A DNA stretch of 64,000 bases from Diadema antillarum (lineage: Eukaryota). Under the pieces are notes generated by a model. That model worked only from the letters and a program-made list of their open reading frames with translations. It did no database searches and had not been told where the DNA came from. Shown in pieces: positions 1-64,000 of this stretch. The DNA lies in NCBI RefSeq assembly GCF_040938485.1, contig NW_027272360.1:434001-498000 (forward strand). Reading direction: 5' to 3'. The number at the start of each line of letters is the position of its first letter. The first letter of the stretch is position 1. The position numbers and the translations under genes are program-made.

Positions 1-106
1 GGTATTCGTCAATTTTAATGCAAGTTTGTCCATTCATAACATATCTTTCTCTGTGGGCAGCCAAATTGGTTAATGAGGGTACATTTGAAATAACTGCACT
101 CAACTT

Positions 107-1260
107 TTTTTTTCTTTCAAATAACGTTTATTCATATTTCAAACAGCAAAGATAACATCAAAAATTTCATTTACATACATAAATTAGAGAGAAATTCAAA
201 CATAATCAAATAAATCATTTAGAAGATTAAACAAAGGTCTGCCACAACGTGTTTTGTTAACTTCAAGTCTTTTCCGTAATTCTGATAGAAACATATATCG
301 CAATCTACGTTCTCTATATAATCAACACCTTTGTAATTACGCAAGACTATAAATTGATGAATACACCAAAAAGCTTATTCATAAAATCATCTACTTTCTC
401 TTCTTCATTGCTCTTTAACAAAAATGCAACATTAATGTCCACAGAAATATGAAAAACTTGCTGAATTAACCAAGAAATATAATACCAGAAACTCCCATTC
501 AGTTTACATGTAATAAAAGCATGTGTTATACCCTCATCTAGCTAAAATTGGTACTTATTTTCCACTTGATCAAATTCATCTTCACTGGTAATAAATCATA
601 TAAAACTTTAACATTAAATTCCTTCAACTTATTATCTTTTACTTTACAAATTACGTACAAAAGAATAATTCCAAATTATCTTCATCCCCAATATACGCTT
701 TCCCAGAAAAAAAAAAAACCTCACCTGGTATATGCTCCATCTTGCTTAATCAATTGATTATAAAAATACTTCGATATTACATCACATAGTCTCTTTACAT
801 TTTTTCCAATTTCTAAATGTGGGGCACATATTGATGAAATATTCTGCTCTCTGTCAATAGATGTTTGCGTCAACCAGATTTTTGGTATAGCCTCCCTCAG
901 TTTCGAATAATAAAAAAAATGCCCTTCTTAATTACTATTTCTAAATTTCAGTAATAACATGAGTTTTTCCACCGTTTTGTATCTCCATGCCAATAAGATG
1001 TCTTCTAACCGGATAATACCACTCTCAAACCATTCTTTGTAAAACAGAGGCTTCTTTTTGAAAACGACATTTTGGTTGTGCCACAAAACGTTCTTTTCTA
1101 CAGGGGGCTTCTTTTCCAATACCTCTTTGTCCCAGGCGCACATCATTTCAATATAAAACGGAGGCATGTTTTTAACAAAAAATGGACGTAATATTATACA
1201 CTTGAAAAATTACAATTCAATAACAAATCTAAACCTTCAAAACGGTTAAACCAATGAGCG
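107..1260 (-). mobile_element. 5'-truncated L1/Tx1-clade LINE (ORF2 C-terminal part and 3' end), degenerate
   Basis: The 14-bp direct repeat ACTGCACTCAACTT at 93-106 and 1261-1274 is a TSD. On the minus strand there is AATAAA (forward TTTATT ~127-132) and an A-rich tail (T-run 105-113). ORF 928-1167 (LWHNQNVVFKKKPLFYKEWFESGIIRLEDILL) resembles the post-RT region of L1/Tx1 ORF2, and a zinc-knuckle remnant EGITHAFITCK lies near 500-535. Confidence 0.8.
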
Positions 1261-1400
1261 ACTGCACTCAACTTAACAATGTGAGGTTGGTATCGCAGGT
1301 AGAATATCAAAATGTGGAGGGTACTGGGAAATCTGAAGTTACTAATTGTCCATGGTGATGCCCATTTGGAAAATTGATTTGAAACATTATCCTTCTTTTC

Positions 1401-1652
1401 ATGAAAAATCTGAGAAAATATAGGAAATTTGAGCTTGCAAATCGCAGCTTTCTAACCAAGACCATGAAAAATCTGAGAAAATATAGGAAATTTGAGCTTG
1501 CAAATCGCAGCTTTATAACCAAGACCGTGAAGAATCTGAGAAAATATAGGAAATTCGAGCTTGCAAATCGCACTTTGATAAACAAGACCATGAAAAATCT
1601 GAGAAAATATAGGAAATTCGAGCTTGTAAATCGCAGCTTCATAACCAAGACC
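1401..1652. repeat. Minisatellite, 4 x 63 bp
   Basis: Unit ATGAAAAATCTGAGAAAATATAGGAAATTTGAGCTTGCAAATCGCAGCTTTCTAACCAAGACC starts at 1401, 1464, 1527 and 1590, with a few substitutions. Confidence 0.95.
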
Positions 1653-2874
1653 AGCGATGGACACACTAGTCATCTAAGTCGTCTGGAGGTGCCTGTGGGC
1701 TCGGTTTTGTTTTCCACGCTGTTCAATATCCACAAAAGTGCCCACCACGTACGTCTTGCTTCAAGACGGTATGGGCATGTAGATACCCTAGACTTACTGT
1801 GTATAAGGACAAGGACCTGAGCGAAGAAAAAATGTGCATACTGCTAACATGGAGCTTATTGCAGACTATCTATAGAAGCTAGGACTCAATTCAAAAGGCG
1901 AGTGCTGCAAAATTTACTGCAACTGCTTTTTACATGAACACCTAAGAAGCAGACCGGCAACTGACTATTCTTCACACAGTGGGAAGCCTCTTCCATGCAA
2001 CCTTCACCCAACAGATCTTGGAGTAAAACTTGACAGACAGTTGACCTGAAAACATCACCTTGTAGCTCTACGTGGGAAAGTGTCCGGCCGGAACAACCTG
2101 TGGGGTGGGGTGCATCAGCATCAATTCTCCGGACAGAAGCACTAGCTCTGGTGTTCAGCACTGGCGATATATGCTGCGCGAGCATGGCTTGAGTATACCC
2201 ATGCTTAAAAAAGTTGGACTGTCCACTTAATGACACCCTCTGGATGTCTCCGCCAGTCCTAGCAGGGATTTTGCAACCTATCCTTACGCTACGCCAGGAG
2301 AATCTTATGGGCAAGCTTACGCAGAAGTCCCTCACTGATGACACTCATCCACTACACAAAATAGGCCTAGTGACAGAAGCCAAAGATCGTCAACGCCTCA
2401 CAGATCACATCACCCTTTCTCTCGTCATACAGCTGCCCTAGAGCAACTACCGCAGTTTTCAGCTTAATAACGCAAGACTGGGAAAAGAGGTGGGGAAAGG
2501 ACGACACACCCACAGCAATTCACTGTTCCCCCTGGCGTCAAAGCTCAAACTGGCTCCAAGTTACCACGGAAGGTTTTGTTAACGCTCAATCGTCTACGCA
2601 CAGGGGTTGGAAGATTCAATGCCAACACGAACGGTTGGGGTCTTTGGGGACTACGGGAATCGCCAGTATACGTCTGTGATGCGGCTGAGCAGACGCGGAC
2701 CAAGTCATCTTTACCTGCTCAACACTTCACCCCTGATAGCATGACTGATCGACCTATCTGATCCGAAGGATGCCCCAAAAGTTGTCCTGTTCAACTGGCT
2801 CACGTACACAGCGTCAGGGTACACTAACAGTACCAACTACAACTAGATCTACTACTTAAACGAAAGAAGAAGAA
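1653..2874 (+). mobile_element. Degenerate non-LTR retrotransposon (RT and C-terminal region, RTE-X/I-like), 5'-truncated
   Basis: Broken-frame RT motifs GSVLFSTLFNIH (PQGSVL-like), LDRQLT, VLAGILQP and LNRLRTGVGRFNAN...WG, followed by a (GAA)n tail at 2863-2874. Many stops and frameshifts. Confidence 0.75.
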
Positions 2875-3685
2875 CGTAGGCCTATAACCTCAGTTACCGC
2901 TCATCAATACGTGCGGCCATGAATCATTATGTGGACACAGTAGATCCCAATCTACCGTTTCTGCATTTATTTCTGCATTATGTTTCTCCGAGTACACAGA
3001 CAAATCGATACAAATTGATACATAGTATTTATGCCCAAAAGGGTAAAATCATACAAATTAACACAGGAATTGTGAATTTCATAGCAACATCGTCCCTAGT
3101 ATACATGTAAATTAGAATCAACCTTATAATGCATACTGTAGTCAAATGTGGAAAAAAGAGAAAATCAATACAGCTAGGGGACCATCATCACAAGCATGAT
3201 GAGGATAAGGATGATAATTATAGTCATTTCCCTGAGATAATGCACGGGTGGTCCAAGTGATGCACTATATGTGACAGATGGTACAAGCACGAGGTCTGCA
3301 GGACCGAGTGCAGCATATCCATGTGGCGATTCGAGCGTTATCTGGGCCCAAAAATGCAAAAGCAAAAGTGCATTGGTTGTTTTACACATGGAGAACATGG
3401 AGAAATCAAACAGCCCACGAGTCATATACAGCCCATGACTGATACAACCCACGAGTCATACTGCCCATGCGTTCGACTCTATCAAAGCAAGACAAGGCCG
3501 ACGAGACCGACACATTAAGCCCCGTGTTGTAATGTCAAACTCGTGGGCTGGGAGGGGACGAGAACTGTTTGCATTTTGATGTTGTAAGTAGTGTAATTTA
3601 ATGCAAGTTTTTGAGTGTTTTATGGACTTAAAACTGGTTTAAGTAAGGGAGCAATATTTAGATGTAGATAATATTTAACCATTTG

Positions 3686-3802
3686 CAGGCCCGTAGCCAG
3701 GATTTTTCAAGGAGGGGGGGGGGGGGGGGGGGGGGTGCGGTCACTAAAAAAACGGACCTTCGGTACCAATACCAATGATGACACACACACACACACACAC
3801 AC

Positions 3803-3852
<50 letters not shown>

Positions 3853-6739
3853 TTTGGACCACCGAACTACAAAAGTTGTATAAGAATTTGCGCGCGAAGC
3901 GCGCCGCAAATTGTGAATTTTGACTGTTTTAATGACGTTTTAAAGTCTCGAGGAAATTTGTATTTTTGTCTGTTGCATGCAATCGCGTTACGGTATTTCA
4001 TCTAGGAAATAGTAAAAACTCATTTTGCCAGGAAGTTGCAAAGTTTAATTGTGTTCGAGACTCTGCGCGCGTAGCGCGCCGCAAAATTGAGAATAGTGGT
4101 TTTTCTGGTGTTGTTTTAACTTTTATTTTTTCTATTGTATACCCGCGTTAGCAGGCCTGAAGGCAGGATTTTTAAAGGAAGGGGGGATTGCGTTAATTAA
4201 CAAAACGGTCCTTTGATACTGTCCCGGGAGGGGTAGCGACAATTAAAAGGTGGACACCATGCTCATACGTGGACTTTCAAAATGGCCCCTATAAACGAGT
4301 AATGATCATATGATTTTTTCGGGCCTTAAAACAAGTATTCCTTAAATGTTTCCTGCACCCTAAAAAAGTACTTCATCATGATTGAACAATATACCATTTT
4401 CCCAAATTTCGGCCTTTTTGATACCCTTTGATTATATACGCTCGTACATCACACTTTCCATCTAATCCCTGAGAAAAAACGACCCCTATTACGCGTTTTC
4501 TTTAGCGAGTATGGTCACGGTGTCCACCTTTCAGTTGGAGTTTTCCATCCCATTGGATGCTGTTTGGAAGATGAAACATTCACTTTACTATACAGTATAT
4601 CAGCCGTTGGTATGCGAGTTTGTCAAAAACGAAAATAAATAAGAAAATTTTTAAAACAAAATGAATTGTAAATGTGAACCATTTATATTTTGCCTCCTTG
4701 TGGTAGGATATTTCCAGCATTTCCGAACTTTCAAATAATCATTTTAGATTTAATAATATTAAAGGTAGTAGCTCCGATTCGCAAACATCTCCAATATCAG
4801 TCAAATGTCATATTAACCATCATGCGAAGAAGGTTTTCTTTGCGAAATTTGGAGGTCAGTGAAATTCAAAAATTAAACATCCGTTAGCCATTGGAAGAAG
4901 TTGAGTGCAAATTCAGACCTCAGGCTTAGTGATCAGATGTTTTCCTATTTGATTTGATCTGTCTTACTGTGCACACTAAGATACATACTGGAATGGTTAT
5001 TTCTTATTTATTAAATTATAGTAGCATGTTTGGTTACTAGCTGTCTCTAGGCATTTTCGAATTTGGGCTGCAAAGAGATCCACTACCTTTAAGTTAGAAG
5101 AGAGATAAGTAAATAATGATAAAATAAACAAACAAAAAAAATGAGTTTCTTTTGTAATACTATCTGACAAACTTTTTACTTTACCATTTTACTTCATAGC
5201 TCAGCACTTTCCATTCTCTCTCATACCCTCTTACCCATTACATTTAAATGAAATACAACTAAAATGAGTTTGCGTGCCTGCATAATACTCTTTGGAAATT
5301 ATAAGTGAGAATGTTAATTAGGTTTTGGCTCACTTTAAAATGAGAACCAATAGAACTGTCACAACATGAGAAAATGTATAAGTTATAATCAACAGTACAT
5401 TTCCGAATTTGGCCTGCAAAGAAATCCGCTACCTGTAAGTTAGAAAAGAGATTAGTAAATAATGATAAAATAAACAACAAAAAAGAATGAGTTTCTACCG
5501 CCGTATCCAGAACAGAGCCTGAAACGGTGCAGGCTCAAGAAATCGTTTGTACTAATACGTCTTGAAGTACTGTGTGATACTGTTGACTCAGACTTCTACA
5601 AAGCTGTAAGTGAGAATTTTAACCCAATCCGGCTCATTACCTGTGTTTTTTATGAAAAATATGAATAAGGAATATAAATTAAATAACGACGCGTCACAAT
5701 GCAGTCTAACGCTCTCACAATGTTATCATACATAGGGTTTTTCCCTGACTGTTTTTACTCCGGAGCTCTTGCAATATTCAGGCTTTTGTATAATACTATC
5801 TGACAAACTTTTTACTTTACCATTTTACTTCATAGCTCAGCATTCTCTCTCATAGCCTCTTACCCATTACATTTAAATGAAATACAACTAAATTGAGTTT
5901 GCGTGCCTGCATAATACTCTTTGGAAATTATAAGTGAGAATGTTCTTAGGTTTTGGCTCACTTCAAAATGAGAACCAATCGAACTGTCACAACATGAGAA
6001 AATGTATAACTAATAGAGAACTGGAGTAAGACAGGCCTTTCATTTTGTTTTGCCTCTCCTGATCGTTCGTAAGAAATGCTAATTCATGACCACCTTTTCA
6101 CAATTTGATTGGAGCATGCATTCATAATGGAAAATAGTTGACACAATAATCTATCCCCAGGCATTATCATGCCAACATGTACTTATATATACATGTACTA
6201 TATCTTTGTGAGACGTAGATATAAAATGTCTCAGGTTTTCGATCATAGTAATTTCGAGGAAATTTCTTTAATTTTTATCATATATGTAAACTTGAGGCTA
6301 TTAGATTTTCATCCACTTACCTCTGTTCCTGTGAAAAAATGCAAGTGTCAACCTCAATGTCATCCACGAATCGCACGTACTCGGGCGGCCAGTGGAAAAA
6401 AAAAAAAAACACCGGTCACACGCGCCAAGGGCCATGGCATGCAGTGCCAATATGATAATAGCTCGCACAAATTGATACATAACATTTGTGTTTGTGTGCA
6501 TGGGGACGATCCGATGGTTCATACAACAAAAGGGTTTCGTACAATTATTTTTAACATTGTTAAACGTACTCTTCCACATTTACGTAGCATATAATGTGTC
6601 TTTATATTTATTTGGATTGTTATCTTGAGAATTGCTAAAAACCGTTATTATGAAAAAGTGGACCTTTCAGAATTTGGGGGGGGGGGGTGCGGACGCACCC
6701 GACGCACCCCCCCCCCCCCCCCCCCTGGCTACGGGCCTG
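3686..6739. mobile_element. ~3.05-kb non-autonomous TIR DNA transposon with 5-bp TSD (hAT5-like or unclassified)
   Basis: Termini CAGGCCCGTAGCCAGG / CCTGGCTACGGGCCTG adjoining poly-G/C tracts; flanking direct repeat ATTTG at 3681-3685 and 6740-6744. Internal duplications 5062-5150 ~ 5408-5497 and 5150-5390 ~ 5786-6008. No transposase ORF. Confidence 0.8.
4223..4551. mobile_element. Nested degenerate MITE
   Basis: 13-bp inverted repeat AAAGGTGGACACC (4246-4258) / GGTGTCCACCTTT (4519-4531) with decayed CCCGGG-type ends; TSD not resolved. Confidence 0.4.
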
Positions 6740-9306
6740 ATTTGCCAATGAAAAGGATATCATTTTAATAAATTTCGAGAATATATTCTTTCAAGAAATA
6801 ATAATAATGATAACAATAATATTAATAATAATAATTTTTGACTCTAGGATTCGAAAATAAAATGAGATCTGAGCACGCTGCGATGGTCCAGGACTAAACC
6901 AATAAACATACTTGCGTGGTGTAGGCCTTTATGTCATGAATATAATTTGTGGAAAGTAATTTATTACTGAATGAAAGAGACTCCCCACATACAATGGTGA
7001 ATGCGTTGATTTTAGTTTGTCCAGCTCAGGAATTTTCAGACCAGGTTTAGTAAACTATAACAGGAATTTAACTTATCATTTGATGACCCAAAGTTCAAAG
7101 TTCAAATTTATTTTCATTTCCATCAAATAAACAGAGAAAATTATATACAATGTATAAGCAGAACATATTTGTAATAATGATTGCATCCATGAAGTAATAG
7201 TAATGATAAAATACAACCTGGATTGAATATATTGCAAATAATTGTTTACATATACCGGTAAGAATGAAGAAAAGCGGAGATAAAAAAAGAGAATATAGAC
7301 ACAATGGTATATACGGTACAATAACAGGAACATCTGAGGAGCACTTGTGTTTGAGATTATTTTTCTCTAATAAGAAAAATACATGTATCTTATAATCGTT
7401 TAATGTTAAAAGAAATGATGACTTGATAGAGATGATGAAACGATCCTAATTCGGTTGTATATTATAAGATTTCAATAAAAATAATTTTAATTTACTCTTA
7501 AAAGAATTCAAAATTTTAGCTGTTATTTAATATATTGTTATGAGGTGATTTCCAACACTCTGGCCAATCGAAATTGAAGGTGTTCTGAGCCAGCAAAGTT
7601 CTCAAAAATGGCAAATGGAATTCATTTAGGCCTTGTTGGATAACTGTGAATGGATTGATTTGATTTCTTCGAAACATTGTTTCAAATATATTTGGAAGAT
7701 TATTTCTATACTATTTTGTGTGCGCATGATTTGTTTCATCATTTAAAGAGAAACTAGTCAAGATGGGGGAAATGGTCTGTAATAACCGAGAGAGCAATAT
7801 AAGGGAATAGGGAGGAGGAAGAATATTAGATATATATATTATCAGTAAGGGAAGCAGATTCATTGGCTACACGTGTGGGTTCAGATATTAAGGGCAATAA
7901 AAAAGCAGATAGAAACATTTCTAAAATATCTTGTGACATATGATTTTGTTTTAGTAAGTCTATATGAAAATCACTCATATGAAACAATTTTTATTAATAA
8001 AAAGTGGGTTTTTAACCAAATACAAGAGATAATCTAAGAATGATTTAATGTTCTCGCTCGGAGGTCTGTGTACTACACCTTTGATTACATTTTTGCTGCC
8101 AGAAACTGTAATTTCAGTGAAAAGAGATTCAAACGAATCAATCATGCTGTTAAGCTCATCGCGAACTACATGATCATAAGTTTATGAAACATGTAAGGCA
8201 ACGCCCCCACCTATATGTCTGTTGTTAACTACAAGATCATATCCGTCGAGAGCGACTAGAAGACTTGAGTCAAGGGAAAGCCAGGTTTCAGTTAGACCTG
8301 TACTGCCGATAATTTTTGCATGATGGGATAATTTAAAAGTAATCGCAGTTCTTCAGAATGTTTGTTAATACTCCCAATATAGGTTTTCCCGGCCAATTTC
8401 GCACTTTTGTCACTCCATTAAAGAGAAGGTTCATCCATTTAGCAAAACCCTCGTTATCGCACAGTCTGTCTTTAAAAATTGCATCTTGTGCGTTCAATTT
8501 AGCATATCGATCAATGAAATTAGTAAAAGTACCTTAAATTATCTAAACCATGGCGCCAGTTTGTGAGATGAATCAAAAATAAATTCCTTAGTTATAAGAA
8601 TACTGGCCGGCAGTATAAAGATGCTCTAACAGAAAGAAAGAAAGAAAGAAAGACTCTTGAAATTAATGTAATATTTACCTGTTTCTTTAGCACATGTTTA
8701 GCCACATTTGACTATCCTTATATTCTGCAACATGAGTAAAGGAAGTGTTTAGCACTACCAGAATAGCTTGCAACTTTTATTTGCTGCATACAATATAGGA
8801 CCTACAATTTGTGAACAACTTTAATCGTAAAATGTCATGTTCTAAATTGATTTGATCAATTTAGGAGACGAAATCTTTCCCAGTAACTTTCCCAGAAGCC
8901 AACAAGTTATCACACGTTCCAACCACCTCCGAAAATTATAAATAATGAACAAGACATAGACACTTTCTAAAAATACAAATCTGCAATACGAATGTGAAAA
9001 TAAGCTCATCATTCTACCTCCATAATTTCGGTGCTCGATCGCAGCTTCGCTAGTTGTTGAAATAACAAAATTTGAATGTCTAAAGCCACCTCCCTCCGGC
9101 GTTCGAGTTGCTCACCGGTGTAGCGAAATTTCGTTGGCAGAAAGGCAAACCCAAGATCAACTATAAGTAGGACCTAGGTTGATACCACCACTTACTGTAC
9201 ACCACCAACACGTACAAACACATTTATGCATAAGTATATGTACGACATGTACGTATTGTTCAAAACTATCCTTCCATGTCTATGGAAGCAGGAGCCCGTC
9301 AAAAAC

Positions 9307-9643
9307 TAGCCTTTAAACAAGGCGACTCGCTCTGCGTGCCCCCGTATAGCGCGTTTACCCCACAAACCTGTTGGCCGGCGAGTGGAGCGAGCCGCCTTTA
9401 TCCACTCGTTCAGGGATGTGTACTTTTGTCGTTGTTGTTGCTTTATATTCTTTGACAAATTTGCGTACAAATTTGACGCAGAAAATACGCACGGCACCAG
9501 AATATAAAGCAACAACAACGACAAAAGTACACATCCCTGAACGAGTGGATAAAGGCGGCTCGCTCCACTCGCCGGCCAACAGGTTTGTGGGGTAAACGCG
9601 CTATACGGGGGCACGCAGAGCGAGTCGCCTTGTTTAAAGGCTA
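9307..9643. mobile_element. Foldback MITE: 145-bp perfect TIRs, 47-bp spacer, 9-bp TSD
   Basis: Arms 9307-9451 and 9499-9643 are exact reverse complements. Termini TAGCC...GGCTA; direct repeat GTCAAAAAC at 9298-9306 and 9644-9652. Confidence 0.9.
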
Positions 9644-10099
9644 GTCAAAAACATGAATAGAATACGTCGCGTAGTAATTAGAATTGCTACCCGACGTAAA
9701 TAATTATCGGTCATAACAGGAGCTACGTGCCTTTTTGCAAACTGAAGTAAGGTTTGGCCTATTGTACGCCAATATAAGTTTTAGCGTTAATCCATCTAAA
9801 TTTGTATAATTTTTTTGCTTTGCTAATAGTTCCTTTTGAACGAGAGTTGGACATGTTTATTAGTAGGTTGTGTATTTTTAATTTGCTACTGTTTGCAAAA
9901 TAATGCGGTTGTATATAATTGTTACATTGATTAATAAACTATTGGAGTTCCTTTTTTTTTTTACAGACAGTGCTTCTCATAGCAAAAGCAATCATTGCTA
10001 GGGTTGAATTTGCTAGAATTTAAAGCTTTTTTTAAAACAATTTTTTAGTCAATGACCAACGTCCCTTAACATTTGCTACTGTTAAGCAAAACCTCGAGA

Positions 10100-10345
10100 G
10101 CGTAACTAAAGTCTGCCATAGATGCATGCCTTTTGAGTGGCGACATTTTAGCGGCTCACGACCATTTGCGTGGGCAATCAAAACTTCAAGTCAGTCCTAT
10201 AACCTATACCTGGACGACATAATTTTTTCTTATCTATAGGCCACTCAAGAAAATAAAAAATGGCCCGTTTTAGCCTCTTCTTGACAGGCTGAGCAAGCAT
10301 GGACTCAACTAAACCCACCTAAGTGTGATCTGCTGCAAAGAAGAA
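10100..10345 (+). mobile_element. Gypsy/Ty3 LTR-retrotransposon RT relic
   Basis: CTA TAC CTG GAC GAC ATA = LYLDDI at 10204-10221, followed by a frameshifted FDRLSKHGL..(K)PPKCDLLQRR-like segment. Confidence 0.65.
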
Positions 10346-11539
10346 CTGTTCATTACATTGGACATAATATATATTATCAGCATTATATCATCATGCTTTG
10401 TTTTTTGCAACTCTTTATAACAACACAATTTTTGCTCTGTTTTAATTTGAGTAGCAGAATAAATGCAAGCAATCAAACTTGTTTTTTTATTAACTCTTGA
10501 GCGATCGAGCTATTGCGATCATTCATCGTATGTCGTCCATTGTGTGCATGTGTGTTTATGTGTTGTGAGTGTGTGTGTGCACCGTGTCCAAGAAACATGT
10601 GTTGGTAGTCAATACCCAAAAGTATATATCGGCAACCTTCCTCTATATAAATCCTTTTTTTGGGGGAAATTTTTAGCCCTCCATGGACTATTTTCTTGTC
10701 TCAATGTCAACATAATACAACTAAAAAAATTTTTCAACTATAATCTCGTTTTTTCTTAACATTTCTCTCGTTAACATTCACACAAACAAATGTTGGAGTG
10801 ACTGCCACTATAAACTTAACTTGTTGAGAGTACCCGATACAGAATGAATATATATCTCGTCTGCATAATAATTCACTATTTTTTTTTTGTCTTCATAGGG
10901 TTAAACCTAGGGACTTTGTTTTTTAATTTTTGTGCAAACAATTGTTGCTCAATCACAGTTTGGAGCGTCGTTTCTCTTTTCTTTAAAACCAAATCTATCT
11001 AAATCCTGTTTCATTTTACATATCAACTTGAATGCTAATGTATATCAAACTCAATATATATCGCAATGATATCTGTTATGATATGGCTGCAATAGGGCAA
11101 CAATAAGATTCAAATGGCACTAGAGAACCGGTCGATAATTAATATTTTTTCTTTAACTTTTTTTTGTGGGCCGTGTTACGCTCTCGAAGCATAACTAACA
11201 TATGTGCGTAGATAAGGCCTCTCTTGTTTAAAGTAAAACTTTTGGCTGCACTATGAAACTGAGAAAAAAAAAACACCATTGGAGACTAAAATGATTAAAA
11301 CAAGAAAATGTCAAGTCACAGCATTGACATTTCAATCATCAATAGCAATGTGAAGACCATCCAGACACCTATATATAGGTGTGGATGTATCTGTGTTGCC
11401 CGAAATGCTGCGGGAAGTGATCGTCTTCTCTCTTTTGAAATGACTTTTCTTGCAACAACTCTTATTCAGTACCCACTACTGCAGCGAATGTGATTGACTC
11501 CATCACATGACGAGATATCATTAAAAAATATCCAACAAT

Positions 11540-12660
11540 ATTTAAGAGATGAAAAAGTAATGAGTTGGAAAGAGTTTCACTGCAGACAGACTGGCCTGCA
11601 TGCTACAATCCCACGACAGGCCCTTTCGTGATAGGAGTTGCAGTATTAGTAGCATTTTTCTCTGACTGGAAGTCAATAGGTGAATGTATTACGAAAAACT
11701 AACGATACTTTACAGCTTATTGACAAGGACCTGATCTACATTGCCAAGGTTTGAATCAGTGTCCTATGCGTACAGGGCATGCAGGTCTCGCAGAAGAGAG
11801 GAATGCTATTAGAATCATTTCATACCTGCCACGGCTGCCACGCTCTATAGTTATACCACAATGTCTACACTATGATTCTTTCATCAATGCCAAGTCAAGC
11901 GATTTGTCTGATTCATGTTTACATAATGGCTTCTTAACATTGGACTATAATGGATAATTTCTTTCAGACATCGGCAGCATCAGAGGGTGCAAAAAAAAAA
12001 ATCATTGTATCCGTTCGGCGTGGCATGTCCTTGAAGAGATAGAGAAATCAACAATAAGCAGATGGTAAAAGAGTGGTATGGATGGTGTAGTTATTTGAAA
12101 CCTGAATGACTCCACACCCCCTCTCAGCAGATCAGCCAAACAGTCGTCATAACAAAGCATTTTTCTTTGACTGGAAGTCAATAGGTGAATGTATTACGAA
12201 AAACTAACGATACTTTACAGCTTATTGACAAGGACCTGATCTACATTGCCAAGGTTTGAACCTGTGTCCTTTACGTACCTTTAATGAGGGGCAGGTCTCG
12301 CAGAAGAGATGAATAATGGTAGAATCCTTTCATACCTGACAAACCCTATACCACAATGTCTATACACTATGATTCTTTCATCAATGCCAAGTCAAGCGAT
12401 TTGTCTGATTCATATTTACATATAATGGCTTCTTAACATTGGACTATGATGTAGAATGCCATTCAGAAATCGACAGCATACATCAGAAGGTACAAAAAAA
12501 AACTTATTGTATCCGTTCGGCGAGGCATGTCCTTGAAGAGATGAAGAACTCGACAATAAGCAGAAGGAAAAGAATGGTTTGGATGGTGTAGTTATTTGAA
12601 ATCTGAATGACTCCACACCCCATCTCAGCAGTTCAGCTAGACAGTCGTCATAACAATGTG
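11540..12660 (+). mobile_element. Decayed L2/Crack-like LINE fragment, tandemly duplicated (~505-bp units)
   Basis: 11652-12157 and 12158-12657 are direct copies starting GCATTTTTCT(C/T)TGACTGGAAGTCAATAGG. The remnant NAIRIISYLPR matches the KRAIRII motif of L2-group ORF2 C-termini. Confidence 0.65.
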
Positions 12661-13166
12661 TTTTTTAACAGCTTCTTCCGTTCGCAATATTTGCTACATA
12701 AAGTCGTCGTTCAATTTGTGCCTTTGTATTCCCTTTTTAATTTCTTGTACTTCTGCTTTTCTTCTTATCATTACTATCATCTTTATCATTATTGTTTATG
12801 TCCATTTTCACTATACTTTAGGAAGTCGACGTTATCATTGATGATTACTGATCTTTCATTTAAGACATTTAGTCAAATCGATTTTTTTTTAATTCTCTTT
12901 TGCCTTGAATAGCTATGTATACTGTTTGTCATCATGCAATTCAACAACTGTATAGCACTTCCCTGTAACAAATTACAATAACAACAACTTATAGAAATTG
13001 GATAACGTCTCAACAGTAACATGTTTTGAAGTGTCACCATCATTCGCGAATGCGAAATCAGAAGACTAGAAACCATTTTTAGAGTAGAGCTTCCAAGGTG
13101 CATATGTGACAAAACTTGACTTCATTTGTACTCTGAATAAAATTTGTAGTTTACGGCAGAGTACGG

Positions 13167-13541
13167 CAGAGATGCCAAGTTCAAAAAACTTTTATGAGTG
13201 AGATTTTTATGACCCGGCAACTCGGCGCTCGCGCGCATGCGCGCGCGAACGAGAGGGTGTCCCCCTCCCATGGTAGGGAGCTTTTTAAAATTATTAGCTC
13301 TTAATGATGCGATCTGGTGCATACTTAAGTGACTATTTTTTATTAATTTTGAAAGGCAAAAGGGAAATATACCTTCAATTGCAACTATCACTTTAATCCT
13401 TTGAGCTATATGCTCCTTATTTTTGGCCCAAATTGCAGACTTCACCAGATGCGTGAGAAAAATAGGTGCCATGCGTGAGATCGTGAGACAGACCCTAAAT
13501 GCTTGAGTCTCACGCAGAATGCGTGAGACTTGGTAGCTCTG
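13167..13541. mobile_element. 375-bp non-autonomous TIR element with 6-bp TSD (hAT6-like)
   Basis: Imperfect TIR CAGAGATGCCAAGT / ACTTGGTAGCTCTG; direct repeat GTACGG at 13161-13166 and 13542-13547. Confidence 0.7.
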
Positions 13542-13762
13542 GTACGGATGGACATATATTCACTACTAAAGCCGAATCTGCGTATTCAGAAAAGTATTGA
13601 CAGACTGTGCTGAAAATCGTTTTTGTGACATTTCGACTACTTTTGAAAAGCTTTCCAAAATTGCAGGAAAAATATGGTTTAAAAAAAAATCTGGTAAGAA
13701 GCAAGCGCGACCCGTTGGGAAGGTAGACCTATACTCAACGAACATGTGAAGCAATAAGTGTA

Positions 13763-14217
13763 GGGGAGACCGGGTCTAGTTGTTACACGGGCAAGTTGTT
13801 ACACTGTCATTTTCTCTATTATCATGGCAAAAGAGGGCGTTACAAGTAATATCAAATCAAAACGTATAGCCAACGATCTCTGCATGCGAAATCTGGCGTT
13901 GCCTGGACGTCACATGTAGAAGGTAGGTCCAAAAAACACTTTTTTACCTCTCCGAGTAAAATTTTGAAAAATTCGATTTTTTTTTATTACACCAAATCCA
14001 TGCTTCTCCAGTAAGTGATGAGTATGTGGTTGAAAGAAGCGTGTTTTGGCTGTCTTTTGGTGAAAGTAGCAACACGTGATGTTTGATTGTTTATTGGCCA
14101 CACGTGTGAAAAGTTTTTGAAAACGCACTGGGTCAAGTTGTTACAACAACTTGACCCGTCTGGAGAATCGAGTGGTGTAACAACTTACCCCAATGCACTT
14201 TCAATTGAATTTATGGT

Positions 14218-14272
<55 letters not shown>

Positions 14273-14638
14273 ACACACACCCAACACACTCATACACCCC
14301 AGCATAGGCTAACATGCACACCCAGACAGGTTAATATTAAGAATTACCTTACACGTCAGATCTGCATTACCCGATTTGAGTTGACTTTCTACGGTGTAAC
14401 AAAGTACCCCATGTGCTGTAACAACTTACCCCAACATCGGGGAAAGTTGTTACAAAATTTTGTGTTTATTGATTACGTAATATCTTGTTTATATTATCCG
14501 GACTTCCAAAGTTTGTACTGTTTTTAATGAAAGGAGGAAATAAGGTATCCTCAAAGCAAAAATGAAGCCGATTCCTCTATTCGTTTTTTGTACAGACCTA
14601 AAAATGTGAAAATTGTAACAACTAGACCCGGTCTCCCC
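13763..14638. mobile_element. Tc1/mariner-pogo-type non-autonomous element (TA TSD) with internal (CA)n
   Basis: TIR GGGGAGACCGGGTCTAGTTGTTAC / GTAACAACTAGACCCGGTCTCCCC flanked by TA on both sides; repeated subterminal GTTGTTAC/GTAACAAC motifs. Confidence 0.85.
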
Positions 14639-14654
14639 TACGAAGCAATCAAGA

Positions 14655-15000
14655 TGGACGCTCAGCAAAATGACAGCAAAGTGAGAGAACTAGGAAAGCA
14701 AGTGAATCAACTCATCCAGGAAAGACTTGTCAGACATTTTTGAGGTTCCATGGCATAAAGGACGATCAAGGAGAAAACACAGACACACTGGTGAGCGACA
14801 TCGTCCATGATCGTCTGGGCATCAGCCTTTCCCCCGGTGACATCGACGGCAGCCACAGATATCATGCCGAGATACAAAGATACACCCAACGGAGCGGTGA
14901 AGGAGAAAAGCATCATCAAGTTTTCCACGTACAACGCACGTCAAAAAGTGTACCAGATCGAAGCTGAAGGGAACCTCAATCTTCATCAACGAAGACCTCA
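14655..15000 (+). mobile_element. Degenerate LINE ORF1 (L1/CR1-type ORF1p-like) fragment
   Basis: RFHGIKDDQGENTDTLVSDIVHDRLGISLSPGDIDGSHR...IIKFSTYNARQKVY matches the NLRIxGI...IDRSHR...IIVKF pattern of LINE ORF1 proteins; frameshifted. It probably continues left of the 13763-14638 insertion. Confidence 0.65.
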
Positions 15001-15043
15001 CGTACATAGTCAAGGCGCTAATTCCTGTAGGAGGCTTAATTAA

Positions 15044-17514
15044 GGAGTTCGTTCAACCCACCCCGCAGAAAAGGTTTAACCAGACAGGGTGGTAGATGGG
15101 ACCTCCATGAACATCCCCAGGTAGTATGTGGTTCCATATTGTGGTGTCAGTAGAATTTTACTGGCCATTTTTCATCATTATTTGTTGGAACAAACGCAAA
15201 GGGGTCTGCGCACGCCAAGACTATTACACTCACCACTAGCATTGCTACATGCGCCAGTGCAGTGGTGCGTGTAGTAGTCTTAGCGCACGCATACTTTTCT
15301 TCGACAAACAAGGGTTTTGCCTGCAAACTGACTTTTCACACCAAGCTGGGGGTCGGTATAGTGTAGTTTCTAGACGTTTTTATTTCGTCTTTATTTCTCC
15401 GAGTTGAAGTAAGCAGAGTGAGAGCGCATACCCAGTGATTGCGACGCCCGAATCGCAATCACTGGGTATGTGCCCTCACCCGGCTTAGCGCAATACAGCG
15501 GGCTTCTGCCCAATACACAAGTTGCAACTCAGAGAAATAAAGACGAAATAAAAACGACTAGAAATAAAGACTAGGGTCGGTAACGCTTGTCGCTATTGGG
15601 GCACTGAAAATACCAAACTTATCACAGTTTTTGCATTTACTTCATGAAGAATTCATCAAACCTGCATAAAACTTTATATGTACACGTTGCTAGAGATGTC
15701 GGCAATACAGTAGGATTCAATGTAAGTTATAATATTGTACATGGTTACCATGGTTACCGGTTGCCTACTGGTGATTGGTAACCCCCTAAATGCCTCCTAC
15801 TGCTGCAAACTTTGATTTTTTTAATTTTATAGATGCAATTAAAAAAAAACTTTTTATTGACTATTGTAAAAAAAAAAAAATCTTCTGCTGCCAAGGCAAC
15901 TAGTATTATCCAATCATGATTCAGCTGTCAATAACTCAAAAACTAAAGCCCATAATTTCAAAAAGCTCAATGAGCATGTCCTTCCTTTTGCATATTTTGT
16001 GTACAACTTATGTGAAGAATATACTGAAGCATTCTCAAGTTACTGCAATATTTGTAAACAAAGGCATAATAAACGGCCTTTGAAAGAAAGATATCATTTT
16101 CGAATAGTAAAATGCATGAAAAAGTTGCATCCGTCGTACTTTCAACACAAATTTGACTTCAAAGTACATAGGCAAATGTAGTTTTTAGTAATGTATGGAC
16201 ACAAATTTCCCTTAAAAATATAGGTGAATACAGAGAGCAAAGCCAATTATATTCTAATGTTAGCTCTTTTGAGCATTAACAGAGCGATGGTTATGCAAAA
16301 CAATCCTGGAAGAGAGCAGAGGAAAGCAATAATTATTGTTCATGTTCGTAAAGGAAGTTCATTCAAGAATGCAGATAAATTTCTTTGTAAAGAAGGAATA
16401 CACACGTGCGCTGGATTATCCACCAAAGAATTAAACGTACTTTTGTGTTCGTTAGCTTTTGTATATATATATATATAATAAAATGAAAAAATCGATATAC
16501 AAGTGTATGTAAATTTGTATCAAAACGTGCAGTAATGAATTAAAGCTAAGGAGACAATGAGGGGAAACTCTTGGACGTCTTTTCCCTTTTATCCAGGCTA
16601 ATTTAACAGTGTTGAGGTAGGTCTATGGCTGATGTGCACGAAAGGCAAAAGAAGCAAATCTGTCTAAATTCCATATATATAATGTATATACATATATATA
16701 TATATTTTTTTTTTTTGGGGGGGGGAGGGGTTACCAATCACCTGTAGGCATCCCGTTACCATGGTTACCATGCACAATATTATAACTTACAATGAATCCC
16801 ACTGTTTTGCTGACATCTCTAGCAACGTGTACATATATAGTTTTATGCAGTTTTGATGAATTTTTCATGAAATAAGTGCAAGAACTGTGATAAGTTTGTC
16901 ATTTTCGGTGCCCCAATAGCGACAAGCATTACTGATCCTAGTCTTAATTTCTAGCCGCTTTTATTTCGTCTTCATTTCTCTGAGTTGCAGCTTGTGTATT
17001 GTGCAGAAGCCCGCTGTATTGCGCTATGCCAATTATGAGGTTGCATACCCATTGATTGCGACAAAAACGGTTGTGGTGTCGCAATCACTGGGTATATATG
17101 TGCTCTCACTCTGCTTACTTCAACTCGGAGAAATAAACACGAAATAAAAACGTCTAGAAACTACACTACACCGACCCCAGCTTGGCGTGAAATGTTACTT
17201 CGTAGTTTGCAGGCAAAAACCCTCGTTTTGTGACCTAAAAAGTATGTATGCGCTAAGACTACTACACGCACCACCGGCATTGGCGCCTATAGCAGAGCTG
17301 GTGGTACGTGTAGTAGTCTTAGCGTGCGCAGACTCTTTCTCAAAGAATAAGATCTTGTCGCAACTTAAGTGGCCTGTAAAATTTTATTGATACCACAATT
17401 TGGAGTCACATACTACCTAGGGGTGTTCCAGAGGGTCCAACCGACCACCCCATGCAGTCAAACCTTTTCTGCGGGGTGGGTAGAACGAAGTCATTTTTTC
17501 TGGGTCCCTGCGCC
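15044..17514. mobile_element. ~2.5-kb element with ~750-bp diverged terminal inverted repeats (Kolobok-like, TTAA/TTGA flanks)
   Basis: 15044-15786 aligns in reverse to 16727-17514 (e.g. ACCCACCCCGCAGAAAAGGTTT / AAACCTTTTCTGCGGGGTGGGT and GGTGATTGGTAACCCC / GGGGTTACCAATCACC). TTAA lies at 15040-15043 and TTGA at 17515-17518. Exact ends uncertain. Confidence 0.7.
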
Positions 17515-17635
17515 TTGATTAACAAGTGTCAGGAGCTCATGCAAAGCCTATAGTTACACAAAGGATATGTAGTTATCCAAATGTTCAACATGATGGTTCC
17601 AGTCTAGTGACTTATCAATATACAAACCTAGATAT

Positions 17636-17850
17636 TTATTCATTTATTTATTTATCTATCATATATGTATTTATCTATTATATTTATTTTTCATTTATTT
17701 TATTTATCTATTTATTTATTTATCTATTTATTTAATTCATTCATTTATTTATTTATTCATTCATTCATTCATTCAGTTTTCTTTTAGCAGGGTAGCTCTT
17801 TCAGCTCACTCGGAACTGCTCTGCCAATGGGGCCCTGCATCACATACAAA
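17636..17850 (-). mobile_element. 3' tip of an L2-type LINE/SINE with expanded (ATTT/ATTC)n tail
   Basis: Minus strand GCAGGGCCCCATTGGCAGAGCAGT...GAGCTACCCTGC, followed by a (TGAA/TAAA)n simple-repeat tail. Confidence 0.45.
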
Positions 17851-18026
17851 ATACAATTTGAGTAAAAAACAAAAACAAAACACAGACTTAAGACACTGTT
17901 TTGCAAGCATGAGTGTGTTTGTGTGTAGGTATAGTGTGCATGTGGGTGTGTGTGTGCATGATTGTGCGTGCATGTATATGTGCGTGTGCTGGTTTGGGTG
18001 GGTGCCAGTGTACTGGTGTGGAGGTG

Positions 18027-18082
<56 letters not shown>

Positions 18083-18489
18083 TGAGGTCTTTTCTTACCA
18101 TTATTTTCTATCTCTCCCGGACTTGATTGTATTTTTTTTTGGTTCCTTTTTCAATGTTTTTGGTTTCATTGATACGAGCAATAGCTGAATAGTGTACAGT
18201 TTTGTCGGAGGTAATCTAAATATGAAAGCATAAATCAGTTTCATTAGATTCAAGATTTATTTTTAAGCTAAGTTTCAGATTTTGTTCTGTTTTCAACCCT
18301 CTGTACAAAACTTTAATTGTATATAGTGTAGGATGTAGGTGTATAGGATAGGAGTGTGTGGTTAACACCCAGACAATGGTCCTGAACAATGGCCAGGGTT
18401 TGAAAGCTCTATCACATATGCATGAGAAATTCCACTATCACCATTGATCACAGCTAGTCTTTATCTACTCTGAAATGCAGTGTGTGCAA

Positions 18490-18926
18490 CAGGGCCGGCG
18501 CACAGTTTTCAAAAGTGTGGGGGCCCACTTCCGGGTTTCATGAGCTAACAAGCAAAAAAAAAAAAAAAAAAAGGGTCCTCAGCTCATCTCTCCCCGTCCC
18601 CGTCCACTTCCGGGTTTCTTCAGCTGACAAAAAAAAAAGGTCCTCAGCTCCTCTCCCCGTCCACTTCCGGGTTTCTTCAGCTAACAAGCAAAAAAAAAAA
18701 AGGTCCTCAGCTCATCTCTACCCGTCCACTTCCGGGTTTCTTCAGCTGACAAGCAAAAAAAAAAAAAAAAAAAAAATTTCCTCAGCTCATTCTCTCCCTC
18801 CCATTGTAGTGCCTCTTACGTACTTCCGGGTTGAAAAAAGTGGGGGGCCCAAAGTGATGACACCTTATTTATTCCTTTGTATGGTGTAAAAAAAAAAGTG
18901 TGGCCCCCACGGCTGCGCCGCCTCTG
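18490..18926. mobile_element. 437-bp non-autonomous TIR element with 5-bp TSD and internal ~60-bp tandem repeats
   Basis: Termini CAGGGCCGGCGCA / TGCGCCGCCTCTG; direct repeat TGCAA at 18485-18489 and 18927-18931; repeated (C/T)ACTTCCGGG motif at 18526, 18605, 18662, 18727 and 18821. Confidence 0.8.
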
Positions 18927-19604
18927 TGCAAGCACATGAGAACATGTGCTTACTTCTTTCATGTGCACGCATTTTACTAGTACCGTCTACCATGAATTCA
19001 GACTATAGTGCCCAGGGCAATCCATCGTGAATCATTAGTAAAGCATTCATGTGCTTTGGAGCAAGAGACCAGAAGCCTAGTCTGCAGAGCTCTGAAAAGG
19101 TGGTATAGACCAGTTCGTAATTCAACTTTGCGCATGAGCAATGTATTTCGCAATATAAAAGGAAATAGGCTGTTATTCAATACAAAACAATGAAAGGGAT
19201 GCCTGCTAAATTGTCAACTGATGGAATATTCTGATCACCTGATCAAAACGCAAGTTAATTCTTTGTTTGGACATGAATTCCATAAATTGATACGTCAGGC
19301 AAGCTTATGCATTATGCCGCTTTGAAAACGAATCAAGTGCCTAACCGACTGAGAAAAAAGAAAGATCATTTCTACCAATGTGTACATGAGATAATTACGA
19401 ACTGGCTTATTCGTGGTATTCATGCCTATTGTTCAGGGTCATTGTAAGCACACCCTCACATACACATCATTGGTTCCAATGTAAAGTTCAGTTTTGTATA
19501 TACAGATGGTTCTGTATGCTAATTGAACATGGAATTGAATATGTTTTTTTGGCGCCAAATGCACATATCATTGACTCAATTATAGTATTTGACTTCGTTG
19601 GCAG

Positions 19605-19740
19605 GACTGCTTCGTGTATCGCCAGACGGTCGCCAATCATAACCAGCCGCCTTTCCCGACGAACCGAAGATGGGTCGGTCTTCCTTGCAACATCGATGCC
19701 GCCTACCAGTCAGGAAATGGCGATAGATACTTCTTCAAAG
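19605..19740 (+). CDS. Internal exon encoding a hemopexin-like repeat (MMP/hemopexin-domain protein)
   Basis: ttggcag|GAC...TTC TTC AAA G|gtgaat encodes [45 protein letters not shown](G). The W.GLP.NIDAA...YFFKG pattern is the hemopexin repeat consensus. Not shown in the ORF track. Confidence 0.75.
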
Positions 19741-20074
19741 GTGAATGATATTTCAATTGACTGCCTACTCCTGTTATCGCTAAAAGTTCAGTTAAAAACT
19801 TAATGTTGCATAGCTTTATCATGATTGGGGACGAGTCCCGAGTATACTCGGGCAAGACAGTGTCTATAGGAAATGCGTTTTGTGGCAAAATCAGTCCGTC
19901 CTCAACGGGTTTAACTAAAACACTTGGTCACTGGGATTTAATTACGTCGAACCAGAGAGAGAACGCCTTTACGACTCTGGCAGTCTGGGGCACGAAGGTT
20001 GGAGAACTGTGGAATGATGGATAACATTCTAAACTCTTTTACTTTCGAACAGAGGTCCCGGTTCGAATGCTTAA

Positions 20075-20457
20075 AGGGTGTGTACAGTTCTGGTCGAGGT
20101 GAGGATTTAGCTTTTAACATTTTGCGAGATATTCAGAAACCACTCTATGAGATGTCAAAGAGCATGCAATTCTATGGGGTATCAAAAGTTTATTTGATGA
20201 AAATCGGTTTTGAAATGGCTGAGATATCCAAAAACAAGGTGAAAGAAAGAGATCCTAATAAAAGGCGTGGCCTGTCGCCTTTTATCATTATCACTTTTTT
20301 GGCTATCTCAGCCATTTGAAAACCAATTTTCATCAAATAAACTTGAATCCTTCTTGAAATTACATGCTCTTTCATATTTCATAAGAGGTTTCTCATTATC
20401 TCGCTTAGGAATGTTCAAAACATGAATCCCCACCTCAACCAGTACTGTACAGTCCCT
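20075..20457. mobile_element. Kolobok/T2-type MITE (TTAA TSD)
   Basis: TTAA|AGGGTGTGTACAG...CTGTACAGTCCCT|TTAA with internal inverted repeats (GATGAAAATCGGTTTTGAAATGGCTGAGAT / ATCTCAGCCATTTGAAAACCAATTTTCATC). Confidence 0.85.
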
Positions 20458-20762
20458 TTAAGTGCTTAGACAAGATGTTATTGCCCATGGCTTTCCTCTT
20501 GACCCACATGTAATGTTCTGTATTATGAAATTGATAAACTCGATTTCGTCAGTCTTTATTACTGATATTTTGATTACTACCATTTTCATCTTTGTGAATA
20601 CTACATTATAATCTGATAATCATTTAATCGATGTTGTATAGGCACTTCCTACCTGATCATAACAATTTAAACCGAAGTTCATGATTTAATCAGGCCCAAG
20701 GTAATTAGATATTCAATATATTCATTCTTATTTTCCATTCCAATGTATGTCTGCACGAACAG

Positions 20763-21068
20763 GGAGCCTACAAGTTTAGCAGCACCAACAGCTTACTACG
20801 GAGCTGCGACGAGCTATTTTATGTTCGGCAATGTACCCGTGGCACTACGGAGCGGCATCGAAGCAGAAGCTTGTTCGCCGACGGCTTCGTCTACTTCTTC
20901 CAAGAAGGTCGCTACTACAAGATGAACGACGCCACCATGTGGTTCGAACCAGGTTCCTCTGACGTCATCAGCAACCTTCTACCACAGTGTCGGAATCTGA
21001 ATCTCGCCGGCCAATCACACTGCTCTTCACACACACATCAACATGATTCTGGCTGTGGTTGCTCGTGA
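20763..21068 (+). pseudogene. Terminal hemopexin-repeat exon of an MMP-like gene, apparently with compensating frameshifts
   Basis: One frame gives GAYKFSSTNSLLRS...LFADGFVYFFQEGRYYKMNDATMWFEPGSSDVISNLLPQC...stop at 21068, while the expected middle FGNVPVALRSGIEA lies in a different frame (ORF 20743-20925). High GC3; acceptor phase ambiguous. Confidence 0.55.
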
Positions 21069-21412
21069 GAATATCTGTCTGAATAACGGACTTTGATGAT
21101 AATTATGGAAAAGTCACATCCTGCAGTAATAATGATCTCACTATTCATTGTCTTTGTTCATTTATGAACTTATCTCAGGAAGCCAGTAACCTTAATTTGT
21201 AAAGAAGACCTTCGCGCCTCTCTCAATAGCTAAATACGAGTGTGGCTCTGGCTGTTCGTGAGAGTTCCAGTCGGGAAAACGGACTTTGATGATAATTATG
21301 TTAACGTCATGTCCTGCAGCAATTGATCTCATTATATCATCTTTGTGCATTAGGAAACAAGTAAACTCAATTTGTAAAGAAGACCTTTGCGCCTCTCTCA
21401 GTAGCTAAATAC
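21050..21412. repeat. Tandem duplication (~188 + ~170 bp) covering the stop codon and 3' UTR of the hemopexin exon
   Basis: 21050-21237 and 21243-21412 share CGTGAGA, ACGGACTTTGATGATAATTATG and TTTGTAAAGAAGACCTT..GCGCCTCTCTCA.TAGCTAAATAC. Confidence 0.85.
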
Positions 21413-22352
21413 ATTAGTAGGAAGGACTTTGAAATAACGACGAGGAAGTGTTGTCATCTGATACATACCTACAGGTACTTATATCTCGTTTAGCCTTTAT
21501 AGAAATATGACTGGACCAATGTTTACATTCACCTTGATGGTAATAAGTCGCATGTTGTGATTGAGAAACCTCTAGCCTCTTGCCTTTTTTCCCCAAACAT
21601 TCCTGTAACTATGTACTTATGTGTTTAGCTTCTACAAAGAAATGCAAGGTAATTTTCAGGACATATTGTTGTAAAATGTTCGGAAAATATTCAGTGCGAT
21701 GGATATTTAGTATGGATAAACTTTGTGTAAAACTCATAAAGCAATGCAAAGACTGTTGTGATCATGACAGTATTTGAATTTGTCAAGACAGATAAAGAAT
21801 CAGGAGTTTTGATGATTTGATTTGAATTATTGATTTTATGATGTAAATAAATATAATTAAGTAGAAACCTATGTTCTCGTATTCATATTTCAGACGTTTT
21901 CTAGTGTCTTTGTTTCTAAAGAAAGACCGACAGCAGGATTTCTCAAGGGTTAAGAAACAGAAACAGAAACAGACATACACACAAACAAAGCCGCTCAAAG
22001 TATGTTCTAGCCTCTGTGAAAGTTTTTTTTTAAAAATTGCAAACTGTATAACATCTTTTTTTTAATATCCAGAAAAGTAAGATAAAACATGATATCTGGT
22101 TTGCTCTGGTGGAATGTTGAGCTTCATTTGCACTTCTGATTGATTTAATGATAATAATTATTAACCTACATATTTATTTGACAAATCACGAGTGACGAAG
22201 AATGATCGGTATAACTTGCTTGAACGTTAGCAGTGGTGATATTGTGTGCATACATCGCAACTTCAGCTTCAACAATTAAGCTGTCAGGGAGCTAGTTATT
22301 AGTTTTACTTTTGTTTTCTTTTTTTTCTGGTCCTGTTATTGTTTTCATGTTA

Positions 22353-22388
<36 letters not shown>

Positions 22389-23601
22389 CGTCTGTTTTGA
22401 ATATGTATGTTATAACTGAATATTCGGCAAAACGATTTGTAACCAGAGAATTGATGGGTGAAATGAAAGTCATTTTGTGATTACATATCCCTTTAAGGTG
22501 CACTGTAACTTTCTTGTAATGTCAAATTAGTTTTTCTCCCGACATCTTTCGGTTTACTGATAAGATGAAAATGTGAATTCCTCATTATGAGAGCAATGAT
22601 ACTGTATAGTTCTTACATAATTTGGTACATTATTACCAAGCAAAATGAATAACATCAACGACAGCAACACAGCTGCAGGCAAATCCTTCAAAGAAACGCA
22701 CCACTGGAAGCATAAATGTCGATGATAATATATTATTACTTTTAACAATATTTTCTCTCTGTGTTTGACAATAGTCCCTGATCAGTACTAATATATAAAT
22801 AGAAAGAATATATATAACTCTGAAATCCATAACGGTAGAAAAATTCAAATCTGGTTTGGAAATCAAATTTGATTTATAAATATCACCTCTATGATTGCGA
22901 TCGGTGCAAAGGTCATTCACACTCACATCAGACCTATCGGATCTTAGTTGATATCTATAAGATAGACTCCTTTATTATCTTATTACATGATCTTAACGAT
23001 TCGACATGACTGCTCTGAAGTTGGCGGAAAGAGATAAGAATCTGTTTTCAGCAATTACAATTTCTTGATCGGGGAAAAAATCTGGGTTTTGGAAGTATAT
23101 TTAAGATGCTTACAAACAAGTTATATATATATATTTTTTTTTTCAGCTACGAGCTAAAGGTAAAAGAATAATATTGTGTATCTTTTTTTTTTCTTCAACC
23201 AATTCGTCAGTTAGAGTTCGCAAAGAGTGAATAAAGAATTGTTCCTCCGTAGGTATAACTTTAGTATCGTTTTTAAATGCTCTAACAGCTGTGCACTTTT
23301 GCATAACCAGAATGAAATACCAGGGGATGGGTGTGAGTATTCTAGGAAATGACCTGAACTGCAATGCCCGTCTCTTTCCAATCATTTATTACACCCGATA
23401 CACTACTGTACCACCAAACGTATGTGGTCAAAATTGTATACTGCCGCGCAAGAGTCAAAATGACACATGCGATGTCAGTGTTCAAATATAAGACTGATAA
23501 TTTTGTCCATACTCTACTTCTACAATGAAAATTGTATGTGAGACAAAGATTGTGATTTGTCATATAAACACATTCAGACACTTGAACGTAAGATACTTTA
23601 A

Positions 23602-24015
23602 ATGGTTGGCATAGCTTTAGGTGAGATGAAGGATTCAGATTTTAACTTTTTGCGAGATGATAAGAAATAACTTATGGAATATAACATACAATTTTAAGAG
23701 GAATTCAAAGTCTATTTGATGAAAATCGGTTCTGAAATGGCCGAGATATCACAAAAAAAAGTAAAAGTGGTCCTGTAATAAACGGTTTGTCCAACCTTTT
23801 ATTAGGATACCTCTTTGTCTTTGGATATCTGAGCCATTTCAAAACCAATTTTCATCAAGTAATCTTTGAATTCCTCTCAGAATTGTATGCTCTATGATAT
23901 ATCAGAAGAGGTTTCTCATCATTTTCATCATCTCTTAAAAAGTTGGAAACCTGAAGCCCCATCTCATTATCATTATTAAAATACCTGTAAGTATGACCCA
24001 AACAATACCATCCCT
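23602..24015. mobile_element. Kolobok/T2-type MITE, same family as 20075-20457, opposite orientation
   Basis: TTAA at 23598-23601 and 24016-24019; shares the internal GATGAAAATCGGT.TGAAATGG / CCATTTCAAAACCAATTTTCATC arms and AGAGGTTTCTCAT. Confidence 0.7.
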
Positions 24016-24186
24016 TTAATGAAACATGTTTCCTTCAAAATTTCTAGTCAAATTCTCTTTTACTTCATTTCACCCCTCACATCGTGGTACCAAATTCATA
24101 GATTCTTGAGTGTTGGAGAAAGTTTTTAATGGTATTCGCTTTTCGTTCTACGTGCCACTATCACATTCGTATAGACCCAAGATGTA

Positions 24187-24703
24187 TTAGATGTATTCAC
24201 AGTCAACGCCATGGTAGACTCTGACCGGAAGTGTGGTCGGGTCCGTGAATTCGGTTACCAGCAGGTACTCCCTGACCTCGGCATCGTACAGCTCGTCGAA
24301 GGTGGCCGGGTCGCGGGCGAGCACGAAGAGCGAAAGCGCGCGACTGTCCGTCACCACCGAGTACTCGTATTGGTCGTTCACGATGGGGCCGAGCTTGATG
24401 ATCCAATCTGAGAAACGAATACGACGAAGATACATGAATAAATGAGCATACACACAAAGACCGTATCCAGTGCCGTATATCAATATACGGCACTGACCGT
24501 ATCAGGGCAATTACCCCCTCTGGTACTGGTTAGTGATAAGGTTAGAGCAATGATTAGGTTCAGAGTTTTAGGTTCAGTGTTAGAGTTTTGGTTAGGGTTA
24601 GCTAGGTTTAGGTTCTGGATTTAGGATTAGGGTTAGGGACAGGGAATGGTCTGAGTAATTGCCCATGCAGGGGGTAATTGCCCTAGACCCAACCACACAC
24701 ACA

Positions 24704-24758
<55 letters not shown>

Positions 24759-27700
24759 TATCTTTATAGAGAGGTAAATGAGTAGCCCAATTAAAAGACG
24801 AATACACGAATGAATAGATATCTCTAAAATATTCATCCTCACTAAACTATTACAATAAGTTTCTACCACTGTCTACGCACTTTATCTTACTTCGGAATAC
24901 AAGTCAAGGGAATAAAATATCTCTCAATATCTCTTACCATAGAATGCAAGAACAAAGGATAATAACATTTTCTTTCTTCATGAATCTGAGTCTCTCTATA
25001 CTTGAACCACCAACAAAAGCAGATTTCGACTACATGCAAATGAGATTGCAACCAACAGAGCGACTTACAAGGGGAAGCAGCGGGCACGCCATCCAATTCG
25101 ACCAAAAGTTTGCCCGGTTCTCTCGGCAGCGGGATGTAGGCGAAGCCCTCGATGATGTCAGACTTGCCGTCGCGATTTTTGTAGGCATTGCGGACAGTGA
25201 CGTTGGTGTCAGAGATCTTACCGTCTGTGGATTTCATAATGAATACGACAAGCAAACCTAGATGTATCGTTTAAGAATATATTCCTTGATAAGAATCAAA
25301 TGCAACAACAATGGCTTTTCAATCCCAACTTACTAAGTAATTCCGGTCTACAAAAAATTATTACAGTTTAGGGCTTTTTACACTTGCGTTTCTTAACCCC
25401 GGACTTTCTCTGACCCAGGACTATCGTTAGTCCCGTACCAATTTTTTCAGCTTTTTACACTCGCCAATTAGTCCCGTACTATCTCTTGTCCGGGGCTAAG
25501 GAGAAATCTGACCTTTTTACACTCGTATTTCTTAGCCCCGGACTTTCCAAACCACATGAATATTCATAATCACGCTGTGTACTGTACACGTACACGCACG
25601 CACCGGCAGCACTTGATTACCTCGTTTCTGATTGGTTAGTGAGGGTCGGACTTCGTCTCCGTCGCTTAGCCCAGGATTATTTTTTCGTTCTGTTTACACT
25701 CACTTGCTTGGCACCGCAATTGCGGTGCTAACCCCTGCTATTTTGCAGGGCCAGATAGTACCGTACTATCGGTGGGGCTAGCCCACTTTGGCAAAAACGA
25801 GTGTAAACAGAAAGTGGGCTAAGGATAGTCCCGTACCAACGGTGGGGCTAAGGCCCCCCCCCCCCCCCCCCCCCCTTAGCCCCACCGTTGGTCCGGGGCT
25901 AAGCAAAAATTTACAAGTGTAAAAAGCCCTTATGACATACCTAATGTAGAACACTGTATCAAGAGAGATATCAAGGACGATGGATGTCATTAATGTGTGC
26001 AGCCTCAATAACGAAATACAGTATCAGCAAAGGTCTTGTTTGAGGATCAAAATGTCATGGGACAATTCACTTCAGACTCACAATCTCTTTGAAATGATTT
26101 GATAAAAAAAAAATCAAACTTCGCCAAACGGATAATTTTCTGGGATGGTATAATTAGATTAACCGATTAGATTAATCTTAATCATAATTGTATAATTGAC
26201 AAGTTTGAATGTTAGATATGTATGTTGTCGCCATGTAATTCCATTCACAGTCTTTGTTCTCTCTTTTTAAAGATGCATACGTGATTTGTTTTTAACGTCA
26301 TTCACATTATACCATACTCGATAAAAAAAAGTCTTACAGGTTGCTGTAATGCACTCAGCCCCTCCTGCTCCAGTGAAGAAATCAGCCCAGTAATCTGTGT
26401 ACATCTGCAAAATGACATAAAAAACATGATAAACTGTTTTAGATTCGAGGAATGGAGACACGAAGTCAAGAATGTTGTACGTAAACAATGGAAAACAACA
26501 TATGTCATGCGATATCAATGCCAAAGTGATTGTGATGATAACAATGACACCGCAATGGTGAAAAGATACCATACTCTCGATGACAACTTAAGATAACAGT
26601 CATGAAAGCAGTTATCGATCGGTAGAGACAGAGAAGGTACCTAACAAAACGATGACGTAAACAAAATATAAAGAAAAGAAGGAGAAAACAAATCCGTATG
26701 TACGATTGTGACTTCAGAAATTCAGGCAACGTCTTTCTGACAGTATGTAGAAATAGGAACTGATTTTCTGTTTTTTTTTTATATACCATTCTCTTGTTTC
26801 TTATAATTATGTAGCTTCATCGTCTTGAGTCACATGAGCAATTATTGATTTGTGCTATGCAACATGATGCAATTTTGAAGAGAAGGGTGCACTACGAATG
26901 TGTGAAACTGCATGGGTTGGTTTAGTATAGACGAAGTATATAGTGTGTTATTTTTCATTAGGCAGCTTCAAGTGCATGAACAATATAGTGTTGCTAATGA
27001 AAACATCCAAACGAGGTGAAGCTACAAATCTATAGCTGCCCGTAAAAAAAAAAAGAAATTAATGCAAGTTTTTGGTTCGTTCTTGATACGAAGCTGCATC
27101 TTCAAACGGCTAAATTAGAATATAAACAGGCCTGATATAACTATTATATAAAATTTCATTGGGTAGAATTGCTATGTAAAAGTTGGACAGTTACTGTCAT
27201 GCATGAAATAAAATCATCGAGCCAGGTCAGGCAAATAAATGTAGTGACACTGAGGAAATTATCTACTAGAATATCTAGAGCCTGAAAAGTATGAAGAAAG
27301 CGTCCGTCCTATCAGGGAGGTGAGACGCTTTTGTCTCACCTCCCTGGTTCTATGCACTTATGGCGTGATCTCCTGACATCACACTACGTAATAATGCCTA
27401 CTGCCTTTTGATTGTCTGATATTTCTCCGTATTACGCTTTAAATTCTTCATGCAGCAGTATTCTCGTAATAATAAAGAAAATAACTCATAATAAAAAAAT
27501 GAATAAAAATGTAGACATCAATCAAATGGAGTATGATGTACACTAAAACGTGTTCTGGGGAAACGATTAAAGCAGTAAAAGAAATTAAATTCTAGGGACT
27601 TCGATTATTCAGCAATTGCGTTTATCAGTTGCAATTTGAGGATGTTTCGACGGACATCGTTCGTCGTTCACCTCAATATGACACTTACTTGATACCACAC

Positions 27701-27814
27701 TCCAACGTATTTGTTCACATCGATGTCGTAGACAGTTCCTAGGCCTTGGACCGAGGGCGAGAGACACAAAATGGAGCCAAATATGGCCAGAAATGCTACA
27801 CCGGAACGAAACAT
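24187..27814 (-). CDS. Secreted lipocalin, apolipoprotein D-like (cluster gene 1), 189 aa
   Basis: Exons complement(27689-27814, 26338-26404, 25069-25224, 24187-24407), all GT-AG, phases 0/1/1, 570 nt. Signal peptide MFRSGVAFLAIFGSILCLSPSVQG; SCR1 YVGVWYQ; YWIIKLGP; SCR2 YSVVTD; SCR3 LFVLARD; two mature Cys. Confidence 0.92.
24468..24495. mobile_element. 28-bp palindromic hAT-like remnant with 8-bp TSD
   Basis: CAGTGCCGTATAT-CA-ATATACGGCACTG flanked by ACCGTATC at 24460-24467 and 24496-24503. Confidence 0.7.
24504..24684. mobile_element. Short TIR element with degenerate (TTAGGG)-like interior, in gene 1 intron 3
   Basis: 16-bp perfect inverted repeat AGGGCAATTACCCCCT / AGGGGGTAATTGCCCT enclosing GGTTAGGGTTAG- and TTAGGATTAGGGTTAGGG-like repeats. 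Confidence 0.7.
25371..25929. mobile_element. PIF/Harbinger-type non-autonomous element in gene 1 intron 2
   Basis: TIR GGGCTTTTTACACTTG / CAAGTGTAAAAAGCCC; TSD TTA at 25368-25370 and 25930-25932; many subterminal TTAGCCCCGGACT and AGTCCCGTAC repeats. Confidence 0.88.
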
Positions 27815-30809
27815 GATAGATTTTTTTTTTGAAGGATGATTTGATGCAAAGCTACAAGTCAAATTGTCGAGATGAGGAAAAGGATGACATCCACGCGCGA
27901 AGTTTGGTGGACACTTACTTGTGTAGGTCTGTTGGGCGGTGGTGGATATATGCCTTGGTAAGAATGATATAGCATTGATTAATAAGTATGGCGATATCAG
28001 TGGGGTGTTCGCGGACTTTAACCCTAACCTCGCGAACTTAAACTAATTATCACGACTGACTTCTACGATGAAAGGCTGGTAAGCTGTATCTCATCCCCAA
28101 GGAAATATACAGGACGGGGTAATAATTTTGTCTCCCTGTACACCTTTACGAAGTGTGACTGGAGCTTCCTTCGACAAAAATTATGATAAATACTGCTTAA
28201 GAGAAACTTTGGGTCATCTGTCAGACCACATGTCTCAATTCTCGTCACACCCATACACCCTAAAATGTGGAATTCAGTCCTGCTGAGTATCTATTAAGTT
28301 GGTGCTAATCATCTGCAACCTGCACTGATAAGGAGAAGCAAATAGGCAAACAATTACTTCTCTTTTTTTTTCCTGTGCACGAAACTTGAGCATAAGGATT
28401 GAGATACCTTCCTGGCCTCAAAGTGATAACAGCTCCGGTGATAGGTTCTCATGAGTCAACCTCGAAATACCTTTATCTGGTTAATTATCAACGCTATCCT
28501 GATTATATGGGTTAGAGATCCAATCTGTTATGACAAAGATTAAAGTATACAAAACAGTTATCAAACTGTTTCAATAATACGAGGATAAACTCATAAACCG
28601 ATCTTTCTTCCTTCGATATTAATAATGACTCCAAGAAGAAGCGTGCACCAATGCGTGAGGAAAGGATTACAAAATTATATTGACTTGCCTCTTGTTAAAG
28701 AAAAAAAATATTCATAGACAAATTGTCGGGATGTAATGGAGCCCGAAGTAATCACATGTCACAAAAATGATAACTCATATCGTTAGGAATGACTGCAAAT
28801 ATGTTTTATAACATGTTCAATTTCAAGAGCAGATGACTTAAGGGTGTATCTATTTTGATGAAATTACAGATAGTCGGTCTCACTGTAAAATAATTGTAGT
28901 TCATAACTGCGATATTAGCACCTAAGATAACAAGCCATTGTTCTGTACGTGCTATGTTGAACTGATTCTTTAAAACTGTCTAAAATCACAAAATCGTATT
29001 TCCCCTTTTTCAGTTGCTATTGAGCATCAACACAATATAGGGCTTTTTATTTACATAATTGATAGTTCAGTTCAGTTTAGTTCGTTTTCATATTTTTCAA
29101 AAATAAACAGTACGTTGATGTAACACAAAATACTAACCGGCACAAAGTACTTAATATCAAAAAGCACATTTCCACTGTCCAATCCGGGAGGTTGCGTTGT
29201 TTTAACATTCGCGTTGCAGATCTAAAACTCTCTGTTCATTAAACTGTACGCACTTGCAAACTATTACTGTAGTGTAACCTGTACTGCCCCACCCTGATGG
29301 CAAAAGAAAGCGAGCGACAAATTCGATATTTCTTTGAAATAAACAATTTGTGGTGCCGATTAAATTGATAATCATCATCAATAAAGAAGTGAAATTATTC
29401 CATTGTTACAGAAAATAATAAGGTTATACCCGTACTAGAAGCGTCCTCTTACAGCGGCAGGCCTTCTTCTGCACATTTTTACAGGAAATTATTTACAAAT
29501 TTGGTAAAATTATATATTTTGATAAAGAAATCAATCTAAGTCTTTTCTCCCTTGAATCATGTACATTGTAATCTATATAATTATCTATGTTTTCTATTGT
29601 ATTAGTGAAAAGAATTCTGATTCATGTAATGACATTATGTTGAAGAAAATAAATCAAACAAACAAACAAACAAACATTTCGCGACGATTACACAAAGCCA
29701 CCACTTAACATTGGTTATCAAAGTTATGGTGATTTTTCTCGGGCTGAATAAAATTTAACACTATTATGGTTGCAATTCTCACTGCTCTGTTGCGTTGCTT
29801 TGACACAATTTTGACTTGACTGTATTCTGATTAAAGAAAATAGCTATCTTGATGTAGTATATGCCACGGAAAAGTGGGCTATTGCATATACAGTTCAGTT
29901 CGAAATGCTATCGCCAATCACTAAATTCGTGCAGTAAATACATGCATGAATTCAAAACGAAGTGAAACCGATAATTATTCTCAGGTACGATGCATGAATT
30001 TTATTGTGGTTTCTTTCGTTATATAATTCAGTCGTCACCCCATGATATGTCTTCTCACATGAAGCGTTGTATCAATTAAACTCACCGCAGAACACTCTCC
30101 AGCCTTGCTTCTAAATGACGCTATATTCTTGATAACTTCGTAATTTGTTCATTGCTCTATCAAATCTTATACATTTCTGCTCCTCTTGTAACGAGCCACA
30201 TTATTTTTTGTAAATGATCGAACACATTTTTGTTTGTTTCTTTGTATCTTTCAATGACGTGGTTCTTGCTCTTAATGTTTTATATGCCTGGTATGACGTT
30301 ACCACGTTCATGGTTTATACTTTTAACTTGAACCAAGCTGCATGCAATGTACGTTGTAATCACATTGCTCCAAATTGGCTTTGAAAGGCAAAAACAATAT
30401 GAGCGCTACTGATTTAATCACTATATTGGTGAATTTCAATATTACACTGCATCTTTATCGGCGAAAGAGCTCTGTGTTTTGTGGAGTTGACTAGCAAACT
30501 CCAGATGTTCAACGACTAATTCACTTTAAGCATCTCAAACAATGTAGAACGGATCAGCCAAGATGAGAACAAGATTAACAATTTCGTAACTGAAATGCAC
30601 GTGGATCATCCACTGTAAATTCTCACGGCTCACTCCAAGTTTTTAAAGCTCACGTTTTCTAACACGTTTTCATACTTGCACTATCCTTTGATGTGAAGCT
30701 ACGAATTGCCAATTCATTTTTTTTTGCTCATATATCGCTCAATACAGCTCAAGCAGAGTGATGACGTAACAAATTGCATGAAAATTACATAATTTGAAGC
30801 AAAAAATCC

Positions 30810-30816
30810 TATAAAA
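30810..30816 (+). promoter_or_regulatory. TATA box of lipocalin gene 2
   Basis: TATAAAA 125 nt upstream of ATG 30935; CRE-like TGACGTAA at 30762-30769. Confidence 0.55.
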
Positions 30817-30934
30817 GACGCGAACACCCATCACCCAGATAGTCACTTCTAGAGGTCCACAAGGAACATTCAGCTCTTCTGGAGACATCCACAGCTTCTT
30901 CTCTTCTGCTCAAAGAAAAATCTCCAAGACAACC

Positions 30935-32877
30935 ATGAAACAGACGCTGGCAGTCGCTCTCTTCCTCATCTTCGCCGTTCTCGGTGGACACGCTCTGGAG
31001 GTGGTGCCCGAGCTAGATGCCACTGCCTACGTTGGAAGATGGTACCAGGTGAGACTGTCAAACTATCTCGATTTCTTGAAGACTTCAAATGCTTTCATTG
31101 ATGAACGTAACTATTTACGTATTTTTATAAATTGTGCTCTCCTAGTATCTTTCGTACACCTTAGTTTAACAAGGCTTTTTCCCCATTGGAAATAAAATAG
31201 GAATGGAAGTATGAGTGGAGAAAAAAATCGAAAGACGTTATTAGCAAACGAAATTTGAAGTTATACAACTTTGTAAGTTTACAACATTCAATGTAATGGA
31301 CTGCTTTCGTTTGACAGGGAAGAAAAGGAAGGACATGCGAAAGTATTAACTTACCAGCATGACTTGCTATTATTGATTTTTTTTTTGCACCATAGGTTTA
31401 CACAAACTACTGGGCTGATCTGTTCTCCAACGTGATGGAGCCTGACTGCGTCACAGCTGATTGTAAGTAGAGTTATCCTCTTAATGAGATCAAATATTGA
31501 CCAGGAAAAATTGTCTGGCTTTTGCCAGTTGGCTTCTGGGGACTTAAAGACAGAATAAACTAAAATAAAATCGCCACAAAATAATAACTATGAACTGTAA
31601 GCAAACTGCTGACATCTCATTTTTCAAATGCGATCCGACACATTAATGCAAATTTGTCTCTAGTAGTAACTGATGACTCTGGCATTGAATAGACATATTG
31701 GTTCCACGTTTGTCACTTGGATTGATTTACATGGTGGCTATGAGACCCATCACCACTTTTCAGTCATAAAGTTGGGCAGAAGGGAATCGTCATCATTCAA
31801 ATTTTGAAATAATTACAACCATGTCCGAATGTGTTGTAATAATTCGCTCTTTTAGCGGGAAAATGTCGTTTCTATGGGCGTTGTGCCCAGCTTTAGGCTG
31901 AAAAAAAATATGTTGAAGCGTTTTAGTACATGATAATTCTAAATTGAGGAATAGGAAGATGTGAGACCCGCCAATCGCTCAAGAAGAAAATCGTTGGTGT
32001 ATTTTTTTTCTGTTCTTCTGTAACGAAGACGCCCAGATCAACGCCACTTTCCTGTCCGTCTACAACGCCAACTACCGGTTCGACGAGAAGTACACGGATG
32101 ACATCAGCGGCTACGCCTATATCCCTGACCTGTCGACACCAGGCAAGCTCAAGGTCGTTCTCGAAGGCGTTCCCGTGGAAGGAGATTGTGAGTAAAGACA
32201 GAAAATGCAAAGCAGAGCCTTGTTCGCATATAGTATAAGTCTTCTCTCAACATGCTGACCATATTAACAGCGTCTTGCTGGCTTGTTTTGTTAGTGATGA
32301 AGAGAATGTTCCGTCTTTCGTTCCATAAAACAAGGTAGAGAAATAGCTTTTCTGCCTTGGTTGTCATGAGCAAAGGGGTTATGTACATGTTGGACATTTA
32401 ACAGATGTTTCACAAAAAAAAAAGGCTGCAATGAAAAATAAATCATACTCAGTATGCAGGAAAATGAAATTTAACAAGCTTGTTAAGATTTCCTCTCTGG
32501 AAGTGTATGCTGAAGATCGTATATATGGGTGTCTTTTGTTTTTTGTTTTTTTTTTTTGTTTTGGGGGGGGGGGGCAAAGGAAGTGGAAGAGAAAAAAATA
32601 CCAACATCATCACAACGCAATCCTCCGTTCATCTACAGATTGGATCTTCGAGCTGGGACCGAAGATAAACGGCCAGTACCAGTACAGTCTCGTGACGGAC
32701 GGGGAGAAGGCCCGTCAGCTTTTCGTGCTGGCCCGCAACCCTTCCCAGTTCGCCCTGCTGTACGAGAAGCAGGTGCTGAACTCCGTTGCCAACGCAGGCT
32801 TCAGGGGCCCGCTGAAGAGGCCCTACGCGGTTCCTCATCCCGATGAATGCGTCTACCCACCCACCGCTTCCCTGTAA
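30935..32877 (+). CDS. Secreted lipocalin, apolipoprotein D-like (cluster gene 2), 192 aa
   Basis: Exons 30935-31048, 31396-31462, 32029-32187, 32639-32877; GT-AG; phases 0/1/1; 579 nt. MKQTLAVALFLIFAVLGGHA signal; YVGRWYQ; YWIFELGP; YSLVTDG; LFVLARN; C-terminal CVYP. Confidence 0.93.
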
Positions 32878-33523
32878 ATGAGCATCGGGTTCCTTCAATG
32901 TATAATTCAAATTTATTTATTCCCGAACCCACGTCATTGCTATTACTCTAATTATTTATTCTCTATAACCAAGCCGTGTTTGATCACGGGGCCCTCTTTT
33001 CTCATATTGACTCTCTGACTTCAGCGTGTTATCGTCTTTTAGCTAGTTCTGTTTCGTATATGCCCATACAATTTTCGTAAAAGCGTATCCTAAAGTGTTG
33101 CTATCAACAGGTCTCTGGGTCTAAACTAAAAACAAATGAGGTTCTCATTGTCAATTCTCTCTAACGAAAAAACGTGACAGTACACAACTAAACAAATCAT
33201 TATGTCAATGTTAATGATCTCATCTCTTTTTCTTTGGATTTCTCCATTGATGGTATCTCAACTATTCAGATACAATATGTTTAAATCTTCACAAAGTGGA
33301 ATAATCATAAGCATTTGGAAATTACTTTTGAGAATTTTCCGTCGAAGGATACTTGCTCATTCTGGATATATTAAAAAATATATTTACAGTAAGATTAGGC
33401 AAATAACTTTCTGTTTATTACATGCCACGGAATTTTGTGTTATTTATTGAATAAAAGACGACTGTACAACTGCATAATCAATGTTGAGTACATTTTCTTC
33501 CTTCATAAGCCAGAGTCCACTAT

Positions 33524-33690
33524 NNNNNNNNNNNNNNNNNNNNNNNNNNNNNNNNNNNNNNNNNNNNNNNNNNNNNNNNNNNNNNNNNNNNNNNNNNNNN
33601 NNNNNNNNNNNNNNNNNNNNNNNNNNNNNNNNNNNNNNNNNNNNNNNNNNNNNNNNNNNNNNNNNNNNNNNNNNNNNNNNNNNNNNNNNN
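33524..33690. other. Assembly gap (167 N)
   Basis: Run of N bases. Confidence 1.
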
Positions 33691-35074
33691 TAAGTATAGA
33701 CATTCATGAGGATATATAAATATGTGTGTATGTATGTATGTATGTGTAAGGAGAGAGAGAGAGTGTGTGTGTGGGGGGGGGGGGGGGGGAGAGTTGAAAC
33801 AGAGAAATAATCAAGAGATAAGTTAAGAACACCCCAGCATAACAAAAGTGTGTGTGTGGTTTTTTTTTCAAAGAAAAGGGGTACATGATAAAGCCGCATC
33901 GCTAGGAACTTATACATATTTTACCAAGAGCTGTATGAAGCATGTTCAAAAGAAATACTAGTATAAAATGTTATCAATTTTTTTTTTTCAACACCCAAGC
34001 GTGTTATGAAATCATATAAGACACAAAATCTGAACACTCTGCTCGAAATTTTCCGATCTGATTTTGGGTCTTCTGCGACGTTCATAATAATGTTCAGTTC
34101 CGCAACTAACTGAATTTGATTTCAAGTGAATAACTATATAATTAACTTCACCACTGAGCAGTTTCATAATGTAGTGCGTTTTTTTTCTCTTGATGATTAT
34201 GGAAGGAAGACATAATATTCGATGGAAACAAGAGTGTTAGAGATAATGTTACAAATAAGAAAACTGAAGCGTTACACATGAACTGATCGTAGTTCTTTGA
34301 AATAAGTTTCAAAATAGAATACGTGCAACGTGAAAGCACTGTACAGCTCAGGACTAAACATGACTATACGTCAAAATGAAATATTTTTCATTGACTTCTG
34401 CACAACGTTTGCATAGTATGGTGTACTCTGTTTAATTTGTTCTTCTCATAATTTTTCTTCCTGTGTTAAAAAAGCCCAAAATGATGTTTTTCTATCATTA
34501 ATGGATGATTTCGTGTCAAAACATATTTCCTTTCCTTTTGTGAGCCATTTCAGTTACTTTTATGTGTGTTTCCTTTGAAGGTATATAACTGTCGAGCTAA
34601 CACGGCATTTTCAAAAAAATTATTTTCTTTATCATTGTATTTTATTTTTTAACTTGACGAAACTCTTTGTTCTATTTATTTTTCATTATATTCTTAAAAC
34701 TAAAAGAAACAACAAATCAGTTGGCTTCGATATAGGGTTTGATGATTGTAGAACGACATAATTTTATCAAGAAAATGAGTTACGTAATGTGCACTTGCAG
34801 TTAGTTTACTCTGGTAGAGAGTAGTAGTTTTTTTTAATAGAGGAAGGCAGAGAGAGAGAGAGAGAGAGAGCGCGAAGGTGCGAGAAAAAAGAAACGTTAT
34901 CCTCTGTAACAGAAAAGTGTTTTCTCTTCAACATCATGGCTGTGTTTGCTGTGTGTAGTGTAATAATATATTAGTACAACGTAAACATTATCGAGTGTGT
35001 ATGTGTGCCTACGCATGTTTCCCACTATGCAAATGTCGTACAAAAACAAATGACTTTTTGTACTCAGTACAGTT

Positions 35075-35250
35075 CATCATGGTTCTGCCTTGGACTGCAA
35101 TTTGTTCACCTTGTATAGCGCTCAATTTCCTGACATCGTTAAGACACTAATGGTCTCACTTGCATGATATATGCAGATGATAGTCAAATAGTGTCAGGTT
35201 TATCTGAGTTCCCTTTAAAGTAACAGAAAGATGGCTATATATATATACAG

Positions 35251-35298
<48 letters not shown>

Positions 35299-36170
35299 GA
35301 TAATAATATCAATCACTGCAAAATAACATCTTTACTAGTCAATCAAAAACAAGTAACTTGTGAATGTATCCGAGACTGAGGTAATTCATTTTTTTCACAT
35401 CTAGATTCTCTACCACTTAACTTAAGCCTTGTACACAGTTGTCACTGTTGATGTCGTAAACATCAGTGCACTCAATACTGCTCGCAACCTTGGTGTCGTC
35501 GTGGATAAACATCTATCAGTGTTTCATCACATCACCAACCATCACGATCTCTTGATCTGCAATCATTCGCAAACGGAAGAAATCCGGCAATTGAGCTTTA
35601 TCACAAATCTGTAGAAACAGTGGTTCACTTCGTAATGATGTCTCACGTTGATGATTTTTATGTCCTTCTTTATGGTAAACCAGAAAAAAAAAAGAGGGGG
35701 GGGGGGGGGGAGAAGAATTCAAACGTGTTCGGAGAATCCAAAATGCAGTAAGCAAGGCTGGTAACAGATGGTCGTTCTATGCAAAGATTCGATTTCCTCA
35801 ATCTCTTAGATCACCACTGGTAACCCGTTGAGAAACGCATTCCCACGTGCTTCAAAACACTATGCACTTTATACATAATCTCTCTCTCCCTCCGTATACG
35901 TCATATAAATCAGAGAGCTGGTGCACCTGTACACTCCTGTACGCACTCTTAGATCATCTCCACATCATCTTCTTTCAATCATGCCTTTTAAAACTCATAC
36001 GTAATTATAGCAATTGATCTTCTTCAGCATCTGCTCCTGTACTTTGGAATTCTTTACCACTGGAAATAAAATACCCTGACTAGAACAGTGTAGAATACTA
36101 TTGTTCAAGTCTGTCTGGGAAACTCATCTCTTTTTCAGAATTGTAACAATTTATTTGAATTCATAAGTAG
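35075..36170 (+). mobile_element. Decayed L2-clade LINE (RT and C-terminal region) interrupted by (TA)n
   Basis: HGS..G..LFTLY; YADDSQI at 35170-35190; ARNLGVVVDKHLS; RRIQNA; broken frames. Confidence 0.75.
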
Positions 36171-37049
36171 TGTGATTTTACTTGTGATATGAATTCTTAA
36201 ATGTAGGCCCACATGTAGCTATTTAACAGTGTTATATGTCGATATGAAGCGCGTAGAACATCTTTATCATAAGCTACATAAATCACAGTTACACTTCAAT
36301 TACTCCACTACGCAAACACACAAATCAGCACATACAGTATTAGCATGCAAACACTTAGTTTTAGTACTGTTACCTATAGATATTGGAACATTTCTATTTC
36401 ACTTCACTTTTGGTGCTGATAACATTTTTACGTTCTTCATATTCAAATTATAGAAGGACCATTTCTGAACCAGGAGTATACATGTAGCTGCAGTTGCCAT
36501 GTTGCATTTGATATTTCTCAAGGATGGCCGTATATTCCAATTCAGTTTATGTTTATGTAAACATATATAATCTTGGTTTTATAATTTCATGTCAATCAAG
36601 AAGATTTTAATGACTCAACGGAATAACTAATACGTTGACTTCAACCATAATTTGACTTTGTCATTATCAGCAACTTGAAAACCTATTACACACGTGACGG
36701 GACACACAAATTTAAGGATCGACACAACGCAAAATAAAACAACTAGGACAAATCGTCAGCTGAGACAGTTCCCTCGGGGAAAAAAAAAATGTAGCAGATT
36801 TCTGAACCGCACACCAAAATCAAAATACTGGATGACTGATGAAAAGGGTGAAGCTGGGAAAAGAGATAGACCTCAAAACAACTACATGTCTACCGCCGAG
36901 GCCTTCAACCGTGGTAAAGCCTTTATTCCTGTTTTCCATTTGCATCTATTTCATTTCCAACAAAAAAGAATAGAATTTACAGTGAGACATTTCGATACAC
37001 ATATTTACACAAAATAAATACAACATTGTAACAAAAGAAAATACTGTGA

Positions 37050-37900
37050 ACTGAAATACAATGAATTTTATTTTCACGACAATTTTCATGACAAAACAAG
37101 ATTGTTAGAAATTGAGAAGGTGGCTGAAAAGCGGAGTTTGTATTTTGCAAACTGCCATAAACAATAAGTACTTTAGTACCGGACTAACAAACTATACGAA
37201 AATTGCCTAAAAAAGAAAGACAAAGAAGAAGAAGAAGAAGAAGAAGAAGAAGAAGAAGAATAAACACATATCACACCACACACAAACGAACATGAAGAAG
37301 CACCTCTCTTGTTAAAAAGGAAAAACAAACCAAAAACAGCTAAGCGTAAAAAGAATATCAACAGGAATAGGCTACAAAGTCAGGGGAGAAGGGCAGAGGA
37401 AGAGGAGTTGAAGGGTGTAAGCCAACACACGTAAGGCACGACATTTACAGGCTCGCCGAGGTGTTGAATACTAGCAATCAATTAAGAATTTCTAGATGAT
37501 CAAGAAATCATCAGCACTGCCGATAATGGGAAAGGCTGGAAGCCGTGAGAAAAGAGTTTAGATTAAAACGATAAGAAATAATCGCAACAAATTCGCAGTA
37601 GCTGAAATTATACAAGGGCAAGACAGGAAGGATCTCCGTTTTCAGACCTTTGCCAGTGCAAAATTATCGCCGCAAAAAGGAATTGCAACGTTTGTTCAAA
37701 ATCTTGTAACCAATGAAGAGGAACAGCCTGCCATTATAATGCACATCGTCAGGGATATATGAATTATAAAAACCATAACGCAAGATGGAGTTCTATGACA
37801 TTTGTAGATTTTCAAATGATTATACAGATCAGGACCATCAGAAATTGACTCACATAACACTTTATCAACTTAAAGTCATGAGTCTACGAGGACATCCTTA
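37050..37900 (-). mobile_element. Highly decayed L2/Crack-like LINE 3' portion
   Basis: Minus-strand remnants (LKTEILPVLPLYNF) plus an L2-like 3' UTR ending in AAATAAAA near 37065; weak. Confidence 0.35.
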
Positions 37901-38195
37901 ATTACGTAATGTCAACTGACTTCTTAAAAGCCTTATTTTCTTTCGCCCTTCTCTAACAAAATGCCAGATGACGATTTCACACGACGATAATTCCATAGCG
38001 TAGGACTATTTTTCAAAGAAATAAGTAGACACGGTATTATGAAATAACCAAATAAGATGATAAGAATAAGAAGTGGTCAAACAGACCTCAAAACTTACGC
38101 AAGGCATCATTCTCTTGCAACATGGGCGTGTTCATGCCCTACTCATCTCATGGGTGGACACGTGTTCATCTTCCGACAATTCATGCCAACTCTGG

Positions 38196-38202
38196 TATAA
38201 AA
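38196..38202 (+). promoter_or_regulatory. TATA box of lipocalin gene 3
   Basis: TATAAAA 131 nt upstream of ATG 38327, a spacing similar to gene 2. Confidence 0.55.
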
Positions 38203-38326
38203 ACTGATAACTTGGACGTTCCGTTCCATCACCACTGACACCGGCTCCAGACATTGTCGCAGAGACACGCCCTAGAGGTACAGAACTCGTCACCACACGC
38301 ACACACTCACACACTCGCCGCCAGCC

Positions 38327-39781
38327 ATGGGAAGGATGATGCTCCTTGCTCTATGCCTTGTCGCCGCCACCATCGGCTGTGACGCCTTGCACACCGTACC
38401 AACGCTTGATGCGGGGGCGTACATTGGTCGCTGGTATCAGGTGAGAACAGAGAGTGCATTCCTGGATAATTTATCATATCTCCCCTGTACTCATTTCATC
38501 TCAATAGTAGTCTAACATTTGACATGCCCGACATGATTATTGGAAACACCAACATTTGTGATGACGTGCATTAAAATTCACGCTCCTGATTTTTTTTTTC
38601 TCGCCACTTCCTTGTGGATGCTACTCTGTTTTGTGTCCTAATTAGTGTTTTCCGATTACAGATACACCGGTAAATGAACAAAATGTGTTCTTGTCATTTC
38701 CCGACTTCTATCGCGCACACCGTCAAGTAATGCTCGAAGAAATTCTCTTGGATCTCTTCCTAATTGTGTCTAATTTCAACAAAGGTACAAATGGACCTTC
38801 TCAACCAAAAGTTAATAATGACAAAATATCTGAAGTGGTCTATCTGAATATGATTTTTTTTTTTTCATCAAGACAAGACAAAACGACTATGTATAAACTC
38901 ATATACACCTTGACTAGGTGCTGCTGAGTCCTATTTCATAAAAGATGTTACTATAGCAACTCTTGCTGGTATGGCAACTTCCCATATAGCAACGGCTAAT
39001 CAGAAAGCTGGATTCTTGTCGTTACCATGGTAATTGCCATTCCAGCAAGAGTTGCTATCATATCAACAGTTCATAAAATGGGATCCTGGCCCCAGGTCCT
39101 GGTCTTACATGGGACCAGTCGTGTGTGTATTTGGGGAGGATCACTTTACCGAGTCATGCCCCCTGGTCTTTGCAATGAATGAATGTAGCGGGATCTTTTA
39201 CTTGTGTATATGGCTCTCGAGAGACCCCACAGTTTATATCATAGAGGGACAGAGTGTTTTACCCTTTACTTGAGGGGACTGCATGGTAACACACAGCATT
39301 GCTCAGACTCTTTGGGCTTCAAACCCGAGACCAAGCCCGATTGATTCCAAGACACATACCCTTAAGAACAGAGCCACCTCTCGGCCCTTACCTGATAAAC
39401 CCATATCATTTGAAAGACTACTTGCAGGCAATTGCAACCTTTACATCATGAATTTTGTTCATCATCTCTTTTTCTTGACTATTCTCTTCTACCAGGTTTA
39501 TACTAACTACTGGGCTGATCTGTTTTCCGGCGTGATGGAACCAGATTGCGTCACGGCCGATTGTACGTGTAATCAGATGTTCCTTAGATTACCAAATTAA
39601 TTTAACGCCAATTCGTGAAATCAGTTTTCCCCGTTTGTTTGCTTGACAATCAAACTGGAGACCTCATTGTACGTACATAACATATTGTTAAAACCATTAT
39701 AAAAGAATGAATCGTTAAAAAATATCTTAATAGCGAAAACACTCCCCACAAATACAATATTGTATGATTTGCTGTTATAGT

Positions 39782-39816
<35 letters not shown>

Positions 39817-40936
39817 GATAGAAAGAGGGAGAGAGAGGGAGAGAGCAACAAAAGAAGAGACTCAAAAAGATTTATATGTCGGTATTTACTAACAAACTTG
39901 ATGTCTCGTAACCAGACGGACTCGTCAATGCAACGTACGTGACCGTGTATAACGCAAATTGGCGGTTCGAAGGTAACTTCACCGACTTCATCACTGGCTA
40001 TGCCTATATCCCCGACGTGTCGGACCCGGGAAAACTCAAAGTCGTTCTGGACGGGGTTCCCGTTGAAGGAGATTGTGAGTTTTTTTTTGTTTTTTTTTGA
40101 TATTTCTTTTGTTCTTGAATTTCCATCTACAAATTGTCACGTTGTCATTCAGGACTGAATATTGATGACGTCTTAGGAAAAACCATCGAGGGTGGCGATA
40201 CACGTGGCATGACGCAATACAGACATCTTACTGTCAATTAAAATGAAAGAATTGCTTGGCACACCGGTGGAATTAGGATTCATGGGCGGTGGAATCAAAC
40301 AATTAAGATAGACATCAAAAAATCAAAATGTGATAATCTACATAATTCTTGTTTACTCTTCCCAGAGTTGACATGATAAAATCTATTTTCAGCATTCGTT
40401 TTAGCATTTTCTGAATTCTTGTTACCAAGACACTTGACACGTGTTCGCCAGGCAACTTGATTCTGATCTCTTTCTTGATATTATGTAAAGGATATATGCC
40501 TAAGTAACACTGATGAGATACTTAAATTATTTTGACCGAAGAATCATTTGCTCACATACCAACATTCATGATATTAACATTGTTTGATTCGTAACCTTCA
40601 TTAGAATGTTTTTTTTTTTCATTAAACAAAGTCCTAATGGGGTACTGAAAATTCTACCTGACTGCATCGTGATAAAAAGTATGGATGCTCTTTCCCTGTG
40701 CAGACTGGATCTTCAAGCTGGGTCCCATCGTGGAGGGGCAGTACCAGTACAGCCTTATCACCGACGGAGAAGCGGCCCGTCAGCTCTTTGTGCTCGCCCG
40801 CGACCCGCAGGAGTTTGCCGAGCTCTACGACAAGGAAGTGATGGAGTACCTACCCCTTCAAGGTTTTACCGGCCAGCTCAAGGCTCCCTATGGCATCACG
40901 CACAACGAGGACTGTGTCTACCCGCCAACTTCTTAA
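38327..40936 (+). CDS. Secreted lipocalin, apolipoprotein D-like (cluster gene 3), 190 aa
   Basis: Exons 38327-38440, 39496-39562, 39916-40074, 40704-40936; GT-AG; phases 0/1/1; 573 nt. Signal MGRMMLLALCLVAATIGCDA; YIGRWYQ; YWIFKLGP; YSLITDG; LFVLARD. Confidence 0.93.
38927..39085. mobile_element. Harbinger-type MITE (CTG TSD) in gene 3 intron 1
   Basis: Reverse-orientation copy of 41505-41661; CTG at 38924-38926 and 39086-39088. Confidence 0.75.
39095..39384 (-). mobile_element. tRNA-derived SINE, degenerate, in gene 3 intron 1
   Basis: The minus-strand head has an A-box-like GGTGGCTCTGTTCTTAAGG (~39361-39379) and a B-box-like GGGTTTGAAGCCC (39314-39326). Confidence 0.5.
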
Positions 40937-41504
40937 TAAGCACGCTGCTATCAACAAACTGTCTTTCCATGAATTAAAGATTAAAAAAGAAAAACCTCAT
41001 CAAAGAATCTAATGACTTATCACTATGCCTTGTCCCCAGAATGATGTAATGGCGTTGTTTTACAACTAACTGTTGCATGTTACGATAGTTTGCAAGCAGC
41101 TACCAGGCTTTGCCTTTTCCCATCTAACAACTTTCAGGACTATAGGCTTCGTGAAAGGTGTTTGGAGAGTGATGCACAAGTAGACATTAACTCAATGGAG
41201 CTTGAAACGTTTCTTTGTTTTCGTCAAAAATATGACGAAAAATGACCAACTTATGGACGCCAATAAGGCCAATGAGTCATCCTATCCATGGAGAAGAGAG
41301 AAAACAGTAGTACAGTGCACAAGTGACGAACTGCAGATGACGCGACGAATGTATGTCGAGTATTCATAAATTCGAAATTTTCATCAGTCATTTCAGCCAA
41401 CCAATTCACTGTCATTGAATCTCTTTGGCGCTCACGCAGTTTAGATAGTAGTGCAAAGCATGAGGTGGTATTGAGGCTAGCAGACACCAAAAGCAATTGT
41501 TCAG

Positions 41505-41661
41505 GGCCCCATTTCATAAAACGTTGATATGATAGCAACTCTTGCTAAAATGGCAATTGTCATAGTAACGAAAAGAATCCAGCTTCCTGATTGGCTGTTG
41601 CTGTGGGAAGTTGCCATTCCAGCCAGAGTTGCCATCCTATTATCTTTTATGAAATGGGGCC
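41505..41661. mobile_element. Harbinger-type MITE (CAG TSD)
   Basis: TIR GGCCCCATTTCATAAAA / TTTTATGAAATGGGGCC; CAG at 41502-41504 and 41662-41664. Confidence 0.85.
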
Positions 41662-42391
41662 CAGAACAGCATCATCAGTGGTTTGATAGAGGGTTTTAGC
41701 TAAGATTGTTTTACTGTGTATAGCTGATGGGAATTGGGCATGGTAGAACTGAATGAACATGCCTGAAGAGAGAAAATTAACAATAGTCCCATTAGTTCTT
41801 GTCAGTTTGAAGTCCTATATCATACAAAAGAATGAATATTACGTATCAGATAACAGGAATTGGACAGCAATACAATAAGACAATGATTATTATAATGAGA
41901 GTTGCATCTTTTTCTTATTGAGACGATGTCATACTGTTAACATTTCACTGTTCATACTTATAAGGGGCCCGTTCTTTAAAATTATGGTAACTTTACTATC
42001 AATGGTAACTTTGCAATCAGTAGTCAACATCAGTGATTTCACGGCTTTGATTGGCTATGACATATTGTTGCTATAGTAGTTAAACGTTGGTTACACAGTT
42101 ACCGTTAACTGTAAAGTTACCGTGTATTTTGTAACGGGGCCTGTATTTATTGAATTAATATCATGTTAAAAAAAGAACACTTAAACGACTGTTTCCACGG
42201 TTGTGCCTTATTACAGAGTTATTTTTAATCTTTCTTCTAAGTGATGGAATGTGTGAGAATGCGATGTTTACTGTCACTGGCTGTCTTGAGTAGTTTCATT
42301 GTGGTTGTACATTATGACAATTTCGAACTCAGCCCATGTACATGATGATTCTTGAACATAAATAAATAAATAAATAAATGAATAAATAAAC

Positions 42392-42438
<47 letters not shown>

Positions 42439-42621
42439 TTAAAAGCAAACGCCAATTAGAAACTCCGGTGTCATTTGAAAAACATACGGGAATAGAGAAT
42501 GTCGTAGGAAACGGGTTAACAGTGAAACCGTGAACCCCATTTGGACAGACGTTTGTATTGGTCAATGTTTGGTTCTCTCGAAGATGCTACTCCTTGCATT
42601 GATTTGTTCTGCTCGATATTT

Positions 42622-42670
<49 letters not shown>

Positions 42671-43098
42671 GCTCATTCAAAGATCAATCGTGTCATTAAC
42701 GAGAAAAAGCAATGATTACAATCTACTCTCACATCATGGACATCTAGATTTACAAAACCATGAAATGCATGATGACATTACATACAGTTACTGAAATGCA
42801 ACAAATTGATTATATTTATTCATATTACAAAACTCTTACAGCAACACATTGTGAGCCAAATGCCCAGTCGACTGGTCAATAGAGATATAATCGTGGTCAC
42901 CTTATTCGCTTATCTATGAGCTTATCTACTCCACCCATGGGTCCTGCCGGCTTAAGTAATGCGACTGATTGTGATGTCAACAAGTGCTCTACTTCCTACC
43001 TAGAAGAGGGATCTTATGCATGTATATTTAATTGTTCCTGCCACCATTGGTCCAAGAGCATCGTAAAGCATAACGCGAGCAAGGCAACTCTGTACAAA

Positions 43099-46000
43099 AT
43101 GGCGACCACCAGGGCCAAGGTTCTTTGCTTTCTGACTCTGTGTTTACTTGGGAGCGGGAACGCAATTCACACAGTATCCAGGCTGATTCCTGAGCAGTAC
43201 GTCGGAAGATGGTATCAGGTAATAAAGTCATTCATGAAATGTTACGTTATCACTCTGACGCGTTTATTGATAAAAAAAGACAATGATGCCAGGATGATAT
43301 TCAATATTCAAATGTATATAGCTGTAAATTTGTTGACAGCTCAAATGCAAAGTATCCTTATTTCTTATTCAAACTTGATGATTTCCCAATGTATGTACAG
43401 TGTATGTATGTATGTATGTATAATGTGTGTATGTATTATATACGTAGACATACTATGCATATGTAAATGAATACATAAATCATATTTCGCAGAGTATCAT
43501 GAATGTACGTAGGCTTTATTACTCTAAAGTGTAATGCCTGTGTATATGTGTGCTGGAGAAGAAAATGAGAAGCAATTAACATCATGATACATTTGATGGG
43601 CTGGTGTACATGTTGTAAAGAGCACTTCACAGTGAACCGAGGCAGAATTAAAGCTTAAGGTATCACTATCAGCTAATGTCTTATGTACGATTGCTCGAAG
43701 AAAAAAAATCCCACTCAAGGGTAAGAATTTTAGATATATAGGCACCATTTGTCACAGAGGACTAAGTTTAAACAATTAAGGGTGAGGTATAAAATCTCTT
43801 TCTTCATTCAAAATGCATATAGAAGCATGTGATCATAACATTAAATCAAATTGTAAAAATTACTAAGTGATATGAAATGTCATCATGATATAATATCTCT
43901 TTTTCAGTGATGAATGTAGAGATATGTGTAAATATTACGTAACTACTATGTATATGTGGCACTGGGCCGATTAAAACTCCTTATTACTTCCCTCATACTG
44001 TCTTCAAAGTCCATCGATCATCGATCAATTTCCAAGTACACTTTCAAAGGGGGAAAACTTTTCTTATGTGAGTTTTGATCTCTCTCAGAATAATCCATTG
44101 ATGTTGTTTTCGTAGGTCTTGACAAACGCCTACTCCGATTTCTTCACTGGTGTTGCGGAACCAGACTGTGGGACGGCTGACTGTGAGTATAAACTTACTT
44201 TCTATTCATTGTTTCCTTCCTTTCCTGCCGTTTTGTTTCTTCTTTTCCCCTTTGCTCCTCTTGGGTAAGGTCATCTGTTTGTGATTTTCTTTGACAGTTA
44301 AAACGTCCTACACCCTTTGTAATCATCAACACAGACATAAATTCAAGTAGAGAAAGAGAAAGGCAACACTTGTATATCCTCTGACACGCCTTCAGAGTGG
44401 ATTTAGATATCCTCTTTAGGTACTGTTTCAGCTGAAAAGAAAGGAAAAACTTTGCGACAAGAAAGTAACACATTTATCTTCATGTTTTCCTTCGTCTGAA
44501 TATAAAAGCTACTACCCAGTCATACAACACAGTATCTATTTACTGGTATAGTTAATTTGTCGTTGCCATGTATTTTCGAGAGTGTCTGATGTAAATAATA
44601 TTTCTATTGGTGCTTCGTTGATAATGTTTTATCTCTCCAAGTTGGGATTTGAACTTTTATAATCATATTGTGACGTATGACATGAGTTTTCGGAAGACGC
44701 CATAAATTATGCTTTTAGGTAAGGCTAACGGTTCCATTGTTTCCTGGGGGACATGTACATATCCCTATACAAACCCTGTATCTATACGCGCAGTCTTATA
44801 GAATGGATTATATCATATATAATATATATATGTAATCTGCCTTCAGACACGCTCGTCAACGAAACATACGTCACCGTGTACAACGCCAACTATCGGCTAG
44901 ACGAGGGCTACACGGATGGGCTCGGGGGTTACGCGTACATTCCTGACCCGGAAATCCCTGGGCGCCTCAAGGTGGTACTGGATGGCGTATCTGTTGAAGG
45001 AGATTGTGAGTTTATCTTCTCCCTGATATCTTACATTATTGAGATCGCAGGAATGTTGATGCTTATTAGTAAGCTAAAATGGTCTGTGTCTCTTTCACTT
45101 TCTGTGATGAAGGCGTTCGCTGCCTTGACACAATTTTTTTCCGTTTCCTAAGAAAGAAACAACAACAACGCACGTTTATGATCTTACATAGTGTTCCTAT
45201 CTTTTCACCAAGGTGTTTATGTCCACCGTAGCTTAATTTCGCCACCTACAGTTCAATTGAAATAACAGCTTCTTATTCTTCATATTAATATATATATTCA
45301 TTTTCAGGAAATTGGGCTTTGAGGGTGATAGGATTACGATTTTGATGTGGGTTTCAGGAATGGGTTGGTGGTAGTGATATGTGGTAGTATATGATACAAG
45401 AGCTGTTGCACCCTTCTTGATGTTGAATCAATGATGACGACGAGGAAGGTGCTATAATCACAACAACAGTGCTGATTGAGGTAGTAGGATTAATACGACA
45501 ACGATAAAGGGATTGTTGAAACTAGTTTACAGAGCAATAATGACAAAATCAGCAGTTTCTCCACATGCTATATAAGTATTCGAGAACGGTTAACACTGGA
45601 TTACGACAGCTGATCACAATGGACTGATAAAGTTCATACAAAAGGGTGAGATGTCGACGATTATCTCAGAGAAAAGGGAAACATAATCATACAAAGAAAA
45701 AAATAAGAATCAAGGCGACGGGGGGAAAGAAATAATGGTAACAATGATAAGAAATATAAAGGGAAATAAGACAGAGAAGGAATAGAATGATAGAGAAGAG
45801 GATATGGGATGAAGAGGACTGAAGAGGGAAGGGGGGGGGGGGGAGGGGGAGAAGAGAGAGGGATTTATAGTGGGCCACCTTTTTCAACTATCCTATCAAT
45901 CTCTCTTTAAAGGACAAGTTCACCTTTATAAACATAAGGATTGAGAGAATGTAGCAACATTAGTAGAACACATCATTGAAAGTTTGAGGAAAATCAGACC

Positions 46001-46723
46001 ATCGGTTCAAAAGTTATGAATTTTTGAAGTTTTTGTGCAGTACCCGCTGGATGAGAAGACTACTGCAACGCATGAATAACTTAGATGTCACATGCGTACA
46101 ACAATATAAGGAAAATATAAAGAGAATTTCACAAAATTCCATCTTTTGAAAAAAGTACACATTCCCCTGACTCCTTACCGACAAATGTTATGGGTAATAT
46201 CATTCCCCCTGCCTTTAGAAAGAGGCAAGTCAAGTGCTCTTTTATCATGCGAAAAAAGTGAAAATATGTTGAATTTTCTTTTACATTTTCTTTATACTGT
46301 TGTACGCATATGACTCACAAGCTGAAGTAGTCTCCTCATCCAGCGGTTCCAACACAAAAATTTAAAAAATTCATAACTTTTGCATCGATTGTCCGATTTT
46401 CCTCAAACTTTCACAGATGTGTTCTACTGATATTGCTGCATTTTCTCAATCCTTATGTTTATGAAGGTGAACTTGTCCTTTAAGACTGGGTGTTCAAGCT
46501 TGGCCCTACGGTGGAATCGAAATACCAGTACAGCCTGGTGACGGACGGACAGGACGCGCGCCAACTCTACGTGCTCAGTCGCGACCCCGCCCAGTACTAC
46601 CAGCTATATGACTTCGAAGTGCGGGAGTACGTGGCATTACACGGGTTCACCGGTCAGCTGAAGTCGCCATACGAAGTGCCACACCCTGCAGAATGCGTGT
46701 ACCCACCTAGTCCGGAGGAGTGA
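43099..46723 (+). CDS. Secreted lipocalin, apolipoprotein D-like (cluster gene 4), 194 aa
   Basis: Exons 43099-43218, 44116-44182, 44847-45005, 46485-46723; GT-AG; phases 0/1/1; 585 nt. YVGRWYQ; YWVFKLGP; YSLVTDG; LYVLSRD. Confidence 0.92.
45911..46479. mobile_element. Kolobok/T2-type MITE (569 bp, TTAA TSD) inserted in the exon-4 splice acceptor of gene 4
   Basis: TTAA(45907-45910)|AGGACAAGTTCACCTT...AAGGTGAACTTGTCCT|TTAA(46480-46483)G|exon 4; ~210-bp imperfect TIRs. Absent from paralog gene 5 (CTCTCTTCAAG|ACTGG). Confidence 0.92.
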
Positions 46724-48005
46724 TGTTTTGCACCCCACTCCATTCAGAATCTCTCATCCTCTGTCTGAATGTGTCAGCTTTGAGAGGGGAGACACTACCG
46801 TATTGTGGTACAGGGCTTAACATTGATTTTCATTTGATATTAAAAACCTTGAAAATATTTGAATCAATGCAATGATGTCGGGCAATATGTGAAATTCGTT
46901 AGATGAAAGAAAATGAAATCTTATCTTAATCTTTTATTTATACTGACACGAATTGATAACCTCTAAATGTAATCATGTTTAGCATATCATTGTTCTTTCA
47001 AGTAGCAATTTCTGGATAGACGGTAAAAATGTTTACCGCAGAAGGTTAAAAGAAAGAGAACCAGATCCGAGGTATTTTTATATACTGAGGGACGATGCGA
47101 CGTTGTATACAAAAATAAAGGTTCGGACTTAAAATTAGTACAAAATTATCAGTCCCTTCGAAATGACACATGTCAGAGTAATTGTGATCAATACTTAACC
47201 AGCTTGTCAATCACAATTACTCAACCAGTTTGTCAGAATTTTACGCATGAAACTTGCTTATTTAACATCATTTATTTATGCAAATGTATTGCTTGCAATT
47301 ATTGAAAGAATGGAAACAATAAAACCAGCAGTTACGCAACTAGCAAATACTGTTATCATCTTGTTTGTTTGTTTTAATTTCAAAATTTGAAGGATTACTT
47401 GTTGGTATTTTTCAACGTTCCTTGATTAAACCGTGGAATAAGTGCAGTCATTTAAGAGTTCTTTTTTTACATGATATTTATTAAATGAATACAGGCCCCG
47501 TTGCATAATACATAATAAGTGTACAATATAATGGTAACTCTGTAACCAATAGTTTACTACCATAGCAACAAAGTGTCACAGCCAATTAAAGCCGCGGACT
47601 CACTGATGTTGACTATCACTAGTAATTGCAGTGTTGCCATTGATAGTAAAGTTACCATAAGTTTAGATAACGGGCATGACTGTCTTGAGTATTTTCTTGT
47701 TTATATGGCTTTGGATCAAAACAATTGACAATAAGACAAATTGGCTTTTCTTTAAGACAATTCCGTTCCAAACTCATGTACACGTTGATTGTGAATATAC
47801 TTTTACATAGATTTAACCAAACGACAATTGAAATCTCCGGTGTCGTATAATTATGAAACATTATATGGGAATAAAGAATGTCATAGGAAACGGGTTAACA
47901 GTGAAACTGCCTGAACTGCCTTTTGAAGAGACTTTGGTATTGATTAATATTTGGTTCAACCCCATCTTCCAAAGATGGTCCTCCTTGCATTGATTATTCG
48001 ATATT

Positions 48006-48047
<42 letters not shown>

Positions 48048-48467
48048 CCAGGAGGATCAATCGTTTCAGTTACAAGCAAAATCAGTGTTTGAAATACTTA
48101 TCCTCGTATTATGGGCATCTAGATCTATCCAAAATTATCAAATGGTATTATGCCCAGTTACTGAAATACAACAAATTAATTAGATTAATTTATATTACAA
48201 AACTCTTACAGTAACACGTTGTGAGCCAAATACCTAGTCAACAGTGATATAATCGTGGTCACCTTATATTCGCTTATCTTTGAGCTTGCCTTATCTCCTC
48301 CGCCCATGGCTCCTGCCGGCTTAAGTAATGCGACTGATTGTGATGTCAATAAGTGCTCTACATCTTGCCTAGAAGAGGGATCATTTACATGTATAATTAA
48401 TTGCTTCTGCCACCATCGGTCCAAGAGCATCGTAAAGCATAACTCGAGCAAGGCAACTCCGTACAAA

Positions 48468-48628
48468 ATGGCGACCACCAGGGCCCAGGTTTTTTGCTTT
48501 CTGACTCTGTGTTTACTTGCGAGCGGGAACGCAATTCACACAGTATCCAGGCTGATTCCTGAGCAGTACGTCGGAAGATGGTATCAGGTAATAAAGTCAT
48601 TCATGAAATTTTACATTATTACTTTGAT

Positions 48629-48710
<82 letters not shown>

Positions 48711-51682
48711 AACAGAAAAAGGTGATGCCAGGATGATATTCGATAGCCAATTTGATATAGCTATATATTATATTTGTTGACCACGTTGTTGACAGCTTAA
48801 TGGAAAATTCTTATTTCTTATTCGAACTTAATGCTTTCCTAGTGTAGGCCCTATGTATATGTATGTCTGTATACATATATGTGCACACATATAAATGAGT
48901 AAGTAAATAAATGAACAAATATATGTATATATATACACATAGATCTATATATATATATATATATATATGCATATAATATATAAATAAATGAAACATATTT
49001 GGCAATATATCATGAATGAATGCAAGTCTTATTGGATTCATACAAAGTACATACAAAGTGTATATGTGGATGTGTGTTGGAGAGGTGAAGAAGGTGCATA
49101 TGGAACATTATAATACATTGATGATGTACATGTTGTGAAGAGCATTTCTTTACAGTGAACCGAGATAGAATACAAGCTTAAGGTACAACTGTCTGCTGAT
49201 GTCTTACGCATGATTCCTTGAAGATAAAAAAAAAAAATCCCACTCAAGGGTACAAATTTTAGATATATAGGCACCATTTGTTGCAGAAGTCCAAGTTTAA
49301 ACAAGGGTGAGGTACAATCTTCATTTAAAGTGCACTAAGAAGCATGTTAAATCTTGTGATATCAAAACAAATTGTGGAAATGAATACTAGTAAGTGATAT
49401 GAAATGTCACCTTCATATAACAAAATGCTCCTTTCTTCAGTTTGCATGTAGAGATGAGTATAAATACATGTATATTGTAACTACACACTTATACTACGTA
49501 ATATGTGGTACTGAGTCGATTACAATTCCTTCGACATTACTTCCCCCATAGTGTCTTCAAAGTTCATCGGTCGATATCATTTCTAATTCCATATTTCAAA
49601 CGGGGAAAACTTACAAGTTCTGTTCTCTCTCGAAGTAATCCATTGATGTTGTTTTCGTAGGTTTTGACAAACTCTTACTCCGATTTATTCACTGGACGTG
49701 ATGCGAAACCAGACTGTGGGACGGCTGACTGTGAGTATAACATCACTTTTGTCCTTTCTCTTTCTTTTCTTTCTTGTCGTTGTCGTTTCTTCATTGTTCT
49801 TCTTCTTCCCTTTGCTCCTCTTGCCTAAATAAACGAATAAATAAACAAATAAATAAATGAATAAATAAACAAATGAATATATGAAATTGTATATAAATCA
49901 GTAAATGACATTTCTAGGGTTGCTTCTATGGTAGTGTTTCATCTCTCCAAGCTGTGATTTTAACTTTCGTCATTATAAATGTGACGTATGAAATTAGTTT
50001 TTTTTTTTATTACGCGCCATTAGATAAGTTGCTGATCAATAATTTTTAATAACGCAAAGGTGTTTTTCTAGCATAAAACAACGGTGCATTGAACGTCTGA
50101 TACTGTCATTAAAGCATTTATGGAGATTTATGGAGTATTCGAAGACATGTTGGTACTAATACTATTTTTGTTTTAGTTGACGATGATTTCAGAGATGAAA
50201 TTGAGAAGTTAATTCAAGCTGGAAAATTCCTGCTCGACAATTAGCGTCATCCATTCAGATAAGGCTAACGGTTCGATTGTTTCCAAGGTGACATACACAT
50301 ACTTTTATCAAACCCTTCGTCTACACACAAAGTTTCATAGTCATAGAATAAATTATATCTTTAAACACGTATCAATCTGCATCAGACACGCTCGTCAACG
50401 AGACACACGTCACCGTGTACAACGCCAACTATCGGCTAGACGAGGGCTACACTGATGGGATCAGGGGTTATGCCTACATTCCCGACCCGGAAATCCCTGG
50501 GCGCCTCAAGGTGGTACTGGATGGCGTACCTACTGAAGGAGATTGTACGTATATTTGTCTCCTTGATATCTTACATTTTTGAGATCGAAAAAAATGCTGC
50601 TACTTATTAGTAACCAAAATGTTTCTTTCTCTTTCTCTTTCTGTGATGAAGGCAGAACAGACAAACAAACAAACACCTCAGGGTTATGATCTGAACATGA
50701 TAGTACTCCTATCTTTTCACCAAGGTGTTTGTATTCACAATGGCTCAAACGCCACCTATTATTCAATGATAACTGGAAAATGATAGCTCATTATTTTTAA
50801 ACACACTCGGATATTGGGACAGTGTGGGTGACGTTGAGGATCAAAATTTTGGTGTGGGTTTTAGGAATGGGTTTCGGGAAACGTCTATAGTGATCATGTG
50901 TTTATGATAAGAGCTGTTACACACTTCCTGATGTGAAATCAGTGATTGACTATTAAGAAGGTATATTTATCACAACAATAGTGTTGTTTGAGGTAGTAGG
51001 GTGGATAAGACAACGATATCAGACTTGGAGAAATTGATTTACAAAACAAAAAGAACAACAAGAACAGAGCAGCTTCTATACATGCTATAAAAGTATTAGA
51101 GAATCGTTTATGCTTGATTACGACATTCTGATCATAATCATGATGATGGATTAACTATGTTCGTACAGATGGGTGAGATGTCGACGATTATCTCAGAGAT
51201 AAAGGAAACATAAACACACAAAGAAAACAAATAAGAATCAAGGCGACATAAAATAATGGTAATAGCACAGTAAAAAAGATGCGGGGAAATAAAGATAGAG
51301 AAGGAGCAGAAGAGAGAGGAGGAAATAGGATGAAGAGGACTCAAGAGTGTAAGGGAGAGAGGGAGAGGGGGGAGGAGAGAGGAATAATGAAGAAAATTAC
51401 AGTGGGCCACTGCTTTCAAAGATCTTATCAATCTCTCTTCAAGACTGGGTGTTCAAGCTTGGCCCTACGGTGGAGGCAAAATACCAATACAGCCTGGTGA
51501 AGGGCGGACAGGAAGCGAACCAACTCTACGTTCTCAGTCGCGACCCCTCCCAGTACTACCAGCTGTACGACTTCGAAGTGCGGGAGTACTTGGCGTTACA
51601 CGGGTTCACCGGTCAGCTGAAGGCGCCGTACGAAGTGCCACACCCTGCCGAATGCGTGTACCCGCCTAGTCCGGAGGAGTGA
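48468..51682 (+). CDS. Secreted lipocalin, apolipoprotein D-like (cluster gene 5), 195 aa
   Basis: Exons 48468-48587, 49661-49730, 50386-50544, 51444-51682; GT-AG; phases 0/1/1; 588 nt. ~90% identical to gene 4 by hand count; one-codon insertion in exon 2; SCR2 reads YSLVKGG. Confidence 0.92.
48633..48708. repeat. Compound (CT)n(TA)n microsatellite, representative of many in the window
   Basis: Other simple repeats: poly-G 3714-3736, (CA)n/(TA)n 3782-3849, (CA)n 14221-14290, (TG)n 18030-18079, 22357-22387, 42625-42662 and 48007-48046, (CA)n 24694-24755, (TA)n 35250-35296, 39785-39816 and 42394-42434, (GAA)n 37224-37260, (GA)n 56708-56747. Confidence 0.95.
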
Positions 51683-52923
51683 TGTTTTGCACCCCACTCC
51701 ATTCCGATTCTTTTACCCTCTGTCTCCTGGAAGATATCAGCGATGAGAGGGGAGACACTACCGTATTGTGGTACAGGGCTTAACATTGATTTTCTCTTGA
51801 TATTAAAAAGTTTGAGAATTTTGCTTCAATGCAATGATATTAGGCAATATGTGGAGTTGGTTATAGATGAAAGAAAATGCACTCTTATCTGTTATTTTTA
51901 CTGACACGAATTGATAACCTCTTAATGTAGTCATATTTAGCATATTCTTTTTAGTATTTTTTTCAAATAGCAAATTTGGGTAGACTGTGAAAGTGTTTAC
52001 CGCAAAAGGTGAAAAAAAGAGAACCAGATCCGAGGTATTTTTATATACTGAAGGATGATACAACGTTGTAAACAAAAATAACGAAAAGTAGTCACTTGAA
52101 ATAAGTACAAAATTAACAATCCCTTCGAAATGACACACGTCAGAGCAATTGTGATCTATACTAAACCAGCTTGTCAGAATTTTACGCACGAAGCTTGCTT
52201 ATTTAACATCATTTATCCATGCCAATGTATTGCTTACAATTGGAAGAATGGGCACAATAAAACGAGCAGTAACGCAACTAGCAAGGTTATGTTGTTTTAT
52301 CGTCTTGCTTCTTTGTCTTGATTTTAAACAAAAATATGAAGGACAATTTGTTGGTATTTTACAACACTCATCCGTCCTCAAGGCCTTTCCGATCGAAATT
52401 GTGATAGCAGATAAAAATAAAGCTTTAAATAGTTTCGTTTAATATGGAGAACAAAAATAATCGTAAACACATCTCGATGTTTTTTGTTCAGGCTACAATC
52501 CTAGTTTTTCCTCTTTGACAATTTTTTTTTTTGAGATGACTGCTCGTGTAGGCTATAGAACTGGACATATCTGCCTTTTTTAAGTAGAAACAAGTGATCA
52601 TTTGACTTAATATAATATCATTAATGAACAGAAAGAAACTAAAGACACGTTTCAATTCACGGCGCGACATAACACCGTCATGATTTGTCTCTATCGTGTT
52701 GAATTTACATTCAGAAACTGCGATTGCATCAAACTCTTCTCCATCACTGATAAGAATAGATATGCTGCTGTAATAGAAAGTGCCTAAACAATGAAGATCT
52801 CTTCACATGGAATACTAAAAATGTCTGTCAGCAACAAACGTCGTCCTTATGGACAATCGACAGGAAAAGAAATGCAGCCACAATTGTAATCTATGGTTGA
52901 GAAAGAAATGTTGGGTTTAAAGG

Positions 52924-54812
52924 CAGCGGCGTATGTAGGGAAAACGGCACCCGGGGCAAGCGCGAAAATTGCGCCCCTAATTTCTGAAAAAGTGTTCAAC
53001 CCCAACCCCATCCCGGTAGGGACTTTAAACAAAGTCCACATGATATGCTTTTTCAAGCACTTGAAAGGGGTCTTTTCAGGGTGATTTGCATGTAATGAAT
53101 TTTTATAAATTTTGGCGAGCGAGCGCAGCGAGCGAGCCGAAAATTGTGGTATTGGGTTCAGCTTACAAAACATGGAATTCTTGTCATTTTTTGCAAATCA
53201 AATCTTACAATTCCAATCAAGATATAGTGATGACGGCCTTATAGATAACGATTTATACCAACAAACTGCATGAGGAATTTAAAAAGTACTCTAAATTAGT
53301 ACGCGCGAGTTAGCCGAAATTTGTATATTTCCACGTCATCATCACGTTTTGTTCTTATTTCTTTTTTTTTCTTGATAAATTTTGGCGAGCGAGCGCAGCG
53401 AGCGAGCCGAGGATTTTTGTATTTTAGCTTACAAAACATTGAATTCTTGTTATTTTTTGCTTATTAAATCTTACAATTCTAATCAAGATATAGTGACGAC
53501 CTTATAGATAAAGATTTATACCCACAAACTGAGGACTTATAATACTAGTACTCTAAATTAGTACGAGCGAGTGAGCCGAAATTTGTATATTTCCGCGTCA
53601 TCATTACGTTTTGTTCTTATCTTTTTTGATTTGGTTTTTTTAGCGCCCCCCCCCCCCTATATGTTCGAAACCGTTGGCGTCCTCTCTTGATCCAATCGGC
53701 GATCGCTTCAGAACGAATGAAATTGCAGCCGCTGCTCCGTGTAACATTTTTCCTGCTTAATATAAAATGACATGTGTGAACACAATAGACATTGTCATTT
53801 TGTGTGCCTCATCGTCACGTTTTGTTCTTATCTTCTTTTTTTTATAAATTTTGGCGAGCGAGCGCAGCGAGCGAGCCGAAAATTCTTGTATTTCAGCTTA
53901 CAAAACATTGAATTCTTGCTTGTCATTTTTTGCTTATTTAATCTTACAATCCTAATCAAGATATAGTGACGGTCTTATAGATAACGATTTATACCAACAA
54001 ACTCTGGGCTTGGAAAAAATACTCTAATATGTACGAGCGAGTGAGCCGAAATTTGCATATTTCCTCGTCATCATTACGTTTTGTTCTTATCTTGCTTGAC
54101 TTTTTTTGCCCCCCCCCCGTATGTTCGAAACCGTTGTCGCATTCTTTTGATCCAATTGGCGATCGCTTCAGAACGAAAGAAATTGCAGCCGCTGCTCCGT
54201 GAAACATTTTACCTGCTAAACATAAAATGACATGTGTGAACACAATAGACATTGTCATTTTGTCCGCGTCATCATTACGTTTTGTTCTTATCTTCTTTAT
54301 TTATATAAATTTTGGCGAGCGAACGCAGCGAGCGAGCCGAAAATTTTTGTATTTCAGCTGACAGAACATGGAATTCTTGTGTGAACACAATAAAAATTGT
54401 CATTTTGTCCGCGTCATCATCGTGTTTTGTTCTTATCTTCTTTATCTATATAAATTTTGGCGAGCGAACGCAGCGAGCGAGCCGAAAATTTTTGTATTTC
54501 AGCTGACAGAACATGGAATTCTTGTGTGAACACAATAAAAATTGTCATTTTGTCCGCGTCATCATCATGTTTTGTTTTTATCTTGTTTGATTTGGTTTTC
54601 CGCCCCCCCCCCCCCCACATTCTCCCTCCCCCCCTTTCCGGGCGAGGTTTTTTGTTTCTTCTTCTGCTTCTTCTTTTCTTTTTTCTTCTTCTTCTTCGTT
54701 TTTTTCTTTTTCTTCTTCTTTTTCCCTTTTTTTTCGTTTTTTTGCGCCCCCAAGGATTGGCGCCCGGGGCACGTGCCCCCCTTACCCCCCCCCCCCCCTA
54801 GATACGCCACTG
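52924..54812. mobile_element. 1.9-kb non-autonomous hAT-type element with internal tandem array
   Basis: Termini CAGCGGCGTAT / ATACGCCACTG; 8-bp TSD TTTAAAGG at 52916-52923 and 54813-54820. Five copies of TTTGGCGAGCGA(G/A)CGCAGCGAGCGAGCCGA at ~53111, 53381, 53850, 54311 and 54457. Confidence 0.9.
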
Positions 54813-54969
54813 TTTAAAGGCTCTCATCTCTCAATATCTAAAAAACCCAATCGTAGCCATATAGAACTCTTGGCACAAGATCAAAAGCTTTCGAGCTGCA
54901 TGAATAGGAGCATAATGACCAAACCTAATGAGCATGTGGAAATACATTCGATCGGTAAATGTTGGAAAA

Positions 54970-56287
54970 GTGATCTATCCTGGAAAACCCATATTAACTA
55001 TTTAAGTAAAATTTTGTCCAGAAACATAGGAATTTTGAATAAGCTGAAATATTTTTTCCCCATACATATATTACAAATTATATACTCAACAATGATTTCC
55101 CCTTACCTCAACTATGGAATTCTTGCATGGGGTAATTTGTCCAGATTTTTGCTTGATTCGCTTTTCCTCCTCCAAAAACGCGCCATCAGAATTATCAATA
55201 ACGCTGGATATCTATCTCATACAAATGAATTTTTTCACAAGAGTAAAATTTTGAAATTGCCTGACTTGTTTGATTACAACCTAGGTATTTTCATGTATAA
55301 ATACTCCACGAATGATCTTCCTGATGTTTTTCTTCACATGTTCAAAAGAAACTACTCAGTTCACAATTATCCCACCCGCCAACGGGACGCTTATCACCTT
55401 CCACGTACTCGAACAATTTTCGCGATGAAAACAATTATGTATGCGGGACCGAAATACTGGAACGATCTCCCCTCTGAACTCACAGGTTGTTTATCACTAT
55501 CATCCTTTAAATGCAAATTAAGACAGTATTTATTGAATAATTACATTAATTCAGCTCACTGAAATCTGTTTTGTGATGCACAGGACTATCCCGCTGTACC
55601 GTATTCCAGGGTTGTTGTTGGTTAAAACCAGCTATTTGTGCCCTCAAATTCTGTCACTGTGTCTATGACCTATTGCATTTTCTTCCTTCTCTAAGACATT
55701 TGGGGCGAGGTAACAGCTGGTATTTTAATTCCTTCTGCACTGTAACTGGTTGTTGAATGTCTTCTTTTTTTCTGGGGGGGGGGGGATTTGCAGGTGCATG
55801 TGTTCCCTCCTTAATACACGCAATGTATAAATCTTTAATATTTTTTAACCGTATTATTGTTATCATATATTGAGTCATATTGTTATTATCGCCAGAACGA
55901 CAATGGTTCATCCGCCTACAGCATGTGGCTTATCCGACCCCAAATCTGTATTAGAGAAGAATTTGCTATATAACTGTATAAATGTACTTTTTTTTCTCTA
56001 TGTTTTGGTCAATGTTGTACCCGTGCTCCCCATCTTAATCTTTAACTCGATTTTAACTGGGACCTACGCTCAACAAGCTCGCTTTTAAGTAGGTTCCTTC
56101 ATATTTCTTTAGCATCAATTCACAGATTCAAAACGTCATAGATCGACCACTATATGTTTTATATATTTGCAATATTTTATGTATGTCTCCAGCTTGATAT
56201 CATGTACTTCATTTAATTTTGTTATATTTGATGTATTTTTTCATCGAGAAATATGAAAATAAATCGAAATCGAAATCGAAAATCGAA
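54970..56287 (+). mobile_element. 5'-truncated L2/Crack-group LINE with an open ORF2 C-terminal frame
   Basis: ORF 54870-55562 contains DLSWKTHI...YLNYGILAWG...LLQKRAIRII...HNYPTR...GPKYWNDLP...SFKCKLRQYL; 3' UTR; AATAAA at 56258; (ATCGAA)n tail to 56287. Confidence 0.88.
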
Positions 56288-56702
56288 TGCCTCTACTAAG
56301 TACTATAATCATATTATACGACTTACAAACCCTTCCAATCCAGACAACTCGTTAACTTGACAATGTCAATACATTTTGATTCGGGTATGCAAACAGTGAA
56401 AATGTAGAGACCAATTTACGCGACTGAAATCCTATTTAGCTTATATACATAAAATGCATCTTCCAACGAGGTACGGAAGAGATATATTTCATGATTCTAG
56501 TTGCTCAAAAAAGAAAGAAAGAAAGAAAGAAAAATAATGTTATCCGAGGCAATTGAGGATTTAAAAAAAGAAACATCCTCCTTATTTTACGAGGATATGT
56601 AAAGACTCTTTAAGGGAAATTGACAAGTTAGTGGTCATTCAAAATATTGAAGACTGATATCTGAGCTCCAATGTTAAAATCTTGCTCCAGACTGTTGGAT
56701 GT

Positions 56703-56751
<49 letters not shown>

Positions 56752-57099
56752 AGGAAAGAGAGGGGGAGAGAGACAGAAAGAGGTAGATAAGAGGAGAGAG
56801 ATAAATTAGATAATGTACACGATCTTGCATTTAGTTTGGGTTTGGTAATGAGAGTCCGCACTCTAGGCGTATTTTTGAATGCTTCAAGAGGACTCATTTT
56901 CATTCTTTAAAGCTATAAACAGGAGTCTGAACTGCATACCACCCGTAATAAATACCGGGTACATATTGCACTTGCGGTTCAAAGTGCGACTGTTGAATTT
57001 GTTTGCCGATCATTAAGCGCAATGCAGCTAAGACTTTACGCTAATGCTCTAAAATGGACTGCGATTGACTTTATCTACACGTCAAGCAGCATACATCGA

Positions 57100-57600
57100 C
57101 ATCGTTCCATGCCTACGAATGACAAGATTGCTACCGTTTAGAGAGAGCTCTGGAAATTTGACTGCAGCAACCCTTGACCATTAAAACAGTTTTGGCTTTG
57201 TGTATATGTTTTAGATCAAGTATACCTTGGTATCACATATAGTCAATGACTATAGATGCATAGAAGTGATATAGAAGCATTCAATGTCCGTTAAGGCGAA
57301 GTGTGAATGAGACTGGCACATCCTCCAATCATGGCTGTAGCAAACTCGACCACAGACCTTGGAGGACGGCACTTGTTATTCCTTCGTCATGAGATTTTAT
57401 TTTGAAGACGCTGCCTAACTTCTGGACGCAATACTCACAGAAATCATATCTGGGATTCCCCTTATTTTTTCGGCAGTAAAGTAACGCATAAGGTACCAAC
57501 ATGGTCAATAAATGCAAAGAGTGCTGCACCCTATCTCTGAGGGATTTCGGCTTGTCCTCGACCAACTTTGAAGACTTGACACGGGACCAGGTAATAATGA
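57100..57600 (-). mobile_element. Highly decayed RTE-like RT fragment
   Basis: Minus-strand GITSAVLQG (SGVxQG-like) followed by AIDW- and LTDIE-like remnants in broken frames. Confidence 0.35.
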
Positions 57601-58185
57601 TACATTGATTAACATTTTGCGATTGTTGCCCACTCGGCCGCGTTTTATCGAGAAAATTAGCATGCCTTACACATAATACATTTACGCATTGGCCATAGGC
57701 GGGACTGATATGCCAACTGCTGATTACCTTGTCGTTTCCATGGCTACTGCAATTATCATGATATTGCATTGTTGTCAACCATATTGGACTTGGGGAAAAT
57801 GGCGCACTGAACGTGTTGTGTACGATTCATGGAAATACGGATAAGGAATGTGTATACGTATAATAATACCGGTATCCTATACTGACATAAATAGATAAAC
57901 AAAGAAATGCACAGACATCACACAAGATACACACCTACAAACACTTCCATACACAAAAACACATACAGATGCACACACTGACCTCGTAATTTTGACATTT
58001 ATACTCGGATATCTAAATATTCTGTACATTACCATTGTATATCTGTTTAGTCAACACACATATCAAAGTTCTTTGTATGGGTGTTATCTCGTGCTTTTTG
58101 ATTTGTAAACTGGTCTCATGATTGTGGGCACATCTCGACCCAACATATCTTAAACCAAATAAAAATAATTTTGTCGCTTTGTCAG

Positions 58186-58411
58186 TGGGCCCTTCACTGG
58201 ATAGTCCTCCTCATCTACCGGATAGTGGTTACCGGATATTTCTTCGGATACGAGCTGTACCTATGGATCAAGGTGCTTGACATTAAGTTCTACATTTACA
58301 TGACCGACTGGACATATACGGTCTTCGTCATCTACCATGTCTTAGCGCTGACAAATTTGGTGGCAGACATCATCCTTAAAAGATATCTCGTGACGCGAGA
58401 GGCAACGAGTG
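58186..58411 (+). CDS. Internal exon of a rolling-stone-like multipass membrane protein
   Basis: ctttgtcag|TGG...AGT G|gtaaat (226 nt) encodes WALHWIVLLIYRIVVTGYFFGYELYLWIKVLDIKFYIYMTDWTYTVFVIYHVLALTNLVADII. The (Q)W...YR...K..IY.T.W.Y pattern and hydrophobic helices fit the N-terminal part of the rolling stone family. Other exons were not located. Confidence 0.7.
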
Positions 58412-58714
58412 GTAAATCTTAAACCCTACTTATAAATATTGTTTCCCTGCATCCATCGTGTATGATATTATATCCCACAACCTTTAATCTGCACCAAATT
58501 TCCAACGCATCATGCGTCCTCTTCTTTGCCTTCTTCCGAAACCCTGAAGAAGACTTGTGATGCGTCCTAAAATTTGGTGCAATGATTAAATGTTGTTGGA
58601 CGGTAATAGCGTATTATTCTCTTCGTTTCATCGTGCAAAGCGAAGCCAACATGAAGACCAATTCTCATTATACATGCATAATGTATATTCACTCTATGTT
58701 CTCACTTGTGTCAC

Positions 58715-58745
<31 letters not shown>

Positions 58746-59847
58746 TGCTTTATTCTTACTCAACATCCTGCAGTCCTAGGCTATATTCAAGTTTGACGGG
58801 TAGATATGTTGCACGCTCTTTATGAGGGCGTTGCTGTTAAGCTCCGATTTTAGCTAAGTCACATGTCTCAACTTCATCACCGTTATTATCTAATTTTGTA
58901 TCATATAAAATTGGTTACTACACATTGTAGCTTGTCTTATCTGAACTCACATAGTTATCCTCATCTGTGAATTGAAAGTTGCTATTCTATCATCTCTTGA
59001 TCTTTCAATTTCATTTTTGTTTGTTTGATGTTTTAAGATGTGCACGTCGGTAAAATGTATTGTTCAGCGTGTAGGCATTCTCTCATTCTCTCTTTTTCTT
59101 TCTTTCCTTCCATACTTTTCATCTATTCTGGCAAGTTGTGTCATGTTGTTGTGTTTCTTCTGTTTTGTCCCGTCCTGTGGTATATCATATTTGTCACAAG
59201 TGTTTGTAAATAAGTAATTCATAAGTTTTATGAGTGGTTCACAATCTACAAGCTTTGCTTTTTGGTGGACCTCTCTATTCTTTCTTCCTTTTTTTCAACT
59301 GAAGCATGACTTTGTACTTTTTTGCCAGTATGCGCTCTTATGTTTATCGATATCATTTATTTATTGCAAAGGCAAATGGTTTTGTTTATGATGTAATACC
59401 TGATTTATCTTGTGTTATGTTTTTGTTGAAAGAAGAAAAGAAGAATGAAAATAAATGAATTGAATTGAATCGAATTTGAAAGTTTGAAAGGAAAAACGTA
59501 ATAACAATCTGATAGAATTTTACGTAGCATCACAATTCGTTCTTGAACAGTCTAAGTGTAAACAGTAAGTCGCTACATGGATACACAGCGTATACCTGGC
59601 CACTTTAACACTTTAGTATGACTGTGGCACACACTGTTTTGGAGAACGATCTTATAGTTTCCCCAAGAAATCATTTCTTGTCTTGGAGAAGATCAAATCT
59701 TATCCAGTAGACATCAAAATGGTAAGCATGGTAAGTTCGCGGTAACCAAATATCATAGAAGTCTGGCAGGGGAATAGCAGAATATAAACATTTTTGTGGG
59801 CTATATCTATATCTACATCTATCTTAGTCTATATCTATATCTCTCCG

Positions 59848-62042
59848 TTTATTAGGTGATACGCTATCAGCGTATCACCTATTGTGATTGTCAAAATCTC
59901 TCTTTATTAGGTGATACGCTATCAGTGTATCACCTATTGTGATTGTCAAAATCTCTCTTTATTAGGTGATACGCTATCAGCGTATCACCTATTGTGATTG
60001 TCAAAATCTCTCTTTATTTTTTTTTATTCTTCTTTCTTTCTGGACAATTTTGTGTCGTCAATATCTCAACAATGACATTATGGAATGACATGAAATTTTC
60101 AGTCAACATGTCTCATAACAATATCTAGCCACAATACGGTTTTCATGACAGTAACATATCTATGACGTCATCTAGGCGCCATTTTGTGATTTTCGGACCT
60201 TGTCACATGATCGATCATAACTTCATAACTAGATGTCATTTCTGCATCATTTTCGGTGGACATAAAGTTCAGGTCACGCTCTATCTTACTTTTTAACGCT
60301 AGTTACCCAGCTCTTCATTACGCGCGCCTACGCGCGCGTCAAAATTTTAAAAGGCTCAAAACGACTTCCCAATGGGAAATCTCGAAGTTTCAGACAATTT
60401 TAAGCGTTTCAAACATTTTCTCGCGTGCGCGTCCGTCCGCGCAATTACGCGCGCAGAGGGCGTAACCAACATGAAAATGCATTTTTTTTGACTGATTTGG
60501 ATTCCTGATACTTTGAGTAACAATATCCACTGATTTCCGATCGATGTTGACCTATAACAAAGGAATGCACTGGCGTCAAAGTTGAAATTCCGCGCGCGCG
60601 TCTTTCTGCAAATATAGTGAAAAAACATGTCTTTGTTTATTTCGCCATAGCTCTTTAAATCGTCCGTTGACCCGATATTTCTATTGCATATTACAAAAGC
60701 ATATGAATTGTAAATAAAATTCCTAGTATCAATATTGCCAGGAAAACGCGATGAAGTGATCATATCGTCATTTTGAATAAAAAAAGTGGAATTGATTTTT
60801 TTGAGGTACTGTTTCTGACATTCATTTGCTCGTATCTCTGTTGTTTAAGCTCAATATTATCCCAAATTCACATATGTTGTCTTTTAAACATTTGCCTTTC
60901 AAGTCCATGTCATGGTTTTTGAAATTTGATGACGTCATCATACTTTAAATTGCGATTAAAAGTAAAGATGCAAAATCGGACAAGTTTACGTGTTATGTCT
61001 ATGGGAGGTGATTTTTTTTAAAACCATCCATTGACTTGACAACGTTTAAGCACCTTTATCTGAGCTGATTTTGCTTCATTTCCTCTGAAATTTAAGTATG
61101 TTGTAGCTGAGACAATAAGCTGCAGTAATCATGCATTTTGTTTTTTTTAAATCTTCTCATGAGGTTGACAATTTTGCAGTTTAAAACTGAAAATGAGAAT
61201 GGAATGTGGACGAATCGATTCCTGATCCATCTTTCACATACATAAGTTTACGTTCCTCATATTTTCTCGTCGAGACGTATGGCCGAGTGGTTAAAAGCGC
61301 CGTCTCAGAAACGTGAGGTTGCACTCGTGCGGGTTCGAACCCCACAAGATCACGAAACAAAATACCTAGCTATTTTACTTTTTTTTTCTTCAATGGTGTA
61401 TTACACATTCGTCCATGTAGAAATTACGTTCGTATATAAACGCACCTACACACACACACACACACACACAATATCCCTCTGTTTTGCGTTGGAGACCACA
61501 TTGCTTCGACTGCTGCAAAATGTTGCATCCTGACTCTGTCAAACCGATCATAGTATGTAATGACAACGGAGGTGTTGTACTTTGAGCAATTGTCTTTCAA
61601 GTCCATGTCATTGTTTTGTACTTTGATGACGTCATCACACTGAAAATTGTGATTAAAGGCAAGGTATCAAAATCAGCCGATTATAGGTTTTATGTCTGCG
61701 GGACGTATTTTTCCGAAATTGCCAGAAATGGCACAGCGACCTCAGTCGTTACAAGGCCGCATTTCCGTCTAGCAATGCAATACATGTTCACGCGGCCACG
61801 ATTGTTGAGTGGGCATTGACTTTTTCCCCCTGTAATATCTATACATTTTTTTTTTTTTTGGCTTTACCGTTTCCGTGGATGTCCCGTGGTCGAGTGGTTA
61901 GAGAAACCGTTTTGCATGCACGCTCAATATAACTTCAAGGTGCCTATATCACATTCTTTTCTTTGTCGATCACAGATGACCGACATCTGATGACCCCAGG
62001 CGTATCACCTAACTCGTCAGTGTGACGAGTTTCATGTCTCGT
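59848..62042 (+). mobile_element. Helentron/HINE-like non-autonomous rolling-circle element, copy 1 (~2.2 kb)
   Basis: 5' end: 3 x 55-bp units containing the palindrome AGGTGATACGCT-ATC-AGCGTATCACCT, then a TTCTT microsatellite. 3' end: inverted subterminal repeat GCGTATCACCTA (62000-62011), stem-loop AACTCGTCA-GTG-TGACGAGTT (62011-62031) and T-run boundaries. Confidence 0.75.
61272..61352 (+). pseudogene. tRNA-Leu(CAG)-like pseudo-tRNA embedded in Helentron-like copy 1
   Basis: A box TGGCCGAGTGG (61280-61290), B box GGTTCGAACCC (61332-61342), loop CTCAGAA; the acceptor stem does not pair. Confidence 0.6.
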
Positions 62043-64000
62043 TTTTAGGTGATACGCTATCAGCGTATCACCTATTGTGATTGTCAAAATCTCTCTTTAT
62101 TAGGTGATACGCTATCAGCGTATCACCTATTGTGATTGTCAAAATCTCTCTTTATTAGGTGATACGCTTTTAGCGTATCACCTATTGTGTTTGTCAAAAT
62201 CTTCCTTTCTTTCTTTTTATTCTTCTTTCTTTCTGGCACATTTTGTGTCGTGAATATCTCAACATTGACATGACGGAATAACATGACATTTTCAGTCAAC
62301 ATGTCTCATGACAATATCTAGCCACAATAAGGTTTTCATGACAGTTACATATCTATGACGTCATCTAGGCGCCATTTTGTGATTTTCGGACCATGTTACA
62401 TGATCGATCATAACTTCATAACTAAAGGTCATTTCTGTATCATTTTCGTTGGACATAAAGTTCAGGTCACACTCTATCTTACATTTTAATGCTTATTACC
62501 TAGGACATCATTACGCGCGCATTAGCGCGCGTCAAAATTTTTAAATGCTTAAAACGACTTCCCAATGGGAAATCTCGAAGTTTCAGACAATTTTAAGCGT
62601 TCCGCGCGTTCGCGTCCGTCCGCGCATTTCCGCGCGCAGTGCGCGTAAGCAACATGAAAATGCACATTTTTTGACAGATTTGGATTCCTGATACATTAAG
62701 TAACAATATCCATTGACTTCCGATCAATTTCGACCTATAACAAAGGAATGCGCTGGCGTGAAAGTTGAAATTTCGTGTGCGCGTCTATGTGGAAATATAG
62801 AGAAAAACATGTCTTTGTTTATTTCGCCATAGCTCTTTAAAACGTCAGGTGACCCTATGTTTTTATTGCATATTACAAAAGCATATGAATTGAAAATAAC
62901 GTTTCAAGTATCAATATTTCCCTAAATACATTATGACGTCATCATATCATCATCTGAAATCAAAAAAGTGGAATTAATTTTTTGAGGTACTGTTTCTGAC
63001 ATTCATTTGCTCGTATCTCTGTTGTTTAAGCTCAATATTATCCCAAATTCAGATATGTTGTACTTTGAACATTTGCCTTTTAAGTCCAAGTCATGGTTTT
63101 GAAATTTGATGACGTCATCATACCTTAAATTGTGATTAAAGGTAAAGATGCAAAATCGGACAAGTTTACGTGTTATGTCTATGGGAGGTGATTTTTTTTT
63201 AAACCATGCATTGACTTGACAACGTTTAAGCACCTTTATCTCAGCTGATTTTGCTTCATTTCCTCTGAAACTTAAGTATGTTGTAGCTGAGACAATAAGC
63301 TTCAGTAATCATGCATTTTATTTTTTGAAATCTCATCATCAGGTTGACAATTTTGCAGTTTAAAACTGAAAATGAGAATGGAATGTGGACAAAACGATTC
63401 CCGATTCAGCTTTCACATACATAAGTTTACGTTCCTCATATTTTCTCGCCGAGACGTATGGCCGAGTGGTTAAAGGCGACGTCTCAGAGACGTGAGGTTG
63501 CGGGTTCGAACCCCACAAGATCACGAAACAAAATACTTAGCTATTTTACTTTTTTTCTTCAATTTTGTATTACATATTCGTCCATGTAGAAATCACGTTC
63601 GTATATAAACGCACCTATACACACACACAGACACACACCATATCCCTCTTTTTTGTGTTGGAGACCACATTGCTTCGACTGCTGCAAAATTTTGCAGGCT
63701 GACTTTGTCAAACCGATCATAGTATGTAATGACGACGACGGAGGTGTTGTACTTTGAACAATTGTCTTTCAAGACCATGTCATTGTTTTGTACTTTGATG
63801 ACGTCATCACACTGAAAATTGTGATTAAAGGCAAGGTATCAAAACCAGCCGATTATAGGCTTTATGTCTACGGCGCGTATTTTTCCCAAGTTGCCAGAAA
63901 TGGCATAGCGACATCAGTCGTTACAAGGCCGCATTTCCGTCTAGCAATGCAATACATGTTCACGCGGCCACGATTGTTGAGTGGGCATTGACTTTTTCCC
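62043..64000 (+). mobile_element. Helentron/HINE-like element, copy 2, head-to-tail with copy 1 (runs off the window)
   Basis: Same 3 x 55-bp palindromic head (62043, 62096, 62151), and colinear with 59848-61830. Confidence 0.75.
63451..63522 (+). pseudogene. tRNA-Leu(CAG)-like pseudo-tRNA in copy 2
   Basis: A box 63459-63469; anticodon arm ACGT-CTCAGAG-ACGT; B box 63503-63513; 9-nt shorter variable arm than copy 1. Confidence 0.6.

Follow-up and report, generated by a model that had tools for sequence, protein, structure and literature searches.

The window analysed here, a 64-kb stretch of Diadema antillarum contig JBFRCO010001472.1, contains a tandem cluster of five lipocalin genes spanning positions 24187-51682, the stop codons of genes 1 and 5 marking its exact limits (Table 1). 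A six-frame motif scan of the 64 kb returned exactly five G-x-W-Y-Q sites (27703 on the reverse strand and 31034, 38426, 43204 and 48573 on the forward strand), and tblastn with the exon peptides of gene 2 recovered every one of the five genes as four exon pieces (E values down to 1e-52). All other tblastn matches in the window had E > 0.1, and the search found no sixth lipocalin gene, pseudogene or extra piece there. The spliced coding sequences are open in all five genes, the 15 introns are all GT...AG, and the phases are 0, 1, 1 throughout, at three positions common to the five genes (after WYQ, within the Tyr codon after TA(D/T), and within the Tyr codon before W). The NCBI annotation places five genes here with coordinates and lengths agreeing with our models, and the models of genes 1, 2 and 3 match the stored RefSeq proteins exactly, those of genes 2 and 3 residue for residue. 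The allele of gene 5 on the other contig, P0008, is named 'outer membrane lipoprotein Blc-like' in RefSeq. The spliced gene-3 coding sequence is collinear, over all three junctions, with an intron-less 1170-bp JGI metatranscriptome contig from a relative. The spliced models and the NCBI gene calls are thus in agreement with the initial annotation, which had described five complete four-exon genes with identical intron positions and phases.

Table 1. Positions of the five lipocalin genes and of two non-coding features in the 64-kb window
Feature	Position	Strand	Description
Gene 1	24187..27814	-	189 aa; RefSeq 'apolipoprotein D-like', P0121; exons 27814-27689, 26404-26338, 25224-25069, 24407-24187; same coordinates in NCBI
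Gene 2	30935..32877	+	192 aa; RefSeq 'outer membrane lipoprotein Blc-like', P0001; exons 30935-31048, 31396-31462, 32029-32187, 32639-32877
N run	33524..33690		167 N; intergenic between genes 2 and 3; overlaps no exon or intron of the five models
Gene 3	38327..40936	+	190 aa; RefSeq 'uncharacterized protein', P0006; exons 38327-38440, 39496-39562, 39916-40074, 40704-40936
Gene 4	43099..46723	+	194 aa; exons 43099-43218, 44116-44182, 44847-45005, 46485-46723; NCBI product also 194 aa
Inserted element	45911..46482		572 bp, non-coding; lies within gene-4 intron 3, its end 2 bp short of exon 4
Gene 5	48468..51682	+	195 aa; exons 48468-48587, 49661-49730, 50386-50544, 51444-51682; NCBI product 195 aa

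The N run between genes 2 and 3 adjoins simple repeats, starting 647 bp past the gene-2 stop codon and ending 4.6 kb ahead of the gene-3 ATG. It is probably a deliberate mask, since the assembly is described as gap-free (PMC13511894). Pfam scans of the ten largest ORFs flanking the cluster gave no significant match.

All five proteins start with a hydrophobic leader that has small residues at −3 and −1 and terminates in A or G, the next residue being L or I and not a lipidated Cys. Outside the leader, each protein has two cysteines, and the sequons of genes 1 to 5 are NVT, NAT, NAT, NET and NET, with an additional NFT in gene 3; residue counts therefore agree with the two-Cys mature chains and the sequon series listed initially, and the spliced models likewise carry the tail motif GF...PY..PH..C.YP reported for genes 2-5. 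The tails end in PPTASL, PPTS, PPSPEE or CEYI. No hydrophobic C-terminal GPI-attachment signal was found (mean Kyte-Doolittle value of the last 15 residues −0.74 to +0.23, a heuristic only), and a GPI-anchored lipocalin of the Lazarillo type was rejected on this heuristic. The three conserved lipocalin regions (GxW close to the N terminus, a TD-type motif on strand F/G and a conserved Arg towards the end of the barrel) are present with a sole deviation: GxWYQ and L(A/S)R occur in all five genes, as had been proposed, and TD(G/S), proposed for all five as well, is found in genes 1-4 and replaced in gene 5 by KGG (TGG in the other haplotype).

The cysteine pattern is that of a wider family. Among 106 relatives, C56 is invariant, C184 is present in 105, exactly two cysteines occur in 90, and the sequon loop is common to 76. 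In a profile search of the PDB, the two Cys columns of the family align with 'GRCIQANY' and 'DQVNC' of ApoD, and the single Cys pair is, as judged from this alignment, the equivalent of ApoD Cys41-Cys165. The one-disulfide pattern and the sequon, which had been read as a trait of the cluster itself, are instead the default throughout the branch of the Lipocalin_2 family to which these genes belong.

Family membership is clear at the level of full-length proteins. Against a gathering score of 24 bits for Pfam Lipocalin_2 (PF08212), genes 1, 2 and 3 score 54.3, 42.7 and 43.3 bits and the gene-5 allele P0008 scores 44.3 bits, and PF08212 is on record in the NCBI annotation for the annotated products of genes 4 and 5. 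Scans with single exons mostly fell under the threshold, whereas the full-length proteins lie above it. The product of gene 2, the one modelled with AlphaFold2 (pLDDT 94.1, pTM 0.88), is predicted to have eight strands and helices (strands from 34-41 through 141-145, helices within 148-165), that is, the lipocalin arrangement of an eight-stranded antiparallel beta-barrel followed by a C-terminal alpha-helix. In Foldseek, the best matches of this model were Blc (3mbt, TM 0.86 by target), AtTIL (8wb2) and ApoD (2hzq), with probability 1.00 for Blc, TIL and ApoD. Together, the Pfam scores and the fold model bear out the earlier identification of these proteins as secreted-type lipocalins. The top scorers of a large representative search were rejected as closest relatives: they contain two to eight lipocalin domains whose scores are summed, are about 40% identical, and come from MMETSP or metatranscriptome contigs and from Schistocerca.

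An orthologous five-gene cluster is present in Lytechinus pictus (LOC129270103, 104, 105 and 107 and a gene for a 197-aa protein). Gene 1 corresponds to the 197-aa gene, gene 2 to LOC129270103, gene 3 to LOC129270104 and genes 4/5 to LOC129270107; relative to Diadema, the L. pictus gene-2 orthologue is inverted, there is an extra gene-3-type copy (105), and the gene-4/5 type is present as one copy. In the starfish Patiria miniata, a gene of the gene-1 type and a gene of the gene-2-5 type lie head to head, 1.7 kb apart (LOC119738440 and P0010), and the P0010 gene appears to carry one additional intron. The intron positions and phases are common to the L. pictus orthologues and to an ApoD-like gene located elsewhere on the Diadema contig. 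In the tree, from which vertebrate ApoD was left out, the five genes belong to a 20-row echinoderm clade (support 97/89) apart from an echinoderm ApoD-like group (a Diadema 211-aa protein, L. pictus P0020 and Asterias P0024). Within the clade, gene 1 pairs with the L. pictus 197-aa gene (100/99), gene 2 with LOC129270103 (98/91) and genes 4/5 with LOC129270107 (100/100), and Patiria P0129 groups with the gene-1 type and P0010 with the gene-2-5 type. The HMM search (PF08212), phylogeny and synteny comparison suggested with the initial annotation have thus confirmed the family, placed the genes in an echinoderm clade and located clusters in L. pictus and Patiria. None of the five is an orthologue of a well-characterised lipocalin; such orthology would have spoken against the original reading.

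We place the split between sea urchins and starfish at roughly half a billion years ago. On the evidence of the tree and gene order, the gene-1 and gene-2-5 types were probably neighbours before that split, in an old echinoderm cluster; the gene-2-5 type then appears to have given rise to three genes before the split between Diadema and Lytechinus, and the only recent duplication, confined to the Diadema lineage, is that of genes 4 and 5, which differ by a dS of about 0.15. These trees and dS values are in line with the relative ages first proposed, with gene 1 the oldest and divergently transcribed from gene 2, and genes 4/5 the youngest. They do not fit a lineage-specific repertoire in the sense of the species or genus, as four of the Diadema paralogue types have orthologues in the L. 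pictus cluster, and both the split and the adjacency are found in Patiria. The cluster genes are under purifying selection, with dN/dS of 0.08-0.19 between orthologues and 0.37 between genes 4 and 5. The paralogues, described initially as diversified, are so modestly: a comparison made for hints that the ligand pocket had diverged gave few group-specific residues, with only 21 of 168 mature positions fixed inside orthologue groups and different between groups, and most of these set gene 1 against the rest.

Genes 4 and 5 are 89.7% identical. The element inserted in intron 3 of gene 4 has terminal inverted arms of 161 nt, is flanked on both sides by a TTAA duplication and is missing from the other haplotype. 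The original pyrimidine tract stays upstream of a decoy AG, and an exon starting from 45913 would meet an immediate TGA, so that gene 4 of the element-bearing haplotype may be mis-spliced owing to the insertion. Because the other haplotype lacks the element, the insertion is recent and the open frame of gene 4 is weak proof of an intact gene; the initial description of the genes as intact holds for all five ORFs, but for gene 4 it holds at the ORF level only. Gene 4 on this haplotype, and perhaps gene 5, could then be redundant young duplicates becoming pseudogenes in a partly decaying cluster, leaving a functional set of three or four, and the higher dN/dS between genes 4 and 5 than among orthologues, together with the loss of the TD motif from gene 5, would be consistent with such decay. 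However, the TTAA duplication recreates an AG two bases ahead of exon 4 and NCBI models a full-length gene-4 product, on each contig the two genes keep full ORFs and canonical splice sites, and dN/dS (0.26-0.37) is still well below 1. We therefore regard decay as rather unlikely, albeit the most plausible of the alternatives weighed here.

The cluster very probably represents five tandem paralogues encoding small (about 19 kDa mature) secreted, N-glycosylated lipocalins of the ApoD/Blc/TIL branch (Lipocalin_2) that act as carriers. As predicted from sequence, each protein would be directed to the secretory pathway by a cleavable N-terminal signal peptide, and the mature chain would form an eight-stranded beta-barrel cup followed by a C-terminal helix. 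One disulfide (Cys56-Cys184) would staple the long C-terminal tail to strand B, a single glycan would sit on the loop past strand B, and the cup would serve as an extracellular carrier of a small hydrophobic molecule. By analogy with Blc, ApoD and TIL, the ligand is most likely lipid-like (a fatty acid, lysophospholipid, sterol or haem-type molecule), and it may vary among the paralogues. The structure titles of solved relatives name very different ligands, namely vaccenic acid, progesterone, haem, biliverdin and astaxanthin. An alternative, suggested in the initial annotation, is a pigment-handling repertoire for carotenoids, bilins or urchin naphthoquinones, in which the proteins would be chromoproteins or would transport pigment in the spines, the pigment cells or the gonad. 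Sandercyanin and bilin-binding protein (both with biliverdin) and crustacyanin (astaxanthin) are among the farther solved relatives by the family profile, and the paralogues have been separate for very long, which would suit distinct ligands. However, these pigment binders match the family profile less well (E 1e-11 to 1e-5) than TIL, ApoD and Blc (E 1e-21 to 1e-13), which bind lipid or haem; lipocalins are unmentioned in a paper on Lytechinus spine colour morphs; and the carotenoid binder characterised in sea-urchin gonad is FABP-like and not a lipocalin (PMC4156332). A pigment role thus seems improbable, and we assign a similarly low probability to a broader proposal, in which an echinoderm-specific cluster kept since before the urchin/starfish split would have its paralogues partitioning echinoderm ligands (naphthoquinone pigments, carotenoids, and steroidal or triterpenoid defence compounds). 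If true, such partitioning would offer the first protein handle on metabolite carriage in coelomic fluid, larvae or spines, and the gene-4 allele with the polymorphic element at its acceptor would be a natural variant with lost or reduced function.

Nothing in these data suggests a new mechanism, and the cluster is an ordinary member of a known family. NCBI had already predicted the five genes; what is added here is an evolutionary frame of an echinoderm clade with two ancient types, a three-way expansion in echinoids and one recent duplication in Diadema. In the literature searched, we found no description of these echinoderm lipocalins. The value of the frame lies in renaming and orthology, as 'Outer membrane lipoprotein Blc-like' misleads for a secreted animal protein. 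L. pictus is amenable to genetic work, and its orthologous cluster could help to find the ligands of carriers of this kind.

Human ApoD (PDB 2HZQ) and the invertebrate ApoD-like lipocalins have in common with the urchin proteins the PF08212 domain, the barrel-plus-helix fold, the GxW motif and the Cys41-Cys165-equivalent pair, and ApoD is a secreted glycoprotein with a signal peptide, as is predicted for the five urchin proteins. In contrast, identity to ApoD is only about 22%, and the urchin tail is longer and proline-rich (PY..PH..C.YPP). ApoD has two disulfides, Cys8-Cys114 and Cys41-Cys165, and a counterpart of the former is missing in the urchin five, whose profile lacks Cys both at the Cys114 position and close to the N terminus. 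Assignment to ApoD proper was therefore rejected, on this missing disulfide and on the lack of grouping with the ApoD-type genes of the same phylum. Plant TIL (PDB 8WB2, haem-bound) has the same family and fold and, of the solved structures, matches the sequence profile best (E 2.7e-21), but in the alignment TIL lacks Cys at the conserved Cys column of the family; TIL is not known to have a signal peptide and is membrane-associated.

E. coli Blc (PDB 3MBT, 1QWD and 2ACO) belongs to the same Pfam family, has the 'GF' segment past the C-terminal helix, and superposes best on the gene-2 model (rmsd 2.5 Å). This structural match, and the RefSeq name 'Blc-like' given to two of the products, might suggest that the genes are those of bacterial Blc lipoproteins, brought in by horizontal transfer or as contamination. 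However, Blc is an outer-membrane lipoprotein with a lipid anchor on its N-terminal Cys and no introns, and it aligns at 23-27% identity only, whereas each urchin gene has three spliceosomal introns at the positions and phases of other echinoderm lipocalin genes, an ApoD-type Cys pair and a eukaryote-type signal peptide. A bacterial origin is thus exceedingly improbable, and membership among bacterial Blc lipoproteins was rejected on the introns, the synteny with L. pictus and Patiria, and leaders devoid of a lipidated Cys; the RefSeq name reflects similarity only. The closest known counterparts are the L. pictus genes LOC129270103/104/105/107 with the 197-aa gene, and Patiria LOC119738440 with P0010, direct orthologues and paralogues that are alike in exon structure, Cys pair, sequon and tandem clustering.

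Exactly five G-x-W-Y-Q motifs were found in a six-frame scan of the window, at 27703 on the reverse strand and at 31034, 38426, 43204 and 48573 on the forward strand, and a tblastn search with g2 peptides from all four exons returned the same five lipocalin genes, g1 to g5, in four pieces each (E down to 1e-52), with no further lipocalin-like pieces in the 64 kb. Spliced models built from the junction sequences have GT...AG borders in 15 of 15 introns, at three common positions with phases 0, 1 and 1. The g2 model matches exactly a 192-aa protein that was retrieved with the g2 exon-4 region and that RefSeq names 'outer membrane lipoprotein Blc-like [Diadema antillarum]'; the g3 model is identical to its stored RefSeq protein, and g1 corresponds to RefSeq 'apolipoprotein D-like'. 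Furthermore, the NCBI annotation of the window's contig, JBFRCO010001472.1 (GCA_040938485.1), has five genes whose outer coordinates and product lengths are exactly those of the models. The five genes are thus real and had been annotated before, and the initial annotation was correct in describing five complete four-exon genes with identical intron positions and phases. Transcript evidence is indirect and comes from a relative: a 1170-bp JGI contig carries a complete, uninterrupted 189-aa g3-type protein and matches the spliced g3 CDS over positions 48-563 as a single block that spans all three junctions; we read it as spliced mRNA of another sea urchin.

Coordinates of the five lipocalin genes and the N run (window positions)
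Feature	Coordinates	Strand	Description
g1	27814-27689, 26404-26338, 25224-25069, 24407-24187	-	189 aa, spliced model
g2	30935-31048, 31396-31462, 32029-32187, 32639-32877	+	192 aa, spliced model
g3	38327-38440, 39496-39562, 39916-40074, 40704-40936	+	190 aa, spliced model
g4	43099-43218, 44116-44182, 44847-45005, 46485-46723	+	194 aa, spliced model
g5	48468-48587, 49661-49730, 50386-50544, 51444-51682	+	195 aa, spliced model
N run	33524-33690		intergenic, 647 bp past g2 stop, 4.6 kb ahead of g3 start codon

The N run adjoins simple repeats and overlaps no exon or intron of g1-g5; since zero gaps are reported for assembly GCA_040938485.1 (PMC13511894), it is probably a deliberate mask, not an assembly gap. 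No gene is called in the 10 kb past the g1 3′ end (14187-24187). A second contig, JBFRCO010000813.1, carries a gene with a 'Rost' domain (Pfam PF21534; region L006 26944-27911), whose start at L006 27758 corresponds by alignment to about window position 57500, downstream of the cluster (region ~56.7-57.7 kb and beyond).

The cluster had been proposed to be a lineage-specific repertoire, and this the phylogeny and synteny contradict. In a careful tree of 44 proteins, g1-g5 fall in a 20-row echinoderm clade (support 97/89), in which g2 pairs with Lytechinus pictus LOC129270103 (98/91), g3 with LOC129270104 (92/78; their subgroup, 99/95, also takes in LOC129270105), g4 and g5 with LOC129270107 (100/100), and g1 with a gene of 197 aa reconstructed from its L. 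pictus locus (100/99). These L. pictus genes are neighbours, in the order g1-type (-), 103 (-), 104 (+), 105 (+) and 107 (+), and the cluster is therefore common to both urchins, although one gene is inverted, L. pictus has an extra g3-type copy and Diadema has the g4/g5 duplication. An exhaustive search with g1 found LOC119738440 of the starfish Patiria miniata (53% identical), which groups with the g1 type (SH-aLRT 92) in a quick tree of 89 rows; the g2-5 type is joined there by Patiria P0010. In Patiria this pair is arranged head to head with a spacing of 1.7 kb, adjoined by a 397-aa two-domain lipocalin, and Diadema g1 and g2 are likewise head to head, 3.1 kb apart; thus both types and their adjacency are older than the urchin-starfish split. 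The cluster is an old, conserved echinoderm set, not a recent burst. Because a Lingula relative (48% identical to g1) and Owenia relatives fall nearby with weak support, the label 'echinoderm-specific' is provisional. The intron positions and phases of g1-g5 are shared by the L. pictus orthologues and by a 211-aa Diadema gene, and these, together with synteny, rule out a bacterial origin.

The 211-aa gene belongs to a second, ApoD-like echinoderm group, separate from the 20-row clade in the 44-protein tree. It and a 200-aa gene, both Lipocalin_2, lie on the window's contig ~37-45 kb past the window's right end (L008 6001-8446 and 11154 onward), and belong to this more conventional group. Proteins with 2 to 8 tandem lipocalin domains also occur. 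One is the two-domain Patiria gene beside the pair (L013 1-3496); others, from the exhaustive g1 search, include an 868-aa MMETSP transcript product with three domains, a Schistocerca protein of 1360 aa and products of short metatranscriptome contigs with two domains each. All of these may be either true fusions or merged gene models.

Protein identity is 43-51% between g1 and g2-g5, 57-62% between g2/g3 and g4/g5, 66% between g2 and g3, and 89.7% between g4 and g5. The dN/dS is 0.08-0.19 for the Diadema-Lytechinus orthologue pairs of g1, g2 and g3, with dS saturated, 0.19 for g2 versus g3, and 0.37 for g4 versus g5 (dS 0.145; 0.26 on the second contig). Purifying selection acts on the old paralogues and is somewhat relaxed in the young g4/g5 pair. 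Among ten sequences of four types, 43 of 168 mature positions are invariant and 21 are fixed within types and different between them, most of these setting g1 apart, so that the cluster is diversified, but modestly.

Comparison of g4 with g5 revealed a 572-bp insertion (45911-46482) at the g4 intron-3 acceptor, with 161-nt terminal inverted arms (88% complementarity) and TTAA on each side. The element ends two bases ahead of exon 4, where the right-hand TTAA and a G re-form an AG acceptor; a decoy AG now follows the original pyrimidine tract, and an exon from 45913 meets an immediate TGA. No other copies of its 35-nt end occur within the window. Contig JBFRCO010000813.1 of the same assembly holds the whole five-gene cluster, with 88-98% nucleotide identity over the main collinear blocks (L006 against window 37987-57654, plus L012), without the element (site around L006 7986-7989). 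Because the doubled assembly size was ascribed to incomplete haplotype collapse (PMC13511894), the second copy of the cluster most likely represents the other, uncollapsed haplotype and the insertion a recent polymorphism. Therefore, the open frame of g4 on the window's contig says little about whether the allele works, and for g4 'intact' applies only to the reading frame. The second contig also has an extra ~4.3 kb in g5 intron 1 (L006 10169-14450) and a g4 copy annotated as 209 aa. The g4 copies (window versus L006 5146-8229) differ by a dS of 0.126, close to that between g4 and g5, whereas the g5 copies are nearly identical (dS 0.007), which suggests either an old polymorphism or gene conversion between g4 and g5 in one haplotype.

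Lipocalin membership was borne out by the Pfam Lipocalin_2 profile (PF08212; gathering score 24 bits), which g1 (54.3), g2 (42.7), g3 (43.3) and the g5 allele P0008 (44.3) all exceed and which is on record for the annotated g4 and g5 products. The AlphaFold2 model of g2 (106-sequence alignment; mean pLDDT 94.1, pTM 0.88) has eight strands followed by a C-terminal helix, and ahead of them a lower-confidence N-terminal helix (the leader). Foldseek matches it best to Blc of E. coli (3MBT; TM 0.86 by target), TIL of Arabidopsis (8WB2) and human ApoD (2HZQ), in agreement with a family profile search at the sequence level, which finds these three proteins at E 2.7e-21 (TIL, the best match), 3.6e-21 and 8e-14 and in which Sandercyanin, bilin-binding protein and crustacyanin rank lower. 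By heuristic criteria, each of the five leaders combines a hydrophobic core, averaging 2.6-3.4 on the Kyte-Doolittle scale over 10 residues, with small residues at -3/-1, and the extra cysteines of g1, g3, g4 and g5 fall inside the leaders. None of the five proteins has a hydrophobic C-terminal tail in a hydropathy check, so a GPI anchor is predicted to be unlikely. The TD motif ascribed to all five occurs in g1-g4 as TD(G/S), but g5 carries KGG.

The two family cysteine columns align with ApoD 'GRCIQANY' and 'DQVNC', the Cys41-Cys165 pair of ApoD; the single predicted disulfide would therefore be the conserved lipocalin staple from strand B to the C-terminal tail. C56 is invariant in 106 relatives and C184 present in 105, exactly two cysteines beyond the leader occur in 90 of the 106, and an N-x-S/T sequon lies in the same loop in 76. 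The one-disulfide pattern and sequon are thus present but not peculiar to the cluster. Since they are family-wide, and the cluster is old and conserved in echinoderms, the initial annotation, whose observation is confirmed, was right in outline and overstated in its interpretation.

We found no literature on these echinoderm lipocalins; the echinenone binder that has been characterised from a sea-urchin gonad is an FABP-like protein (PMC4156332). The best reading is that the g1-g5 products would act as extracellular carriers of small hydrophobic molecules, with cargo possibly differing among paralogues. The pigment transport proposed earlier is possible but unsupported, and by analogy the cargo is probably lipid-like: the nearest solved relatives are Blc, ApoD and TIL, with vaccenic acid (a fatty acid), progesterone (a steroid) and haem as ligands, respectively, whereas the pigment binders are more distant.
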